DNA from: Candidatus Aenigmatarchaeota archaeon | GTDB lineage: Archaea; Aenigmatarchaeota; Aenigmatarchaeia; Aenigmatarchaeales; Aenigmatarchaeaceae | NCBI GenBank assembly: GCA_043814985.1 | Contig: JBDRJK010000013.1 | Location: forward strand, 1-52,827 | Length of the DNA: 52,827 nt | Reading direction: 5' to 3' | Part shown: positions 1 through 52,827 of the stretch, one piece after another | Position numbering within the stretch: the stretch's first letter is position 1 | Layout of the letters: every line of letters begins with the position of its first letter | Notes under the pieces: generated by a model | The model's input: the letters and a program-made list of their open reading frames with translations, nothing else | Databases searched by the model: none | Told to the model about the DNA's origin: nothing | Position numbers and translations under genes: made by a program

Positions 1-3000
1 CCACAAGAGTACTGCACAGCGTCGTTTCCTTGGGGACTGCAGTCTGCTGTGTTGTCATCCTTGCAGCTGTTGCTGTCTGCAGCCTCACACCTGTTTGAAG
101 TTATATCATATTTGTTGTAACAATACTCAGTGCCTGTCACAGACTCGGTTCCTGTCTGTACATACCAAAGACTGCAGTCTATTGTTCCGCAATTAGTATC
201 ATCAGGCATTAGAACATTACAGGCACCATTTGTGTTGCACAATTCACATAAGCTACAATACCAACCATCCGTTACCCTTGAGCATTGCTGGTTTGTAGCT
301 GTGGAAGAGCTACAATCTAAACAAACATCAGAATCTATATCAGAACACTGATATGTTGTAACATCCCATAATCCAGTCTCATCACATGTGCTTGAGAATC
401 CTGTACAAGAAGTATAAGATGTACAGTCTGACCCACCTCCACAATCAGAACAACCAGAACAATCGTCTGTACAATCACATTGAGAAGCGTAATTACATGA
501 ACTGTCACCCCAAGTGCACGATTCTATACTTGAGCAATAGTCATATGTTGTCCAGCCGCTCCATGTACCATATGAACCACTACATGACGCGCTAGACCCA
601 GAACAATACCTTGGTCTGGTTCTACTAGTGACATCAGCACCGCATCCTGTGCCTGAGCAACCATACTCAGTCTGGCTGCCACATACATAGCTTGATGGTC
701 TGAAAAAGCCACTGGGATCACAACAGTCTCCTGATGAACAATCAGCACATGCTGCACAACCCCCGCCTCCACAATCAACACCTGTCTCACCGCAGTCCTG
801 ATAACCATTGCTACAGTGTCCTGCACACGGATCAGCACAGTCATTATCATTACTAAAAATACATCCAATACCACAACAACCATTGTTATTAGAACAGCCG
901 CAGTCAGGATCCTGGCTAACAGTACAGCCCGAAGGACAGTTGCCGTTGCAGCCGTTCGGCGTACACACTGGAACACTAGCTTCAACAACATAGTTTGCAG
1001 AACCGCTTCCTGAATAAGAGCCGCTTGTCGCGGTAACGCTGAACGAGTAAGTTCCTATAGAAGCGGTGCTTGGTGGGTCAACTGTTATTGTTCTTGTTCC
1101 TGAGCTTCCAGGGGATAAAGTAATGGAAGAACTGCTGAGCGTGCAAGTCCATCCTGACGGGCAGCTTCTTGACAGGGTGAATGTGTTGCTGCCGCAAGAA
1201 GAAGTGTCAGTATTTCTTATAGTGACAGTATAGCTTCTTGCGACCCGGTCGCCGCTCTGCGAGGCTGGAGATACTGACACTACTGGATTGTATCTTACAC
1301 AAGATGTTCCCTCGCATATACAAGTAGCAAGATTGCATGTTTCTCCGGCTGCACAGTTGGCATTGCTTGCACACTGTATACCCGGGCATCTGGCCATGTT
1401 ACAGGCGCAACTGCCGCCTGAGCATGAGCTTGTCAATGTCCATCCCATGCAGTCTGCATTGCATGTGTATATCTCACTACCACTGCAGTACCTAAAGCCG
1501 TTGCAATAGTTGCATGAAGAACTTGACGTTTGATAAGGTGTGCACACACAACTAGTAGTTGGACAGGAAGCATCGACGATACAATAATAAGACCCGGGTG
1601 AAACAGAGCAGCCGTTTTCATCGTAATAAAGCATACATATCTCGCTCGATTCACACGTTCCGGCCCAGTTACAATAAGCACCACAACCACCCAATTGTAA
1701 ATATACCCAAGATTCCGTGCACGGTCCAATACAACGAGGGTCATTAGGAATGGTAGATGTAGGAGAACACGTACATGATGAAGGACATGTACCACCACTA
1801 CAAATCCTATTGCATGTTGCAGGATAATTATACCATGTAGTGCCCTGACAGCCACTAGAAGTGCAAGGAGAAGTTCCACATACCTGACCGTTGGTACAAC
1901 CGCATGTGTATGTTGCAGTTCTAGAACCAGCAGAACTTACAGTGCCTGAACAGCCGCTTGTGCAAGTGCATCCTGAGACGCTAGTGTAAGCATAACTATG
2001 AGAGCCTGTCAAACCACTGAATCTTACATAAGCATAACCAAAACCAGAACTGTATAATGTCCAGCTTCCATCCAAACTAACACCCCAGTTTGTATTCGAA
2101 GGTAAGCCGTTCTGGTAGAATGTGAAGTCATAAGTAGTAGGAGGAACACAACCTGTAACAGTACATGATCCTCCGCTTGGTATAGTGCACGAATTAATTC
2201 CGCAAGTGCCATAATAGCAAGTACTGCCGCTTGTGCACCAAAGTCCAGCAGCCGGACCTGTACAATGTGCTCCACACTCACCTGCTACACATATGCATGG
2301 GTCGTTTGTACAACTACCACTAGCGCAATTTCCTGGACAGAAGGTCATTGTCCAACCAGATTGAGTGCTGCATTTTTCACAATCACTTGGGCTGCATGTC
2401 CCCCAAACACAATAACAATCAGAACACGTTTGACCAGACTGACAAAGGCCAACATCCGAATAATATCCTGTGGTACATTTTTTAGTAACGCCTGAACATG
2501 TATATCTACAACAATCCCTGTATCTACCGCAGTCTAAGTTTGTTTGGCAGCAATCACCAAGTCCATTACAATTGGAATCAAGACAGTCTATTGAGCCATC
2601 ACAGTCGTTATCCACACCATCACTACAACGCGCATCCGTATTTTCAGCAACTGCGAAATCTCTCCATGCCCAACTGGAACCATCATAGGTACATCGTTTA
2701 GTGGTTCCAGATACATCTCCCGTGTAACACCAAGTTGAAGGATATACAATCAGGCTATTACAGTTTCTAGAACTGCTGCATACGGCAGTTTGACAATTGC
2801 TGTCACATATTGTTGTAGATGAGTATAACATACTAGGACAGCCGTCATCGCAGGTTTGGGAAGCACCGCATGCCTGTTCGCATGTGGTGCGTAAACTATA
2901 TGCCGTAGTACCACACCTTCGGCCCGTTGATTGCCTATTGCCACTGCATTGTACACACTGTGCTCCATATTGAGAATCATCAGTGTCCCAGACACCTTGA

Positions 3001-3350
3001 AAGGTATCTTCACAACCCAGACCTGATCTTAATTTGCATATCTGCCCTTCAGAGCCAGGGCATGGTCTCCATTTGGCTTCTGGTCCATAACAGTTAGCAA
3101 TCGGAAAAAGAGGTGGGTTTAGCTGTTCATACCAACAACATACAGAAATACCGCACGCACAACCAGAATTAAACATATCACCCTCAAAATCCCACTCTGT
3201 AACAGTAGGACCAACACAAGCAAATGGATTGCTTGCCACTGGTGGATTTGTGTAGAATGTCTGCGAAATTAAAACGCATGCATAGGCATAGCTTGTAATC
3301 AGAAGAGAGAATGAAAAAAACAACACTATAAGCAATATCTTTTTATTCAT
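1..3350 (-). CDS. Giant cysteine-rich secreted/surface protein (partial, >=1116 aa, continues past left edge)
   Basis: Manual translation from ATG at 3350 (MNKKILLIVLFFSFSLLITSYAYAC..., signal peptide-like) stays open to position 1. Very Cys/Ser/Gly/Thr-rich, with motifs CSDGVDNDCDGSIDCLDSNC, HCSNGYQDCGETGVDCGGGGC and an Ig-like segment (VSVSPASQSG..YTVTIRNTD..SGWT). Missing from the ORF track, presumably because it has no stop in the window. Confidence 0.9.
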   Translation of the reverse strand, partial: MNKKILLIVLFFSFSLLITSYAYACVLISQTFYTNPPVASNPFACVGPTVTEWDFEGDMFNSGCACGISVCCWYEQLNPPLFPIANCYGPEAKWRPCPGSEGQICKLRSGLGCEDTFQGVWDTDDSQYGAQCVQCSGNRQSTGRRCGTTAYSLRTTCEQACGASQTCDDGCPSMLYSSTTICDSNCQTAVCSSSRNCNSLIVYPSTWCYTGDVSGTTKRCTYDGSSWAWRDFAVAENTDARCSDGVDNDCDGSIDCLDSNCNGLGDCCQTNLDCGRYRDCCRYTCSGVTKKCTTGYYSDVGLCQSGQTCSDCYCVWGTCSPSDCEKCSTQSGWTMTFCPGNCASGSCTNDPCICVAGECGAHCTGPAAGLWCTSGSTCYYGTCGINSCTIPSGGSCTVTGCVPPTTYDFTFYQNGLPSNTNWGVSLDGSWTLYSSGFGYAYVRFSGLTGSHSYAYTSVSGCTCTSGCSGTVSSAGSRTATYTCGCTNGQVCGTSPCTSSGCQGTTWYNYPATCNRICSGGTCPSSCTCSPTSTIPNDPRCIGPCTESWVYLQLGGCGAYCNWAGTCESSEICMLYYDENGCSVSPGSYYCIVDASCPTTSCVCTPYQTSSSSCNYCNGFRYCSGSEIYTCNADCMGWTLTSSCSGGSCACNMARCPGIQCASNANCAAGETCNLATCICEGTSCVRYNPVVSVSPASQSGDRVARSYTVTIRNTDTSSCGSNTFTLSRSCPSGWTCTLSSSSITLSPGSSGTRTITVDPPSTASIGTYSFSVTATSGSYSGSGSANYVVEASVPVCTPNGCNGNCPSGCTVSQDPDCGCSNNNGCCGIGCIFSNDNDCADPCAGHCSNGYQDCGETGVDCGGGGCAACADCSSGDCCDPSGFFRPSSYVCGSQTEYGCSGTGCGADVTSRTRPRYCSGSSASCSGSYGTWSGWTTYDYCSSIESCTWGDSSCNYASQCDCTDDCSGCSDCGGGSDCTSYTSCTGFSSTCDETGLWDVTTYQCSDIDSDVCLDCSSSTATNQQCSRVTDGWYCSLCELCNTNGACNVLMPDDTNCGTIDCSLWYVQTGTESVTGTEYCYNKYDITSNRCEAADSNSCKDDNTADCSPQGNDAVQYSC

Positions 3351-4356
3351 AAAATCCCTCTCTAATAGAATCAATCCTGACTATTTTATTATTATCAAGA
3401 TGCAGCCTTAAAATTCTTTCATTTAACTTATAGTATCGTGTCTTATATGAAAGCTCCAGGTCAGAATCTGATATGTTAATGTCCTCTTCTTTTATGAATT
3501 CTATAGGTCCGTCTCCAATGGACATTACAAAATTCCTTGCAACATCAAGAAGAGAGTTTTCATTATTTAGGGAAATATGCATGTACATACCGCTAATACC
3601 TTTAACAGAAGGGTATCCTACTATAATGCTCCAATCACCAAAGTCATAGCTAGCTTCTAATTCCTCCACGTTTGGTATGACTCCAAATGATTTTTTAAAT
3701 GAATTTATAACTGTTTCATTGTTTTCATCTAATGAAGATAGAGGAGTTATGAATGAAAAATCAGTCAAAACTTGATAATTTCCGTCATCACAACTAAGGT
3801 TCATTATCAAGCCAGCTGCTGGTGACTTCCCCCCTATGATAGTTTCATAGCCTTGTATTATACACCCTTCAATATTTGGTTGTGCACCTTTCATATCTTC
3901 AAGCAGAACTTCAAAAAAATCCCAGTCGCCTATTTTTTCTAAAGAAAAGGGTTCCAATGCTTCAAAATGTTTGACTATTGCATTATCAGAAAAGTCAATA
4001 GGACAAAAAAATGAAATTCTTTTATCTTCTGTTTTATAAACATCACAGCCCTTTAGTTCATCCCAATATGCATTATCTTTGAGCCAACCCCATCCGTTCA
4101 ATTCATAACTTATGTTTCCATTTTCATATTTAGCATAGAAAGGTCTTCCATTACAAAACAACCAAAACCCTCCACTACCACTTAAAAAATTAATATCGTC
4201 TCTTAATATCTCACAAAATTTTAGATTGTCTTCTAAATGATTCAAAACCTCATTTCTCATGTTTCCTTGAATTCCGTTAACAACAAGCATATAGATAGCT
4301 GGTAGTATCACTAGAAGTAGAATCACTGCCAGTAAAATTAAGGACCTTCTATCCAT
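3343..4356 (-). CDS. Hypothetical N-terminally membrane-anchored protein
   Basis: 337-aa ORF with an N-terminal hydrophobic helix; overlaps the start of the Cys-rich gene (coupling). Confidence 0.8.
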   Translation of the reverse strand: MDRRSLILLAVILLLVILPAIYMLVVNGIQGNMRNEVLNHLEDNLKFCEILRDDINFLSGSGGFWLFCNGRPFYAKYENGNISYELNGWGWLKDNAYWDELKGCDVYKTEDKRISFFCPIDFSDNAIVKHFEALEPFSLEKIGDWDFFEVLLEDMKGAQPNIEGCIIQGYETIIGGKSPAAGLIMNLSCDDGNYQVLTDFSFITPLSSLDENNETVINSFKKSFGVIPNVEELEASYDFGDWSIIVGYPSVKGISGMYMHISLNNENSLLDVARNFVMSIGDGPIEFIKEEDINISDSDLELSYKTRYYKLNERILRLHLDNNKIVRIDSIREGFYE

Positions 4357-4406
4357 ATGCCTCTAATTAATTATTTTTAAGTCTCAATATAAAGTTTCTT
4401 CAATGT

Positions 4407-6389
4407 CTATATCTTTAGATATTTTACAATATTAAAACTGTTAAGCCATGGAAGTTTGCTGTTTTTAGGTTCAATGACTGATGAATCGAAAGAATAAATG
4501 ACAGGATTGTGGTCTTTAGTGTTTGTTAGCTGTTTTGCAGTCTCATAAGCCTCTTCAATATTAACCCCTTTCATGACTAGAGGCATAAAATTATCAGTAA
4601 AAACTGCTCCAACATTTTCACCCACAGAGCTTGTCCCTATCGCTGCTGTATTCCTAAGCTGATTTGGTTCAATCAGTTGTTTTAGATAGCTTTCAGCACC
4701 ACACGATTCATTTATGAATACTCCCCTTCCATAACTTTTTGAATTTAATGCAACATTCATATCTTTTGCTAATACACTTTCTACTGGTCCAAGCGGTCCA
4801 GGTCCGTGCCCCCCATAATAGATAAATATCGTGTCATTATCATCTGTTTTCAATTCCCTTATCCAATTTAAGAAAGCAATAGGTGTGATTTCTCCGTCTC
4901 TATGATCTACTTCCACATTATAATCCTTTAAAAGATTTCCTTTGAAATTATCTTTTAGCCATTCTATACCATCTAAAAGACCAACATCTTTTTCTACACT
5001 TAATTGATTTTCGTTGTATCGAGGCTTCTCCAAACTAAAAGATAGATTTATTTTATCGTCTGAATAGCCATTCTTCTTTAAGATATGATATAGTCCTAAA
5101 ATTCTTCCCGCAGATGATGGAATACCACCATTATTCACTAGGATAGCATGCCTCTCACTCAGATTGCTAGAGTCATCCTCCAAATCGTTCAAAGGATTGG
5201 TCCCCTGCCTTATTTCTGCTATATTAGTCGGACCGCTTTTGTCCCAGTTCTCTTTCAAGGCATTCTCACTAACCATTCCAGAATCTATAACATCCCTGGC
5301 CACATACCACCTTTCACTCGGCAGTTTCTGCATTGCCTCTGTTTCAACTGAACTAACATTTCCATCACTCAAGACAGAATCAATCAAGTTTGACTGGATA
5401 TCCTGGACCTCTTGATTCTTGTAATACACTCTTAAATTGGCAGGTATCAAGCCAGAGCCAACATAGGCTACACTATCCACCAATGCCCTCTCATTTTCGC
5501 TCATTATCCCGTCAATGCCAAGAGGTCTTAATTTTTCTTTTATTTCAGGTGATAAGCCTTTGCTGTTTGCATATTCCACTACAGGATTCTTTATTGGTTC
5601 GATATCTGGTTTAGTAGAATTACCAGGAACATCAGGTTCAACTATAGGCGGATTAGGATTATCTGGTTTGCTAGGTTCATGAGAAGAGAAACCATTAATA
5701 AGATTAGAAATAGCAGGTAAGCCATACTGAAGAAATAATGCGCCACCAACAGTAAAAGTACCTATTATAACGGCTGTAAGTGCGGGATGTTCTGAAATAG
5801 AATTCGTATACCTCTCAATAAGCCCTTCAGGTTTCAGCTTTCCGCTTCTTTCGATTTCATTATCAATATCTTCTCGTGTCACTTGGGGAGTAGGGCCTCC
5901 CAGCATTATAGGATCACTTATTGCCTCGTAAACACCCTCTTCCACAAGCGCATGAAGTTCCTGATATTCCTGAAACTTTATGGGATTGTTCTCCATCATC
6001 CCAATGATAATTTCTTCCCTTTCATTTGCCTCTTTTGGTAAGCCGACTATTTCTGCTGTAATTCTGTTTGTTATTTCAAGAGGTCCTTGATATTCTCCTT
6101 TTATTGTCATATCCTTTATCTCCCTTATTGCCTTTTCCTTCGATTCCTTTACAAAGGGAAGATTAATCAAAGCATTTTGATACCCTCCATTAATTCTTTT
6201 AATGTCCTTCAAGAACACCTCATAAGACGATTTTGCTCTTTGGGTCCTTAATCCAGGGGATAGAACTGAGTAATTAGGACTCTCAACATAACTCATGACA
6301 GGCAATGCTGGTGTTGGAGGTATTACTATTGTAGAATTCTGCCTGTGCAAATCAATCATAGCCTCTTCAAAAACCTTCCTCTCGCTCAT
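4407..6389 (-). CDS. Membrane-anchored clan CD (C13 legumain/caspase-like) cysteine peptidase
   Basis: C-terminal HAILV...IFIYYGGHG...FINESC His/Cys dyad pattern; internal TM helix near aa 203-230, Pro-rich linker, and an E..GTNPL.D Ca-binding-like motif. Confidence 0.7.
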   Translation of the reverse strand: MSERKVFEEAMIDLHRQNSTIVIPPTPALPVMSYVESPNYSVLSPGLRTQRAKSSYEVFLKDIKRINGGYQNALINLPFVKESKEKAIREIKDMTIKGEYQGPLEITNRITAEIVGLPKEANEREEIIIGMMENNPIKFQEYQELHALVEEGVYEAISDPIMLGGPTPQVTREDIDNEIERSGKLKPEGLIERYTNSISEHPALTAVIIGTFTVGGALFLQYGLPAISNLINGFSSHEPSKPDNPNPPIVEPDVPGNSTKPDIEPIKNPVVEYANSKGLSPEIKEKLRPLGIDGIMSENERALVDSVAYVGSGLIPANLRVYYKNQEVQDIQSNLIDSVLSDGNVSSVETEAMQKLPSERWYVARDVIDSGMVSENALKENWDKSGPTNIAEIRQGTNPLNDLEDDSSNLSERHAILVNNGGIPSSAGRILGLYHILKKNGYSDDKINLSFSLEKPRYNENQLSVEKDVGLLDGIEWLKDNFKGNLLKDYNVEVDHRDGEITPIAFLNWIRELKTDDNDTIFIYYGGHGPGPLGPVESVLAKDMNVALNSKSYGRGVFINESCGAESYLKQLIEPNQLRNTAAIGTSSVGENVGAVFTDNFMPLVMKGVNIEEAYETAKQLTNTKDHNPVIYSFDSSVIEPKNSKLPWLNSFNIVKYLKI

Positions 6390-6452
6390 AATATAATTTA
6401 AATTGGAAAACCTTAAGAATTGTGCTTATATTATGGTACTCTAGAAACCGAG

Positions 6453-7046
6453 TTAATACATGCTAACCTTCAGGGTGACATTGTCGCTGGTCACAGAAGC
6501 CCTAGTCATGTCAAGGGTCCTGCCTATCTCGCCAGGCATGAAATCAAAGGCAACATAGACGCTTAGTGTTCTGAAGATAATCTCGGAAGCGAAGACTATG
6601 CTCCCCTTGTTGACCTCTCCCATTATCTTTTCGCCAGTCAATTGGGTGGCATTCACCTCTATTTCCTTTGGGAACGTCCAAACCATCTCGAAGTTCCTGT
6701 ACTTGCCAGTGGCAGAGCACTTCTGCCATATGTGCTTCCTGTCGTCAATCTCTATCAGGTCATGCTCGTCGCATATCTGGGCACTGCTCACTATGTTGTA
6801 GGTGATGCCTTCTGTCTTGCCTATTATCTCGCCCCTGTCAATGTTGAAGAAACACTTGTTGTTCGTTCCTGTCCGGGCAGTCTCAAGTATCCTGTCGCTG
6901 CAAGCGTCAAACTGGGCCTTGATATTGCCGACTTCGACCATGTCCATTGACTCGCCAATGGTCTCGATTGCCCATGGAAGGGACAGTGAAACTAGAGCGA
7001 CGCTGATAAGCAGTATCATAACTGCCTGGAGAACAGTAAAACCCAT
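6453..7046 (-). CDS. Pilin-like protein (class III signal peptide-like N-terminus)
   Basis: MG|FTVLQAVMILLISVALVS hydrophobic N-terminus followed by an amphipathic helix, similar in layout to the 14623 pilin-like gene. Confidence 0.55.
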   Translation of the reverse strand: MGFTVLQAVMILLISVALVSLSLPWAIETIGESMDMVEVGNIKAQFDACSDRILETARTGTNNKCFFNIDRGEIIGKTEGITYNIVSSAQICDEHDLIEIDDRKHIWQKCSATGKYRNFEMVWTFPKEIEVNATQLTGEKIMGEVNKGSIVFASEIIFRTLSVYVAFDFMPGEIGRTLDMTRASVTSDNVTLKVSMY

Positions 7047-7125
7047 ATTAAACTTATTTTCTTCCCAGAATATAAATCACTATTAGACTATTATGGCTAG
7101 AGAAATTAGTAAAGGGACTTCTTTT

Positions 7126-7233
7126 TCACATCATTATGTTCTCGTCTATTATGAGCCCGCATTTCCTGCAACTTACTTCCCCCATCGCCCTTGCAAACTT
7201 GATTGAGCCGCATTCCGGACACAAACATTTCAT
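7126..7233 (-). CDS. Stand-alone TFIIB-type zinc-ribbon microprotein (35 aa)
   Basis: Manual translation MKCLCPECGSIKFARAMGEVSCRKCGLIIDENIMM; CPxCGS...GEVxCxxCGLIIDEN matches the TFB N-terminal ribbon. Confidence 0.75.
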   Translation of the reverse strand: MKCLCPECGSIKFARAMGEVSCRKCGLIIDENIMM

Positions 7234-7357
7234 AATAAATCTTAAATCCGTAAAACATTTAAGCTTATTCTTGCTCGGAAATATGTTTTTCAAAAATTAT
7301 ACACGGAAACATGAGTTAGAAAAGCTTTTTAAATATTTCTGAGGACAACTCATTCTT

Positions 7358-9178
7358 ATGAAAGGGGCTAAGCCAAAAAAAGTGAAAAGGGCGTGCGTTG
7401 ACTCGTCAGCAGTAATCAACGGCAGGGTCACTCAATTGATTAAAGAGAAAAAGCTTGATAACTACGAGCTGATAATACCTGAATTAGTGCTGGGAGAGTT
7501 GCAGGCTCAAGCATCAAAGGGAAGGGAGATAGGCTACATCGGTCTTAAGGAAATCAAGAACATCAGGAAGGTGGCAAAGAAGCACAATGTAATCATAAAG
7601 TTCCTGGGCGAGAGGCAGAAATACGAGGACATACTCCTTGCCAAGTCAGGTAGGATTGACGCATTGATAATCGATGTTGCCAAGGTCAACAAGGCTGTAT
7701 TAATCACATCAGACTTATTGCAATCAATAATAGCAGAAATCAAGGGAATTGAGGTTAAGTACTTCAAGTCTTGGGAGAAGGCCAAGAAGATCAAGATAGA
7801 GGACTTCTTAACTAAGGACACCATGTCCCTCCATCTCAAGGAGGACGCCATTCCCTATGCCAAGAAGGGCAAACCTGGAAAAGTCGATTTTGTTGCCTTG
7901 AGAAAAAAGAATATGACCCGGGAGGAGCTTGACATAATGGCAACAGAGATACTCGACTCTGCCAGGTATGAGGATGACTCGTTCATAGAATACGGCGAGC
8001 ACGGCGCGACTGTTGTGCAGCTGAAGGACAAGAGAATCGCTATTGCAAGGCCTCCCTTTTCTGATGGCTTGGAGATAACACTTGTGAGGCCTACTGTCAA
8101 GCTGATTCTTGATGATTACAAACTATCTGAAAAACTGAAGCAGAGACTGGACAAAAGGGCAGAGGGGGTACTTTTGGCAGGCCCTCCTGGCTCTGGCAAG
8201 TCAACAATGGCAGCCTCGTTAGCTGAATTCTATCTGAGCAAGGGCAAGATTGTGAAGACAATGGAGCAGCCAAGAGACTTGCAGGTTCCAAAGGAGGTGA
8301 CGCAGTATGCTCCACTAAATGGTAGTTTCGAGAAGACTGCTAACATCCTGCTTCTGGTAAGACCTGACTATACAATATTCGATGACATAAGAAGGAAGAA
8401 GGAGTTCGAGATATTCTCTGATATGAGGCTTGCTGGAATTGGGATGATTGGAGTTGTGCATGCGACCGACCCTGTTGATGCGATCCAGAGGTTCATAGGG
8501 AAGATCGAGCTGGGAGTCATACCCCATGTTATTGACACTATAATATACATCAAGGATGGAATGGTTGAGAAGGTTTACTCACTTGAATTAACTGTCAGGG
8601 TTCCTTCTGGAATGACAGAAGCAGACTTAGCAAGGCCCATTGTTGAGGTGAAGGATTTTGAAACAGGAAACCTTGAGTATGAAATCTACACCTACGGCGA
8701 TCAGACCATTGTTATTCCTGTCAAGGAGAGGAAACAGTCAGGAATGGAGAAGCTGGCAGCCCAGAGGATCAAGAACGAGATAAGGAAGTTCGACCACTCC
8801 GCAGAAATAGAGTTTCTCTCTGAAAACAAGGTCGCGGTGAAGGTCGGGAACGAGGTGATACCAAAGCTCATAGGCAGGGAAGGCAAGACAATAAAGTCAA
8901 TTGAGGACAAGCTTGGAATCTCAATAGATGTGCAGCCAATGGTTGAATCACTGGGAAAGGAAATAAAATTCAAGGTGCATGAGACTGGAGGCTATATTGT
9001 ATTCGCTTTCAAGAAGAAGAGAGCTGGAAACAATGCGAACGTCTACATTGATAACGAGTATCTTTTCTCAGCAACTGTTGGAAGGTCCGGTCAGATAAAG
9101 GTTTCAAAGAACTCTGATCTGGGCAAGTCTGTGATAGGCGCCCTTACAACAAAAAGACAAATCAGTATTTTTGTTTAA
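7358..9178 (+). CDS. PIN-domain ATPase with KH domain (PINA family)
   Basis: N-terminal PIN (VDSSAVI), Walker A GPPGSGKST, LLLVRPDYTIFD, C-terminal KH (IGREGKTI). Confidence 0.92.
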   Translation: MKGAKPKKVKRACVDSSAVINGRVTQLIKEKKLDNYELIIPELVLGELQAQASKGREIGYIGLKEIKNIRKVAKKHNVIIKFLGERQKYEDILLAKSGRIDALIIDVAKVNKAVLITSDLLQSIIAEIKGIEVKYFKSWEKAKKIKIEDFLTKDTMSLHLKEDAIPYAKKGKPGKVDFVALRKKNMTREELDIMATEILDSARYEDDSFIEYGEHGATVVQLKDKRIAIARPPFSDGLEITLVRPTVKLILDDYKLSEKLKQRLDKRAEGVLLAGPPGSGKSTMAASLAEFYLSKGKIVKTMEQPRDLQVPKEVTQYAPLNGSFEKTANILLLVRPDYTIFDDIRRKKEFEIFSDMRLAGIGMIGVVHATDPVDAIQRFIGKIELGVIPHVIDTIIYIKDGMVEKVYSLELTVRVPSGMTEADLARPIVEVKDFETGNLEYEIYTYGDQTIVIPVKERKQSGMEKLAAQRIKNEIRKFDHSAEIEFLSENKVAVKVGNEVIPKLIGREGKTIKSIEDKLGISIDVQPMVESLGKEIKFKVHETGGYIVFAFKKKRAGNNANVYIDNEYLFSATVGRSGQIKVSKNSDLGKSVIGALTTKRQISIFV

Positions 9179-9205
9179 ATATTCTTGTTTTCTATTAATC
9201 ATTAA

Positions 9206-9217
9206 GCCTCCGTAGCT
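9206..9217 (+). repeat. tRNA 5'-end remnant (GCCTCCGTAGCT)
   Basis: 11/12 identical to the first 12 nt of the tRNA-Arg at 9999; preceded at TATA-like distance by TTTAAATA. Confidence 0.6.
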
Positions 9218-9270
9218 ACCACTAGAGGTAGTAAATTCGATTATTGTTTGTGTTCGAGTATAATTAATAG

Positions 9271-9990
9271 ATGAAACTTGAGATTCCTTCTAAAATCGAT
9301 GAAAATTTGGCAGAACTTCTCGGTATTATTGTTGGCGATGGTTATGTCAGGACAAAGGATCCTCGTTGGCTATCGATAGAGGTAAACGCGGAAGAAAAAA
9401 GTTATATAGAAAAGCATGTTATACCTCTGGTTTCCAATATTTTCAAGTGCAAACCTGTCGGCAGATTCTTCAATAGGAATGGCATTAATAACACATATGG
9501 CTTTTACATCTGCAGCAAGAGGCTTACTGATTTCTTGAATTACCTTGGTGTTGCCAAAAAGCACGACAAAATAAGAGTTCCTGAGGTTGTCATCAGGAAC
9601 AAGATGCTATATTCCAGATTTTTGAGAGGATATTTCGACACTGACGGATGCCTGTCATTTGAGAAGAAACATAAAGACATTTACTACTATCCAAGGCTTC
9701 TCTTGTCTTCAGTATCTAAGATGCTGATAATGGATGTGAAAGGAATGACAGATGCTCTGAATATTTGCGGAACAGTTTTCATAACATCACCGGGAAGGAA
9801 GACAAAGATGCCTCTTTACAGGCACTGCATCAGGGGGCCTGAGAAGCTTGAGAAATGGTCCAAAAGGATAGGGTTTTCCAATCCTAACAGCCGTACAAAA
9901 TACCTCATATGGAGGAAGTTGGGTCATTGTAAGACCAATACGAGCCTTGAGAAGAGAATTAGCATTTTAAATAATATTAACGACCTTTAA
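9271..9990 (+). CDS. Free-standing two-motif LAGLIDADG (DOD) homing endonuclease-like protein
   Basis: Motifs LAELLGIIVGDG and FLRGYFDTDG; no intein splicing motifs or host gene. Confidence 0.88.
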   Translation: MKLEIPSKIDENLAELLGIIVGDGYVRTKDPRWLSIEVNAEEKSYIEKHVIPLVSNIFKCKPVGRFFNRNGINNTYGFYICSKRLTDFLNYLGVAKKHDKIRVPEVVIRNKMLYSRFLRGYFDTDGCLSFEKKHKDIYYYPRLLLSSVSKMLIMDVKGMTDALNICGTVFITSPGRKTKMPLYRHCIRGPEKLEKWSKRIGFSNPNSRTKYLIWRKLGHCKTNTSLEKRISILNNINDL

Positions 9991-9998
9991 TTTAATAT

Positions 9999-10102
9999 GC
10001 CTCGGTAGCTCAGCTTGGATTAGAGCGACTGACGAAAGGTCGAACCTCCTATTCATCTGAGAAGAAAGCAGTAGGTCGCGCGTTCAAATCGCGTCCGGGG
10101 CA
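9999..10102 (+). tRNA. tRNA-Arg(CCT) with two introns (30/31: 10032-10044; 37/38: 10052-10066)
   Basis: Acceptor GCCTCGG/CCGGGGC; T-arm GCGCG-TTCAAAT-CGCGT. Removing both introns gives ACTGC-CT-CCT-AA-GCAGT. The first intron is a strict BHB (CGAC/GTCG); the second is relaxed (CTCC/GAAG). A20 in the D-loop fits Arg. Confidence 0.85.
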
Positions 10103-10103
10103 C

Positions 10104-10110
10104 TTTTTTT
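10104..10110 (+). terminator. Oligo-T terminator after tRNA-Arg
   Basis: T7 run directly after the tRNA 3' end. Confidence 0.55.
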
Positions 10111-10115
10111 ATCTT

Positions 10116-10152
10116 TAATGAAGTGTCGTGGGTTCAAATCCCATCGAGGGCA
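10116..10152 (+). pseudogene. Isolated tRNA 3' half
   Basis: TAA-TGAAG-TGTC-GTGGG-TTCAAAT-CCCAT-CGAGGGC-A: anticodon 3' strand, variable loop, T-arm and acceptor 3' strand, with no adjacent 5' half. Confidence 0.75.
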
Positions 10153-10186
10153 TAAATTTATTTAATTACATGGTGGTTATTCTATT

Positions 10187-10891
10187 ATGCCAACTCAAGA
10201 ACGCACAAAAACAGGCGTAAAAGGCATGGACGATATAATGGACGGAGGCCTTGTACCGAATGCCTTAACTCTTCTGACAGGAACAGCTGGTACAGGAAAG
10301 ACAACAATCTCCTCACAGTTCATCTATGAAGGAGCCAAGAAATACGGAGAGAACGGCGTCTATGTCACTTTCGAGGAGCCTGTCGAGAGCATCAAGAAAA
10401 GCTGCTTGAACTATGGTTGGGATTTTGAACCTCTGGAGAAAGAGGGCAAGGTCATATTTGTAAAATACGACCCATTCCACATCGAAGATATTTACGAACT
10501 GATAGAGACCAACATAAAGAAGATAAATGCCAAGAGGGTTGTCATTGATTCCATATCCGCTTTAGGTTTGTACGTCAAGGAGACACCTGAGATAAGGAGA
10601 ATGATTTTCAACATATCATTCCTGTTGAGAAGGCTGGAATGTTCGTCCATATTAATCTCTGAGATACTTCCAAACCAGTCAAGCCTGTCAAGGTTCGGTG
10701 TTGAGGAGTTTGTAACAGACGGTGTGATAGTTCTGTATTACAAGCAGGTGGGGTCGCAGTTCTCAAGAGCCATGACTGTCTGGAAAATGAGGGGTTCAAA
10801 GCACTCTTCTAGATTACACCCCTACAAGATAACGGACAAGGGCGTTGTTGTATATTCTAATGAGGAAGCCCTTATCAAATCCCAAAGTTAG
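10187..10891 (+). CDS. KaiC-like RecA-superfamily ATPase (single domain)
   Basis: KTGVKGMD, GTAGTGKTT, RVVIDSIS, KMRGSKHS motifs. Confidence 0.9.
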   Translation: MPTQERTKTGVKGMDDIMDGGLVPNALTLLTGTAGTGKTTISSQFIYEGAKKYGENGVYVTFEEPVESIKKSCLNYGWDFEPLEKEGKVIFVKYDPFHIEDIYELIETNIKKINAKRVVIDSISALGLYVKETPEIRRMIFNISFLLRRLECSSILISEILPNQSSLSRFGVEEFVTDGVIVLYYKQVGSQFSRAMTVWKMRGSKHSSRLHPYKITDKGVVVYSNEEALIKSQS

Positions 10892-10924
10892 TTTTATTTA
10901 ATAGGAAAAAACTAAATTTACTAT

Positions 10925-11881
10925 ATGCCTAAGAAAAGGGCCGAGAAGGACAAAAAGACTGCAGAAGTAAAAATCAAAAAAGTCAGGGTAGAAAATCAGC
11001 AAAGTGACCTTGAAAAGGCTCTAAAGAAAACAGCAATAAGGCTGTTCGGGAAAACAGCGGACAAGTACTCGGCAAATTTCATCAATGTCAAGCAATCACT
11101 GATAACATCTGGCACTAGGATGTTGTTCAGAACATACATATCTCTGATGTTGTTCATAACAGCAATCACTTTCTTGATAACATTCGTCTTCACACTGGCA
11201 TTCGTGCTTTCAATCGGACTGGGTATATTGTTTTCATTAATAGGAATCATAGTGATGCCGTCGTTTTTTGCATCAATAGTCTTCCTGTTGATATACGTCT
11301 ATCCGATATCAGTATCAGAGAGCAGGAAAAGGGACCTAGAGGCTAACCTGCCTTTTGCAATGACGCACATGTCAGCTGTTGCAGAATCAGGAGCTCCGCC
11401 ATTAACGATATTCAAGATACTTGCCCAGTTCAAGGAATATGGCGAGGTATCCAAAGAGGCTCAAAAAATAACTAGGAACGTTGAAGTGTTTGGTTTGGAC
11501 CAGTTAAGCGCTTTGAGGGACAGGTCCCTTAAGTCTCCGTCGCCGAGCTTCAGGAACATACTGCAGGGAATCCTTTCAACAATACAGACAGGAGGGAACC
11601 TAAGGACTTATCTGACAGAGGAATCCAAGAAGGCCATGTTCGAATACACCATGAGAAGGGAGAAATACAACCAGCTGCTGTCAACCTATGCTGACCTCTA
11701 TACTGCCCTGCTTGTGGCAGCGCCAATGATTTTTATTGTTGTGATATCCACGCTGAGCGTGATGGGAGGAAGCGTCTTCGGGATGAGTCTGGAGTTCACC
11801 ATGATACTTGGTCTGGGAATCCTGGCACTCCTGAACATGATGTTCCTTGTATTCATCCAGATAACACAGCCTAAAATGTGA
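10925..11881 (+). CDS. Type II secretion/T4P platform protein (TadC/ArlJ-like, T2SS F domain)
   Basis: LPFAMTHMSAVAESG, YGEVSKE, SPSPSF motifs with flanking TM helices. Confidence 0.88.
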   Translation: MPKKRAEKDKKTAEVKIKKVRVENQQSDLEKALKKTAIRLFGKTADKYSANFINVKQSLITSGTRMLFRTYISLMLFITAITFLITFVFTLAFVLSIGLGILFSLIGIIVMPSFFASIVFLLIYVYPISVSESRKRDLEANLPFAMTHMSAVAESGAPPLTIFKILAQFKEYGEVSKEAQKITRNVEVFGLDQLSALRDRSLKSPSPSFRNILQGILSTIQTGGNLRTYLTEESKKAMFEYTMRREKYNQLLSTYADLYTALLVAAPMIFIVVISTLSVMGGSVFGMSLEFTMILGLGILALLNMMFLVFIQITQPKM

Positions 11882-11885
11882 TCAA

Positions 11886-12692
11886 ATGAAAATGAAGATA
11901 GACATGGAAACAAAAATAACAATTGTTCTGGTAGTCTCAGGGCTCTCGCTTTTTGTAATAAATTTCCTGACCATATCCTATGACCTGATAAGCCTGATAT
12001 CGGTCAGCATTGTCATCACGGGGCCTGCTGTCTTTGAATACAAGAAATACAAGGACAACAAGGAGATAGAGGAGAGGTTCCCAGATTTTTTAAGAGATAT
12101 AACAGAGAACATCAAGACTGGCATGACCCTGACACAGGCCATCAAGTCAACAAAGAGAACAAATTACGGTGCCTTGACGCCGCATGTCAAAAAAATAATC
12201 ACGAAAATCGACTGGGCCATACCATTCGACCAGATTTTAATAGAATTCTCCAAGAAATCAACCCCCTTAATCCAGAAGACAGTGTCCACAATTCTTGAGA
12301 CTTACAGGGGAGGCGGCAACATAACGCAGGTTCTGGATGCTGCGAGCAAGACCATAAAGGAAATCAACAAGATAAGAACAGAGAGGTTCTCATCAATATA
12401 CAACCAGATGATAACTGGTTATGTCATCTTCTTCATATTCGTGGGCGTCCTGATAATCCTGAAGAACTACCTTGTCCCAAGCCTTTTCTCGTTCGGCGCG
12501 GGCTTCTCCATAAGCGGTGTTGAGAACATAGGAGAATTCTACAACATGATATTCCAATGGCTGATCATTCTGGAGGGTTTCTTCTCAGGTTTGGTTGTAG
12601 GCAAGATGGCTCAAGGAAGCATGATAGCTGGATTAAAGCACTCGCTGTTATTGGTGGTTGTTGGCTACGGGGCGTTTTTGCTGTTCATGTAA
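11886..12692 (+). CDS. Type II secretion/T4P platform protein (TadB/TadC-like)
   Basis: IEERFPDFLRDI..GMTL, YGALT, GFFSGLVVGKM..G motifs. Confidence 0.88.
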   Translation: MKMKIDMETKITIVLVVSGLSLFVINFLTISYDLISLISVSIVITGPAVFEYKKYKDNKEIEERFPDFLRDITENIKTGMTLTQAIKSTKRTNYGALTPHVKKIITKIDWAIPFDQILIEFSKKSTPLIQKTVSTILETYRGGGNITQVLDAASKTIKEINKIRTERFSSIYNQMITGYVIFFIFVGVLIILKNYLVPSLFSFGAGFSISGVENIGEFYNMIFQWLIILEGFFSGLVVGKMAQGSMIAGLKHSLLLVVVGYGAFLLFM

Positions 12693-12726
12693 AACTTTTA
12701 TTATAGCCTAAAATAACTTCTATATT

Positions 12727-13158
12727 ATGAGAGCTGTAACCCCGATACTTTCTCACAGCGCCCTTTTGCTTATTGGACTTATAGCAGTCAGCCTCATAAT
12801 AGTCTCAATATCAGCATCATTCTCCACAACAGAGAAGGACCTGATTAGAAGTGAATTAAACTACATTGCCGAGGCTGCAAAAGGCAAGATACTGGAGATT
12901 TACAGTGTTGCCAGTCAGACAACTGAGTACTCTAACTCAAGTTTCCAGTTGGGCCTGCCGCAGAAGATCGGGGAGAACAAGTACCTTCTCGCTTTGGATC
13001 AGGATAACCTGACTGTCAGCATAGCTTTCAAGAACGAGGAAATAGAAATTGTAAAGGCTCTTAACATTGATGCGGAGCTCAGCGGTGAAGCGTACTTGCC
13101 AGCTTCAATTTTAGCAGAGAAAATCGGGGGAAACATAACAATTAGTTTGGTTGGTTGA
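12727..13158 (+). CDS. Pilin-like protein
   Basis: MRA|VTPILS class III signal-like N-terminus with a hydrophobic helix. Confidence 0.65.
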   Translation: MRAVTPILSHSALLLIGLIAVSLIIVSISASFSTTEKDLIRSELNYIAEAAKGKILEIYSVASQTTEYSNSSFQLGLPQKIGENKYLLALDQDNLTVSIAFKNEEIEIVKALNIDAELSGEAYLPASILAEKIGGNITISLVG

Positions 13159-13872
13159 ATGGCACAAATAGATTTTGCAATTGCGTTTGTAGTTGTCTTC
13201 ACTATGATATCATATTCTGTTTTCATTGTTTCAGGCACTATCACGAAAGACTTCAACTATTTCAATCTGAAAGAAATAGAAAAGTCTCATGACTCACTGT
13301 CAAGGCAGCTGTTTGACACAATGGACAGCAAGAGCCTGATTTCAAACTTCAAGGAAGTACAGATTTCATTCGAGGAGATTGGCGGGTACAACCATACTGA
13401 GAATCTTAAAATATCAATCAAGCCGCTAGTGGAAAAAATACATGTCTACAACCAGACAATGGACGAGATAGCATCTGTAAACTCCACAGAAGGAAACTAC
13501 ACAAATGTTTCATTCAACATGGACTTTTCAACAAACCAGATAATCTATGTCAGTGTTTTTTATTCAGGTAGCAACACAGACGAGATAATATTCAACAATA
13601 ATGTAACACAGGACAATGTAACGGCAAACATAATTTCTGAAAAGGACGTTCCAGTACTTTCGCAGAACAGGTGCGATTACCTGAGAAGTCTGGGTTACGA
13701 TGCAGCAAGGAACAGCTTCGGTTTCACGCACAGGTTCAGGATAGACAACCACTGCGTCTATGGAGAGGTCCCACCGATTGCTGCAAACATAATAGTAAAA
13801 TCAGTTCCATTATTCGTTGAGAGAATAGACGAGAGCATCTATCCGGAGCAGGTAATTTTGAAGGTGTGGTAA
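13159..13872 (+). CDS. Minor pilin-like protein
   Basis: MA|QIDFAIAFVVVF N-terminus; lies within the pilus cluster. Confidence 0.6.
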   Translation: MAQIDFAIAFVVVFTMISYSVFIVSGTITKDFNYFNLKEIEKSHDSLSRQLFDTMDSKSLISNFKEVQISFEEIGGYNHTENLKISIKPLVEKIHVYNQTMDEIASVNSTEGNYTNVSFNMDFSTNQIIYVSVFYSGSNTDEIIFNNNVTQDNVTANIISEKDVPVLSQNRCDYLRSLGYDAARNSFGFTHRFRIDNHCVYGEVPPIAANIIVKSVPLFVERIDESIYPEQVILKVW

Positions 13873-14255
13873 TGAAAGCAACATTTCATACAATAGAGGC
13901 AATAATAGGGACACTGATACTTCTAGTAGGAGTGATGAACATCTATCCAATCCAAGATAACGAGGAAATTTATTTTTCAGACGAGGGCTTCGAATGCCTG
14001 AAGTATTTGGACCAAAGTGGACTTTTGAGGCATTATGTCTACAACAATCTTCTCAATGAGTTGAACAGCACTATCAGGTCTTGCCTGCCAGGAATAACTG
14101 ATTACGCATTCCAGATATGCTCTTCATTGCCTTGTACGGCAATCCTTCCGACAGACAGGTCAACCTTCCTCTCAAGTTATTTGATTGCCGGTATGAACAA
14201 GGGTGCAGCAAACTATGACCCGAGAATGGTCAATTTATGGGTGTGGTCAAAATGA
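13872..14255 (+). CDS. Minor pilin-like protein
   Basis: MKA|TFHTIEAIIG class III-like N-terminus. Confidence 0.65.
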   Translation: MKATFHTIEAIIGTLILLVGVMNIYPIQDNEEIYFSDEGFECLKYLDQSGLLRHYVYNNLLNELNSTIRSCLPGITDYAFQICSSLPCTAILPTDRSTFLSSYLIAGMNKGAANYDPRMVNLWVWSK

Positions 14256-14626
14256 AAGGACAAGTGTTCATGATAGTCTCGATTTTCATTCTGCTATTCC
14301 TATTCCTATTGAGAATCAACACCCAGACAATTGATGTGAGACCTGAGGACATGTTCCATGAGGACTTTTCAAATCTTAAGAACGAACTAATAAGAACAAT
14401 TGACATTTCATTGCTGAACCAGGAAAACCTTATGGGCAATCTGAACAGTTTCATCATATTCTCAACAGACATCTACAAGAACAAGGGATACACAGAGGAC
14501 GTGCAATACTCAATTTCAACGTCAGGAGATTCAACAACAGTCTATTTGAACATCTCCTTGTCGTCAGCCAACTCTTATCTGAAGGAGAGCCTAATAATAA
14601 ACAGAACTTTGTCGGTGTTCGCATGA
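14252..14626 (+). CDS. Minor pilin-like protein
   Basis: MKG|QVFMIVSIFILLF class III signal. Confidence 0.7.
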   Translation: MKGQVFMIVSIFILLFLFLLRINTQTIDVRPEDMFHEDFSNLKNELIRTIDISLLNQENLMGNLNSFIIFSTDIYKNKGYTEDVQYSISTSGDSTTVYLNISLSSANSYLKESLIINRTLSVFA

Positions 14627-15111
14627 AAGGCGTAAGCGTAATAATAGCAAGTGCGATCGTGATTGCAATATCGATCACTGCAGCATACTTGGTTCTAAAC
14701 TTGGGAAGCCCTGGGCCAGACAGATTAAAGGAGATGATGCTGATGCAGGAGGCCAAGGACACGCTCAAGAGCATTGACAATGCTGTCAGGTCTGTCAGCG
14801 GGGAAGGTCAGGGCTCAACAAGAAGCCCAAGACTGACAGTAACAGGAGGCTACTATACAGTGGATGCTGATAACGAGACTGTTGTTTTTGTTATGGACAG
14901 CTTTGCCCAGATAATAGGTATAGATGTTTCCAAGACAGAGGACAACATAAACATTAGAGGCGAATCAGGAAGGATCTATCTTAACCTGACTTACGTTGAT
15001 TTTAACATAACAGGCGGAACAGAATTTGGAAAGGGGACATACACCCTAATAGTAAGAAATGAAGGATATGATGCAATAAACCAAAAACAAATTGTAAGCA
15101 TCTCTGTTTAA
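14623..15111 (+). CDS. Pilin-like protein
   Basis: MKG|VSVIIASAIVIAI class III signal. Confidence 0.75.
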   Translation: MKGVSVIIASAIVIAISITAAYLVLNLGSPGPDRLKEMMLMQEAKDTLKSIDNAVRSVSGEGQGSTRSPRLTVTGGYYTVDADNETVVFVMDSFAQIIGIDVSKTEDNINIRGESGRIYLNLTYVDFNITGGTEFGKGTYTLIVRNEGYDAINQKQIVSISV

Positions 15112-15157
15112 GACAAAACTTTATATAACAGCTTCAATAAATTAAAATCTGAGTGAT

Positions 15158-15577
15158 ATGAAAGGTGTATCTCCATTAATCGCATCGGTTCTGCTAATAG
15201 CAATAACAATGACGCTAGCTGCTATTTTAGCTAGTTTTGTCTCAAACTACACACAGCAGCAGTTGTCTTCTTTGCCAGCATGCGTTGGAGGTACAATAAC
15301 TTTCGCAACTGCAGACTATCCTGACTTGCAGGGTGGGGAGATTATTGCAATAATTGATATTGGCAGCATTGACCTTTCAGACTTCAGAATTGAATCTATT
15401 AATTCAACTGAGCACGTAAATATTATAACTGCTACTGGAACCACTTCAATTTCAGCAGGCAGTTCAGGAACTATTAGGGCAGATTTCAGTGGTTTGGGCG
15501 TACTCACAGGTGACAAGACAAGAATCGTAGCAGGCAATTGCCCGGACGTCAAGACAGGATGGGTAAATCTGAAATAG
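15158..15577 (+). CDS. Archaeal type IV pilin (probable major pilin)
   Basis: MKG|VSPLIASVLLIAIT canonical archaeal pilin N-terminus; has its own TATA-like TTTATATA upstream. Confidence 0.85.
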   Translation: MKGVSPLIASVLLIAITMTLAAILASFVSNYTQQQLSSLPACVGGTITFATADYPDLQGGEIIAIIDIGSIDLSDFRIESINSTEHVNIITATGTTSISAGSSGTIRADFSGLGVLTGDKTRIVAGNCPDVKTGWVNLK

Positions 15578-15603
15578 TTCTTAAATAAACAAGGGGTGAA
15601 AAT

Positions 15604-15771
15604 ATGGCTTACAGTCACAAAAACAGCAGGGGTGTAACATACTGGTTGCACAGCAAGGGAAAACTATTTTTCTTCTCGAAGAAACCAGAAGAATCTATTG
15701 ACCTACCTGAACATCTTGAGGTCTTTGAAAACGCGAGAACAGGTCTGCCAATGGTAAGGAAGAAACAGTAA
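15604..15771 (+). CDS. Small conserved hypothetical protein (55 aa)
   Basis: Manual translation MAYSHKNSRGVTYWLHSKGKLFFFSKKPEESIDLPEHLEVFENARTGLPMVRKKQ; GGGGTGA RBS upstream. Confidence 0.75.
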   Translation: MAYSHKNSRGVTYWLHSKGKLFFFSKKPEESIDLPEHLEVFENARTGLPMVRKKQ

Positions 15772-15809
15772 CCCTTTATTAATTTCTTTCAAGTATTATT
15801 AATGGTATT

Positions 15810-16316
15810 ATGAGAAAGAACAGGGGGGAGAAGAAACGGTCAATGAGACCCCAAATATCATTATCAAGCTTATTGATAGTTCTGATATTGTTTTCTGTAT
15901 TATCCTTGGCTGTCATGAACTTTCTTGACTCTTCTGAATATTACACAGCAGATGTTTTAGAAGTTGAAGGAAGCGTGGTCACAATTGGGCACGGCTGTAT
16001 GGCCATAGTTGCCGAGACATCTCCTGAGAGAGCATATTCCATTGAATTGGGAATCAAGGGAGTCATAGAGCAAAGGCCAAACACGCATGACATATTCTCT
16101 GAGACCATGAAGAGCTTCAACATTACTTTAGACCACGTCACAATAGACAATCACAAGGACGGCATCTACTATGCGAACCTATTGCTTAAGTCGAACGAGA
16201 AGATTCTGAAGCTTGATGTGAAGCCATCAGACGGCATTGCCATGGCTTTGAGAAGCAATGCAACAATATACATCAACAAGACAATGCTGCAAGAAGTTGG
16301 AGTAAACATCTGCTGA
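15810..16316 (+). CDS. Bifunctional nuclease (DUF151) domain protein with N-terminal TM anchor
   Basis: RPNTHD, GIYYANL, DVKPSDGIAMALR motifs. Confidence 0.85.
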   Translation: MRKNRGEKKRSMRPQISLSSLLIVLILFSVLSLAVMNFLDSSEYYTADVLEVEGSVVTIGHGCMAIVAETSPERAYSIELGIKGVIEQRPNTHDIFSETMKSFNITLDHVTIDNHKDGIYYANLLLKSNEKILKLDVKPSDGIAMALRSNATIYINKTMLQEVGVNIC

Positions 16317-16688
16317 TTAGAAACAAATATCGCAATCCTTTAGTTCTGGAAAGGCTTTCTTGTGAATACTGCAAAGAATCTTGCTTTTTCTCACCTTCTT
16401 GCAGATATTACAGAAAGGAACTATAGTGTTTGAAGAATCCAGTTCGCCTGAAGCTATCCTGCTTGCAAACTCCTCTATCTGCTCATTGATTTCCTTGTCC
16501 CTTTCCAGGATTTTTATCTTGGATCCTCTCAAATTCCTCGAGTATTGTGATATTGCGGACTGGGTCAGACCTAATTTGGAGGCTGCATCCTGTTGGGTAA
16601 ACTTATACTTCTCAATAAGTTCCTTTGCTATTAGTGCCCTTAGGGTTGGCAATAATACTTGTGCAACAGTTTCGCAATATGGCTTCAT
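16317..16688 (-). CDS. HTH transcriptional regulator (COG2522-like) with Cys cluster
   Basis: PYCE..LPTLRALIAKEL, TQQDAASKLGLTQSAISQY HTH; C-terminal CxxC..C..H..CxxC. Confidence 0.85.
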   Translation of the reverse strand: MKPYCETVAQVLLPTLRALIAKELIEKYKFTQQDAASKLGLTQSAISQYSRNLRGSKIKILERDKEINEQIEEFASRIASGELDSSNTIVPFCNICKKVRKSKILCSIHKKAFPELKDCDICF

Positions 16689-16867
16689 TATAACACTGTT
16701 ATATTATAGCATTAATAAAGTTTAAATCCTTACCCACAGTAAAAATCAAGGAAAATTGGTTTTACGACTGTCTAGTGGCTATTTAAATACTTGTTTGTTC
16801 AATAATTTATTAACTGGAAAGTGGCAAAGCTTAAATATGAAATTGAGATTATAATTAGAGTGGTAAA

Positions 16868-17668
16868 ATGATTGTTTCACAAGAGGTTTTAGATTCATTA
16901 AAGCAAATCGGCTTAAATCTGTATGAGAGAAAGCTATGGGCAGCATTGCTTTCAAGGGGAACATCCACAGCAGGCGAGTTGTCATCTTTAGCAAAGGTTC
17001 CTCACAGCAGGACTTATGACGTTTTAGAATCATTGGCTGAAAAGGGCTTTGTGATGATGCAGTCGTCAAAGCCTTTGAAGTACGTTGCAGTTGCGCCGAA
17101 CGAGGCTTTGGAAAGATCTAAAAGAAAAATAAAAGAGCAAACCGACATAACAATAAACAGAATATCAAAATTACAAAATTCTTCGACCATAAAGGAATTG
17201 GACATGTTATACAAGAAGGGAGTCAAGCTTGTCCTGCCTGGTGAGATGACAAGTTCATTGAGGGGAAGAGATGCCTTGCACCAGCAAATGGAGACAGTCT
17301 TCAAGCAGGCAAAGAACGAGATATCAATTCTTACAACAGCAACTGGTTTGGAGGACTTGGAAAAGAAGCACTCCAACCATTTGAAGAAAGCTTCCCAGAG
17401 AGGAGTCAAGATAAGAATCGTGGCACCCTTTACCAAGGACACGATGAAGGCAATAGAAAAACTGAAGGACTTTGCGGAAATCAGGAAAATTGGCAAGTCT
17501 GACGCTATTGGAAGGATTTCTCTTGTTGACGGTTGTCATGTGGTAATGTCATTGACAGATGAGAAAGTTCATCCAACACAGGATATGGCCATGTGGAGCC
17601 AGAGCCAGCACGTGGCAGAGAGTCTTTTGGGTCCCATGTTCAAAATGCTTTGGGAAAAGAGCCAGTAG
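16868..17668 (+). CDS. TrmB-family transcriptional regulator
   Basis: GLNLYE, VPHSRTYDVLESLAEKGFV, KPLKY wHTH plus C-terminal effector domain. Confidence 0.92.
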   Translation: MIVSQEVLDSLKQIGLNLYERKLWAALLSRGTSTAGELSSLAKVPHSRTYDVLESLAEKGFVMMQSSKPLKYVAVAPNEALERSKRKIKEQTDITINRISKLQNSSTIKELDMLYKKGVKLVLPGEMTSSLRGRDALHQQMETVFKQAKNEISILTTATGLEDLEKKHSNHLKKASQRGVKIRIVAPFTKDTMKAIEKLKDFAEIRKIGKSDAIGRISLVDGCHVVMSLTDEKVHPTQDMAMWSQSQHVAESLLGPMFKMLWEKSQ

Positions 17669-17709
17669 TTTCACACGCTTCTATTATTTGAGTTAGATGT
17701 TTTACGCAA

Positions 17710-17982
17710 TTACTGAATTAATTCAGTCTCAACAATTATATGTATCAATTCTTCGCCTGACTTTAGATAGTCTGTATAAGAAAAACCAAGATTTGAAGGT
17801 GTTCTATAAATTTCTATTTTTTGTCCTGTTTCTAAACTAATTTTTTCATTTTTTTCAATACTAATTTTTTCACCATCTTGAGTTTTTGCCAGATATCTAG
17901 GCTGCATTCCAATACCACGAGGATTAAATTTTAATCCTTCCTCTCCAGTAATAATACATTTTAATATTGTTGGTTTTTTCAT
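17710..17982 (-). CDS. Hypothetical protein
   Basis: 90-aa AT-rich ORF with TATA-like element upstream. Confidence 0.55.
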   Translation of the reverse strand: MKKPTILKCIITGEEGLKFNPRGIGMQPRYLAKTQDGEKISIEKNEKISLETGQKIEIYRTPSNLGFSYTDYLKSGEELIHIIVETELIQ

Positions 17983-18012
17983 GAAGTATAATTAGAAAAT
18001 AAGCTTTAAATT

Positions 18013-19872
18013 CTAAACGAAGGTGGGTCTCTTAGTGAGCAATCTGTTCAAAGAAAGTTTTCTGAAAGGATAATTCTTTGTATTATCTTTTATTTCTTTT
18101 GTCAGATCTTCTGGTGTCATGTTACTTACCTTCCCTGTTTCTCTTAGCCTGACTGCCAAGTTTCCAGAATCCTTTTCCTTCTGACCAACGACAACTATGT
18201 AGGGCACCCATTCCATCTCAGCGTTCCTGACCTTTTTCTGGATACTTTCTGCATTGTCATCAATATCAACTCTTATGTTATTCTTCTCTAGATTATCGGC
18301 TATACTTTCACAGTATTCCACAAAAGTATCATTTATGGGACAGAGTCTGACATGTGTTGGCGATAGCCATAATGGATATGACGGCGTCTTCTTTTTCAAT
18401 GCATCCTCGAGAATCGAGAACATCCACCTTTCTATACTACCAATTGAAGAGTGGCATATAACACATCCTTTTTCTTTTCCATCTTTGTCCACATACGTTA
18501 TGTCGTATACTTCAGAATCCTTGACATCCAATTGAACAGTGGATAGCTGACAGTTACCGCCTACTGAATCTATTCCTTGGAACTCATGTTTCACAGCCCA
18601 GTAATGTTTCATATCAGATATTGTTTCTATGAAAGCAGGAAGCTTTGAGTATTTCAGCATCTCAATAAACTTCTCCTTGTATTTTTCATAAAAGGAATCT
18701 ACAACTCTGAATATTATTGCGAATTCAATTTTTGTTCCTTTCGCAAGATCATCATATTGTTTGTATAATTCTTGATATTCGTCCCAACCTGCATCCAAGT
18801 CATAACAGAAGCAATGTATATCTGGCATGTGGAAAGCCCTAAGTCTTCTTAGACCGGAAAGTTCTCCGCTCTTTTCGCATCTGAAACTTTTCGAGAACTC
18901 GTACATCCTAAGCGGTAACTGCTTGTAACTGAATGTTGCCTTTTTTAACATCTTAAACAGGCCAAAGTCGCCTGCAAACCTCAGAACCATTTCCTTGTTT
19001 GGTTCGTCTGGACAGCTAACAGTATAGTGTCTTTCATGGAAGCTTCCACCCTGCTCTCTGATTTCCGAGTCATTCCAATCATAAAGTATTGGAGTATCGA
19101 TTTGTATGCATCCAAATCTGTTTACTGCTATTTCATATGCCCAGTCAACCAGAAGCTCGAAAAACAACAGCCCCTTTGGATAGAGTTTAAAGTTACCTAT
19201 ATCACTTTCCGGTGCATAGCCTACCAGTTCCTGTTGTTGCATCTCCTTTATTGAAGGAGGTTCTGCACCTTCTACTCCTTTGATCTCTTCTGAGAATATA
19301 TATTTGGAGAGTGCATCGTTTTTTACTTCTTTTAGAATTTTCTTCAATTTTTTCTCGTCTTTCAAATCAATCTTGTATTCCTTTCCTTCTGGTGTAAGTA
19401 TGAAGTGTCCCTTTTTAATATCTTTTACAACATCTTCTCTTGTTTTTTTAACTTCTTTTTCCCCAGTTGTTACTACTTTAGATTGTTCTGCTAATGGATG
19501 CCCCTTTATTTTTATGTTGTATTGCTTGGTCCAACCGAAGGGAGCGCGATAAGTCTCCAATTTAATTTCCTTGGCATAGTTTTCCATTTCATTCAGAACC
19601 TTCAGAGCAGTTCCTACTCCAGCTGGAGTATTACTCAGATGAACAAAGGGGTAAATCAGAATCTTGTTGCACTTTATTACTTCAAGGCTTTTCTTTACCT
19701 CATCAATTGCATTCTTTGCAATAGAAACATTATCTCCTTTCTCAACTGCAGTGAACAAGACAACTATGTTCTCGTATTTGACAGTCTTCTTTTCTGCCTC
19801 TTCTGCAGCCTTTATCTCCTTCTTGATAGGAGTATATTCAATGAAATCTGAATGATTTTGAAGTATCCTCAT
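18013..19872 (-). CDS. thrS: Threonine--tRNA ligase, archaeal type with N-terminal editing domain
   Basis: ILIYPFVHLS, RAPFGW, KGHPLAE editing domain; GLRRLRAFHMPDIH; HSSIGSIERW; C-terminal anticodon-binding domain. Confidence 0.97.
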   Translation of the reverse strand: MRILQNHSDFIEYTPIKKEIKAAEEAEKKTVKYENIVVLFTAVEKGDNVSIAKNAIDEVKKSLEVIKCNKILIYPFVHLSNTPAGVGTALKVLNEMENYAKEIKLETYRAPFGWTKQYNIKIKGHPLAEQSKVVTTGEKEVKKTREDVVKDIKKGHFILTPEGKEYKIDLKDEKKLKKILKEVKNDALSKYIFSEEIKGVEGAEPPSIKEMQQQELVGYAPESDIGNFKLYPKGLLFFELLVDWAYEIAVNRFGCIQIDTPILYDWNDSEIREQGGSFHERHYTVSCPDEPNKEMVLRFAGDFGLFKMLKKATFSYKQLPLRMYEFSKSFRCEKSGELSGLRRLRAFHMPDIHCFCYDLDAGWDEYQELYKQYDDLAKGTKIEFAIIFRVVDSFYEKYKEKFIEMLKYSKLPAFIETISDMKHYWAVKHEFQGIDSVGGNCQLSTVQLDVKDSEVYDITYVDKDGKEKGCVICHSSIGSIERWMFSILEDALKKKTPSYPLWLSPTHVRLCPINDTFVEYCESIADNLEKNNIRVDIDDNAESIQKKVRNAEMEWVPYIVVVGQKEKDSGNLAVRLRETGKVSNMTPEDLTKEIKDNTKNYPFRKLSLNRLLTKRPTFV

Positions 19873-19935
19873 AAGACCACTATAATTTATATGAATTATT
19901 AATTTATTAATTCACTTCCATCATAAAATTTAATT

Positions 19936-20229
19936 TTATTTTGCCCTGTATTTTCTCATGCTAATTTCTTCGGCTTTCTCCTCTTCTAATATTTTATATA
20001 TCTCTTCCTGCTTTTTGGAAAAATCCGCGTCATTATTAACACCACAGAAGTCTATTACGATATCATGTACGTTCCTTCTAACCTTTCTCGTGCTTATATT
20101 TACGCCGGTCATGCTTTCCAAAGAGTTGATAATCCTTTCTATTCTAGTTTCAGATGTTATTGTAGTTCTATATACATCATTGCCAGTTTTTTCATGTAAC
20201 ATTCGCGCTTCTTCTATCATAATAAACAT
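19936..20229 (-). CDS. Hypothetical protein
   Basis: 97-aa ORF, no recognisable motif. Confidence 0.5.
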   Translation of the reverse strand: MFIMIEEARMLHEKTGNDVYRTTITSETRIERIINSLESMTGVNISTRKVRRNVHDIVIDFCGVNNDADFSKKQEEIYKILEEEKAEEISMRKYRAK

Positions 20230-20277
20230 AAATTATGAAAAGCATTTAAAGAAATCGATTCTATTATTAATTCATAT

Positions 20278-20389
20278 AGCCCCGTCGTCTAGTGGTCAAG
20301 GATAACGGGCTTTGGTCATGCGACTAAAGCACTGAGCTTTTAGCTGTGAAAGAAACCCGTTGACGTAGGTTCGAATCCTACCGGGGCTA
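20278..20389 (+). tRNA. tRNA-Gln(TTG) with 39-nt canonical 37/38 intron (20316-20354)
   Basis: AGCCCCG/CGGGGCT acceptor; ACGGG-CT-TTG-G|A-CCCGT; BHB central helix CTTT/AAAG; T-loop TTCGAAT. Confidence 0.93.
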
Positions 20390-20436
20390 CTATTAATATT
20401 TAAACTTTGATTGATAATACAAAAAGAGTGATAATA

Positions 20437-20859
20437 ATGGGTCTATTTAGCGGTAGAGAGCTGAAAAAGAGAAAGAAAAAGTACAGGTGGAAGAAGACCA
20501 AGTACAAGGTCAGAACACTTAAGCTCAAGGAGAAGAGAGATCCTTTAGAGGGAGCTCCGATGGCCAAGGGCATTGTCATTGCTAAGAGAGCCATTGAGCA
20601 GAAGCAGCCCCATTCAGGATTAATTAAAGTTGTAAGAGTCCAATTGTTGAAGAACAAGAAGGAGATAACAGCCTTTGTCCCCAAGTCAGGCGGAATAGGC
20701 TTCATAAACGAGCACGACGAAGTAATAGTCGATGGACTTGGTGGATCTCAAGGAGGACCAATAGGTTCTCAGCACGGTATGAGGTGGAAGGTAATCAAGG
20801 TCAACAAGTCTGCTTTATCAGAATTACTGAAAGGCAAGAAAAAGAAAGAGGGTAAATAA
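20437..20859 (+). CDS. rps12: 30S ribosomal protein uS12
   Basis: DPLEGAPMAKGIV, KQPHSG, VRVQL, EHDEV. Confidence 0.96.
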   Translation: MGLFSGRELKKRKKKYRWKKTKYKVRTLKLKEKRDPLEGAPMAKGIVIAKRAIEQKQPHSGLIKVVRVQLLKNKKEITAFVPKSGGIGFINEHDEVIVDGLGGSQGGPIGSQHGMRWKVIKVNKSALSELLKGKKKKEGK

Positions 20860-21461
20860 TGTCTAAATTAAAACTTTTCGATAAATGGGACACAGAAGCC
20901 GTAAGTGTTGAAGATCCCGGCTTGAAGGACTACATAAATCTGAAGCCAATAATAATTCCAAGGTCATCTGGCAAGTATTCTGGAAAACAATTCCACAAAT
21001 CCAACATGCATATTGTTGAGAGACTGATGAACCATCTCTTTGTTGCAGGACATAGAGGCAAGAAGCACAGAATCTCAAGCGGAAGTAATGTTGGAAAAAC
21101 ATTCAGTGTGATGGACATACTCATTAAGACCCTTCAGAATCTGGAGAAGAAGACAAATAAAAACCCCGTCGAGGTTCTGGTCAGGGCTGTTGAGAATGCT
21201 GCATTGAGGGAAGAAGTCACATCCTTCCAGGTCGGTGGCATAATAGTCAGAAAGGCAGTCATAACTTCACCACAGAGGAGAATTGACTTGGCCTTAAGAT
21301 TAATATCACAAGGCTCCTACCAGAAGGCTTCCAAGAGCTCCAAGAAAATGAGCCAGTGCCTGGCCGAAGAGCTTCTCGCAGCCTACAATTACGACCCACA
21401 GAGCTCGCACGCCATAAGGGAAAAGGAAAGAATAGAGAGAGAAGCTGGCGGCGCTAGATAA
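20859..21461 (+). CDS. rps7: 30S ribosomal protein uS7
   Basis: KLFDKWD, NPVEVLVRAVEN, SPQRRIDLAL. Confidence 0.97.
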   Translation: MSKLKLFDKWDTEAVSVEDPGLKDYINLKPIIIPRSSGKYSGKQFHKSNMHIVERLMNHLFVAGHRGKKHRISSGSNVGKTFSVMDILIKTLQNLEKKTNKNPVEVLVRAVENAALREEVTSFQVGGIIVRKAVITSPQRRIDLALRLISQGSYQKASKSSKKMSQCLAEELLAAYNYDPQSSHAIREKERIEREAGGAR

Positions 21462-21777
21462 AATTACCTTTGGACAATTTTTCCTTGATGATTTTCTCGT
21501 CCTTCTTGATAATTCTCTCTTCCTTCTGAACGAACTTCTGTATTTTCGGTTCCTCTTTCTTGAAAATAAATTCTGATATCTCGGCTATTGCTGTGAAGAC
21601 AGTTGCTATCACAATCACTGTCGTGAGTATTACCATGTTGAACTCAACACCGGTCAAATACATGGCGCTCATGTCCTCTATGACACCGAAAGCTATAAGG
21701 AATATGAAGAAAGAGATGAATCTGACAACCCTTTTCTTGTGCTTGTGTCTTCTATGGTGAATTTTCTCCGTCTGCAT
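21454..21777 (-). CDS. Hypothetical 2-TM membrane protein
   Basis: Two hydrophobic helices, His/Lys-rich N-terminus; start MQTEK chosen. Confidence 0.7.
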   Translation of the reverse strand: MQTEKIHHRRHKHKKRVVRFISFFIFLIAFGVIEDMSAMYLTGVEFNMVILTTVIVIATVFTAIAEISEFIFKKEEPKIQKFVQKEERIIKKDEKIIKEKLSKGNFI

Positions 21778-21865
21778 AATATATATTAATTGAAGAGGCT
21801 GTATTTTAAGCTTAATAAAAAAGCTTAAATAATGTAATTTCTTATTATTCAAATCACGTGGTTAA

Positions 21866-24049
21866 ATGGTCAAAGAAGATTACTCAGAACAAATTCAAAA
21901 TTTAATGAACATACCTGATAATATCAGGAACATTGGTATTGTCAGTCATATCCACCATGGCAAGACAACACTGACAGACGTGCTTGCAGCCAAAGCAGGA
22001 TTAATAGCAGGACAATTGGTTGGGGAAAGGATGCTCACGTGGATTGATTCTCAAGAAAGGGAGAGGGTAATGACAATCTACGGTGCAACAGTCACCATGC
22101 CTCACGAGTACGAGGGCAAGAAATATCTTATAAACCTTCTTGACACGCCAGGTCACGTTGACTTTGGCTCTGATGTCACGCAGGCCATGAGAGCAGTGGA
22201 TGGAGCAGTTGTCATGGCATGCGCTATCGAGGGTGTAATGCCGCAGACAGAAAATGTTCTGAGACAGGCCTTGAAAGAAAGAGTAAAACCAATCCTATTC
22301 ATAAACAAGGTTGACAGGGCAATAAGGGAGTTGAAATTAACACCTGAGCAATTGCAAAAGAGACTGGCTAAGATAGTCATAGATGTCAACAGATTCATAC
22401 AAAGACGTGTCGAGCCCCAGTTCAGGAACGAGTGGGTTATGAAGGTCGAGGACGGCTCTGTTGGCTTTGGTTCTGCATTGAAAAAGTGGGCCATTTCAGT
22501 TCCCTTCATGGCAAAAACTGGCGTCACCTTCAAGGACATAATTGATTTGTGTTCCCAGGAAAGGGACGAGGAGCTATCAGAAAAGGCCCCAATGAACGTA
22601 GTTGTTTTGGACATGGTCATAAAGCATTTGCCTTCGCCAAAAGAAGCTCAGAAATACAGGATTAAAAAGATATGGACAGGCGATGTTGAGTCTGAAACAG
22701 GAAAGCAACTAGTGAACTGCAATTCTGATGGCAAGCTGGCAGCCGTGATAACAAAGGTCGTGTACGATCCTCATGCTGGCATGATTTCAACTGTTAGAAT
22801 ATTCTCCGGAAAAATAACAAGGGGCCAGAATATATATTTCGTTGATAGTGATAGAACCACAAAACTACAGCAAGTTACAACTTTCATTGGCTTGAAAAGA
22901 ATCCCTGTTGAATATGCTCCAGCAGGGAATGTTGTTGGTCTGGTCGGTTTGTCAGAAGCAATTGTTGGAGAGACCATAACTGATGCTGGCAATGTCATAG
23001 ACAAGTTCCAGGCAATAAAGCACATCTTCGAGCCTGTTGTTACGAAATCAATTGAACCAAAATCCCCGCAGGATTTGCCAAAGCTGATAGACATACTAAA
23101 GACACTGGGAAGGGAGGACACGACTCTAAGGGTCAAGGTGAATCCTGAGACAGGTGAGACTCTTGTATCTGGTTTAGGGGAGCTTCACCTTGATGCAAAG
23201 GTAGAGAGAAAGATAAGGGAAAAGGGCATAGAGATAGTGGTATCACCGCCGATTGTTGTTTACAGGGAAAGCGTTTTTTCAAAATCCCCTATTGTAGAGG
23301 GCAAGTCGCCGAACAAGCACAACAAGTTCTCCATCTCAGTCGAGCCTGTTCCCGTTAATATTTACAAGGCAATGATAGAAGGTGACATAAAAGACGGGGT
23401 GATAAAGGGCAAAAATGCTGAAGTCAGAAAGACGCTTGTTGAAATGGGAATGACAAAGCAGGACTCAAAGGATGTTTTGATGATTCACAATCACTGCATG
23501 CTTGTTGATTCTACAAAGGGTATACAGTACTTGAACGAGGCAATGGAGAATGTGAAGAGCGCCTTTATTGATGTTACTGAGACAGGGCCTCTGGCAAAGG
23601 AGCCCTGCGCTGCCATGATAGTGAGGCTTCATGATGCAGAGCTGCATGAGGACGCTGTTCATAGGGGTCCAGCACAGATAGTGCCTGCAATCCGTTCCCC
23701 CATTAACACGGGAATGATAAAGGCCGGTGTCAGTTTTCTTGAGCCCAGGCAGATACTGAGAATAGACACTCCTGTGGAGTACATAGGGAATGTTGTTGCT
23801 GAGACCGGCAACAGAAGGGGTGAAATAATAAACGTCGAGCAGGAAGAGTTCACGGCTATTGTGACTGCAAAGGTTCCTGTGGCAGAGATGTTCGGTTTTG
23901 AGGGAGCGATAAAGTCAGCAACAGGTGGAAAGGGATTCCAGTCCCTTATAGACGTTGTTTTTGAGAAGATACCCAATGAATTGAGGGAAAAGGTTGCATT
24001 ACAAATAAGGGAAAGAAAGGGACTGCCCAAAGATATACCCAAAGCCTGA
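21866..24049 (+). CDS. fusA: Elongation factor EF-2
   Basis: HHGKTT, DTPGHVDF, INKVDR, GLGELHL, diphthamide loop HEDAVHRG. Confidence 0.98.
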   Translation: MVKEDYSEQIQNLMNIPDNIRNIGIVSHIHHGKTTLTDVLAAKAGLIAGQLVGERMLTWIDSQERERVMTIYGATVTMPHEYEGKKYLINLLDTPGHVDFGSDVTQAMRAVDGAVVMACAIEGVMPQTENVLRQALKERVKPILFINKVDRAIRELKLTPEQLQKRLAKIVIDVNRFIQRRVEPQFRNEWVMKVEDGSVGFGSALKKWAISVPFMAKTGVTFKDIIDLCSQERDEELSEKAPMNVVVLDMVIKHLPSPKEAQKYRIKKIWTGDVESETGKQLVNCNSDGKLAAVITKVVYDPHAGMISTVRIFSGKITRGQNIYFVDSDRTTKLQQVTTFIGLKRIPVEYAPAGNVVGLVGLSEAIVGETITDAGNVIDKFQAIKHIFEPVVTKSIEPKSPQDLPKLIDILKTLGREDTTLRVKVNPETGETLVSGLGELHLDAKVERKIREKGIEIVVSPPIVVYRESVFSKSPIVEGKSPNKHNKFSISVEPVPVNIYKAMIEGDIKDGVIKGKNAEVRKTLVEMGMTKQDSKDVLMIHNHCMLVDSTKGIQYLNEAMENVKSAFIDVTETGPLAKEPCAAMIVRLHDAELHEDAVHRGPAQIVPAIRSPINTGMIKAGVSFLEPRQILRIDTPVEYIGNVVAETGNRRGEIINVEQEEFTAIVTAKVPVAEMFGFEGAIKSATGGKGFQSLIDVVFEKIPNELREKVALQIRERKGLPKDIPKA

Positions 24050-24100
24050 AATAAAGATTTAAATAGATTGCTAATGTAATAAGCTAAAAGGTGAATTATA

Positions 24101-25369
24101 ATGGCAAATAAACCACATTTGAACTTAGTAACTGTAGGTCACGTAGACCACGGTAAATCAACCTTAGTGGGTAGAATGTTATTTGATAGCGGTGCTCTAA
24201 AGCCGGAAGAACTGAGAAAATACAAAGAACTGGCAACAGAATACAAGAAAGAAACATGGGAATTCGCCTTTGCCATGGACAGGTTAAAGGAAGAAAGGCA
24301 GAGAGGAGTTACCATTGACTTAATGCATAAGAGATTTGATACTAAAAAATATTACTTTACGGTTATAGACGCACCAGGTCACAGGGACTTTGTTAAGAAC
24401 ATGATAACTGGAGCATCCCAGGCAGACGCAGCCCTTTTGGTCTGTTCTGCAAAGGATGGAGTCCAGGAACAGACAAGGGAGCACGTGTTCTTGATAAAAG
24501 TTTTGGGAGTGAGTCAAATAATTGTTGCAATAAACAAGATGGACGCAGTTGAATACGGCGAAGCCAAGTACAAAGAAACAGTGGAAAGCTTGTCAAAGCT
24601 TTTGAAGACAGTTGGATATGACACTAGCAAAATACTATTTGTTCCAACGTCTGGTTGGAAGGGCGACAATGTTTTCAACAAGTCAGAAAACATGGTTTGG
24701 TACAAGGGACCAACAATATTTGAAGGATTAGACACTTTATCTCTTCCAGAGAAGCCAATTGACAAACCTTTGAGACTTCCAGTTCAGGATGTTTACACAA
24801 TTACTGGAATCGGAACAGTTCCTGTTGGAAGAATTGAGACAGGAGTCCTAAAGGCAGGAGAAACAGTTATTTTCGAGCCATCGGGCGTATCTGGAGAAGT
24901 AAAGACAATCGAGATGCACCATGAGCAGGTAACAAAGGCAGAACCCGGAGACAATGTCGGATTCTCAGTGAGAGGTGTGAACAAGGCAGACATCAAAAGA
25001 GGTGACGTTGTAGGCCTAGCCTCAAAGCCACCAACAGTTGCAAAGGACTTCACAGCACAGATAATAGTTCTGCAACACCCGAATGTCATAACAAAGGGTT
25101 ATACACCAGTTTTCCATTGCCACACAGCGCAGGTTGCATGCAAGATAGTCGAGATTGTGAAGAAAATCGATCCAAAGACAGGCGCAACCATACAGGAGAA
25201 TCCAGACTTCATAAAGACTGGAGACGCAGCAATAATAAAGTGTGTTCCAAACAAGCCGCTTGTCATAGAAGCAACCAAGGACATACCACAATTGGCAAGG
25301 TTCGCTATCAGAGACATGGGACAAACAGTTGCAGCAGGAATATGCTTGGAAGTAACACCCGCTAAGTAA
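24101..25369 (+). CDS. tuf: Elongation factor EF-1alpha
   Basis: [31 protein letters not shown]. Confidence 0.99.
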
Positions 25370-25459
25370 AACTGATTTGAATTTTTAATTTAACTTTTTC
25401 TTTTATTTTGACTCAGTTTGTAATAGATATTTAAATACTTCTGCAAATAGATTAGAGAT

Positions 25460-25780
25460 ATGCAGAAGGCTAGGATAAAATTAATGAGCAGGGACCCGAG
25501 GAAACTTGAGGACGTTTGCGCAGAGCTGAAAATGATAACTGACAAGTTCGGGGTAGCCATGCACGGGCCGATTCCTTTGCCGACTAAGAAACTCAAGGTC
25601 ACTACAATGAAGACTCCCTGCGGTGACGGTACAGGTCACGGCAACACGACATGGGACAGATGGGAGATGAGGGTTCACAAGAGGGTCATTGACATTTCTT
25701 CTGACGAGAGGACCTTAAGGCAGATAATGAGAGTTACAATACCGGACGGCGTGTCCATTTCTATTCAACTGAAAGATTAA
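25460..25780 (+). CDS. rps10: 30S ribosomal protein uS10
   Basis: GPIPLPTK, TPCGDG, WEMRVHKR. Confidence 0.97.
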   Translation: MQKARIKLMSRDPRKLEDVCAELKMITDKFGVAMHGPIPLPTKKLKVTTMKTPCGDGTGHGNTTWDRWEMRVHKRVIDISSDERTLRQIMRVTIPDGVSISIQLKD

Positions 25781-26019
25781 CGCAATCTTATCAGGCTGTT
25801 TTTGTATTTAACAAACCACTTTATGAAAATACCGAATACCATTCCTAGAAACAATGTGAAGAGCATCAAGAATATAATGTTCATGAACTGTACACTCTTG
25901 TTATAGACTCCTGTTAGAAATGGTAATATTAAGAACACAATAGAGAAAAGGACCAATATGATGCAAATGTTAAACAGGAACTCTAGGAACTTTGTATCGA
26001 TTTCATACTTTGATGGCAT
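25777..26019 (-). CDS. Small hypothetical 2-TM membrane protein
   Basis: 80-aa ORF with two hydrophobic helices. Confidence 0.6.
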   Translation of the reverse strand: MPSKYEIDTKFLEFLFNICIILVLFSIVFLILPFLTGVYNKSVQFMNIIFLMLFTLFLGMVFGIFIKWFVKYKNSLIRLR

Positions 26020-26116
26020 ATAATTACTTAAATTTCAAGATATAAAAATTCCTTGAAATAATGGTAGTGCTACATAAAGGAAAATATAATAAGAAAAATA
26101 ACATAGTTCTTCATAT

Positions 26117-26815
26117 ATGAGCATAATAGAGAGAAATAGAAGGAATGTTATTTCTAGATGGAAAAAACAACATGAAAAGGAATTAGAACGGATAAAGTCT
26201 AAAAAGAATGTCAATTTCTTAAAAGCAAGAATCTGTGGTTTTTTAGTTGGTGATGGCAGTGTATATATAAGAAAAGAAAAACAATCCGGAAAGGTTCATC
26301 ATGAAATAAAGTTCTTTCCTGACCATGAATCATTGATAAAGCCTTTTATTTATGCTTTCAAAGAAGCTTACAATAAGACACCTAAGGTAATTAAAAAGAA
26401 TAATTATTATGTTATAAGGATTAATTCGAAAATAGTTATTCTTAATTTATTATCATTATGCTCTTTTAGTTCGGAAGGATGGACAATACCATCCTTTAAG
26501 GAAGTTGAATGTAAAAAAGAATGGTTAAGAGCAATGTTTGATTCAGACTCTTATGTTGGGAATGAATATGTTAGATTGAAGACAATTAACAAAAAAGGCT
26601 TGGAACATGTTAAAAAATTACTTCTTGAGTTTAAAATAAAGACATCTAGAATATATGTCTACAAGCCTAGAAATGAGAAATGGAAAACCAACTATATGCT
26701 GGATATAAGGGATAAGAAATCTCTGAAAATCTTCCTTAAAGATATAGGATTTAATCATAAGCTTAAAAAAGAAAAGTTATTAAGTTTAATTAAAAAATAT
26801 GATATGCCGAGATAG
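26117..26815 (+). CDS. Free-standing two-motif LAGLIDADG homing endonuclease-like protein
   Basis: ARICGFLVGDG and WLRAMFDSDS motifs, C-terminal IGF..K; visibly AT-rich compared with neighbours. Confidence 0.85.
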   Translation: MSIIERNRRNVISRWKKQHEKELERIKSKKNVNFLKARICGFLVGDGSVYIRKEKQSGKVHHEIKFFPDHESLIKPFIYAFKEAYNKTPKVIKKNNYYVIRINSKIVILNLLSLCSFSSEGWTIPSFKEVECKKEWLRAMFDSDSYVGNEYVRLKTINKKGLEHVKKLLLEFKIKTSRIYVYKPRNEKWKTNYMLDIRDKKSLKIFLKDIGFNHKLKKEKLLSLIKKYDMPR

Positions 26816-26827
26816 CAATGCCGAGAT
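26806..26827 (+). repeat. Tandem duplication of tRNA-Ser 5' end (GCCGAGAT x2)
   Basis: GCCGAGATAGC at 26806 (contains the LAGLIDADG stop codon) and GCCGAGATCGC at 26820. Confidence 0.75.
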
Positions 26828-26924
26828 CGCATAACCTGGTAGTGCGCTAGATTTCGTAAAAGAAAGGCGAACCTGGAAAGCTAGTTTCCGCAAGGATATG
26901 GGGGTTCAAATCCCTCTCTCGGCG
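26820..26924 (+). tRNA. tRNA-Ser(GGA) with 21-nt non-canonical 30/31 intron (26851-26871)
   Basis: GCCGAGA/TCTCGGC acceptor, G73, long variable arm TCC-GCAA-GGA. Spliced anticodon arm CTAGC-CT-GGA-AA-GCTAG. BHB central helix CGCT/GGCG. Confidence 0.92.
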
Positions 26925-26961
26925 CTCACATTTAAATTGAAGCTAATATAAAAATTAGAAT

Positions 26962-27468
26962 ATGGCAAGCGATGTGTTGGATGTTTCGGAAGAGCTTAAC
27001 TTTCTGGACAAGATAATTGAAATAAACATGTCCCTGAACGATTTGGTTGATGACAGGGCCAGCTTCCTCTCAGGAATCGCAGGCATTATTGCAGTGGTTT
27101 CCTTGACGCAGCTCTTTTCCGCAACTGGTTTGGTCAGAATAGGTTTTCTGGTCATAACACTGACAGGCTTAGTGACTATATTTCTTAGTGTGGGAGTAAT
27201 AAGACCTAAATCATTGAAAAAGAAAAGAATCAACCTGATGTATTATGGCGGCATATGTCACTATGATGAGAAGAAATATTATTCGATGATAAAGGACGTT
27301 CTTGAAAACAAGGAAGATATGGTTAAGGAGTATGTAAAAGAAATACATGATCTGTCAGATGAATTAAAGGCCAGATTCAAACTGATAAGAAGGACAGGGG
27401 ACGTACTTGTTTCAGGTCTGATTGCAGGCTTTATTCTCATTTTTCTATCCTTCCTAATGCCACTGTAA
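26962..27468 (+). CDS. Pycsar TM-effector-like (DUF5706-like) membrane protein
   Basis: DDRASFL + TM, TM ending in IRP, NLMYYGGI, C-terminal K.RF..IR + TM: layout of the Pycsar PycTM family. Confidence 0.7.
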   Translation: MASDVLDVSEELNFLDKIIEINMSLNDLVDDRASFLSGIAGIIAVVSLTQLFSATGLVRIGFLVITLTGLVTIFLSVGVIRPKSLKKKRINLMYYGGICHYDEKKYYSMIKDVLENKEDMVKEYVKEIHDLSDELKARFKLIRRTGDVLVSGLIAGFILIFLSFLMPL

Positions 27469-27502
27469 TAGATTTAAATAAAATAGTCTGAATTATTCTT
27501 TC

Positions 27503-27967
27503 ATGCTGGAAGCAACGCTGATGGTAATTATAGCAAACATCTCGCCAGCCTTGGAGCAGATTGGCGGCATACCAATAGGCTTGGCTCTTGGGTTAGATCC
27601 CTTGTATACGCTTTTGGTTTCGTTGACTGTCAACTGCCTGCTTTTCTTCCCAGTCTATTTTGGACTGAAGCTTTTTTACGACAGGGTATTCTCTAGGATA
27701 AAATTGTTCAACAAATATCTTGAAAAAGTAAGGAGAAAGGGGAAGCCTTACATTATCAAGTATGGAATTCTTGGTTTGACTGCTTTCATCTCACTACCAA
27801 CTCCATTGACAGGCACCTACACAGCTTCAATTCTCAGCTGGTTCCTTGACTTGGACTGGAAAAAGTCTTTCATAGCAATAGCAATCGGTTCGACCATAGG
27901 CGGAGTGTTAATCCTTGCAACTTCTTTAGGGTTCATAGAGGCACTAAAACTGATTTTCAGCGTTTAA
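27503..27967 (+). CDS. Small multi-drug export family membrane protein (COG2426-like)
   Basis: SPALEQIGGIPIG, KYGILGL..FISLPTPLTGTYT motifs. Confidence 0.85.
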   Translation: MLEATLMVIIANISPALEQIGGIPIGLALGLDPLYTLLVSLTVNCLLFFPVYFGLKLFYDRVFSRIKLFNKYLEKVRRKGKPYIIKYGILGLTAFISLPTPLTGTYTASILSWFLDLDWKKSFIAIAIGSTIGGVLILATSLGFIEALKLIFSV

Positions 27968-28006
27968 AACAATAAAATTAAATAATTAATTCTTGAAAGA
28001 CTAATT

Positions 28007-28270
28007 GTGTCAAGTAATAATACAGAGCATTTAATAAGTAAAATACCTGAAGAAATCCTTGAAGATATTCTAAAACCTAATAAAAAAGGGTATATGTTGA
28101 AATGCTGTAATTTAGAGTCTCTAAGTGCAGGCGGTTATATTACTCATGCTCTAATTGAAATTCTGTACGCGACCGGTGAGAATGGTAACAGAGAGGTTAG
28201 ATACCAAAGAGGTAAAAGTATAACAGTAACTCCTAAGGGATTACGTGCTCTTCAAGATGCTTTAAAATAA
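28007..28270 (+). CDS. Hypothetical protein (possible wHTH-like C-terminus)
   Basis: 87-aa ORF ending ITVTPKGLRAL. Confidence 0.45.
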   Translation: MSSNNTEHLISKIPEEILEDILKPNKKGYMLKCCNLESLSAGGYITHALIEILYATGENGNREVRYQRGKSITVTPKGLRALQDALK

Positions 28271-28382
28271 CCTTTAAATATTCTTCCTTCTAATAAGAGA
28301 ATGGAAAGTTTTCGTGTGTACGTGTTCTGAAAAGACTTAAATACATTTAGAATGTATTAAAAATTCAAATAAAGTTGATTTT

Positions 28383-29333
28383 ATGCCACAAAGAAAAAGA
28401 CCAGGAAGAGGTAGCAAAGCGTTCTATCCTCGCAAGAGGGCTAGACGTATCTATCCAGCTGTCAAGAATTGGGCAGAGTCAAATGAGATTAAACCATTGG
28501 GTTTTGCCGGCTACAAGGCAGGCATGTCCCATGTTGTCATTGTTGACACGGATCCAAATTCCAAGACAAAGGGCCAACAGATTACAAGGCCCATAACAGT
28601 TCTTGAATGTCCCCCTCTTTCTGTTTTAGGTTTCAGGTGCTACTCAAAAAGTAAAACCTCATTTGATGTCTTCTCTGAAAAATTCAACAAAAACCTTACA
28701 AGGAAAATGAAAACACCCAAAAAGGATAGGTCCTTGGATGAGCAGTTGAAAAAGCTGCCGAAAAATATTTCTAAAATAAACTTAATTTGCCATACCAATT
28801 CTAATTTTAAGAAAAAGCCAGAAGTCTTTGAGATGGCTCTTGGAGGAGTTGTTGATGATCAATTGAAATACGCAAAGGAAAGCATCGGGAAAAACATAAA
28901 AGTGTCTGATGTCTTCAAGGAAGGGGATTTGGTTGATGTTATTTCCATTACAAAAGGAAAGGGATTCCAGGGACCTGTCAAGAGGTTCGGGGTAAGATTG
29001 CACGGTAGAAAGGCCCAGAAAATGCACAGGCACGTTGCTCCATTGGGGCAGAACGAACCCGGTAAGGTAAGGTGGTCAGTCCCGCAAGGAGGCCAGCATG
29101 GTTTTCACAGAAGGACCGAGGTAAACAAAAAGGTCTTGAAAATATCTGACGGCTTTGAAATAAGCGGTGACTTCCTGAACTATGGCAAGGTGAAGGGAGA
29201 CTGCCTCTTGCTGGACGGAAGCGTTCCGGGAGCAAGGAAGAGACTGATAAGGATGAGGTTTGCAATCAGGCCGAAGAAAGCCTATCCAGTTGACATAAAA
29301 TACATTTCAAGGACAAGCAAGCAGGGTGTGTAA
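28383..29333 (+). CDS. rpl3: 50S ribosomal protein uL3
   Basis: GFAGYKAGM, TKGKGFQGPVKRFG, GSVPG. Confidence 0.98.
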   Translation: MPQRKRPGRGSKAFYPRKRARRIYPAVKNWAESNEIKPLGFAGYKAGMSHVVIVDTDPNSKTKGQQITRPITVLECPPLSVLGFRCYSKSKTSFDVFSEKFNKNLTRKMKTPKKDRSLDEQLKKLPKNISKINLICHTNSNFKKKPEVFEMALGGVVDDQLKYAKESIGKNIKVSDVFKEGDLVDVISITKGKGFQGPVKRFGVRLHGRKAQKMHRHVAPLGQNEPGKVRWSVPQGGQHGFHRRTEVNKKVLKISDGFEISGDFLNYGKVKGDCLLLDGSVPGARKRLIRMRFAIRPKKAYPVDIKYISRTSKQGV

Positions 29334-29334
29334 A

Positions 29335-29592
29335 ATGAATGAAAAATTTTGTCATTTAAAGGCATTAGAAGTTGATGGTGATATATTTTTATCATTCTTC
29401 AATAGAAAGGAAACACCTCGTGGTTGTACACAAGTAGAGGTATTAACTCAAAATCAATTTTATAAATTAAGAGAAGATATGGGAGTAATAATACTACGCA
29501 ATAAAACAGGAATGGATATAGATGTGGAACAATACAAATTCCTAAAAAAATACTTTGAAAAAGGTGTAAAAAATGAAAGCCAATATAATTGA
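29335..29592 (+). CDS. Hypothetical protein inserted between rpl3 and rpl4
   Basis: AT-rich 85-aa ORF coupled to both neighbours. Confidence 0.6.
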   Translation: MNEKFCHLKALEVDGDIFLSFFNRKETPRGCTQVEVLTQNQFYKLREDMGVIILRNKTGMDIDVEQYKFLKKYFEKGVKNESQYN

Positions 29593-30370
29593 TACTCAAG
29601 CAAAGCAGAAGGGGCAGATAGAATTGCCTAAAGTTTTCAATACTGCATTCAGGCCAGACCTGATAAGGAGAGTTGTCATTTCAATCCAAAGCCACAAGAG
29701 GCAACCAAACGGTGTTGATCCTTTGGCTGGTAAGAGAACTTCTGCGCACTATCATGGTGTCAGAAAGGGTCCACACCACATGATGAACACAGAGACTGCT
29801 AGGATGAAAAGAATCCATGGCGGACCACCCGGATTGAACATGAGGGCAAGGTTTGTTCCACAAGCAGTTAAAGGTAGGGTGGCACACCCACCAAAGGTCG
29901 AGAAGAAGTGGGATCAGAAAGTGAACAAGAAGGAAAGAATACTTGCAACAAAGTCCGCAATAGCGGCAACATCAATCAAGGAGATTGTGATGGAAAGGGG
30001 ACACAAAATAAATGGAATTAACCTACCGATTATTATTGTTGATGATATTCAAGGCTTTACAAAAACAAAGCAAGTCAAAGACTTTTTAGAAAAGGTCGGA
30101 CTGAAAAATGAGTTGGAAAGAACGAAAGTCAAGAAAGTCAGAGCAGGCAGGGGGAAGGCAAGAGGAAGAAAGTACAAAAAGAGAAAATCCGTCCTCTTCG
30201 TTGTTTCCGAGGACAAGGGGATATCAAAGGCAATCAAGAACATACCAGGGACAGACTTTTCAATTGTCAAGAACCTTAATGCGGAACTGCTTGCTCCAGG
30301 AACCCATGCTGGAAGGCTGGCAATATGGAGCGAGTCTGCAATAAAGAAACTAGGTGAGATTTATGGCTGA
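29573..30370 (+). CDS. rpl4: 50S ribosomal protein uL4
   Basis: FRPDLIRR, GRVAHPPK, LAPGTHAGRL. Confidence 0.97.
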   Translation: MKANIIDTQAKQKGQIELPKVFNTAFRPDLIRRVVISIQSHKRQPNGVDPLAGKRTSAHYHGVRKGPHHMMNTETARMKRIHGGPPGLNMRARFVPQAVKGRVAHPPKVEKKWDQKVNKKERILATKSAIAATSIKEIVMERGHKINGINLPIIIVDDIQGFTKTKQVKDFLEKVGLKNELERTKVKKVRAGRGKARGRKYKKRKSVLFVVSEDKGISKAIKNIPGTDFSIVKNLNAELLAPGTHAGRLAIWSESAIKKLGEIYG

Positions 30371-30656
30371 GAAAAAACAAGAGAAAGCACCCATTGTTGA
30401 CCCTTGGACTATATTGCTCTATCCTTTGCTGACTGAAAAGGCAATTGGAAAGATTGAAACTGAGAACAAGCTAGTCTTTATTGTTAATAGAAAATCAAGC
30501 AAGAAACAAATTGAATGGGCAACTGAGAGAGCATTTAATGTTAAGGTCATTAATGTTAAGACATTGATCGACGCCAAGGGAAGAAAGAAGGCTTGGATAA
30601 AACTTTCAAAGGAGCATCCTGCAACTGAGATTGCAACCAGATTAGGCATGTTGTGA
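30363..30656 (+). CDS. rpl23: 50S ribosomal protein uL23
   Basis: YPLLTEKA, ENKLVFIV, KKAWIKL. Confidence 0.96.
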   Translation: MAEKKQEKAPIVDPWTILLYPLLTEKAIGKIETENKLVFIVNRKSSKKQIEWATERAFNVKVINVKTLIDAKGRKKAWIKLSKEHPATEIATRLGML

Positions 30657-30661
30657 TGATT

Positions 30662-31351
30662 ATGGGTAAACGAATAATTGTAAGGGCCAGAGGTAAGGGA
30701 GGACCGCCTTACAAGAGTCCTGGCCATAGATTCCCAGGCAAGATTAGTTACAAGTTCAAAACAGCAAAGGTCATTGACATAATACATGATCCCTGTAGGG
30801 ATGCACCTTTAGCTAAATTAGAAACAGACAACAAGGAAAGGTTGATAATAGCTGCAGAGGGACTGAAGGTCGGTGATACTCTGGATATGGAAGGCAAGAT
30901 GGAGAAGGGAAATATTTTACCTTTAAGCAAGATTCCAAAAGGAACATTTATTTTTGCAATGGAGAACTATCCCGGTTCAGGACCAAAGCTGTGCTGCTCT
31001 GCAGGGATAAATGCGTTCATAGTGTCAAACGAGCCTGGCAAGGTCATTGTTCAAATGCCTTCAAAGCAATCCAAGACATTCAATCCAAAATGCTTGGCAA
31101 CAGTCGGTATTGCGGCAGGAGGCGGAAGGGGAGACAAGCCGTATGTCAAGGCTGGACAATTATTTCATGCAAAGGGGGCAAGGAACAAGCTTTGGCCAAG
31201 AGTGTGTGGAGTAAAGATGAACGCAGTTGACCATCCTTTTGGTGGTAAGGGGAACCCCGGTATACCAATGACAACATCAAGGCATGCACCGCCAGGAGCA
31301 AAGGTGGGTTCAATAGCAGCAAGAAGGACTGGCAGAAAGAAGAGGAAGTGA
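30662..31351 (+). CDS. rpl2: 50S ribosomal protein uL2
   Basis: MGKRI, MNAVDHPFGG, PPGAKVGSIAARRTG. Confidence 0.97.
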   Translation: MGKRIIVRARGKGGPPYKSPGHRFPGKISYKFKTAKVIDIIHDPCRDAPLAKLETDNKERLIIAAEGLKVGDTLDMEGKMEKGNILPLSKIPKGTFIFAMENYPGSGPKLCCSAGINAFIVSNEPGKVIVQMPSKQSKTFNPKCLATVGIAAGGGRGDKPYVKAGQLFHAKGARNKLWPRVCGVKMNAVDHPFGGKGNPGIPMTTSRHAPPGAKVGSIAARRTGRKKRK

Positions 31352-31356
31352 TGATT

Positions 31357-31737
31357 ATGGCTAGAATATTTACGTACAAGGGAAAAACAGTTGAGGAACT
31401 GAAGACAATGAGTCTGGACGATTTCATAAAACTGCTTCCTTCAAAAGAGAAAAAGAAGATGCTCAAAGGTCTGAGCAAGAAGGAGAAGAAATTCTTGGAG
31501 AGGCTCAAGAAGTCTGAAAAGCCTGTAAGGACACATCTGAGACAGACGATTATTATTCCCGAGATGTTTGACAAGACTGTCATGCTTCACAGCGGTAGGG
31601 AGTGGGTAAGGCTTATAATTAAACCTGAAATGGTTGGTCACAGGATGGGAGAATTCGTGCTTACAAGAAAGAGAGTTCTCCACAGCGCACCTGGTGTTGG
31701 TGCCACTCGTGCATCGAAGTTCATGCCTTTGAAGTGA
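31357..31737 (+). CDS. rps19: 30S ribosomal protein uS19
   Basis: RTHLR, EMVGHRMGEF, GATRAS. Confidence 0.97.
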   Translation: MARIFTYKGKTVEELKTMSLDDFIKLLPSKEKKKMLKGLSKKEKKFLERLKKSEKPVRTHLRQTIIIPEMFDKTVMLHSGREWVRLIIKPEMVGHRMGEFVLTRKRVLHSAPGVGATRASKFMPLK

Positions 31738-31741
31738 TGTT

Positions 31742-32155
31742 ATGAAATACGCAATTACCAACAGGACAGCATCTGCCTTGAGCACATTAAGGATATCGTT
31801 CAAGAACGCTACCAATGTGTGCAAAAAGCTTAACAAGAAAAAGCTTGTTGAGGCAAAGAAGTTTTTGACGGATGTGGTAAACCAGAAGTCCACAATAAGA
31901 AGAAAATACTACACAAAAACTTCCAAGGAATTATTGGAAGTGTTAAAGCAATTAGAGTTCAACGCAAGGAAAAAGGAGTTGGACGCGGATAACATGTTCC
32001 TCTTCATTTCAGCTCACAGGGGTCCGACAATGCACAGGGCCAGGAGAAGGTGGAATAAATTTGGAACAAGAATGAAATCATGTCATGTTCAAGCAGTATT
32101 AAGTGATAAAGATGGCTTTGGAAAAAAGGTTCGTGAAACAGGGAATAAGGGATAG
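31742..32155 (+). CDS. rpl22: 50S ribosomal protein uL22
   Basis: LRISFKNA..VC, position in S10 operon, CHVQAVL. Confidence 0.9.
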   Translation: MKYAITNRTASALSTLRISFKNATNVCKKLNKKKLVEAKKFLTDVVNQKSTIRRKYYTKTSKELLEVLKQLEFNARKKELDADNMFLFISAHRGPTMHRARRRWNKFGTRMKSCHVQAVLSDKDGFGKKVRETGNKG

Positions 32156-32912
32156 GGACGTCGAGGAGTTTTTGGCAAAGGAGTTTGATAGAGCAGGCTA
32201 TAGCCACTCCCTGATACAGAGAACTCCCCTAAGCATAAGGATAACAATATTTGCCAGCAAGCCCGGCCTGATAATCGGCAGGGGAGGCAAGAACATAGAG
32301 ATGATGACAAGAGTCCTGAAAGAAAGGTTCGGCTTTGAGAACCCACAGATGGATGTTCAGGAAGTGGAAAATTCCAATGTGGACTCGCAAATTATTGCCA
32401 AGTGGATGGCATCTGCAATTGAAAGAGGACTGAAATACAAAAGAGTTGCCAACATAGCCTTGGAGAGAGTCATGAGCTCGGGCGCAGCAGGAGTCAGGAT
32501 CAGGATAGCAGGTAAGATAGGTGGCGAGAAGGGAAGGACAGAAAAATTCTCTTCAGGGTACCTGAAATATTCTGGGGAACCATCCGAATCCATGGTTGAT
32601 ACTGCCTATTCCCAGGCAAACCTCAAGCTAGGTATGGTCGGCATCCAAGTCAGGATAATGAAGGAAAGGCCAAGGGAATTGGTAGTCCCGGAAAAATTCG
32701 AGGAAGAGAAACCTGTTGAAGAAGCTAAAGTTGTGAAACCCGAGGAGCCAAAGGCTGATGAAGCCCCCAAGGAAGAACCAAAAGTAGAGGAGAAGAAAAA
32801 GGAACAAGTTAAAAAGAAAAAGAAAGCAAAGGCAAGAAAGAAAAAAGTAAAAGAAGAAAAAAGTGAGGAAAATGGCGATAATAAAGAAAAAACAAATGAA
32901 GGAAATGAATGA
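32112..32912 (+). CDS. rps3: 30S ribosomal protein uS3
   Basis: KPGLIIGRGG KH motif, GYLKYSGEP; Lys/Glu-rich tail. Confidence 0.97.
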   Translation: MALEKRFVKQGIRDRDVEEFLAKEFDRAGYSHSLIQRTPLSIRITIFASKPGLIIGRGGKNIEMMTRVLKERFGFENPQMDVQEVENSNVDSQIIAKWMASAIERGLKYKRVANIALERVMSSGAAGVRIRIAGKIGGEKGRTEKFSSGYLKYSGEPSESMVDTAYSQANLKLGMVGIQVRIMKERPRELVVPEKFEEEKPVEEAKVVKPEEPKADEAPKEEPKVEEKKKEQVKKKKKAKARKKKVKEEKSEENGDNKEKTNEGNE

Positions 32913-33081
32913 TACTGATTTAGTTAAGCGTTTAAGCGAACTAAGATTAGAGTTAGCAAAGGAAAAAGGTCAAGTTGCTATTGGTGGGACTGCCAGCAAT
33001 CCTGGGAGGATCAAGGAAACCAAGAAAACAATAGCAAGACTGCTAACTGAAATAAAGAGGAGGGGTGAAAAAACTGTCTGA
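32872..33081 (+). CDS. rpl29: 50S ribosomal protein uL29
   Basis: NPGRIKETKKTIARLLT. Confidence 0.95.
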   Translation: MAIIKKKQMKEMNDTDLVKRLSELRLELAKEKGQVAIGGTASNPGRIKETKKTIARLLTEIKRRGEKTV

Positions 33082-33379
33082 AGTATGTCCCATTTGTGGC
33101 TTGCCAAAAGAACTTTGTATTTGCGGGGCAATCGCAAAGGAAGAAGCCAAGATAAAGGTCTTTGAGGAAAAGAGAAGGTTCGGAAAGAAAGTGACCATAG
33201 TCGACGGCATCGAGGAAAAAGCCAACCCTAAGCAACTTGCAAAGAAGCTCAAGACAAAACTCGCGTGCGGAGGAACCTACAAGAACGGAAGAATAGAGCT
33301 GAGGGGAGAACACGGGAAAAAAGTAAAACAGCTCTTGATTGAATCAGGTTTCCCAGAAGAAAAAATCGAGGTCGAGTAG
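33065..33379 (+). CDS. Translation initiation factor aIF1 (SUI1)
   Basis: CPICGLPKELC, RRFGKKVT, LACGGT, IELRG. Confidence 0.95.
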   Translation: MKKLSEVCPICGLPKELCICGAIAKEEAKIKVFEEKRRFGKKVTIVDGIEEKANPKQLAKKLKTKLACGGTYKNGRIELRGEHGKKVKQLLIESGFPEEKIEVE

Positions 33380-33380
33380 G

Positions 33381-33659
33381 ATGATTTCAGCCAAAAACCT
33401 GATAAGGCACGAGCTCATAGGCTTGCCAGTAGAGGTTGTAAATAGCAGCAACGAATTCCAAGTCGGGATAAAGGGATTGGTTGTCAACGAGACAAAGAAC
33501 CTCTTGGTTATTGAAACCAAGAAGGAACTGAAAAAAATTCAGAAGAAAGGTTCAAGCTTCATATTTAAAATCCCAAGCGGGAAGAAAGTTAAGGTCAATG
33601 GAAAAAGAATTGTTGCAAGGCCTGAAGACAGAATAAAACTCAAGGTGAAAAAATGGTAA
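33381..33659 (+). CDS. rnp1: RNase P protein subunit Rpp29/POP4
   Basis: HELIGL, GLVVNETKN, RPEDRIK. Confidence 0.95.
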   Translation: MISAKNLIRHELIGLPVEVVNSSNEFQVGIKGLVVNETKNLLVIETKKELKKIQKKGSSFIFKIPSGKKVKVNGKRIVARPEDRIKLKVKKW

Positions 33660-33988
33660 AACAAAAAGTCAGGAACATTGGTATTGAAGCAAAAGCTCCA
33701 GAAAATTTTTGCAGTGACAAGAAGTGCCCATGGCACGGCACATTAAGTGTCAGAGGCAGAGTCTTGAAGGGAATTGTTACTAGTGCCAAGGCTCTAAAGA
33801 CAGTCATTGTCAGATGGGATTTCCACAGGTTCATGACGAAATACGAGAGATATGAAAGAAAGCACAACAGAGTTGCAGCTTATTGTCCTGAATGCATTGA
33901 TGTAAAGAAAGGTGACACAGTCAGAATTGCAGAATGCAGACCATTATCAAAAACAAAGAGATTTGTTGTAATCGAGGTAGTTAAATGA
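33653..33988 (+). CDS. rps17: 30S ribosomal protein uS17
   Basis: CPWHGTLSVRG, KYERYE, ECRPLSKTK. Confidence 0.97.
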   Translation: MVKQKVRNIGIEAKAPENFCSDKKCPWHGTLSVRGRVLKGIVTSAKALKTVIVRWDFHRFMTKYERYERKHNRVAAYCPECIDVKKGDTVRIAECRPLSKTKRFVVIEVVK

Positions 33989-34383
33989 AACCAATATCAG
34001 CCAGAATATCAAGGGCCTTGCAAGTTGAAAGTTTCCTAAAATGCGCAGACAACACAGGAGCAAGAATGCTTCAAATAATAGCTGTGAAGGGATACAAGGG
34101 CGTGAAAACAAGACACCCCAATTGCGGAGTGGGGAACTGGATCATTTGCACTGTAAAGAAGGGAGATCCAAAAATGAAGCACCAGGTTGTGCATGCTGTT
34201 ATTGTCAGGCAGAAAAAGGAATACAGGAGAAAAAGTGGAATAAGAGTCAAGTTCGAGGACAATGCTGCTGTACTAATAAATGAAAAGGGAGAGACAAGGG
34301 GAACAAAAATAAAGGGACCAATAGCAAAGGAAGTTGTTGAAAGATATTCAGTCATTGGCAAGATAGCTACAATGGTGGTATGA
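33985..34383 (+). CDS. rpl14: 50S ribosomal protein uL14
   Basis: CADNTGA, FEDNAAV, GPIAKE. Confidence 0.97.
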   Translation: MKPISARISRALQVESFLKCADNTGARMLQIIAVKGYKGVKTRHPNCGVGNWIICTVKKGDPKMKHQVVHAVIVRQKKEYRRKSGIRVKFEDNAAVLINEKGETRGTKIKGPIAKEVVERYSVIGKIATMVV

Positions 34384-34763
34384 TGAAATCAAAAAGACCA
34401 GGAAAACAAAGAAAAGCCTTGTATCAGGCGCCGTTGCACAGGAAGCACAAGCTTGTATCAGCTCACTTGTCAAAGGAACTGAGAAAGCAAATGGACAAAA
34501 GGTCATTGCCTGTTAGAAAGGGAGATGATGTCAAGGTAATGAGAGGAAAGTTCAAGGGAACAATAGGAAAGGTTTCGAGAGTTAGCTTAAAGAAATTAAA
34601 GGTCTACATTGAGAATGTAAAAAGGAAAAAAGTTTCAGGCGAGGAAGTTTTCGTTCCAATACATCCCTCAAAGTTAATGATAACCAATGCGATTATGGAT
34701 GACCCAAAAAGAAAAATTGTGGTTGATAGGAAGAAAAAGGTGAAAAGGAATGGTAAAGCTTAA
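34380..34763 (+). CDS. rpl24: 50S ribosomal protein uL24
   Basis: KQRKALYQAPLH, VRKGDDVKVMRG, IHPS. Confidence 0.97.
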   Translation: MMKSKRPGKQRKALYQAPLHRKHKLVSAHLSKELRKQMDKRSLPVRKGDDVKVMRGKFKGTIGKVSRVSLKKLKVYIENVKRKKVSGEEVFVPIHPSKLMITNAIMDDPKRKIVVDRKKKVKRNGKA

Positions 34764-35418
34764 AAGATTAGCAGCGCCCAAATGGTGGCCGATCAAAAGA
34801 AAAGTAAAGAAATTCGTAATCGCGCCTAGAGGTTCTCATCCAAGGAAATCTTCACTTCCACTCGTTGTCTTGATAAGGGATGTCCTAAAGCTGGCAGAGA
34901 CAAGCAGGGAAGTAAAGAAAGTAATCAATGCAGGAGAAGTTCTCATTGACAACAGGAAGATGAAGGACACTAAGTACGGTGTCGGCCTTTTGGATGTGAT
35001 TGAGATTCCTTTAATGAAAAAAGTTTGGAGAGCTGTTCCAGAAAACGGTCTGAGCTTTATTGAAATACCTGCCAAAGAAGCAAAGCTAAAGATATGCAAG
35101 ATAGTTGACAAAAAGACCCTGAGGGGTAACAAAAACCAGCTTAACTTGAATGACGGCAGGAACATCATAACAGACAAAAAATACTCCACTTACGATTCAT
35201 TGTTGATTGAATTGCCAGAGCAGAAGATAGTTGACCATCTGAAGTTTGAGAAGGGCTCCCTCGTGCTTGTCACTGGGGGTAAAAATGCTGGAAATCTGGC
35301 TAAAATAAAAATCATAGAGAAGAACAGAGTTTGGCTCGAGGATGAGAAGCTGTTCGAGATTCCAAAGGGAATGTTTGTTGTCGTCGGCAAGGAGAAGCCG
35401 GTTATAAAATTGAAGTGA
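34750..35418 (+). CDS. rps4e: 30S ribosomal protein eS4
   Basis: LKRLAAPKWW, LNDGRN, VTGGKNAG. Confidence 0.96.
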   Translation: MVKLKRLAAPKWWPIKRKVKKFVIAPRGSHPRKSSLPLVVLIRDVLKLAETSREVKKVINAGEVLIDNRKMKDTKYGVGLLDVIEIPLMKKVWRAVPENGLSFIEIPAKEAKLKICKIVDKKTLRGNKNQLNLNDGRNIITDKKYSTYDSLLIELPEQKIVDHLKFEKGSLVLVTGGKNAGNLAKIKIIEKNRVWLEDEKLFEIPKGMFVVVGKEKPVIKLK

Positions 35419-35422
35419 TTAT

Positions 35423-35923
35423 ATGAATCCAATGAGAAGCATCAGAATAGAAAAAATAACAGTAAACATAGGCTGTGGAGACTCTGGAGAAAAATTAGAG
35501 AAAGCCAAGCAGCTTTTGGCAGAACTGACAAAGAAGAAGATTGTTGTCACAAGGACTCACGGGAGAACAACATTCGGGATGGCTCAGAACAGGCCAATAG
35601 GCTGCAAGGTCACGATAAGGGGCAATGATGCCAAAGAGTTTTTAAAGAAGGCTTTGGTGGCAGCTGAGAAAAAACTTCCAAGAACTGTTTTTGATTCTAC
35701 AGGTAACTTCTCCTTTGGCGTAAAGGAGCACATTGACATTCCTGGCGTCAATTACGATCCCAACATTGGAATTTTCGGTATGGACGTTTCAGTCACGCTG
35801 GAAAGGCCTGGGTTCAGGATCAAGAAAAAGAAGTTATCGTCGAAGGTAGGCAAGAAGCACCTGATCAAACCAGAGGAGGCCATTGAGTGGGTCACAAAAA
35901 ATTTCGAGGTACAGATAGTATGA
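35423..35923 (+). CDS. rpl5: 50S ribosomal protein uL5
   Basis: MNPMR, IGCKVTIRG, GNFSFG, YDPNIGIFG. Confidence 0.97.
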   Translation: MNPMRSIRIEKITVNIGCGDSGEKLEKAKQLLAELTKKKIVVTRTHGRTTFGMAQNRPIGCKVTIRGNDAKEFLKKALVAAEKKLPRTVFDSTGNFSFGVKEHIDIPGVNYDPNIGIFGMDVSVTLERPGFRIKKKKLSSKVGKKHLIKPEEAIEWVTKNFEVQIV

Positions 35924-36279
35924 AACAAATTACAGCTTTAATTTTGACAGCAGTCGTCGTTGGCATCATAGTCATAACTCAGGAGTTTTATTCTCCTGTC
36001 GAAGAAAAAGTTTATGATTATTCGGCTACGGAATTCATAGAACCCAGTAACACATTCACATTTTGTTATGTGGATGATGACTGCTTTAAGTTCAAGGGGT
36101 CTGCATGCCCGGCTGATTCAGGCGGAATCGAGGTATGCGTCCATAAAAATTATATTCAAGAATACAATTCAGTTATAGAAGATGCTGCCGGAAAACAATG
36201 GGAACGCGGCTGCCCAGAAATATATTTGGTAAGCGAAAAAATGTGCAGTTGTATTGATAGTAAATGCACTTTAATGTGA
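35920..36279 (+). CDS. Hypothetical secreted/anchored Cys-rich protein inserted between rpl5 and rps14
   Basis: N-terminal hydrophobic helix; C.VDDDC...C...C...C..CSCIDSKC eight-Cys pattern. Confidence 0.7.
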
Positions 36280-36283
36280 TAAC

Positions 36284-36436
36284 ATGGAAGCCAAAAAAAG
36301 AAAATTCGGTAGGGGAAGCAGGGTCTGCAGGCGCTGCGGAAGACGCGGAGCCATCATTAGACAGTACGATCTTTACTACTGCAGGCAGTGTTTCAGAGAG
36401 GTTGCAAAAAAATTAGGGTTTAAAAAATATTCGTGA
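36284..36436 (+). CDS. rps14: 30S ribosomal protein uS14 (Zn type)
   Basis: Manual translation [19 protein letters not shown]...[18 protein letters not shown]. Confidence 0.96.
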
Positions 36437-36440
36437 TATT

Positions 36441-36827
36441 ATGAGGCATGATTTGCTGTCAGATGTTTTATCTGCAATAAAAAACGGGGATAAGGTCGGT
36501 AAGAGAGAGACTATTGCACCTTCGTCCAAGTTTGTGAAGAATGTTTTGTTGATTTTACAGAAGCACAACTACATTGGGGACTTTGAATACATAGACGACA
36601 TGCGTGGAGGAAAATTCAAGATACAGCTGTTGGGAAAGATCAACGACTGCAAGGCAATAAGACCGAGATTCTACATAAAGGTGGAAGACTATGAAAAGTT
36701 CGAGAAGAGGTTCCTGCCTGCAGCCGGTATGGGTTTCATAATAATCTCAACATCAAATGGCTTGATGCTTCACTCTGAGGCAAAGAAGAAGGGGGTTGGA
36801 GGAACCCTCATAGCATTTGTTTATTAG
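36441..36827 (+). CDS. rps8: 30S ribosomal protein uS8
   Basis: YIGDFEYIDD.RGG, EKRFLPA, ISTSNG. Confidence 0.97.
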   Translation: MRHDLLSDVLSAIKNGDKVGKRETIAPSSKFVKNVLLILQKHNYIGDFEYIDDMRGGKFKIQLLGKINDCKAIRPRFYIKVEDYEKFEKRFLPAAGMGFIIISTSNGLMLHSEAKKKGVGGTLIAFVY

Positions 36828-36834
36828 TGGTTAT

Positions 36835-37359
36835 ATGGAAAAGATGATTGAAATTCCAAAAGACATTGAAGTTGAAATCGATAACTTCAAAGTCAAAATA
36901 AAGGGAACGAAAGGTTCCTTGGAGAGGGATTTCTATAGCCCTTTGTTCAGGAAAGAGATTGTCATCAAAAAAGATGACAAAACCATTTCCATAGCAACGG
37001 AATCCAAAAGAAAAAAGGTCAAGGCAATGGTAGGAACAATCGAGGCGCACATAAAAAACATGTTCAAAGGCGTGACAGAAGGCTTTACAGCAAAGTTGAA
37101 AATAGTCTACTTGCACTTTCCTTTCACACTTAAGATTACTGGAAGTGAGATTTTGGTGAACAATTTTTTAGGAGAGAAAAAGCCTAGGAAGACTGTGATT
37201 GTTGGGGACTGTAAAATGGAGATTAAGGGAGACGAGATAACAATTACAGGAATCAACAAAGAGGAAGTCGGTCAAACATCTGCGAACCTTGAAAGGATAA
37301 CATGGATAAAGGCCAGGGACAGAAGGGTCTTCCAGGATGGCATCTTCAGAACGTTGTGA
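36835..37359 (+). CDS. rpl6: 50S ribosomal protein uL6
   Basis: HFP, NFLGEK, DRRVFQDGI. Confidence 0.97.
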   Translation: MEKMIEIPKDIEVEIDNFKVKIKGTKGSLERDFYSPLFRKEIVIKKDDKTISIATESKRKKVKAMVGTIEAHIKNMFKGVTEGFTAKLKIVYLHFPFTLKITGSEILVNNFLGEKKPRKTVIVGDCKMEIKGDEITITGINKEEVGQTSANLERITWIKARDRRVFQDGIFRTL

Positions 37360-37364
37360 TTATT

Positions 37365-37757
37365 ATGAAAAAAAGAAAAAAACCTAAATTCCTGAGACAG
37401 GGATCAAAGAACGTAAAGAGAGTTAGCAAGAATTGGAGGAAGCCAATGGGCAGCCATTCAAAGCTGAGAAAGCACAAAATAGCAAGAGGCTGCATGCCTA
37501 ATGCAGGCTATGGTTCCCCGAAGGCTATCAGGGGACTTCATCCATCAGGTTATGAGGATATACTGATTCACAATCCAACTGATTTGGATAAAATAGATTC
37601 AAAAAAACAGGCTTGCAGAATCGCATCAACTGTTGGAAAAAGGAAGAGGTTTGATATAATGAAGAAGGCTTCGGAATTGAAAATAAAAATTTTGAACCCG
37701 TTAAAAATAGAAAAGAAAAAGCCTGAAGAGAAGAAAGATATCAAGAAAAAGAAGTGA
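37365..37757 (+). CDS. rpl32e: 50S ribosomal protein eL32
   Basis: WRKPMG..SKLR, GYGSP, RGLHPSG. Confidence 0.96.
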   Translation: MKKRKKPKFLRQGSKNVKRVSKNWRKPMGSHSKLRKHKIARGCMPNAGYGSPKAIRGLHPSGYEDILIHNPTDLDKIDSKKQACRIASTVGKRKRFDIMKKASELKIKILNPLKIEKKKPEEKKDIKKKK

Positions 37758-37762
37758 TGATT

Positions 37763-37924
37763 ATGTATATGATTGGTAAGAAAATATGTCCGCTTTGTGG
37801 TGTAAAGGGTAACACTTGGAAGAAAGACAGAAATGTCTTTGTTTGCCCTAGCTGCAGTTCGTTTTTTAATGATTTTGGAATTGTATTGGAACCTGAAATC
37901 AGAAAGGAGAGTATGTTTTCATGA
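37763..37924 (+). CDS. Small Zn-ribbon protein (53 aa) inserted between rpl32e and rpl19e
   Basis: Manual translation MYMIGKKICPLCGVKG...FVCPSCSSFFNDFGIVLEPEIRKESMFS; stop overlaps the rpl19e ATG (ATGA). Confidence 0.75.
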   Translation: MYMIGKKICPLCGVKGNTWKKDRNVFVCPSCSSFFNDFGIVLEPEIRKESMFS

Positions 37925-38349
37925 ACCTACAAAAAAAGCTTGCAGCAAAAGTTTTGAAATGTGGAGTTAACAGGATTTGGATTAGCCCTAAGAACGAAAA
38001 GGTAAAGCAGGCAATAACAAGGAGGGACATCAGGAGGTTCATCAAGGAAGGCGCGATTAAAAAGATTACTGCCAAGAAAGTTCCAAAGAAGGTCGTGAAG
38101 AAGGCAAAGCAGCAGAAGATGGGAAGCAGGAAAGGAACCAAAGGCGCTAGAAGGGGAAAGAAAACATCGTGGCTCAGGATCATCAGGCCTCAGAGAAGGC
38201 TACTCAAGGAACTAAAGGAAAAGGATCAATTAAAGGATAACACTTACAGAATGCTTTACAGGCTGGTCAAGGGTAACATGTTCAGAAGCAAGGCGCACCT
38301 AATGATATACTTGAAAGATAAAAAACTTTTGAAGAAGGGAGCAAAATGA
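37921..38349 (+). CDS. rpl19e: 50S ribosomal protein eL19
   Basis: QKKLAAKVLKCG, GSRKG, YRLVKGNMF. Confidence 0.96.
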   Translation: MNLQKKLAAKVLKCGVNRIWISPKNEKVKQAITRRDIRRFIKEGAIKKITAKKVPKKVVKKAKQQKMGSRKGTKGARRGKKTSWLRIIRPQRRLLKELKEKDQLKDNTYRMLYRLVKGNMFRSKAHLMIYLKDKKLLKKGAK

Positions 38350-38837
38350 AAAACAAAACCGCCATAATAAAATTTAAGAGGAGAAGAGAGAAGAAGACCA
38401 ATTACAAGAAAAGATTAGCTCTGTTGAAGTCTGAGAAGACTAGATTAGTCATAAGGAAGAGCATATCCAATATTTCCATTCAATTCATTAATTTTGATAC
38501 CGAAGGCGATAAAACAGTTGTCACTATAGTATCAACTGAGTTGAAGAAACTTGGTTGGACAAAAGGTGGAAACATTCCTGCAGCTTATTTGACAGGACTG
38601 CTTGCAGGAAAAAAGGCAAAGGAAAAGAAAATTGTGGAAGCCATTTTAGATTTAGGATTGCAAACATCAACAAAGGGTTCAAGGCTTTATGCAGCCTTGA
38701 AAGGGGTGTTGGATTCAGGGGTGAACATTCCTCATTCTGAGTCAATCCTTCCCAAAGAAGACAGGATCAAGGGGAAGCACATATCAGAAGATGTTGCTAA
38801 ACAGTTTGAGGATGTCAAAAAGAAGATAGAGGGTTAA
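38346..38837 (+). CDS. rpl18: 50S ribosomal protein uL18
   Basis: RRREKKTNY, NIPAAYLTG, LKGVLDSG. Confidence 0.97.
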   Translation: MKNKTAIIKFKRRREKKTNYKKRLALLKSEKTRLVIRKSISNISIQFINFDTEGDKTVVTIVSTELKKLGWTKGGNIPAAYLTGLLAGKKAKEKKIVEAILDLGLQTSTKGSRLYAALKGVLDSGVNIPHSESILPKEDRIKGKHISEDVAKQFEDVKKKIEG

Positions 38838-38838
38838 C

Positions 38839-39711
38839 ATGCCAGAGAAAAAAACAAAAAAAGAAGAAACAAAAAAGAAAAAGCCTGAAGAGAAGAAAGA
38901 GGTAAAGAAAAAGAAAGCTCCCAAGGAAGAAACAAAAACAGAAAAGAAGAAAAGGGAACCTAAGAAAGAAGAGTCTAAACCAGAACCAACAACAAGGGAG
39001 AAGCCTAGATTTGAAATACCTAATGGATGGAAACCTAAAACACAGTTAGGCAAGAAGGTCTTAGCCGGGGAAATAACTGACATTGACGAAGTCTTTGCTA
39101 GCGGTGTAAAGATTGCTGAAGCGCCCATTGTTGACATGCTGCTTCCTGATTTAGAGAAAGATGTTATATTTATTGGAGGTTCGACTGGGAAGGGAGGAGG
39201 AATAAGGAGAACGCCTTTTAAGAGAACCGCAAGGATGCACAAGAGCGGTAGGAGATACAGAATGTCTGTCATGGCTGTTGTTGGCAACAGGAACGGGTAT
39301 GTGGGAATTGGTTTGGCTTCAAGCCCTCCCGGAAGGCACAGGGAGTCTATTGAAAAGGCAACCACCAGGGCAAAGCTGAACATAGTTCCCATAGCAAGAG
39401 GTTGTGGTTCTTGGGAATGCCTCTGCGCAACACACCACTCTATTCCGTTTACTGTCGAGGGAAAAAGCGGATCCTCCATAGTGAAGCTTATACCAGCGCC
39501 AAAGGGACTTGGTTTGGCTGTTTCCAACGAGATTAAAAAAATCATGACTTTTGCAGGAATAAGCGACATATGGTGCAGGTCTAGGGGAAACACCAAGATG
39601 AGGATAAACTTCGCAAAGGCAGTTTTAAACGCGCTGAAAAAATTGAATGTTTACAAGATAAAGCCAGAATTCGAGAAGAAAGTAGGCATGAAGGTAGGTA
39701 AGGAAGAGTGA
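38839..39711 (+). CDS. rps5: 30S ribosomal protein uS5
   Basis: WKPKTQLG, RGCGSWEC, PAPKGLGL; Lys/Glu-rich N-terminal extension. Confidence 0.97.
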   Translation: MPEKKTKKEETKKKKPEEKKEVKKKKAPKEETKTEKKKREPKKEESKPEPTTREKPRFEIPNGWKPKTQLGKKVLAGEITDIDEVFASGVKIAEAPIVDMLLPDLEKDVIFIGGSTGKGGGIRRTPFKRTARMHKSGRRYRMSVMAVVGNRNGYVGIGLASSPPGRHRESIEKATTRAKLNIVPIARGCGSWECLCATHHSIPFTVEGKSGSSIVKLIPAPKGLGLAVSNEIKKIMTFAGISDIWCRSRGNTKMRINFAKAVLNALKKLNVYKIKPEFEKKVGMKVGKEE

Positions 39712-39712
39712 T

Positions 39713-40138
39713 ATGTACGCAGTAATCAGGATAAAGGGCACTGTTGGTGTGAAGAAGGAAATTAGCGACACTCTTTCAATGTTGAGAATGAACAGGAGAA
39801 TGCACTGTGTTGTATTGAGAGAGACTGACAATAACAAGGGAATGGTCCAGAAGGTCAGGAGCTGGACAACTTATGGGGAAATAGATGACAGTGTCCTGAA
39901 GCACATGATTGAGAAGAGGGGAAGGAAACTGGGAGACAAAAGACTAAGCAAGGAAGAGGTTCAGGATGTTTTCAACAAGATAAAGGAAACTGGAAAGATT
40001 CCCAAGGAAATAAAGCCTGTTTTCAGATTGACTCCCCCGTCCAAAGGTTTCAAGAAATCAACCAAGCAGCACTATCCTAAGGGTGAACTGGGTTACAGAG
40101 GCAAGGAAATAAATTCGTTGTTAAAGAGGATGATTTGA
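39713..40138 (+). CDS. rpl30: 50S ribosomal protein uL30
   Basis: AVIRIKG, FRLTPP.KG, GELGYRG. Confidence 0.96.
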   Translation: MYAVIRIKGTVGVKKEISDTLSMLRMNRRMHCVVLRETDNNKGMVQKVRSWTTYGEIDDSVLKHMIEKRGRKLGDKRLSKEEVQDVFNKIKETGKIPKEIKPVFRLTPPSKGFKKSTKQHYPKGELGYRGKEINSLLKRMI

Positions 40139-40596
40139 TGGCTACTAATGCGACAATCTGCTTTTTGATAAAAGATAATAAAATATTGCTTCAAAAGAAA
40201 TCAAAGGAATTATTCGGTGAAGGAAAGTGGAATGGACCTGGTGGAAAAATAAAACAGAATGAAAGTCCTTCAGAATGCGCTAAAAGAGAAACTTTAGAAG
40301 AAATAAATGTAAGGGTTTCAGATTTTAAGAAATGCGGCTTTTTGAAATTCTTTAAAGGCGATGAGTCTTTTTTTGATTGTCATGTGTTTTCTACAAATCA
40401 ATTCGAGGGAGAACCCAAATCTGGAAGAGAGGGCATTGTAAAGTGGTTTGATTTCAATGAAATACCGTTCAATGAGATGTGGCCTGATGACAAGTTCTGG
40501 ATGAATCTGATGCTTCAGGGAAAACAATTCGAGGGAGAATTTTATTTTGATAATAGCTTAAAAGAGATTTTGGATTACAAGTTAAATGTGGTTTAA
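40138..40596 (+). CDS. Nudix hydrolase, MTH1/8-oxo-dGTPase-like
   Basis: GKWNGPGGK, Nudix box CAKRETLEE, IPFNEMWPDD. Confidence 0.9.
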   Translation: MATNATICFLIKDNKILLQKKSKELFGEGKWNGPGGKIKQNESPSECAKRETLEEINVRVSDFKKCGFLKFFKGDESFFDCHVFSTNQFEGEPKSGREGIVKWFDFNEIPFNEMWPDDKFWMNLMLQGKQFEGEFYFDNSLKEILDYKLNVV

Positions 40597-41010
40597 ATGG
40601 TTGTGAGAAGGAGAAAAAGGATTACTAGGTTGAGGGGGAGTAGGACCCAGGGCTTTGGTAGCCATAAGAAGCACAGAGGAGCAGGCTCGAGAGGTGGGAG
40701 GGGAAAGTCTGGTCTGCAGAAGCACAAGAAGTCTTGGATGCTGATAAACGAGCCAGACCACTTTGGGAAAGGGGGCTTCAAAATTCCAGTTGGTGCGAAA
40801 AAGCAGATACTTGCAATCACTCTAAAGGACATCGACATCCTTGCCAAGAAGATGAAAAAAACGGAGATTGATGTTTCTGAATTAGGATATGATAAGGTCC
40901 TGTCAACAGGAAAAATAACACAGCCTTTGACAATCAAGGCAAAGAAAATTGTTGACAAGGCAAAAAAGAAGATAGAGGAAGCTGGCGGAAAGGTGATAGA
41001 GGATGCTTGA
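40597..41010 (+). CDS. rpl15: 50S ribosomal protein uL15
   Basis: RGAGSRGGRG, HFGKGGF, KIEEAGG. Confidence 0.97.
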   Translation: MVVRRRKRITRLRGSRTQGFGSHKKHRGAGSRGGRGKSGLQKHKKSWMLINEPDHFGKGGFKIPVGAKKQILAITLKDIDILAKKMKKTEIDVSELGYDKVLSTGKITQPLTIKAKKIVDKAKKKIEEAGGKVIEDA

Positions 41011-42538
41011 TTGGGTAGGACTCGCAGAAAAGATACCGACTGTTGCCAGTCCCGTGCAAAAGCTCAATTTCAAGGAAAAGGGGAAATGGACACTTATAAT
41101 ATTAATCTTATTTTTCACACTGGGTTCAATAACAATCTGGGGTGTCAACCCTGATGCTGTTGCACAGTTCGAGTTCTTGGAAATTGTTTTCGGTTCCAAG
41201 TTCGGTTCACTGATAACATTGGGTATCGGTCCAATTGTAACTTCCTCGATTATATTGCAGCTGATAGTTGGGAGCGGCATAATCAGCTGGGACCAGACAA
41301 CAGAGGATGGAAAAAGAAAGTTCAGCGCTGCACAGAAACTCATGACAATCTCGTTCTGTTTCATACAGGGAATAGCATATGTGATAGCAGGAGCTGTCCC
41401 ACCCGCAACCCCAGACGCTTTCCTAATGGTCTTCGTTGTACTGGAGCTAGCTTTCGGTGGAATAGTCATAATGTTCATGGACGAGGTAGTTTCCAAGTGG
41501 GGCTTCGGTTCAGGAGTATCGCTTTTCATAGCAGCAGGAGTTTCAAAGACAATAATACTTAGAACCTTTAACCCGTTAAGCCAGGCAGGATTACTTCCCG
41601 ACCTTGAGATAGGAGAGCTTCCTGCAGGAATAATACCAGGCTTCATAGCCTCGTTCATACAGGGTACGCCTCTTTTCATGAACCTGCTTCCGCTGATAGC
41701 AACAATAGTTGTTTTTATTGTTACTGTCTACATTCAGAACGTGAGGATTGAGATACCAATGGCGTTCTCAATGCCCTTCGGAACGTCCTCTGGAAGAAGA
41801 TGGCCCCTGAAATTCTTGTACACATCCAACATCCCAGTCATCCTGACATCTGCTGTTGTGGCAAACCTGCAGGTGGTGGGTAGGATTCTCTACCAGAGGG
41901 GAATCACCTTCTTAGGGGCTTATGATGCCCAGGGAAGGCCAACAGAGGGTCTCATGTATTTCCTTTCCGCTCCAACAGGGGAAATTGGAATAATAATTGT
42001 CACAGTGCTTGCGAGTGTATTAGCTCTCTTCTTCGCCTTTATTGCAATAAAGGCCTGGAAAAAGAACGCTTTGAAAATGAGCGTCTTGGGAGCAGTGATC
42101 GGTTTAGCTCTGGGATATTTCTTGATTTCATTTTATAACATTGCCACAATAACAACAACAAGCGTTGTGAGATCCATAACTTACATGTCAGTCTTCATAA
42201 TCGCTTCAGTGATATTCTCCATCTTTTGGGTCAGCACAGCTGGAATGGATGCAAAGTCAGTGTCAGACCAGTTCAAATCATATTCGATATTAATTCCCGG
42301 TTTCAGGCATGATCCAAGAATAATAGAGAAGGTCCTGAACAGGTACATACCTGCCTTGACTATTTTAGGCGGGGCCTTTGTTGGGTTCTTGGCAACCTTT
42401 GCAGACTTGACGTCGGCAATTGGGACTGGAACAGGAATTTTATTGGCTGTTATGATAATTTATCAATTCTACGAGCAAATAATGTCACAACACAGGGACG
42501 ACATACCACCAGCAATAAGGAGATTCCTAGGTGCTTAA
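41003..42538 (+). CDS. secY: Preprotein translocase SecY
   Basis: LGIGPIVTSSII, SKWGFGSGVSLFI, YTSNIPVIL, IPGFR, GTGILLAV. Confidence 0.98.
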   Translation: MLDWVGLAEKIPTVASPVQKLNFKEKGKWTLIILILFFTLGSITIWGVNPDAVAQFEFLEIVFGSKFGSLITLGIGPIVTSSIILQLIVGSGIISWDQTTEDGKRKFSAAQKLMTISFCFIQGIAYVIAGAVPPATPDAFLMVFVVLELAFGGIVIMFMDEVVSKWGFGSGVSLFIAAGVSKTIILRTFNPLSQAGLLPDLEIGELPAGIIPGFIASFIQGTPLFMNLLPLIATIVVFIVTVYIQNVRIEIPMAFSMPFGTSSGRRWPLKFLYTSNIPVILTSAVVANLQVVGRILYQRGITFLGAYDAQGRPTEGLMYFLSAPTGEIGIIIVTVLASVLALFFAFIAIKAWKKNALKMSVLGAVIGLALGYFLISFYNIATITTTSVVRSITYMSVFIIASVIFSIFWVSTAGMDAKSVSDQFKSYSILIPGFRHDPRIIEKVLNRYIPALTILGGAFVGFLATFADLTSAIGTGTGILLAVMIIYQFYEQIMSQHRDDIPPAIRRFLGA

Positions 42539-42539
42539 A

Positions 42540-43184
42540 ATGAAAATAGTAATGTTAGGTGTAAAGGGTTCGGGAAAGGGAACTTACGCTTCAAGGCTAG
42601 CTCCATTGCTCGGAATACCTCACATCTCTACAGGAGACATATTCCGCGATAACATAAAGAATGGGACAGAGCTCGGCAAGAAGGTGGAGGAGATACTGAA
42701 AGCTGGCAAATTCGTTTCAGATGAGTTGACAATAAAGATTGTGGAAGAGAGGCTTGAAGAGCCAGACTGCAAGAATGGTTTTATTCTTGATGGCTTCCCA
42801 AGGACACCCAACCAAGCAGACGGTTTGAACAATGTTGAGAAGCTTGATTTTGTAATATATTTGGACGTCCTTGAGGACGTAATAATAAGGAGAATATCAA
42901 CCAGAGTCACATGCAAGAAGTGCAAAACAATTTATAATACTGAAGTCCTAAAGCCTAAGGAAGAGGGCATCTGTGACAATTGTGGTGGAGAGCTCTACCA
43001 GAGGGACGACGACAAGCCGGAGATAGCCAGGAAGAGAATAGAACAGGATGAGAAAAACTTAAAACCTTTGTTGGACTATTACAAGAACAAGGGATTGTTG
43101 AAAATAGTCAAGTGTGTCAAATTCAATGACCCTCCGGAGAATTATGTTAACCAGATACTGGAGATAGTAGGTGCGAAAGAATGA
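42540..43184 (+). CDS. adk: Adenylate kinase (bacterial-type, Zn-lid)
   Basis: GSGKGT, HISTGDIFR, LDGFPRT, CKKC...CDNC lid. Confidence 0.95.
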   Translation: MKIVMLGVKGSGKGTYASRLAPLLGIPHISTGDIFRDNIKNGTELGKKVEEILKAGKFVSDELTIKIVEERLEEPDCKNGFILDGFPRTPNQADGLNNVEKLDFVIYLDVLEDVIIRRISTRVTCKKCKTIYNTEVLKPKEEGICDNCGGELYQRDDDKPEIARKRIEQDEKNLKPLLDYYKNKGLLKIVKCVKFNDPPENYVNQILEIVGAKE

Positions 43185-43639
43185 CACTGCTAGGATTGAG
43201 CCCAATAATAGAGGAACTTTTGCTAGCCTCGGTCATGGTTTTCATCACATCGCTTTTTTACAGGTTCCTTATGGACCAGAACAAGATGAGAGACTTGAAA
43301 AACCAGCAAGATGAGAAACAGAAAAGAATGAAAGAATTGCAAAAGACAAACCCTGAAGAGGCGAATAATGTTATGAAAGAGATATTAGGTCTTACCAACA
43401 AACGAAACAAATTAATGATGAAACCTATGCTTGTAACCTTTATTGTTGTTGGGTTGGCTTTGTCATGGATGAGTGGATTATATTCAGGATTTATTCCACT
43501 TTTGCCTTTTGTATGGCCAAGCTTCATGAGTTGGTTTATTGGTGTTGAAGGCTTGATAAAGCCTTGGCTGGCCTGGTACATAGTAGTTTCATTTCCTTTA
43601 AATTCCATTTTCAGAAAAATATTAGGTGTTGAAATATGA
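43181..43639 (+). CDS. DUF106/EMC3-TMCO1 (Oxa1 superfamily) membrane insertase
   Basis: TM, coiled coil, MKPM, W..WY, RKILG; canonical position after adk. Confidence 0.88.
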   Translation: MTLLGLSPIIEELLLASVMVFITSLFYRFLMDQNKMRDLKNQQDEKQKRMKELQKTNPEEANNVMKEILGLTNKRNKLMMKPMLVTFIVVGLALSWMSGLYSGFIPLLPFVWPSFMSWFIGVEGLIKPWLAWYIVVSFPLNSIFRKILGVEI

Positions 43640-43881
43640 GAAACTCCAATTCAATAAGAAAGATCAAAAGAAAAGCTCCAGGTGGACACACAATTGTTCG
43701 CTTGAAGAAAAAGAAACCCAGCTACGCCAAGTGCAAGGAATGCGGGAAAAAGTTGAACAGGGCAAAACTGAGCATCAAGAAATTAAAGAATCTGCCAAAG
43801 ACCAAGAAAAGATCAGAGAGGCCTTTCCCAGAATTATGCTCAAGATGCATGAGAAAGCACTTTAAGGAGAAGGTGAGATAG
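43636..43881 (+). CDS. rpl34e: 50S ribosomal protein eL34
   Basis: KAPGG, CKECG, ERPF..LCSRC. Confidence 0.94.
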   Translation: MRNSNSIRKIKRKAPGGHTIVRLKKKKPSYAKCKECGKKLNRAKLSIKKLKNLPKTKKRSERPFPELCSRCMRKHFKEKVR

Positions 43882-44196
43882 ATGTATGAAGCAGGAAGAA
43901 TATGTTTAAAGATTGCTGGCAGGGAAGCTGGCAAGTACTGCGTTATTGTTGAGAGCGTTGATGACAATTTTGTACTAATAACAGGGCCAAAGGCAATAAC
44001 AGGGGTCAAGAGAAGGAAGTGCAACATAGAGCACATAGAGCCAACAGAGAACAAGATTGATATTGCTTCCAAGGCTGATGATGCATCCGTTGAGAGCCTG
44101 TGGAAAAGTTCTGGTTTGGTTGAGAAGCTTGAGATAGAGGTTCCTGTTAAGAGGGAATTCAAGAAGAAAGTTAAAGAAACCAAAAAGAAGAAGTAA
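43882..44196 (+). CDS. rpl14e: 50S ribosomal protein eL14
   Basis: GRICLKIAGREAG, GVKRRKCNIEHIEP. Confidence 0.95.
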   Translation: MYEAGRICLKIAGREAGKYCVIVESVDDNFVLITGPKAITGVKRRKCNIEHIEPTENKIDIASKADDASVESLWKSSGLVEKLEIEVPVKREFKKKVKETKKKK

Positions 44197-44200
44197 TTCT

Positions 44201-44434
44201 CTAGAATATATCGTTGTAATACAAATCCTCTTCCCAGACTTCGGCCTTCACTTCTTTTATGCCCATTCTTCTCAGTTCTATGTTTGCCTTTTCCTCTGGA
44301 ACATCCTTGAACAGGACAACAGTTCCCCTGTGCCCGAATTTCTCCCACCCTGAACTTTTCAGCTTCTCGATTATTTCTGTTAGCCTTTTGCTGTTTTTAG
44401 ACCAGTCAAATTCGTTTATCAGTATTTCCATCAT
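44201..44434 (-). CDS. Hypothetical protein
   Basis: 77-aa ORF filling the gap between rpl14e and cbf5. Confidence 0.55.
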   Translation of the reverse strand: MMEILINEFDWSKNSKRLTEIIEKLKSSGWEKFGHRGTVVLFKDVPEEKANIELRRMGIKEVKAEVWEEDLYYNDIF

Positions 44435-44532
44435 GATTTTAAATAAAAAACTGAAACAGATAAAAAATACTTACCACGCTTAGTTGTAGTCGGACTTTAT
44501 TTAAGTATCTTTAATACCAAATAATCTTATCT

Positions 44533-45462
44533 ATGGGTTGGCTAATAAAAAAACACGAGGCGTCCTTGACTGATCATGGACATTATCCAGGGGCAAGGCC
44601 TCTAAAGGAATACATAAAAAACGGTATAATAATTCTAGACAAGCCTTCGGGACCCACTTCCAACCAGGTTGATAACTGGGTCAAACAATTATTGAATATT
44701 AAGAAATGTTCCCATGCGGGAACCTTGGATCCAAGAGCATCTGGAGTTCTGGTAATAGCCATAGAGAACGCGACCAAGCTGATGCCTATATTACTATCCT
44801 GTAAAAAGGAATACGTCGGTGTAATACGCCTGCACGAGGATGTTGACAAGAAAAAAATCCAAAAGGTCTTCAAGGATTTCAAAGGAAAAGTAAAACAGCT
44901 GCCTCCATTAAAGTCCGCGGTTGCCAGAAGAGTGAGGGAAAGGGAGATATACTATCTGGAAATACTGGAGATTGACGGCAAGAACATTCTTTTCAAGGTA
45001 GGCTGCGAGGCAGGCTTCTATGTAAGGAACCTAGCTGTTGATGTTGGAAAAAAACTCGGGGTGAAATCACACCTTCAGGAGCTTAGACGAACGAAAAGCG
45101 GAAACTTCTCTGAAGAGCAAACAATAACTTTGCAAAACTTGTTTGATGCAGTTGAGGAGGAGAAGATTAAGGAAGCTGTTCATCCAATGGAGATAGCTAT
45201 TGAGACAATAGGGAAGGTGGTTGTTTCTGACACGACAATAAGCAACATAACCAATGGGTCGCCTCTCTATGTCATGGGAATAAGCAGGCTCGAGGACAAC
45301 ATAAGGAAGGGAGAGTGGGTAGGCATGTTCAGCCTAAAGGGGGAGTTGATTGCAATTGGAAAGGCTTCAATGGACTCCAATGACATTCTCAAGAAAAACA
45401 AGGGTCTGGCAATCAAGGTTGACAGGGTTCTGATGAAGAAGGGAACATACCCCTCAGCTTGA
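44533..45462 (+). CDS. cbf5: H/ACA pseudouridine synthase Cbf5
   Basis: DKPSGPTS, HAGTLDP, LQELRRT, C-terminal PUA domain. Confidence 0.96.
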   Translation: MGWLIKKHEASLTDHGHYPGARPLKEYIKNGIIILDKPSGPTSNQVDNWVKQLLNIKKCSHAGTLDPRASGVLVIAIENATKLMPILLSCKKEYVGVIRLHEDVDKKKIQKVFKDFKGKVKQLPPLKSAVARRVREREIYYLEILEIDGKNILFKVGCEAGFYVRNLAVDVGKKLGVKSHLQELRRTKSGNFSEEQTITLQNLFDAVEEEKIKEAVHPMEIAIETIGKVVVSDTTISNITNGSPLYVMGISRLEDNIRKGEWVGMFSLKGELIAIGKASMDSNDILKKNKGLAIKVDRVLMKKGTYPSA

Positions 45463-47457
45463 AAATAATCTGGTATGGTCTTTTGAATAATAGTAAATAA
45501 CCTTTTTCTTGATTGTCTGTGCTCCAAGCCTGTTGATTATTATGAATACTGCTGCCGCAAAAACAACTACAACGATTATTGGAATCAAAAGGTTGAACTC
45601 CTCTTTTTTCTCTTGTGTTGTCAAGAGGTATTCCTCGGAGTTTGACCATTCATTATCAGTGTCATTGACAAATACCCTCCATCCTATGACAAGACCTGTG
45701 GCAGGGTTCAAATCCTTAAGAACCTCGACATAATCCTCTGTTCCCGACAATGATGACCAAGAATCATTCACCCACGTTCCACTGTTGTTCGTGGAGAATA
45801 TGAAGCCGGACAAACCATTATCATCCTGAACCTCAATTGAAAACATAACCTCCTCGCCTGCCACACTATTGTTTACATTGTGAGATGAATAATAAGGGGG
45901 TGTGTTAGGAACAGGTTCTTCATACTGAACAGTCAATGCCATTTCCGACGTTGCTATTTTTGTTGCACTGCCTGCCTTTCCAGTCACCCTTATTTCTACG
46001 TAGTGCTTTTTCACGTCAGCATTTGAGGGAATGTCAAAATTTATTTTTATTATGGTCGATCCCCCAGTAAGTAGGGCATTAGGTACATTTTCTATTGTAT
46101 ACCAATTAGAATCGATGCCCGTTAAGCTAACCTTAATGTCAGTGATAGTTTCATCCAAAGTGCTTGAGAGATTAAAGGTTCCCTGCCCACTCTCGCCAAT
46201 ATTTATTCTTAGGGATGATACATGAGTTATCTTGAATTCCTTTTTGATTACTGGCTTCTCCCCTTCTTTCGGCAAGACAACAATAGTCTTGTTGACACTC
46301 TGTTCCGAGTAATTATGATTCCCTTCAGTATCGCATATGTACAAATATGCTCCAACAGGAAGCGTTGAAACATCGGTTCTTGAAAGAGCGCTTGTGTTTC
46401 CTATTTTGGTTGAATTCCTGCGAAGCTCGAAATCACCAATATCTATTTGGCCCGTGTTAGAATAACAAGTCACCACTGTTGTCGTACCGTTATTAACTTC
46501 CTCAAAGGGGACATAAAAAGTCAGTGCACGAGCTTTGTAGATATTATAGACCTTCTTAGTGGTATTGTTTCCCATGTTTGAGATGTCCTTGGCGAACCAC
46601 ATGTAGGATATGTTCCTAGCCCTTATGTCTGTAATATTTATCCAATATGAATTGCCGTCATTATTAATCTTAGGAGTCGTGCTTGTCGTATAATTTTTCT
46701 TGGATCCCGTGAAATTGGATTCGAACTTGACCTCAGTTAGGTCAGCATCAAACCAGCTTATTCTGAAGTTATATGTTCCATTTTGCGAGTATAATGAGCT
46801 GTATGGTGGGCTTGTGGTTTCCTCTGAATATCTTGGAGCAAGGTTGTCAAAATAATAAGTTGATGAGGAAGATGTGTAGTTCTCATTACCATCCCAACTT
46901 CCTATAAGATTGAAAAAACCCTGGGTGGTGAGGTTCAGTATTCTGTATATTACTGAGTTATGGTCCTCAGTGTCTAAACCAGGATAGTTGGAGTTCAGGT
47001 GAACAGTCATTCCTGGTATGTCCAAATAGACAGTGAAGTTGGCCACTCCATTATGTTTATAGCTCCTGTTGCTTTGGCTCCCGTTCAATATCAATGTTAT
47101 GGGAAATGATGAATTTTTTAGAATACTATAAGATTCAGTGAAGGTTATGATACCGTCTGTATTGTTTACATACCATTTGTAAGAATAATCTCCTGTTGCC
47201 AAATCAGTTAGATTAAACCAGTATAGGTCACCACTATTCTGAACTGCTGGTGCGGTGTCATTAGTATAATTAACACCACTCCATTCGAAAGTCACATTTG
47301 AGACATTGGATATGTCATTAACATCTATCTGAAAGCCGTAATTCCTGTCAGGAGCGTATTCGGAATTTGTTGGAACAGATGTGCTTGTATCAACAGCCTC
47401 TGCTATCAAAAGCATGCTCAAAAGAAATACAAGCAAACATAATAGGAGTAATTTCAT
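45454..47457 (-). CDS. Secreted, C-terminally anchored Ig-fold surface glycoprotein
   Basis: Signal peptide, many N-x-S/T sequons, repeated Y.W..ND beta motifs, C-terminal TM. Confidence 0.8.
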   Translation of the reverse strand: MKLLLLCLLVFLLSMLLIAEAVDTSTSVPTNSEYAPDRNYGFQIDVNDISNVSNVTFEWSGVNYTNDTAPAVQNSGDLYWFNLTDLATGDYSYKWYVNNTDGIITFTESYSILKNSSFPITLILNGSQSNRSYKHNGVANFTVYLDIPGMTVHLNSNYPGLDTEDHNSVIYRILNLTTQGFFNLIGSWDGNENYTSSSSTYYFDNLAPRYSEETTSPPYSSLYSQNGTYNFRISWFDADLTEVKFESNFTGSKKNYTTSTTPKINNDGNSYWINITDIRARNISYMWFAKDISNMGNNTTKKVYNIYKARALTFYVPFEEVNNGTTTVVTCYSNTGQIDIGDFELRRNSTKIGNTSALSRTDVSTLPVGAYLYICDTEGNHNYSEQSVNKTIVVLPKEGEKPVIKKEFKITHVSSLRINIGESGQGTFNLSSTLDETITDIKVSLTGIDSNWYTIENVPNALLTGGSTIIKINFDIPSNADVKKHYVEIRVTGKAGSATKIATSEMALTVQYEEPVPNTPPYYSSHNVNNSVAGEEVMFSIEVQDDNGLSGFIFSTNNSGTWVNDSWSSLSGTEDYVEVLKDLNPATGLVIGWRVFVNDTDNEWSNSEEYLLTTQEKKEEFNLLIPIIVVVVFAAAVFIIINRLGAQTIKKKVIYYYSKDHTRLFSS

Positions 47458-47501
47458 ATTAATATATAAGAGATATTATAAATTAAAAATAAGGTGAATA
47501 T

Positions 47502-47699
47502 ATGTTTTTGAGAAAGAAAAAAGCGACAAAGAAAAAGCCCAAAAGAAAGACAGCAAAGAAGAAACCAGCTTTCGGCGGCTACATGATAAAGCCGGACGAG
47601 AACTTTGCAAAGATAGTCGGGAGCAAGCCATTGTCTCCCTCTCAGATGACAAAGCAGGTCTGGGTCTACATCAAGAAGAAGAAGCTTGCAAATAAGTGA
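47502..47699 (+). CDS. SWIB/MDM2-domain protein with Lys-rich N-terminus
   Basis: P...FAKIVG..PLS..QMTKQVWVYIKKKKL matches the SWIB consensus. Confidence 0.8.
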   Translation: MFLRKKKATKKKPKRKTAKKKPAFGGYMIKPDENFAKIVGSKPLSPSQMTKQVWVYIKKKKLANK

Positions 47700-47768
47700 A
47701 GCAGTCGGACTTTGAAAAAGTGCAAATTCTGTAAGATTTAAAAATGTAGGAATATCTAAAATTCTTAG

Positions 47769-47923
47769 GCCGCTGTGGCAGAACCAGGTTAATGCGCCAG
47801 ACTTGAGGACAAATGATTAGATGGCTTGACTCTGATTAGCGGAGCATGAAGAGTGATAGGCGGAATGATGTCAAGTTATCTGGTGCCCGCAAGGGCTTGC
47901 AGGTTCAAATCCTGCCGGCGGCG
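47769..47923 (+). tRNA. tRNA-Ser(TGA) with 70-nt 37/38 intron (47808-47877)
   Basis: GCCGCTG/CGGCGGC acceptor, G73; CCAGA-CT-TGA-G|A-TCTGG; variable arm GCCC-GCAA-GGGC; BHB central helix CTTG/CAAG. Confidence 0.93.
47808..47877 (+). ncRNA. Intron-encoded box C/D guide sRNA
   Basis: Terminal stem GACA/TGTC; C box ATGATTA (47813-19); 12-nt guide; D' CTGA (47832-35); C' ATGAAGA (47846-52); 12-nt guide; D ATGA (47865-68). Confidence 0.82.
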
Positions 47924-47957
47924 CCTCTTTTTTATTTAGAAAAATAAATAAAGTTAT

Positions 47958-48305
47958 ATGGTATTTTTAGCCCAGATGATACCGTTTTCAGCAAGTTCCA
48001 TAATATCTATTGCTATCAGTATTGGCTTCAGCGCAGCGACAGTCTGGCTGAGCGCGCAACTTGTCACAGGCAGCGCATCATTGAAGGGTGCACTAATATT
48101 CTCTGTGCTGGCATACATAGTCCTCTATTTCTTGGTATTCATTCCAATACCATCAATCCCCTTTGTCAGTCTAACGATTCTAATTGAAGTACTGCTAAAA
48201 AGCCTGTTTGCTATGAAGTTCTTCAATACAGACTTCCGCAAGGGAATATCCATAGCAGGCGTGCAAACCCTGTTCGGCTTCATGCTTATTATACCCTACT
48301 TCTAG
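47958..48305 (+). CDS. Hypothetical 4-TM membrane protein
   Basis: Nearly entirely hydrophobic 115-aa ORF. Confidence 0.75.
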   Translation: MVFLAQMIPFSASSIISIAISIGFSAATVWLSAQLVTGSASLKGALIFSVLAYIVLYFLVFIPIPSIPFVSLTILIEVLLKSLFAMKFFNTDFRKGISIAGVQTLFGFMLIIPYF

Positions 48306-48308
48306 CCT

Positions 48309-49550
48309 TTAATTGGTCCTTACGCTTGAAACCTTCTTGGTCTTTTCCATTTTAGTATCAATTCTCTTCATTTTCCTTCCCACTATGGAGACGCCGAGTG
48401 TAGAAACAACAACGCTGGCAATTATAACAACGATTATTATGTCAGGGAATATCTCGGAGCCTGGGATGTTGGATGCCCTGACAACCTCTGCAAGAACTGC
48501 TGCTGCCAGACCCCTTCCCATAACAGATGTCATTAACATCTTGTTGCCCTCCAGTATCTTGTCTTTGAAGGACATAGCAGTGACCGAAACATATCTTGCC
48601 GCGAACAGGATGACAGTTATTATTATGCCTAAAAAGATGGCTGTGTAATTGTTCACAGCGAATATAAGGCCGATGAATACAAAGAAGAAGGTCCTTGTGA
48701 AGAAAGATATCTGGGACTGGAACTTCTTCATTACCTTGCTTGCTTCTACCCGCTCTTTAATACCAAGAACCCTGAAAATTCTTATCCCATTACCTAAAAC
48801 AAGGCCGAATGTAAGGGCGAATATGGCGCCGTTGCCTCCCAATGATTCTGTTACTGAATAAAACAGAAGCACAACAGCCAAGGTCAGTATGTCATCATAT
48901 ATCTCCTTCTTTATGGACCTCATTATCTTCAACCAGAAAACACCGAAAACCAAGCCTATGACAATGGCAATTGAGAAAGCTCCTGCAATCTTATTGGTTG
49001 CTTCGTAAAGTCCCCCGTTGATAGGGCTTATTAAAAATTGTAGAATAGTCAAGCCAAAAACAACAACCAAGGCATCGGTAAAAGCTGACTCCAGGCTTAG
49101 GATGGTAGATATCTTGTCATTGACCTTTATTCTAGTTATGAGGGGGATGACAACGGATGAGCTTATGCCGCCCAATATTGCTCCCAGAAGCATGCCGTTC
49201 ATGAACTCCCACTGCAGGATGAAGTGGGTGTAGAATGTGACAAAGGACATTGAAAGAAAAAAACCTACTATTGTTAAGGCTGTTGCCCTAGGGCTGTCCT
49301 CCAAGACCTTCTTTATGTTAAGGTTGAGGCCGCCGTCGAAAAGTATTATAACCAGTGCTAGTGATGCGAAAATCTCTGAGAAGGGGTTAAGCAAGACAGG
49401 GTCTATTATCTTGAATATTGGACCTAGCAAGAAGCCCACTGCGACCAGGATTATTATGTCAGGCACACTTGTTCTTTTAAATAGATAGTTTCCTATAAAA
49501 CCTAAGATTAGGATTATGCCAGCCAGTGCAAAGGTCAGAATCACAGACAT
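48309..49550 (-). CDS. Cation/H+ antiporter (CPA1, NhaP-like)
   Basis: ILFDGG, LSLESAFTD, MGRGLAAAVLA motifs; about 12-13 TMs. Confidence 0.92.
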   Translation of the reverse strand: MSVILTFALAGIILILGFIGNYLFKRTSVPDIIILVAVGFLLGPIFKIIDPVLLNPFSEIFASLALVIILFDGGLNLNIKKVLEDSPRATALTIVGFFLSMSFVTFYTHFILQWEFMNGMLLGAILGGISSSVVIPLITRIKVNDKISTILSLESAFTDALVVVFGLTILQFLISPINGGLYEATNKIAGAFSIAIVIGLVFGVFWLKIMRSIKKEIYDDILTLAVVLLFYSVTESLGGNGAIFALTFGLVLGNGIRIFRVLGIKERVEASKVMKKFQSQISFFTRTFFFVFIGLIFAVNNYTAIFLGIIITVILFAARYVSVTAMSFKDKILEGNKMLMTSVMGRGLAAAVLAEVVRASNIPGSEIFPDIIIVVIIASVVVSTLGVSIVGRKMKRIDTKMEKTKKVSSVRTN

Positions 49551-49699
49551 AAATAAAATATCAGATAAGTTAAATATAAACCTTCCCAGAAAGAAAGCCT
49601 TTGATAAGATTCTTTGAATACCCTATAGAGTTATTGGTCTTCTAAGGATTTAAATCTATTTTGGAAAAGGCTTAAAAGCTTTACTTAATTACTATTTTT

Positions 49700-50194
49700 A
49701 TGAGCATAGGTCTAAAACCTGAATTGTATTCTTGTCTTAAGATGCTAGAGACACTAGAAGATAGATGTGTAAAGATATACAACTCAAAAAATTGGGACTA
49801 TAGAATCGCTTCTGCTCTTATAGGTAGGTATTTGAGCATACGCAGTATACTCTTAAACCATCTAAAAGAAGAACAAGGAAGATTCATACCAAATGTAAAA
49901 AGTGAAATAGTTACTTTCGGTGAAGAAGAAGCTGCTTCTCTTATCCAAGAAATTTTAACAGCTTCAGCACTAGCATCTTCTTATTTGAGGTCTCTGGGTG
50001 GAAGCTTGGAAAAAGAACTGGAAGACAAAAAGAAAGAGCTGGGACTAAAGGAAAAGGAGATGAATTCCCTTAAGAAGATACTGAAAGACTCCTTAGAAGC
50101 AGTGGGTGAGCTTCCCGAGGTTCAAAGGTCTAAGGCTGTGGCTGACTGGAAGAAGAGCCATAGGGACATTGAGAAAAACTCTAGGAAGAAATAA
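49700..50194 (+). CDS. Hypothetical coiled-coil protein
   Basis: 164-aa helical ORF with TATA-like element upstream. Confidence 0.65.
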   Translation: MSIGLKPELYSCLKMLETLEDRCVKIYNSKNWDYRIASALIGRYLSIRSILLNHLKEEQGRFIPNVKSEIVTFGEEEAASLIQEILTASALASSYLRSLGGSLEKELEDKKKELGLKEKEMNSLKKILKDSLEAVGELPEVQRSKAVADWKKSHRDIEKNSRKK

Positions 50195-50239
50195 GCTTAT
50201 TAATACTTAGCAAGGAAGGATAATTGGGAGGTGTGAAAA

Positions 50240-50443
50240 ATGGCTACAGATGAAGAAATAAGAAAAATATCTGGAAAAATAGAAAAAGTAAAAACAGGAC
50301 TTGTAATTCTTTGTGATACTGAAGGAACTATATCTCTAGAAACAATAGGAAAACTAACATCTATGGAATTACTTGGAATTATATCTCTTTTAAAAGACAA
50401 GAAAATAGAAGATTTTCCAATAATAATTGAAAAATCATTATAA
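50240..50443 (+). CDS. Small hypothetical protein
   Basis: Strong GGAGGTGTG RBS upstream. Confidence 0.65.
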   Translation: MATDEEIRKISGKIEKVKTGLVILCDTEGTISLETIGKLTSMELLGIISLLKDKKIEDFPIIIEKSL

Positions 50444-50624
50444 CTAAAAAAGAATAGTTCAACAGTTGTCTGATAACAGAGTTCTATCAGAAAACCGATA
50501 GCTTTATCATTCGGATAGATATGACTATTCAATACGAAAAATCAATCGACTTTTAGTTTTTAAACTTAGTTCTACGCCAACACAACAATTAGGTTAGGTG
50601 ATGTTATGGAAAATGGTGATAAAT

Positions 50625-50744
50625 ATGGTCAGAGAAATTGGAAGGGTTGTAGTCCCAAAAAAAAGAAATGAATTTGAAGATGAATCATATTCTGAATTTG
50701 CATTGAGAGTTATGAGAAAGATGAGAGGTATTGATGATGTCTAG
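50625..50744 (+). CDS. Small hypothetical protein (39 aa)
   Basis: Manual translation MVREIGRVVVPKKRNEFEDESYSEFALRVMRKMRGIDDV; GGTGA RBS; overlaps the next gene. Confidence 0.45.
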   Translation: MVREIGRVVVPKKRNEFEDESYSEFALRVMRKMRGIDDV

Positions 50745-50937
50745 GGAAGATGTTGTTGCAGAAATTGACCTTGAAGAAGCTGTCATTAAGATAGCAAAAG
50801 CCAAAGGAATAAACAAGTCAGCAGATGATTTAATCAGACAGTATTTGACAGACCCTAAAGTGATGACAGACCAGATTGAGATGAGTAATGACATTGCAAA
50901 AGCAGGGAAGAAGGAAAAACGAATTTATTGGTATTAG
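50737..50937 (+). CDS. Small hypothetical protein, RHH-like
   Basis: IAKAKGINKSADDLIRQYL helix-helix pattern. Confidence 0.5.
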   Translation: MSREDVVAEIDLEEAVIKIAKAKGINKSADDLIRQYLTDPKVMTDQIEMSNDIAKAGKKEKRIYWY

Positions 50938-50938
50938 C

Positions 50939-51181
50939 ATGAAAGGCAAGTCAAGGAATGTCTATATTAATAATGATAACTTGGAATTTTTGGAAGGATT
51001 GGCTAGGGACAATGATAGTAATGTCTCAAAGCAATTGAATAACGTACTCGACAGTGTTCGGGGGATAGACTTGGAAGAGATGATAAGGAATCTGGCTATT
51101 TTGAAAGAGGTGGATAAATATGGAAATCTTGAAGAGCGTATTCAAAAATTGGAAGATGAGAAAAATGGACAAAAAATTTGA
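50939..51181 (+). CDS. Ribbon-helix-helix-like DNA-binding protein with coiled-coil tail
   Basis: SRNVYINNDNLEFLEGLARDNDSNVSKQLNNVLD fits a beta-helix-helix RHH pattern. Confidence 0.55.
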   Translation: MKGKSRNVYINNDNLEFLEGLARDNDSNVSKQLNNVLDSVRGIDLEEMIRNLAILKEVDKYGNLEERIQKLEDEKNGQKI

Positions 51182-51809
51182 GAGTGCTGTATCATTCTTT
51201 CAGACAATGAAAGGGTTGAGACCTGCATCAAATGTCAAGCTGAAGGAATTGCAAAGAATGTTCGAGTTGCCAGATGTCCAAAGTGTGAAAGATGCTTGGA
51301 ATGAGAGCGTCAAAAGGAAGACCTCAAAAACAAGAGAGCATCAAAAAAGAATGAAGGACTTGTGGAAGACTTGGGAAACCAACTGGAACAAGAGAGTATT
51401 TTTCACTGTTGAAAGTCCGAGCATTGTAAAGAGGACTGCAAAAGAGAACAAGGTTTGGATTCCTAAACCTTTTGATTGCAATGGCAAGTTCAAGTGTCTT
51501 GGCTGGGTCATCGGTGGGGACAGAAGCATGGACAAACCAAGCTTCACGAAGATGCCAGAATCACAATACGAAGGCAAGTATCCAGATTCAAAGTGTGATA
51601 ATGAATTGAACATACTTGAAAAGATATTTCCTTTTTTCAAAGAGTATGTTCCAAGAGAGCCGAGTGGTGATGTCTTAGAGTTCAATGAGTTCAGGCACAA
51701 GGTATTCTTGGCAAGGATACCAAACCAGAGAGGAAAAGGCTACGAGTATGATGTCGTGTGTAGGAAGTGTGGGACTCACTATAAGATTTATGCAAGAGTT
51801 CTGATTTAG
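51165..51809 (+). CDS. Hypothetical protein with C-terminal CxxC (MGE-like)
   Basis: 214-aa ORF overlapping the upstream gene; VCRKCGTHY. Confidence 0.65.
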   Translation: MDKKFESAVSFFQTMKGLRPASNVKLKELQRMFELPDVQSVKDAWNESVKRKTSKTREHQKRMKDLWKTWETNWNKRVFFTVESPSIVKRTAKENKVWIPKPFDCNGKFKCLGWVIGGDRSMDKPSFTKMPESQYEGKYPDSKCDNELNILEKIFPFFKEYVPREPSGDVLEFNEFRHKVFLARIPNQRGKGYEYDVVCRKCGTHYKIYARVLI

Positions 51810-51910
51810 AATAGGTACTCACAGTCCCAAGCAGACAAGCATGAGAATTGACCTACCAAACTACCTTCTTTTCAAATAACTTTTTAAAGTATTGTTTATA
51901 GAAGTAAAGT

Positions 51911-52069
51911 ATGGTTTGTATATCAGAGATAAATGCCTTGATAAGCTTGCTCATCATGGTTGGCGTGTTGTCCCAGAAAGAAATGAGAGCAACAATCAAG
52001 GACAATGACTGGATAGTTTTTGTAATCATCATGCTCATAGCCACCAGCATTATTAATTTGAAATGCTAG
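51911..52069 (+). CDS. Small 2-TM hypothetical protein (52 aa)
   Basis: Manual translation MVCISEINALISLLIMVGVLSQKEMRATIKDNDWIVFVIIMLIATSIINLKC; TATA-like element upstream. Confidence 0.4.
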   Translation: MVCISEINALISLLIMVGVLSQKEMRATIKDNDWIVFVIIMLIATSIINLKC

Positions 52070-52458
52070 AGACCAACAGCCGAGCATGACCAATGGATAA
52101 GCGTTTGGATAGCCTGAAATCAGGTGAGCTGTGTAATTCTGTGAAGCGTGTGCAGGATTTCAAGAACCATTTGACAATACAAAAAAGTATTGACAAGTTG
52201 GGATATTTTTTTAAATGACAGATATGTAAATATTGGCATGAGTATTTTAAAGATGATAGGAACAGGACTGACAATCCTAGTGCTTATAGCAGTTTTGCTT
52301 TCCCTCTGACCACCAGATGATTGTCTCTTTTTTCCCCTAGTTGTTGCCCTGATGATACAGTGATTCCAGCCAGATTACAATATCCAAATCCATAGGTGAA
52401 ATGTCAGCTATTTTCCCCTTATATTTTTTTGACCACTTCGGGTGGTAAAATCAGGGAT

Positions 52459-52818
52459 TTAAGGATTACAATTATTGACATCACAAAAACAAACAGTTAC
52501 TTTACTTGTTTCGTTCGGTTCTATTAAATTATAGACTGTAGAATTGTAATCGTCAATACAGGTATTCTTACAATATGTAAAAGGTTCTCTTCCGAAAGAA
52601 GCTCCTGATTCATATGCCTTTACAAAGTTAGGTTCGCATTGAATCCTTGAAATAAACCCTAAAATTTCTTTATTATAACTAAAAATAAAATAAAAAGCAA
52701 TAGCAATTAGAATTATAGCTAAAATAAAATTAACTGGCATTTTGTTTTTTTCAACCACTCTAGTTGATTTAGGAATTTTTGGAGTAAATGTTGGAAACAT
52801 AAGTTTCTTTCCTTCCAT
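52459..52818 (-). CDS. Hypothetical single-TM protein with extracellular Cys cluster (start may lie outside the window)
   Basis: TM helix followed by C..C...C...CFC...C. Confidence 0.6.
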   Translation of the reverse strand: MEGKKLMFPTFTPKIPKSTRVVEKNKMPVNFILAIILIAIAFYFIFSYNKEILGFISRIQCEPNFVKAYESGASFGREPFTYCKNTCIDDYNSTVYNLIEPNETSKVTVCFCDVNNCNP

Positions 52819-52827
52819 CTTATCCAA

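Follow-up and report, generated by a model that had tools for sequence, protein, structure and literature searches.

Candidate tRNA-homing LAGLIDADG cassettes at two tRNA loci of an Aenigmatarchaeota archaeon

Anatomy of the two nuclease-tRNA loci

The window, i.e., the whole stretch of DNA analysed (52,827 nucleotides of contig JBDRJK010000013.1 from Candidatus Aenigmatarchaeota archaeon), contains two intact genes for free-standing, two-motif LAGLIDADG proteins, nuclease 1 (9271..9990, 239 aa) and nuclease 2 (26117..26815, 232 aa); these and the features listed below for their two loci lie on the forward (+) strand. The two ORFs end 8 and 4 nt, respectively, before a co-oriented tRNA, and coordinates and Pfam matches agree with the description given in an earlier note on this DNA. 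Both proteins matched LAGLIDADG_3 (PF14528) above the cut-off (E 1.7e-10 for nuclease 1 and 1.1e-16 for nuclease 2), and no mutual alignment was obtained (best E 0.65). The candidate catalytic residues are D23 and D125 in nuclease 1, invariant in 29 alignment rows of its family, and D46 and D144 in nuclease 2, where 21 rows showed D46 unchanged and either D or E at residue 144. The best folds for the structure model of nuclease 1 (pLDDT 94.6) were the TliVMA intein endonuclease (Z 20.4; rmsd 1.9 over 177), I-Tsp061I (Z 19.3), and PI-PfuI (Z 19.2), and those for nuclease 2 (pLDDT 92.1) were PI-PfuI (Z 21.5; rmsd 2.9 over 195), I-DmoI (Z 18.5), and I-Tsp061I (Z 18.5). A pseudo-dimeric fold and an acidic residue ending each motif helix, by which monomeric two-motif LAGLIDADG endonucleases are recognized, are present in both. 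No extra domain, including a C-terminal zinc finger, was found in either nuclease by Pfam scan or in the structure models. The nuclease 2 gene has a GC content of 28% (39-48% for flanking genes).

Domesticated proteins that do not cut, either WhiA-like regulators of tRNA transcription or maturase-like splicing helpers, were considered on account of the purifying selection acting on nuclease 2 (dN/dS 0.08-0.31), the resemblance of both structure models to WhiA (Z 17.1), and the additional conserved N-terminal helix of the Ser family, to which nuclease 2 belongs. WhiA-like regulators have a degenerate active site, a C-terminal helix-turn-helix domain, and vertical conservation. The window's nucleases, however, retain both catalytic acids, the WhiA_N profile stayed under the cut-off (E 0.07), and sister genomes lack the proteins, as do 367 of 371 genomes of the phylum (Ser-family gene present in 4/371); this patchy presence and the intact residues are contrary to the vertically conserved WhiA-like regulators named in the earlier note as grounds for rejecting its proposal. 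Frameshifted copies exist (L282, L284, and L166), and identical introns occur in L135 without the protein, which is therefore not needed for splicing. Domestication is regarded as very improbable.

At the first locus, the old TATA box of tRNA-Arg(CCT) (9174..9181, 32 nt upstream of 9206) now stands upstream of nuclease 1; in the sister genome (G002), whose allele is empty, the same sequence precedes the intact tRNA at the same place. Next comes the stranded 5' 12 nt of the ancestral tRNA (9206..9217), which equals positions 1-12 of the G002 tRNA and is unlike the resident copy at 9999. The incoming tRNA-Arg(CCT) allele (9999..10102) differs from the ancestral one in the acceptor, anticodon, and T stems and has two BHB introns, the first of which (13 nt at 30/31, 10032..10044; central helix 4/4 pairs, outer pair present) is missing from 14/14 nuclease-free orthologues. 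The second (15 nt at 37/38, 10052..10066; central helix 3/4), unmentioned in the earlier note, is absent in G002. Downstream, the stranded 3' 28 nt of the ancestral tRNA, comprising the T arm and acceptor strand (10125..10152; 27/28 nt matching the G002 tRNA 3' end), runs on into a conserved flank. Both ends of the old tRNA are thus stranded around a cassette consisting of nuclease 1 and a foreign intron-bearing tRNA. In a run X5 contig, an intron-less tRNA core bridges 9217 to 10125, representing an independent empty Arg allele.

At the second locus, the old TATA box of tRNA-Ser(GGA) (26040..26048), matched in alignment by the promoter of L055 (an empty allele), now lies upstream of nuclease 2. 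The segment 26062..26070 was assigned to the 5' half of tRNA-Ser (positions 17a-25), stranded and since eroded; taken alone this remnant reached a p of only 0.098, and homologous cassettes (L255, L256, and L258) have positions 1-25 stranded at equal distance. The last codons of the nuclease 2 ORF contain an 8-nt copy of the tRNA-Ser 5' end (26806..26813), a hallmark of the Ser family that outlives gene loss as a scar in the nuclease-free L135 and L140. The exons of tRNA-Ser(GGA) (26820..26924) are 1 base off those of L055, and its 21-nt BHB intron at 30/31 (26851..26871; central helix of 4 pairs, one G-U) is found in neither L055 nor G002. Its own genome contains no uninterrupted 24-nt Ser(GGA) target at up to 5 mismatches.

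The remaining window tRNAs, Gln(TTG) (20278-20389) and Ser(TGA) (47769-47923), have 37/38 introns only, and the earlier observation that the nuclease-adjoining tRNAs alone carry 30/31 introns was reproduced by the intron parser. The tRNA-like remnants reported for both loci were likewise recovered, as were the TATA-like boxes inside the nuclease ORF ends (9965..9973 and 26785..26794, the latter weak alone in AT-rich DNA). These boxes, candidate replacement promoters of the two tRNAs, sit about -33 to -30 from tRNA +1, as in most tRNAs of the genome, and such boxes were enriched in nuclease ORF ends (42/90 versus 139/1980 windows within the same ORFs). Within the genome, 5 of 8 LAGLIDADG ORFs lie at most 100 nt from a tRNA, compared with 22 of 589 other ORFs (at least 150 aa; p 7e-6). 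A splicing endonuclease gene was found in the genome.

Empty alleles and family surveys

The sister genome (84-88% DNA identity) has neither nuclease nor intron at both window loci, and its alleles at Ser(GCT) and Ile(GAT) are also empty. The comparison with empty-site relatives proposed earlier therefore shows nuclease and intron to be absent together (sister genome and L055). Both nucleases are optional, lie outside introns and inteins, and have relatives with empty alleles, as free-standing homing genes do. Of biased inheritance by gene conversion, a further mark of such genes, only footprints were seen, namely a foreign allele, stranded ends, and a 99% identical allele set in flanks of 67-75% identity. 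Between G000 and G002, nuclease presence differs at 7 of 35 shared tRNAs; a new non-canonical intron occurred on the nuclease side at 6/7 of these versus 2/28 others (p 2e-4, computed on 2/26 rather than 2/28). Pro(GGG) of G000 gained a nuclease without a new intron, and Gly(CCC) and Phe(GAA) differ between the sisters without any nuclease. At Thr(GGT) in G002, a whole foreign allele likewise arrived with a nuclease inside the old tRNA.

The duplicated tRNA ends flanking the inserts resemble attL/attR, and a Caldiarchaeum arrangement of 5' fragment, ORF, and tRNA with a new intron has been explained by integrase-driven insertion of a plasmid or virus into a tRNA (PMC3293823), a model under which the LAGLIDADG gene would be cargo and the present loci remnants. 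The window inserts, however, are shorter than 1 kb and contain nothing but the nuclease ORF and a tRNA copy, with no integrase gene, and the identical minimal layout recurs in 32 Ser-family loci. No vector emerged from viral scans: the Ser family had no relatives there, and the Arg family, that of nuclease 1, yielded only 25-42% fragments. Hardly any weight is given to this model.

Across DPANN, homologues of each nuclease stay with one tRNA type. In the Ser family, tRNA-Ser lies directly downstream in 32 of 33 loci having downstream DNA, and 0/29 distinct adjoining tRNA genes are intron-less. A 29/30 or 30/31 intron was present in 20/20 other nuclease-neighbouring Ser(GGA) genes versus 3/32 nuclease-free ones, and was retained in these 20 loci across 40-73% nuclease protein identity. 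By a shuffle test, 11 of 27 Ser-family rows retain a stranded 5' half whose end falls at positions 25-29, just short of that intron site, and a significant stranded 5' piece was detected in only 21 of 109 tandem loci. In the Arg family, Arg(CCT), always intron-bearing, adjoins the 4 nearest homologues for which downstream DNA exists, and the next clade adjoins Arg(TCG). Neighbour introns in this family lie at 20/21, 23/24, 30/31, 35/36, or 37/38 or are lacking, so the 30/31 position emphasized in the earlier note is strict in the Ser family but not in the Arg family. Six intron-less Arg(TCG) genes adjoin nucleases with intact catalytic residues. Among nuclease-abutting Arg(TCG/ACG) genes (n=25), an intron between 20 and 36 was found in 7/8 with modal positions 21-26 versus 1/17 with these altered.

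Left junctions at tRNA positions 8, 10, and 12 in Ser(GCT), Met-i, and Arg(CCT), respectively, the last leaving the window's stranded 5' piece away from the intron site, would suit a target at the tRNA promoter and 5' junction (about -15 to +12) that is destroyed by the insertion itself, the 30/31 intron merely hitchhiking in the conversion tract. The 8/9 introns and 7-8-nt duplications frequent in the Ser family and the Pro(GGG) case point the same way. Such a target is nevertheless improbable: the tRNA 5' end is restored intact downstream, upstream DNA is poorly conserved among hosts, the Ser-family stranded half reaches 25-29, and the 29/30 or 30/31 intron is kept in all 20 nuclease-neighbouring Ser(GGA) loci.

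The association of LAGLIDADG genes with introns anticipated in the earlier note extended to other genomes. In seven genomes, four of them chosen as nuclease-rich and with kin not independent, non-canonical introns were present in 15/23 nuclease-abutting tRNAs versus 41/223 others (Fisher 5e-6; within-genome permutation 5e-5). The other 8/23 nuclease-abutting tRNAs had a canonical intron only or none. As a route for the spread of non-canonical introns, the earlier proposal thus has a statistical link on its side, but 41/60 tRNAs with such introns have no nuclease within 100 nt.

Intron-bearing alleles have been passed between diverged genomes, and nucleases were later lost. Of the family's Ser(GGA) alleles, 8 bear the intron and 7 of these are without a nuclease, two of them retaining a scar of the nuclease 3' end, and the two-intron allele L135 is 99% identical over 136 nt to the nuclease-bearing L259 while their flanks are only 67-75% identical. 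Because of these nuclease-free alleles and scars, and because the old promoter is kept upstream, the earlier suggestion that an embedded promoter makes the nuclease gene hard to delete does not hold. An intron-encoded nuclease form occurs at L160.

Proposed homing cycle

Both loci are interpreted, with a probability of roughly 0.7, as tRNA-homing cassettes in which the carried tRNA owes its resistance to an intron or to stem changes. Such a cassette would comprise a stranded tRNA 5' piece, a LAGLIDADG gene whose final codons often harbour a new tRNA promoter, and a complete resistant tRNA. Judging from the sequences compared, the small intron probably shields the carried copy from its nuclease; resistance would come from a BHB intron lying within the recognition site, with stem substitutions taking that role in some Arg-family members. 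The putative nuclease would cut the DNA of a sensitive, uninterrupted tRNA allele near positions 21-38 (about 26-31 in the Ser family). During repair of the break, the left end would pair with the stranded 5' piece or be end-joined, the right end would pair with the 3' exon, and nuclease and intron would be copied jointly. The host splicing endonuclease would take the intron out of the RNA, so that the tRNA would still work. At a later stage, the nuclease gene may decay or be deleted, leaving the intron.

The same intron-nuclease association would arise if nucleases merely survive beside already resistant alleles. Under such a filter, nucleases cut tRNA genes, but introns arise and spread otherwise, by break repair or copying between tRNAs, and the nuclease would contribute little to their spread since it can persist only beside a resistant allele. 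The many non-canonical introns without an adjoining nuclease and the nuclease-free Gly(CCC) and Phe(GAA) differences fit this account, as do the near-identical Ser(GGA) and Ser(GCT) introns of G000, which adjoin different nucleases and hint at copying between tRNAs. Against it stand the whole foreign alleles that came with a nuclease inside the old tRNA (Arg locus and Thr(GGT)) and the two scarred nuclease-free alleles, one of them nearly identical to a nuclease cassette with diverged flanks. Survival alone is considered unlikely, and the homing cassette is preferred.

More tentatively, and at somewhat under even odds, DPANN may carry a class of such cassettes, with about one family per tRNA type, as a main engine by which non-canonical BHB tRNA introns are gained and spread laterally. 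In this view, introns would first appear at cut sites, where they confer resistance, then move together with the nuclease and outlast it, the intron-encoded (L160) and free-standing forms being stages of one cycle. No published account of such cassettes was found in a literature search. A 2014 review, in the part available, calls the mechanism of archaeal tRNA intron transposition unknown (PMC4090602), and for Asgard archaea a 2026 preprint, whose available text makes no mention of homing, put three routes of intron gain to the test and found none to be general (10.64898/2026.10.13.758758). The cassettes offer a testable route for the spread of introns at odd positions. With a named enzyme, a substrate pair (empty and filled alleles of sister genomes), and the predicted region of cutting all supplied by the window, the question of intron gain can be reduced to a simple cleavage assay. 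If the interpretation is correct, collaborative and WHO-like homing would extend to archaeal chromosomes, frequent allele exchange among DPANN cells would be implied, and many compact meganucleases with predictable tRNA targets would be available.

Comparison with known systems

The genes for I-DmoI, I-Tsp061I, and PI-PfuI lie within an rRNA intron or an intein, in agreement with their PDB titles. The modelled nucleases share their fold (Z 16.5-21.5, rmsd 2.2-3.4) and two catalytic acids, but their genes lie outside the intron. SegB of phage T4 is, as described, a free-standing homing endonuclease in a tRNA region that recognizes tRNA DNA and spreads with flanking tRNA genes; it is a GIY-YIG enzyme of a phage, directed at a T-arm motif of many tRNAs and without an intron (PMC2330249), whereas here one family serves each tRNA type. 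Caldiarchaeum tRNA-Thr(GGU), likened here by its published description, has a 5' tRNA fragment, a 271-codon ORF, and a full tRNA with a new 24/25 intron, polymorphic in the population; the ORF was labelled a putative recombinase and the event put down to plasmid integration, and the words 'homing' and 'LAGLIDADG' are absent from the available text (PMC3293823).

Collaborative homing, invoked in the earlier note, has been described for F-CphI and an ORF-less group I intron in psbA of cyanophage S-PM2, where the intron was proposed to block self-cleavage and the nuclease to mobilise the intron (PMC6083498). As in that system, a free-standing nuclease stands beside an intron-bearing conserved gene, and both are missing from the empty allele. 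F-CphI, however, is an Endo VII-type enzyme of a phage with a self-splicing group I intron, whereas the window has LAGLIDADG proteins on a cellular archaeal chromosome, tRNA targets, protein-spliced BHB introns of 13-42 nt (13 and 21 nt in the window), and a duplicated, stranded part of the target. Unlike F-CphI, the cassettes apparently also gain immunity by stem substitution. The earlier idea thus stands for mobile tRNA-targeted nucleases gained jointly with introns, but not for a simple neighbour gene, as the cassette delivers its own tRNA in replacement and leaves pieces of the former one stranded.

In WHO elements, found at FBA1 of Torulaspora and Lachancea, a LAGLIDADG gene likewise lies outside the expressed target, a resistant replacement end is carried, and a stranded fragment serves as homology arm; fragments start near the cut site, and in one lineage the inferred cut site holds an intron (PMC7282813). 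A stranded target fragment and a carried replacement part are present in the window as well (9206-9217, 10125-10152, and 26062-26070). According to the same account, WHO elements belong to diploid yeasts, possess a zinc finger, and replace the 3' end of a protein gene (PMC7282813); the cassettes replace the 5' half or the whole of a tRNA, supply a candidate promoter, lack the zinc finger, and would use an intron as the usual resistance device. In their mechanics, the cassettes are closer to these yeast elements, as so described, than to a simple neighbour gene.

Nuclease genes and tRNAs of the window

The window is contig C13 of G000, an 808-kb genome (91% complete, archaeal ribosomal protein genes present). 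The gene order of its rpsJ region is common to the Aenigmatarchaeota records L011, L014 and L048 at 67-77% DNA identity, which makes the organism a member of the DPANN archaea and most likely of this phylum. As the earlier note had proposed, both ORFs of interest are LAGLIDADG proteins (Pfam LAGLIDADG_3 matches); they did not align to each other. The stop codons of nuclease 1 (9271-9990, 239 aa, Arg family) and nuclease 2 (26117-26815, 232 aa, Ser family) lie 8 and 4 nt 5' of tRNA-Arg(CCT) (9999-10102) and tRNA-Ser(GGA) (26820-26924), respectively. Both of these tRNAs carry the bulge-helix-bulge (BHB) intron at position 30/31 reported there, the former with a second intron at 37/38, and the remaining two tRNAs of the window have introns at the canonical position 37/38 only. 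Introns were read with a purpose-written BHB-aware parser, and doubtful genes were re-read by eye; ARAGORN detected no tRNA without its intron option and misnamed both nuclease-adjoining tRNAs with it. Minimum-energy folding recovered the BHB for the Arg pre-tRNA and not for the Ser pre-tRNA, and the intron calls for the two rest on pairing rules.

The catalytic acids were kept in alignments of the Ser family (D46 and D/E144, 21 rows) and the Arg family (D23 and D125, 29 rows). Structure models of nucleases 2 and 1 (pLDDT 92.1 and 94.6) matched best to PI-PfuI, I-DmoI, I-Tsp061I and the TliVMA endonuclease (Z 18.4-21.5). The regulator fold of WhiA was a near match (Z 17.1), and because fold alone cannot separate the two, the distinction was made by the intact acids and patchy presence, the Ser-family gene being found in 4 of 371 genomes of the phylum, G000 included. 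Pairwise dN/dS within the seven closest genes of the Ser family was 0.08-0.31 (19 unsaturated pairs out of 21), and the nuclease 2 gene has 28% GC versus 39-48% in its neighbours. Contig searches with single proteins returned no loci for nuclease 2 and two distant loci for nuclease 1, and alignments were required as queries.

Several other features of the window were recorded. The tRNA-Ser(TGA) gene (47769-47923) has a 70-nt intron at 37/38, constant in length in G000 and three family genomes (G001, G002 and G008). Directly 3' of tRNA-Ser(GGA), an ORF at 26962-27468 encodes a small membrane protein in which a Pycsar effector domain was recognised (PF18967, E 8.5e-12); no cyclase adjoins it, and it is also present in the sister locus, there after an additional gene. 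The AT-rich segment at 49700-52460, 3' of the ribosomal cluster, contains short ORFs, three of which (49700-50194, 50888-51181 and 51120-51809) had no Pfam matches above cut-off, and is possibly a small inserted element. On the minus strand at 1-3380, a Cys-rich ORF exceeding 1100 aa, which has a signal-like start and runs past the window edge, likely encodes a surface protein.

Empty alleles and association with introns

Comparison with empty-site relatives, which the earlier note had recommended, found nuclease and intron absent together: in the sister genome G002 (84-88% DNA identity) both are missing at Arg(CCT), Ser(GGA), Ser(GCT) and Ile(GAT), and two further loci (L055 and L013, 84-92% DNA identity), not counted as independent of G002, lack both at Ser(GGA) and Ser(GCT). 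At the Arg locus, positions 1-12 of the ancestral tRNA remain at 9206-9217, 3' of the old promoter, and its last 28 nt remain at 10125-10152; the space between them is taken up by nuclease 1 and a complete tRNA-Arg of another allele, which has two introns. In a contig from run X5, which belongs to another study, 9217 and 10125 are connected by an intron-less tRNA core, and contigs from run X1, which may itself be the source, span 8700-10086 and 25310-26894 without differences. The segment 10125-10152 was also considered as part of a split, trans-spliced tRNA, which was rejected because it matches the ancestral Arg allele. The mirror case is Thr(GGT) of G002, where a nuclease, a foreign allele with a 35/36 intron and a stranded old 3' end were found. 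Nuclease presence differs at 7 of the 35 tRNAs common to G000 and G002; a new non-canonical intron is on the nuclease side in six of these, and a difference in such an intron occurs in 2 of the 28 others. At another G002 locus (L220; G002:C19, about 1830-2500, minus strand), a nuclease gene splits the initiator tRNA-Met after its first 10 nt; since the downstream copy lacks positions 1-4, the nuclease may be housed in an intron near 4/5 that is spliced out (weak BHB), or else the tRNA-Met gene may be broken.

Within G000, five of the eight LAGLIDADG ORFs recovered by profiles, a count that may be low, have a tRNA within 100 nt, compared with 22 of 589 other long ORFs. The 30/31 intron is present in four of the five nuclease-adjoining tRNAs (Arg-CCT, Ser-GGA, Ser-GCT and Ile-GAT, not Pro-GGG) and in 1 of 33 others (Leu-TAA, by eye; p 3e-4). 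The three nuclease-tRNA pairs outside the window are at G000:C5:6565-7328, C15:25607-26386 and C15:37916-38752; among these, the Ser(GCT) pair has two introns and a stranded 5' end of 8 nt, the Ile(GAT) pair a divergent nuclease, and the Pro(GGG) pair an ORF overlapping the tRNA and lacking an embedded TATA. Three other free-standing LAGLIDADG genes (C11:36473-37708, C12:21256-21888 and C14:83812-84930) adjoin protein genes that appear Nre-like, rpl1-like and topA-like, and tRNAs are therefore one target class among several. Three further tRNA genes of G000 were noted: tRNA-Leu(TAA) (C15:41516-41690, minus strand), with no nuclease and three introns (21/22, 30/31 by eye and 37/38), a state common to G000 and G002; tRNA-Gly(CCC) (C1:15164-15249), whose exons differ from those of G002 and which has a 29/30 instead of a 37/38 intron and no nuclease, an allele replacement without visible agent; and tRNA-Leu(GAG) (C19:104480-105155), after which a small Cys-rich ORF and a further copy of the tRNA 3' end lie in an arrangement that looks like an integration scar.

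Clusters of tRNAs were annotated in seven family genomes (G000, G001, G002, G004, G008, G010 and G012), of which G004, G008, G010 and G012 were chosen as nuclease-rich. Four badly parsed genes, genes with less than 300 nt upstream and locus L160 were dropped, eight genes were reclassified and four added by eye, and calls from 36/37 to 39/40 were taken as canonical; 256 tRNAs were kept. The predicted association held: a non-canonical intron was present in 15 of the 23 tRNAs that directly follow a nuclease gene, in 4 of 10 whose nuclease is in another orientation and in 41 of 223 that have none (15/23 versus 41/223: Fisher 5e-6, within-genome permutation 5e-5, both overstated because kin share alleles). 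Any intron was found in 21/23 nuclease-upstream tRNAs versus 111/223 without a nuclease. Against the homing reading, no nuclease lies beside 41 of the 60 tRNAs with a non-canonical intron. At the rpsJ locus, tRNA-Ser(GGA) was seen in 18 of 20 matching genomes, with the 30/31 intron in eight and the nuclease in G000 only; at the Arg locus, the tRNA was seen in 15 of 18 genomes, nuclease and 30/31 intron occur in G000 only, and 11 of the 14 other tRNAs are intron-less.

Target fidelity in the two families

The Ser-family set comprised 33 metagenome loci, three other genomes and L001, with four loci ending inside the gene. A tRNA-Ser lies directly downstream in 32 of the 33 loci with downstream DNA, the exception (L370) being the most distant, and none of 29 neighbours was intron-less (three duplicates removed). 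All 20 clear nuclease-adjoining Ser(GGA) genes, three of them re-read by eye and the ambiguous L266 left aside, have a 29/30 or 30/31 intron, compared with 3 of the 32 Ser(GGA) genes without a nuclease that a pattern scan returned and with 7 of 17 at the rpsJ locus; among the neighbours, five with TGA or CGA anticodons have the 37/38 intron only. In the protein tree the eight 30/31 members are grouped (99/96), with 11 of 25 branches unresolved. A stranded tRNA-Ser 5' half ending at positions 25-29 lies upstream of the ORF in 11 of 27 rows (shuffle test), and the Ser-family footprint therefore stops just before the intron site. This half is 166-178 nt ahead of the first motif; in the window, 9 nt of the half survive, equally far from the motif. 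A general rule that stranded pieces end at the intron was unsupported outside the Ser family (21/109 loci significant). The nuclease-free locus L135 carries a two-intron allele, ORF tail included, that is 99% identical over 136 nt to the nuclease-bearing L259, with flanks at 67-75% identity, and L140 has the same nuclease scar; allele transfer and later nuclease loss follow from the match and the scars. In genome G015, the space between rpsJ and tRNA-Ser(GGA) holds an ORF of roughly 210-250 aa that the LAGLIDADG profile did not match (L146:1823-2587, minus strand); it is oriented divergently from the tRNA.

The four closest Arg-family homologues with downstream DNA (43-50%) adjoin Arg(CCT), with introns at 30/31, at 23/24 plus others, or at 37/38 plus 60/61; the next clade adjoins Arg(TCG), and more distant clades adjoin other tRNAs, one type per clade. 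The intron is not fixed in this family, and six neighbours are intron-less despite intact nuclease motifs. Thus 30/31 was abandoned as the invariable position, since other positions and intron-less neighbours occur. Among 25 nuclease-adjoining Arg(TCG/ACG) genes, an intron between 20 and 36 is present in 7 of the 8 with modal positions 21-26 and in 1 of the 17 with altered ones, and positions 21-26 are altered in all six intron-less genes. The pattern fits resistance through an intron or a stem substitution, or may reflect lineage differences; in a Woesearchaeota-order sample the modal strand was found in 35 of 99 uninterrupted pattern matches (counted by eye, some rows not being tRNAs, two unpublished genomes left out and nuclease presence checked at E 1e-60 only). 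An Arg-family-like clade adjoins intron-less tRNAs at eight loci (L313, L314, L315, L320, L323, L327, L335 and L338) that parsed as Leu with an AAG anticodon, A34 being unusual in archaea; the tRNAs of L307 and L328 were read as Arg(ACG).

Embedded promoters, proposed mechanism and known systems

The TATA-like boxes noted earlier in the nuclease ORF ends stood as an enriched class and were absent in individual cases. A box at -36 to -23 was found for 42 of 90 nuclease-adjoining tRNAs and 222 of 365 other tRNAs, compared with 139 of 1980 control windows taken from the nuclease ORFs themselves; embedded promoters thus appear real as a class, yet missing in half; Pro(GGG) has none. A sigma-70 promoter scan, ill-suited to archaea, gave nothing above shuffles. 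The suggestion that such a promoter makes the nuclease gene hard to delete was contradicted by deletion scars. The old promoter is still upstream at both window loci, and deletion can therefore restore the old layout with the intron retained.

Nuclease-tRNA loci are a real, recurrent mobile element class, for which cassette anatomy, empty alleles, target fidelity, transfer and loss were observed, and we give the homing-cassette reading of both window loci a probability of about 0.7. The nuclease would cleave sensitive tRNA DNA at about positions 21-38, repair would proceed from the cassette with homology arms formed by the 3' exon and by the 5' piece left stranded, immunity would come from the intron or a substitution, and the nuclease would decay afterwards. 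A splicing endonuclease is present in G000, which has no uninterrupted Ser(GGA) target. In L160 (610-1357 of that locus; G012:C2), a complete LAGLIDADG ORF lies inside a tRNA-Lys(CTT) intron that measures some 680 nt, sits at 22/23 and is closed by a full BHB whose inner helix has 10 bp. This appears to be an intron-encoded homing gene in a tRNA, and its location wholly within the intron connects free-standing nucleases with classical intron homing. Viral scans for a carrier returned no Ser-family relative and five weak fragments for the Arg family.

A full-text search, covering few subscription papers, found no report of free-standing LAGLIDADG genes at archaeal tRNAs. The archaeal LAGLIDADG-bearing group I introns described in PMC6125680 are all in rRNA, and the phage enzyme SegB cuts tRNA genes with no introns involved (PMC2330249). 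Collaborative homing (PMC6083498) and WHO elements (PMC7282813) work much as the present loci would, but are defined by a group I intron in phage and by a zinc finger and FBA1, respectively, none of which is a feature of these loci. The nearest archaeal report (PMC3293823) describes the same layout at tRNA-Thr and explains it by a recombinase.

Follow-up and report, generated by a model that had tools for sequence, protein, structure and literature searches.

A tRNA-Ser(UGA) intron of an Aenigmatarchaeota archaeon as a circular box C/D RNA with a predicted target in helix 44 of 16S rRNA

Why does an archaeon with a genome of 808 kb keep a 70-nt intron in its tRNA-Ser(UGA) gene? The gene lies in the window analysed here, which is the whole of a 52,827-nucleotide stretch (contig JBDRJK010000013.1, positions 1 to 52,827 of the forward strand) of Candidatus Aenigmatarchaeota archaeon assembly GCA_043814985.1 (G000 below), and it is the one tRNA-Ser(UGA) gene found in this assembly. 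An original prediction, made from the letters of the window alone, had read the intron as a complete box C/D guide RNA acting in trans on 16S rRNA. Our analysis makes it probable that the intron is a box C/D RNA aimed at helix 44 of 16S rRNA, where methylation of A1467 is predicted, and that it is released as a circle.

The host gene was recovered by Rfam and by ARAGORN in intron mode, which reported a tRNA-Ser(tga) with a 70-nt intron; in its default mode, ARAGORN reported no tRNA in the window. The features of the gene are as follows:

47737..47744, + strand: TATA-box-like element TTTAAAAA, read from the sequence, about 25-32 nt 5' of the tRNA start
47769-47923, + strand: tRNA-Ser(UGA) gene (Rfam tRNA, 43.6 bits; ARAGORN intron mode)
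47769..47807, + strand: 5' exon, with anticodon UGA at 47804-47806 (Rfam tRNA; ARAGORN intron mode)
47797..47811, + strand: 5' side of the hBHBh' motif (read from the sequence, with a pairing check)
47808..47877, + strand: 70-nt BHB intron at position 37/38, the box C/D RNA
47869..47883, + strand: 3' side of the hBHBh' motif (read from the sequence, with a pairing check)
47878..47923, + strand: 3' exon, with the long variable arm (Rfam tRNA; ARAGORN intron mode)
47926..47933, + strand: T-rich run TCTTTTTT, terminator-like, directly 3' of the tRNA (read from the sequence)

In agreement with the original prediction, this is a BHB intron; it is bounded by a canonical hBHBh' motif in which every pair is Watson-Crick. 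The anticodon stem of the pre-tRNA (47797-47801 with 47879-47883) adjoins a central helix of 4 bp (CUUG 47802-47805 with CAAG 47872-47875), flanked by two 3-nt bulges: AGG at 47806-47808, cut after 47807, and UUA at 47876-47878, cut after 47877. The inner helix pairs ACA 47809-47811 with UGU 47869-47871. A terminal stem of 4 bp, GACA/UGUC, had also been proposed for the intron; it is possible only after excision, because the BHB uses G47808 and C47872 in the precursor. Based on its position, the TATA-box-like element is presumed to be a promoter common to the tRNA and the guide RNA, and the T-rich run may act as a terminator.

Within the intron, four boxes and two 12-nt spacers were confirmed where the original prediction had placed them:

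47813..47819, + strand: C box AUGAUUA, with U in place of the canonical G at position 6
47820..47831, + strand: D' guide GAUGGCUUGACU, 12 nt; positions 2-11, counted upstream from D', pair with nt 1464-1473 of the genome's own 16S
47832..47835, + strand: D' box CUGA (read from the sequence)
47846..47852, + strand: C' box AUGAAGA (read from the sequence)
47853..47864, + strand: D guide GUGAUAGGCGGA, 12 nt, class A, with candidate targets 16S C217 or 16S C1461
47865..47868, + strand: D box AUGA, with A in place of the canonical C at position 1 and paired to C-box U6

The C and D boxes depart from consensus (RUGAUGA and CUGA), with the UGA and GA cores intact and the canonical G6-C1 pair replaced by U6-A1. 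That this replacement is compensatory was borne out by covariation across classes of the element: the pair is U-A in six of eight class-A and in all six class-C elements, as against A-U in 22 of 24 class-B elements. In the internal boxes, the corresponding pair, C'6-D'1, is G-C in 49/49 classed rows. Among 70 unique elements, the D' box is CUGA in 67 and the D' spacer is 12 nt long in 66. Relatives found by overall similarity have tRNA-Ser introns that otherwise diverge to ~70% identity; in their alignment, AUGGCUUGAC is identical in 16 of 17, and the AUGA core of the C box is kept. An Rfam search of the intron returned no C/D family at the gathering score; the four sub-threshold matches, at 10-13.4 bits against cut-offs of 42-75, were all to CD-box families. 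A loose dual-guide C/D pattern matched 24 times in the 808-kb genome, and the intron was among the three best.

Evidence for this RNA also comes from the environment. Contigs from metatranscriptomes of four studies (4/4 runs) cover 47808-47877 only. In three of the runs (X17, X18 and X20), a contig runs from 47877 directly back to 47808, a step of exactly 70 nucleotides; the joint has a depth of 447.6 with 0 differences in X17, 3 in X18 and 19.1 in X20, in assembled contigs (no raw reads) from which abundance, strand and linear forms are not readable. In X19, the loose contig ends repeat the ends of the intron itself and wrap likewise. The exons and 200-nt flanks of the gene had no contig cover in the four metatranscriptomes, and spliced tRNA was not seen, which we do not count as evidence about the tRNA. 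The intron is thus a real, expressed box C/D RNA that accumulates as a 70-nt circle joined exactly at the predicted splice sites. Its circular release by tRNA splicing had been foreseen, and the circle junction supports excision at those sites in vivo.

At the top of helix 44, nucleotides 1464-1473 of the organism's own 16S rRNA are matched by the D' guide in an unbroken run of 10 Watson-Crick pairs, which 34 of 5000 shuffled guides equalled. By the N+5 rule, modification is predicted at A1467, which corresponds to decoding-site nucleotide A1408 of E. coli. The idea of an rRNA target in trans therefore held, on the strength of this 10-bp match, its conservation across the phylum and one compensatory change described below; the particular target first suggested, 16S nt 50-60, did not, as CUUAGCCAUGCG, the stretch at those positions in this genome, allows 6 pairs only. 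A second match of the D' guide to the same 16S rRNA, at 1509-1518, was rejected: it has 10 pairs with a G-U at N+5, and the site is not conserved in G001 or G006. Searches of 23S rRNA with the guides gave nothing above 8-9 pairs with 1-4 G-U, and none of the mature tRNAs of the genome reached 9 pairs. A scan of the genome for half-units found that 36 of 209 had rRNA runs scoring at least 9.5, so a score of this size does not discriminate; in a register-specific scan, no further C- or C'-box unit was aimed at 16S 1461, 217 or 1467. Under the N+5 rule, the D' guide most likely directs 2'-O-methylation at A1467. For S. acidocaldarius and N. equitans, the accessible text of Dennis et al. (2015; PMC4644070) predicts C/D-guided methylation of the nucleotide equivalent to E. 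coli A1408.

Conservation of the D' guide extends well beyond the closest relatives. The unit formed by the C box, D' guide and D' box was found in 118 of 371 Aenigmatarchaeota genomes, with 0 matches for a reversed-pattern control. Guide positions 2-11 are invariant and position 12 varies freely (A21, C19, U16, G14); the patterns that revealed much of this invariance across the phylum themselves fix the guide, and related genomes are non-independent observations. The canonical D' guide and GUCAAGCCAU occur together in nine genomes. A pattern search for helix 44 in five genomes matched in G034 only, and the regions were then taken directly. G099 combines a C-to-U change in the guide with a G-to-A change at the paired position of its 16S rRNA, which is a compensatory change; in G168, the same guide change faces an unchanged 16S G and leaves a wobble pair; in G034, the target has changed from G to A and the guide is degenerate. 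Judged from these comparisons, the complementarity of the D' spacer to the top of helix 44 has been maintained across Aenigmatarchaeota, once by compensatory change. Two kinds of candidate were set aside: the variant guide of G207, a chance match inside a coding region, and L072, L112 and L117, which are bacterial chance matches. In 18 relatives, the C/D unit lies within introns of the 16S gene itself, with the helix-44 target 103-172 nt upstream in the same gene (18/18), and the D guide of these copies pairs with the 3' end of 16S rRNA (15/15).

The target of the D guide is less certain. The class-A guide occurs only in the family of this genome, and it has two candidate sites in its own 16S rRNA: 216-224 in the helix-11 region (9 pairs, equalled by 715 of 5000 shuffles) and 1458-1467 (10 pairs, 2 of them G-U, equalled by 533 of 5000), neither of which is significant on its own. 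In G013, the D guide is degenerate. A target near nt 240 had been suggested at the outset; the class-A guide does match this site, in the helix-11 region, but it matches 1458-1467 equally well.

We put the chance that the D guide targets C217, in the helix-11 region, somewhat short of even. The conserved core of the guide, UGAUAGGC, is a perfect Watson-Crick complement of GCCUAUCA, which is present in four of the five class-A genomes with helix 11 recovered (G000, G001, G002 and G006), while seven genomes with other classes of D guide have other sequences at the site. In G001 and G003, guide position 12 has changed from G to A and still pairs with U. Against C217, pairing begins at guide position 4, with mismatches at positions 1 and 3, and G008 has a mismatched A opposite position 4. 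Guide class and helix-11 sequence are, moreover, both inherited, and their association is therefore not independent evidence.

The other site would place the modification at C1461, directly upstream of the D' target, and we give it a slightly lower chance than C217. C1461 is the equivalent of E. coli C1402, a widely ribose-methylated position. The 10 pairs are contiguous over guide positions 2-11 (8 Watson-Crick), and of 5000 shuffled guides, only 36 gave a match of this kind within 30 nt of the D' target. All five class-A genomes with the region recovered have the site unchanged, and the guide of G006 makes 10 pairs with 1 G-U. However, there is a central G-U where a C in the guide would make the match perfect; guide positions 2-3 are not conserved, and AA at these positions in G020 reduces the match to 8 pairs; and the site is universal, whereas the class-A guide is confined to one family. 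The footprint also overlaps the D' target by 4 nt, which would keep the two guides from occupying a single 16S molecule simultaneously.

Pairing is the conserved feature of this RNA, and methyl transfer is only inferred from it. The intron could instead act as an antisense chaperone that pairs with the top of helix 44 and a second 16S site and aids folding or processing of the 16S 3' domain with no methyl transfer. The two guides of relatives both address the 16S 3' minor domain, the unit sits in introns of that domain, and chaperone roles for C/D sRNAs are proposed in the accessible text of Dennis et al. (2015; PMC4644070). Fibrillarin and Nop5 have nevertheless been retained in the 808-kb genome, and both the 12-nt spacers and an invariance confined to positions 2-11 suit methylation-guide geometry. 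C/D guides are not known to pair over more than ~10 nt. We consider a chaperone acting in place of a methylation guide unlikely; the two roles are not mutually exclusive.

The second alternative arises from the precursor. The original prediction held that neither guide is complementary to the host tRNA, which is true of the mature molecule; in the precursor, the D' guide forms an uninterrupted run of 11 pairs (2 G-U) across the 3' end of the intron and the 3' exon. This pairing dominates the minimum free energy fold of the naked pre-tRNA, in which the D' guide is paired with the 3' splice region at -56.7 kcal/mol, as compared to -41.3 kcal/mol for the cloverleaf with BHB; as modelled, the fold competes with both splicing and guiding. 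In class-C relatives, the D guide pairs with the anticodon loop of the host with U34 at N+5 (6/6), and a cis role therefore exists in the family. Yet that the intron guides methylation of its own precursor before splicing, with the rRNA match secondary, is very unlikely here: the N+5 nucleotide of the cis pairing is A47873 of the intron, which is discarded; the intron 3' ends of G001 and G003 (GUCUAGAAAUCUAG) and the class-C introns are, by eye, without the cis pairing; the D' guide is kept in 16S-borne copies without tRNA context; and the D guide of this intron has no match to the host tRNA.

For the preferred reading, a methylation guide acting in trans on 16S rRNA, most of the protein machinery was found. 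Fibrillarin (265.9 bits) and Nop5 (166.2 bits) are encoded by adjacent genes in this genome, which also encodes EndA (97.6 bits) and RtcB (575.8 bits). The search for the third core protein that the original prediction had called for, L7Ae (eL8), came up empty in this assembly and in that of its closest relative, G002; L30e (93 bits to NF002172), encoded between rpoA'' and nusA, is the sole L7Ae-family member of G000. L7Ae is present in 54 of 61 relatives. In G000, the counterpart of the L7Ae neighbourhood of G001 falls at the end of contig C19, and S28e, L7Ae and GluRS are all missing. This synteny with G001 points to a gap in the G000 assembly as the place of the L7Ae gene.

The proposed order of events is as follows: the tRNA-Ser(UGA) gene would serve the intron guide RNA for both transcription and processing. 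EndA would cut both BHB bulges, and RtcB would join the exons and circularise the intron. Next, L7Ae, Nop5 and fibrillarin would assemble on the two kink motifs of the intron RNA, and the D' guide would pair in trans with nascent 16S rRNA, where fibrillarin would 2'-O-methylate the nucleotide opposite guide position 5, A1467. The D guide would direct a second event, at C217 in the helix-11 region or at C1461, the C1402 equivalent. Production of an rRNA guide would thus be tied to the splicing of tRNA-Ser(UGA), as that of eukaryotic intronic snoRNAs is to their host genes. A tRNA intron would in this way supply a predicted guide for the decoding site, with its circular product seen directly in environmental RNA. 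tRNA splicing would be linked to ribosome maturation, and there would be a selective reason for a long intron in an 808-kb genome.

Among the closest known likenesses is sR13 of N. equitans (row 259 of supplementary file 1 of Dennis et al. 2015; PMC4644070), which carries GGCTTGACTCTGA and so shares both the D' guide core and the D' box, along with the layout of two 12-nt guides. For its D guide, sR13 has GGAGGTGAT, which most Aenigmatarchaeota copies carry as their class-B guide. sR13 differs in being listed as free-standing and in having near-consensus boxes; the copy described here is a circular BHB intron of tRNA-Ser(UGA) with deviant C/D boxes (U6-A1) and a class-A D guide. Judged by what they share, sR13 is a free-standing homologue of the intron C/D unit. 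With the copies in 16S introns and this homologue in Nanoarchaeum, traffic among free genes, tRNA introns and rRNA introns is therefore directly testable. One possible but doubtful account is that the C/D unit is mobile cargo of BHB introns, moving within Aenigmatarchaeota between the anticodon loop of tRNA-Ser(UGA) and three or more sites close to the 16S 3' end, perhaps via circular RNA, while its other half is repeatedly retargeted. The conserved half in this account comprises the C box, the anti-helix-44 guide and the D' box; the retargeted half is directed to the 16S 3' tail, the host U34 or the class-A site. If the account is true, tRNA and rRNA introns would persist in reduced genomes for delivering the modification guides of the ribosome, and they would offer a prokaryotic counterpart to the origin of intronic snoRNAs.

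Among archaeal tRNA introns, one precedent is that of euryarchaeal pre-tRNA-Trp, which contains a C/D RNA (Haloferax volcanii; Pyrococcus sR50) that targets C34 and U39 of its own tRNA in the accessible text of PMC4090602, PMC7994747 and PMC11408192. As far as that text goes, both are dual-guide C/D RNAs in a BHB intron at 37/38, in both guide pairing competes with the BHB fold, and in both the excised or intronic RNA works (here, would work) as the guide. Unlike the tRNA-Trp intron as described there, the present one has tRNA-Ser(UGA) as host, leaves mature tRNAs untargeted and carries a conserved guide aimed at 16S rRNA; no guide of 47808-47877 places N+5 on position 34 or 39 of the mature tRNA. 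A cis guide for U34, like that of tRNA-Trp, is retained in class-C relatives. The 66-nt intron of N. equitans elongator tRNA-Met is, in the accessible part of Randau (2012; PMC3491384), a potential C/D sRNA with one deviating box and no named target, and likewise a stable, abundant DPANN tRNA intron with C and D box elements. It differs, on that account, in its host tRNA; the Aenigmatarchaeota unit has four boxes and a conserved rRNA target.

Within the accessible text of the literature searched, archaeal intron-encoded C/D RNAs appear only in tRNA-Trp, where they modify the host, and tentatively in that one Nanoarchaeum tRNA-Met intron. What is new here is a tRNA-intron C/D RNA with a predicted trans target in rRNA. 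Eukaryotic intron-encoded box C/D snoRNAs are mentioned in the accessible part of PMC7994747, and to these the present locus offers a prokaryotic parallel: in each case, an rRNA methylation guide would arise as a splicing by-product of a host gene and act in trans on pre-rRNA. The routes of release are different. Eukaryotic intronic snoRNAs lie in spliceosomal introns and are released as linear RNA by debranching and exonuclease trimming, whereas the tRNA-Ser(UGA) intron would be cut out at the BHB by a protein endonuclease and ligated into a circle.

The window is contig C13 of an archaeal genome, 808 kb in 21 contigs with 40% G+C, and 91% complete. The gene of interest and its intron lie as follows:

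47769-47923, + strand: type-II tRNA gene with anticodon UGA (Rfam tRNA, 43.6 bits; tRNA-Ser(tga) with a 70-nt intron in the intron mode of ARAGORN)
47808-47877, + strand: intron of tRNA-Ser(UGA), at the canonical 37/38 position

The anticodon stem (5 bp), central helix (4 bp, CUUG/CAAG), and inner helix (3 bp) of the hBHBh' motif around the intron, together with its two bulges of 3 nt each, follow a textbook layout; all of its pairs are Watson-Crick. Within the intron, the boxes and two 12-nt spacers of the original prediction can be read directly at the positions claimed. In order, these are the C box AUGAUUA, the first spacer, the D' box CUGA, then after 10 nt the C' box AUGAAGA, the second spacer, and the D box AUGA. 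No Rfam family was found for this C/D RNA, the search returning just four sub-threshold CD-box matches. Three further tRNA genes with introns were located in the window (9999-10103, 20278-20390, and 26820-26925); the last is type II, probably a tRNA-Ser(CGA) gene, whose intron is non-canonical, and was misnamed by ARAGORN. The tRNA-Trp of this genome (contig C19, 90142-90251), unlike its euryarchaeal counterpart, has an intron of only 35 nt, in which a dual-guide C/D RNA would not fit.

Expression of the intron was observed in four metatranscriptome runs, one from each of four studies, that contained part of the stretch, their RNA contigs being placed on window positions 47600-48100. In all four, cover was confined to 47808-47877. 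The joint 47877 to 47808 was present in three runs (X17, depth 447.6 and no differences; X18, depth 3; X20, depth 19.1), and in the fourth (X19) the loose ends of the contig were the intron's own opposite ends. Because cover was limited to the intron and the back-joints fell at the BHB cut sites, the intron is a circular RNA, joined precisely at both sites, as had been anticipated. Every RNA contig was 100 nt long, a length we read as one 70-nt cycle plus the assembler overlap, and a second contig from X17, from a related intron, was wrapped likewise. The evidence consists of contigs rather than reads, and contigs do not reveal level, strand, or linear forms. Profile searches found both EndA (97.6 bits) and RtcB (575.8 bits) encoded in the genome; RtcB would close the circle, by analogy with archaeal tRNA introns in general, whose circularisation is treated in passages of two earlier papers (PMC7994747, PMC3491384).

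Potential targets were sought in the genome's own 16S (contig C21, 1700-3285) and 23S (C19, 27642-30805) rRNA. The D' guide forms 10 contiguous Watson-Crick pairs with 16S positions 1464-1473, a match equalled by 34 of 5000 shuffled guides, and the N+5 rule would place its methylation target at A1467, which we take, by alignment to E. coli numbering, to be the equivalent of A1408 (top of helix 44). The proposal of a trans-acting rRNA guide is supported by the pairing and by retention of the guide in relatives, at a different site from the one first suggested near 16S nt 50-60, where only 6 pairs form. Position 12 of the D' guide varies freely among unique elements, as would be expected if the duplex spans no more than positions 2-11, a limit suggested by structural work on C/D guides.

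The original prediction also held that neither guide is complementary to the host. That is so for mature tRNAs, none of which in this genome emerged as a target from the complementarity check, but not for the precursor. In the minimum-energy fold of the naked precursor (-56.7 kcal/mol vs -41.3 when constrained to cloverleaf and BHB), the D' guide is paired with the intron 3' end and the 3' exon. The in-register run is 11 contiguous pairs, and the fold counts 14; the N+5 nucleotide would be intron A47873. By eye, this pairing is not kept in the same-genus genomes G001 and G003 nor in introns of class C (a D-guide type described below), and we consider it incidental, or regulatory at the very most.

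Among 60 relatives, a whole-gene similarity search turned up 17 introns of tRNA-Ser that show C/D features. The D'-guide sequence AUGGCUUGAC was unchanged in 16 of them, while the remainder of these introns fell to ~70% identity and varied in length. In five relatives a second intron of ~35 nt was seen by eye beside the C/D intron of tRNA-Ser(UGA), directly 3' of the anticodon-stem 5' strand (G020, G013, G006, G007, G009; loci L009, L010, L011, L017, L019). A pattern scan for C box, guide, and D' over one genome per prokaryotic species gave 68 loci: 18 within a 16S gene, 47 tRNA-Ser-like, and 3 bacterial chance matches. Their labels were Aenigmatarchaeota/Aenigmarchaeota, 'uncultured archaeon', or 'archaeon' for 63 and other for 5. 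Public contigs with a matching element were labelled Candidatus Aenigmatarchaeota (DPANN). Two of the 47, with non-archaeal or other labels, look like mis-binning. An Aenigmatarchaeota-type tRNA-Ser intron lies on L110 (a 1.2-kb contig of a Rikenella MAG) and on L100 (Micrarchaeota label); these labels probably reflect mis-binning or mislabelling. De-duplication left 70 unique elements (50 tRNA-Ser-like, 17 in the 16S 3' end, 3 bacterial chance matches).

Where guide and own helix 44 were both known, the canonical guide pairs with GUCAAGCCAU in 9 genomes. In G099 a guide C-to-U change accompanies a target G-to-A change and is compensatory; in G168 the same guide change faces an unchanged G, giving a wobble; in G034 the target has changed from G to A and the guide is degenerate. 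Guide plus D' occurred in 118 of 371 genomes of the phylum (reversed control, 0), but the guide was fixed in the design of both pattern scans and kin are not independent observations; unbiased support therefore comes from the 16 of 17 introns found by similarity and from the single compensatory change.

The second half of the C/D unit is variable, judging by its D guides, which fall into three classes. The D guide of class B (24 unique elements, comprising tRNA-Ser introns and every 16S-borne copy that could be classed) complements the 16S 3' tail, its N+5 falling on the bracketed C of UCA[C]CUC in 15/15 copies. That of class C complements the anticodon loop of its host and puts N+5 on U34 in 6/6, resembling the cis guide of tRNA-Trp. 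Class A, GUGAUAGGCGNA, was found in 8 genomes and includes the window's copy. The pair between C-box position 6 and D-box position 1 is U-A in 6/8 class A and 6/6 class C elements and A-U in 22/24 of class B; this covariation between classes upholds the suggestion that the C-box G6-to-U and D-box C1-to-A deviations are compensatory. Internally, the pair C'6-D'1 is always G-C.

For class A, two 16S targets were considered. A site at 216-224 (N+5 = C217), the one first placed at '~nt 240', is a tentative candidate: 9 pairs form, with a perfect 8-nt core, and 715 of 5000 shuffled guides did as well. The second site, at 1458-1467 (N+5 = C1461, the C1402 equivalent in E. coli numbering), is nearly as likely; it forms 10 pairs, two of them G-U. 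Its quality was reached by 533 of 5000 shuffles, but only 36 of 5000 gave a match of this type no more than 30 nt from the D' target. Sequence variation across the 8 class A genomes does not decide between C217 and C1461. In the same region, own 16S nt 1459 and 1463 correspond to C21:3158 and 3162. In E. coli numbering, the 1400 equivalent is U in the genus (G000, which is the present genome, G001, and G002) and C in the family's other genera, and the 1404 equivalent is U in every Aenigmatarchaeota 16S gene compared.

In all 18 of the 16S-borne copies, the gene that carries the unit also has GUCAAGCCAA, 103-172 nt upstream of it. These units (~201-300 of loci L055, L057, L059, L067, L071, L073, L076, L082, L083, L085, L088, L089, L097, L098, L099, L103, L107, and L118) carry D guides complementary to the 16S 3' tail and look like rRNA introns with guides for their own host rRNA. 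By eye, at least three insertion points occur: after AAGUCGCCAC, after GCCGUA, and within the helix-45 region. A second insertion farther upstream in the 16S of G099, G168, and G169 (L130 ~120-190, L131 ~700-760, L132 ~740-800) also has, by eye, a C-box/guide/D'-box-like cassette (GAUGAUA/AAUGAUU, ~12 nt, and a CUGA/UCGA-like box). The genome's own 16S has an insertion of ~104 nt (C21 ~2860-2963; own nt 1161-1264; L001 ~2661-2764), shared with G002 and, from alignment breaks, absent from G001, G006, G013, G007, and G024; no clear C/D boxes were seen in it.

Adjoining genes on contig C5 encode two of the C/D proteins, fibrillarin (265.9 bits) and Nop5 (166.2 bits), but L7Ae was not found in the assembly. 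The sole PF01248 match, an 88-residue ORF between rpoA'' and nusA, is L30e rather than L7Ae and scores 93 bits to the L30e equivalog. The eL8/L7Ae model matched 54 of 61 genomes searched, including same-genus G001 and G003, with no match in G000 or G002. G001 has these genes in the order S28e-L7Ae-GluRS (L129); those upstream of the block have their counterparts in the final 1.8 kb of C19 (151109-152925), and none of the three has a match in G000. Because the upstream neighbours end C19 and even GluRS is absent, the missing L7Ae is likely an assembly gap that removed at least one essential gene.

The tRNA-Ser(UGA) intron is a genuine box C/D RNA, expressed and circular, of clear interest for archaeal RNA biology. 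By complementarity, its conserved D' guide addresses the decoding site of 16S in trans, where it would direct methylation. Full-text searches of mainly open-access literature brought up no C/D RNA described from a tRNA-Ser intron or an archaeal rRNA intron; in passages of reviews of 2014, 2021, and 2024, the tRNA-Trp intron alone is named as a C/D-bearing tRNA intron (PMC4090602, PMC7994747, PMC11408192). The competition of guide and BHB folds known from pre-tRNA-Trp is echoed by the tRNA-Ser(UGA) precursor. Sequence comparison shows N. equitans sR13 (PMC4644070, supplementary file 1) to be a published homologue of the D' guide; it has GGCTTGACTCTGA in common with the window's intron and a D guide of class B. 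In the same paper (Dennis et al. 2015), methylation at the A1408 equivalent is predicted for N. equitans and S. acidocaldarius, at a site described as 'adjacent to C1407' and consistent with A1408.
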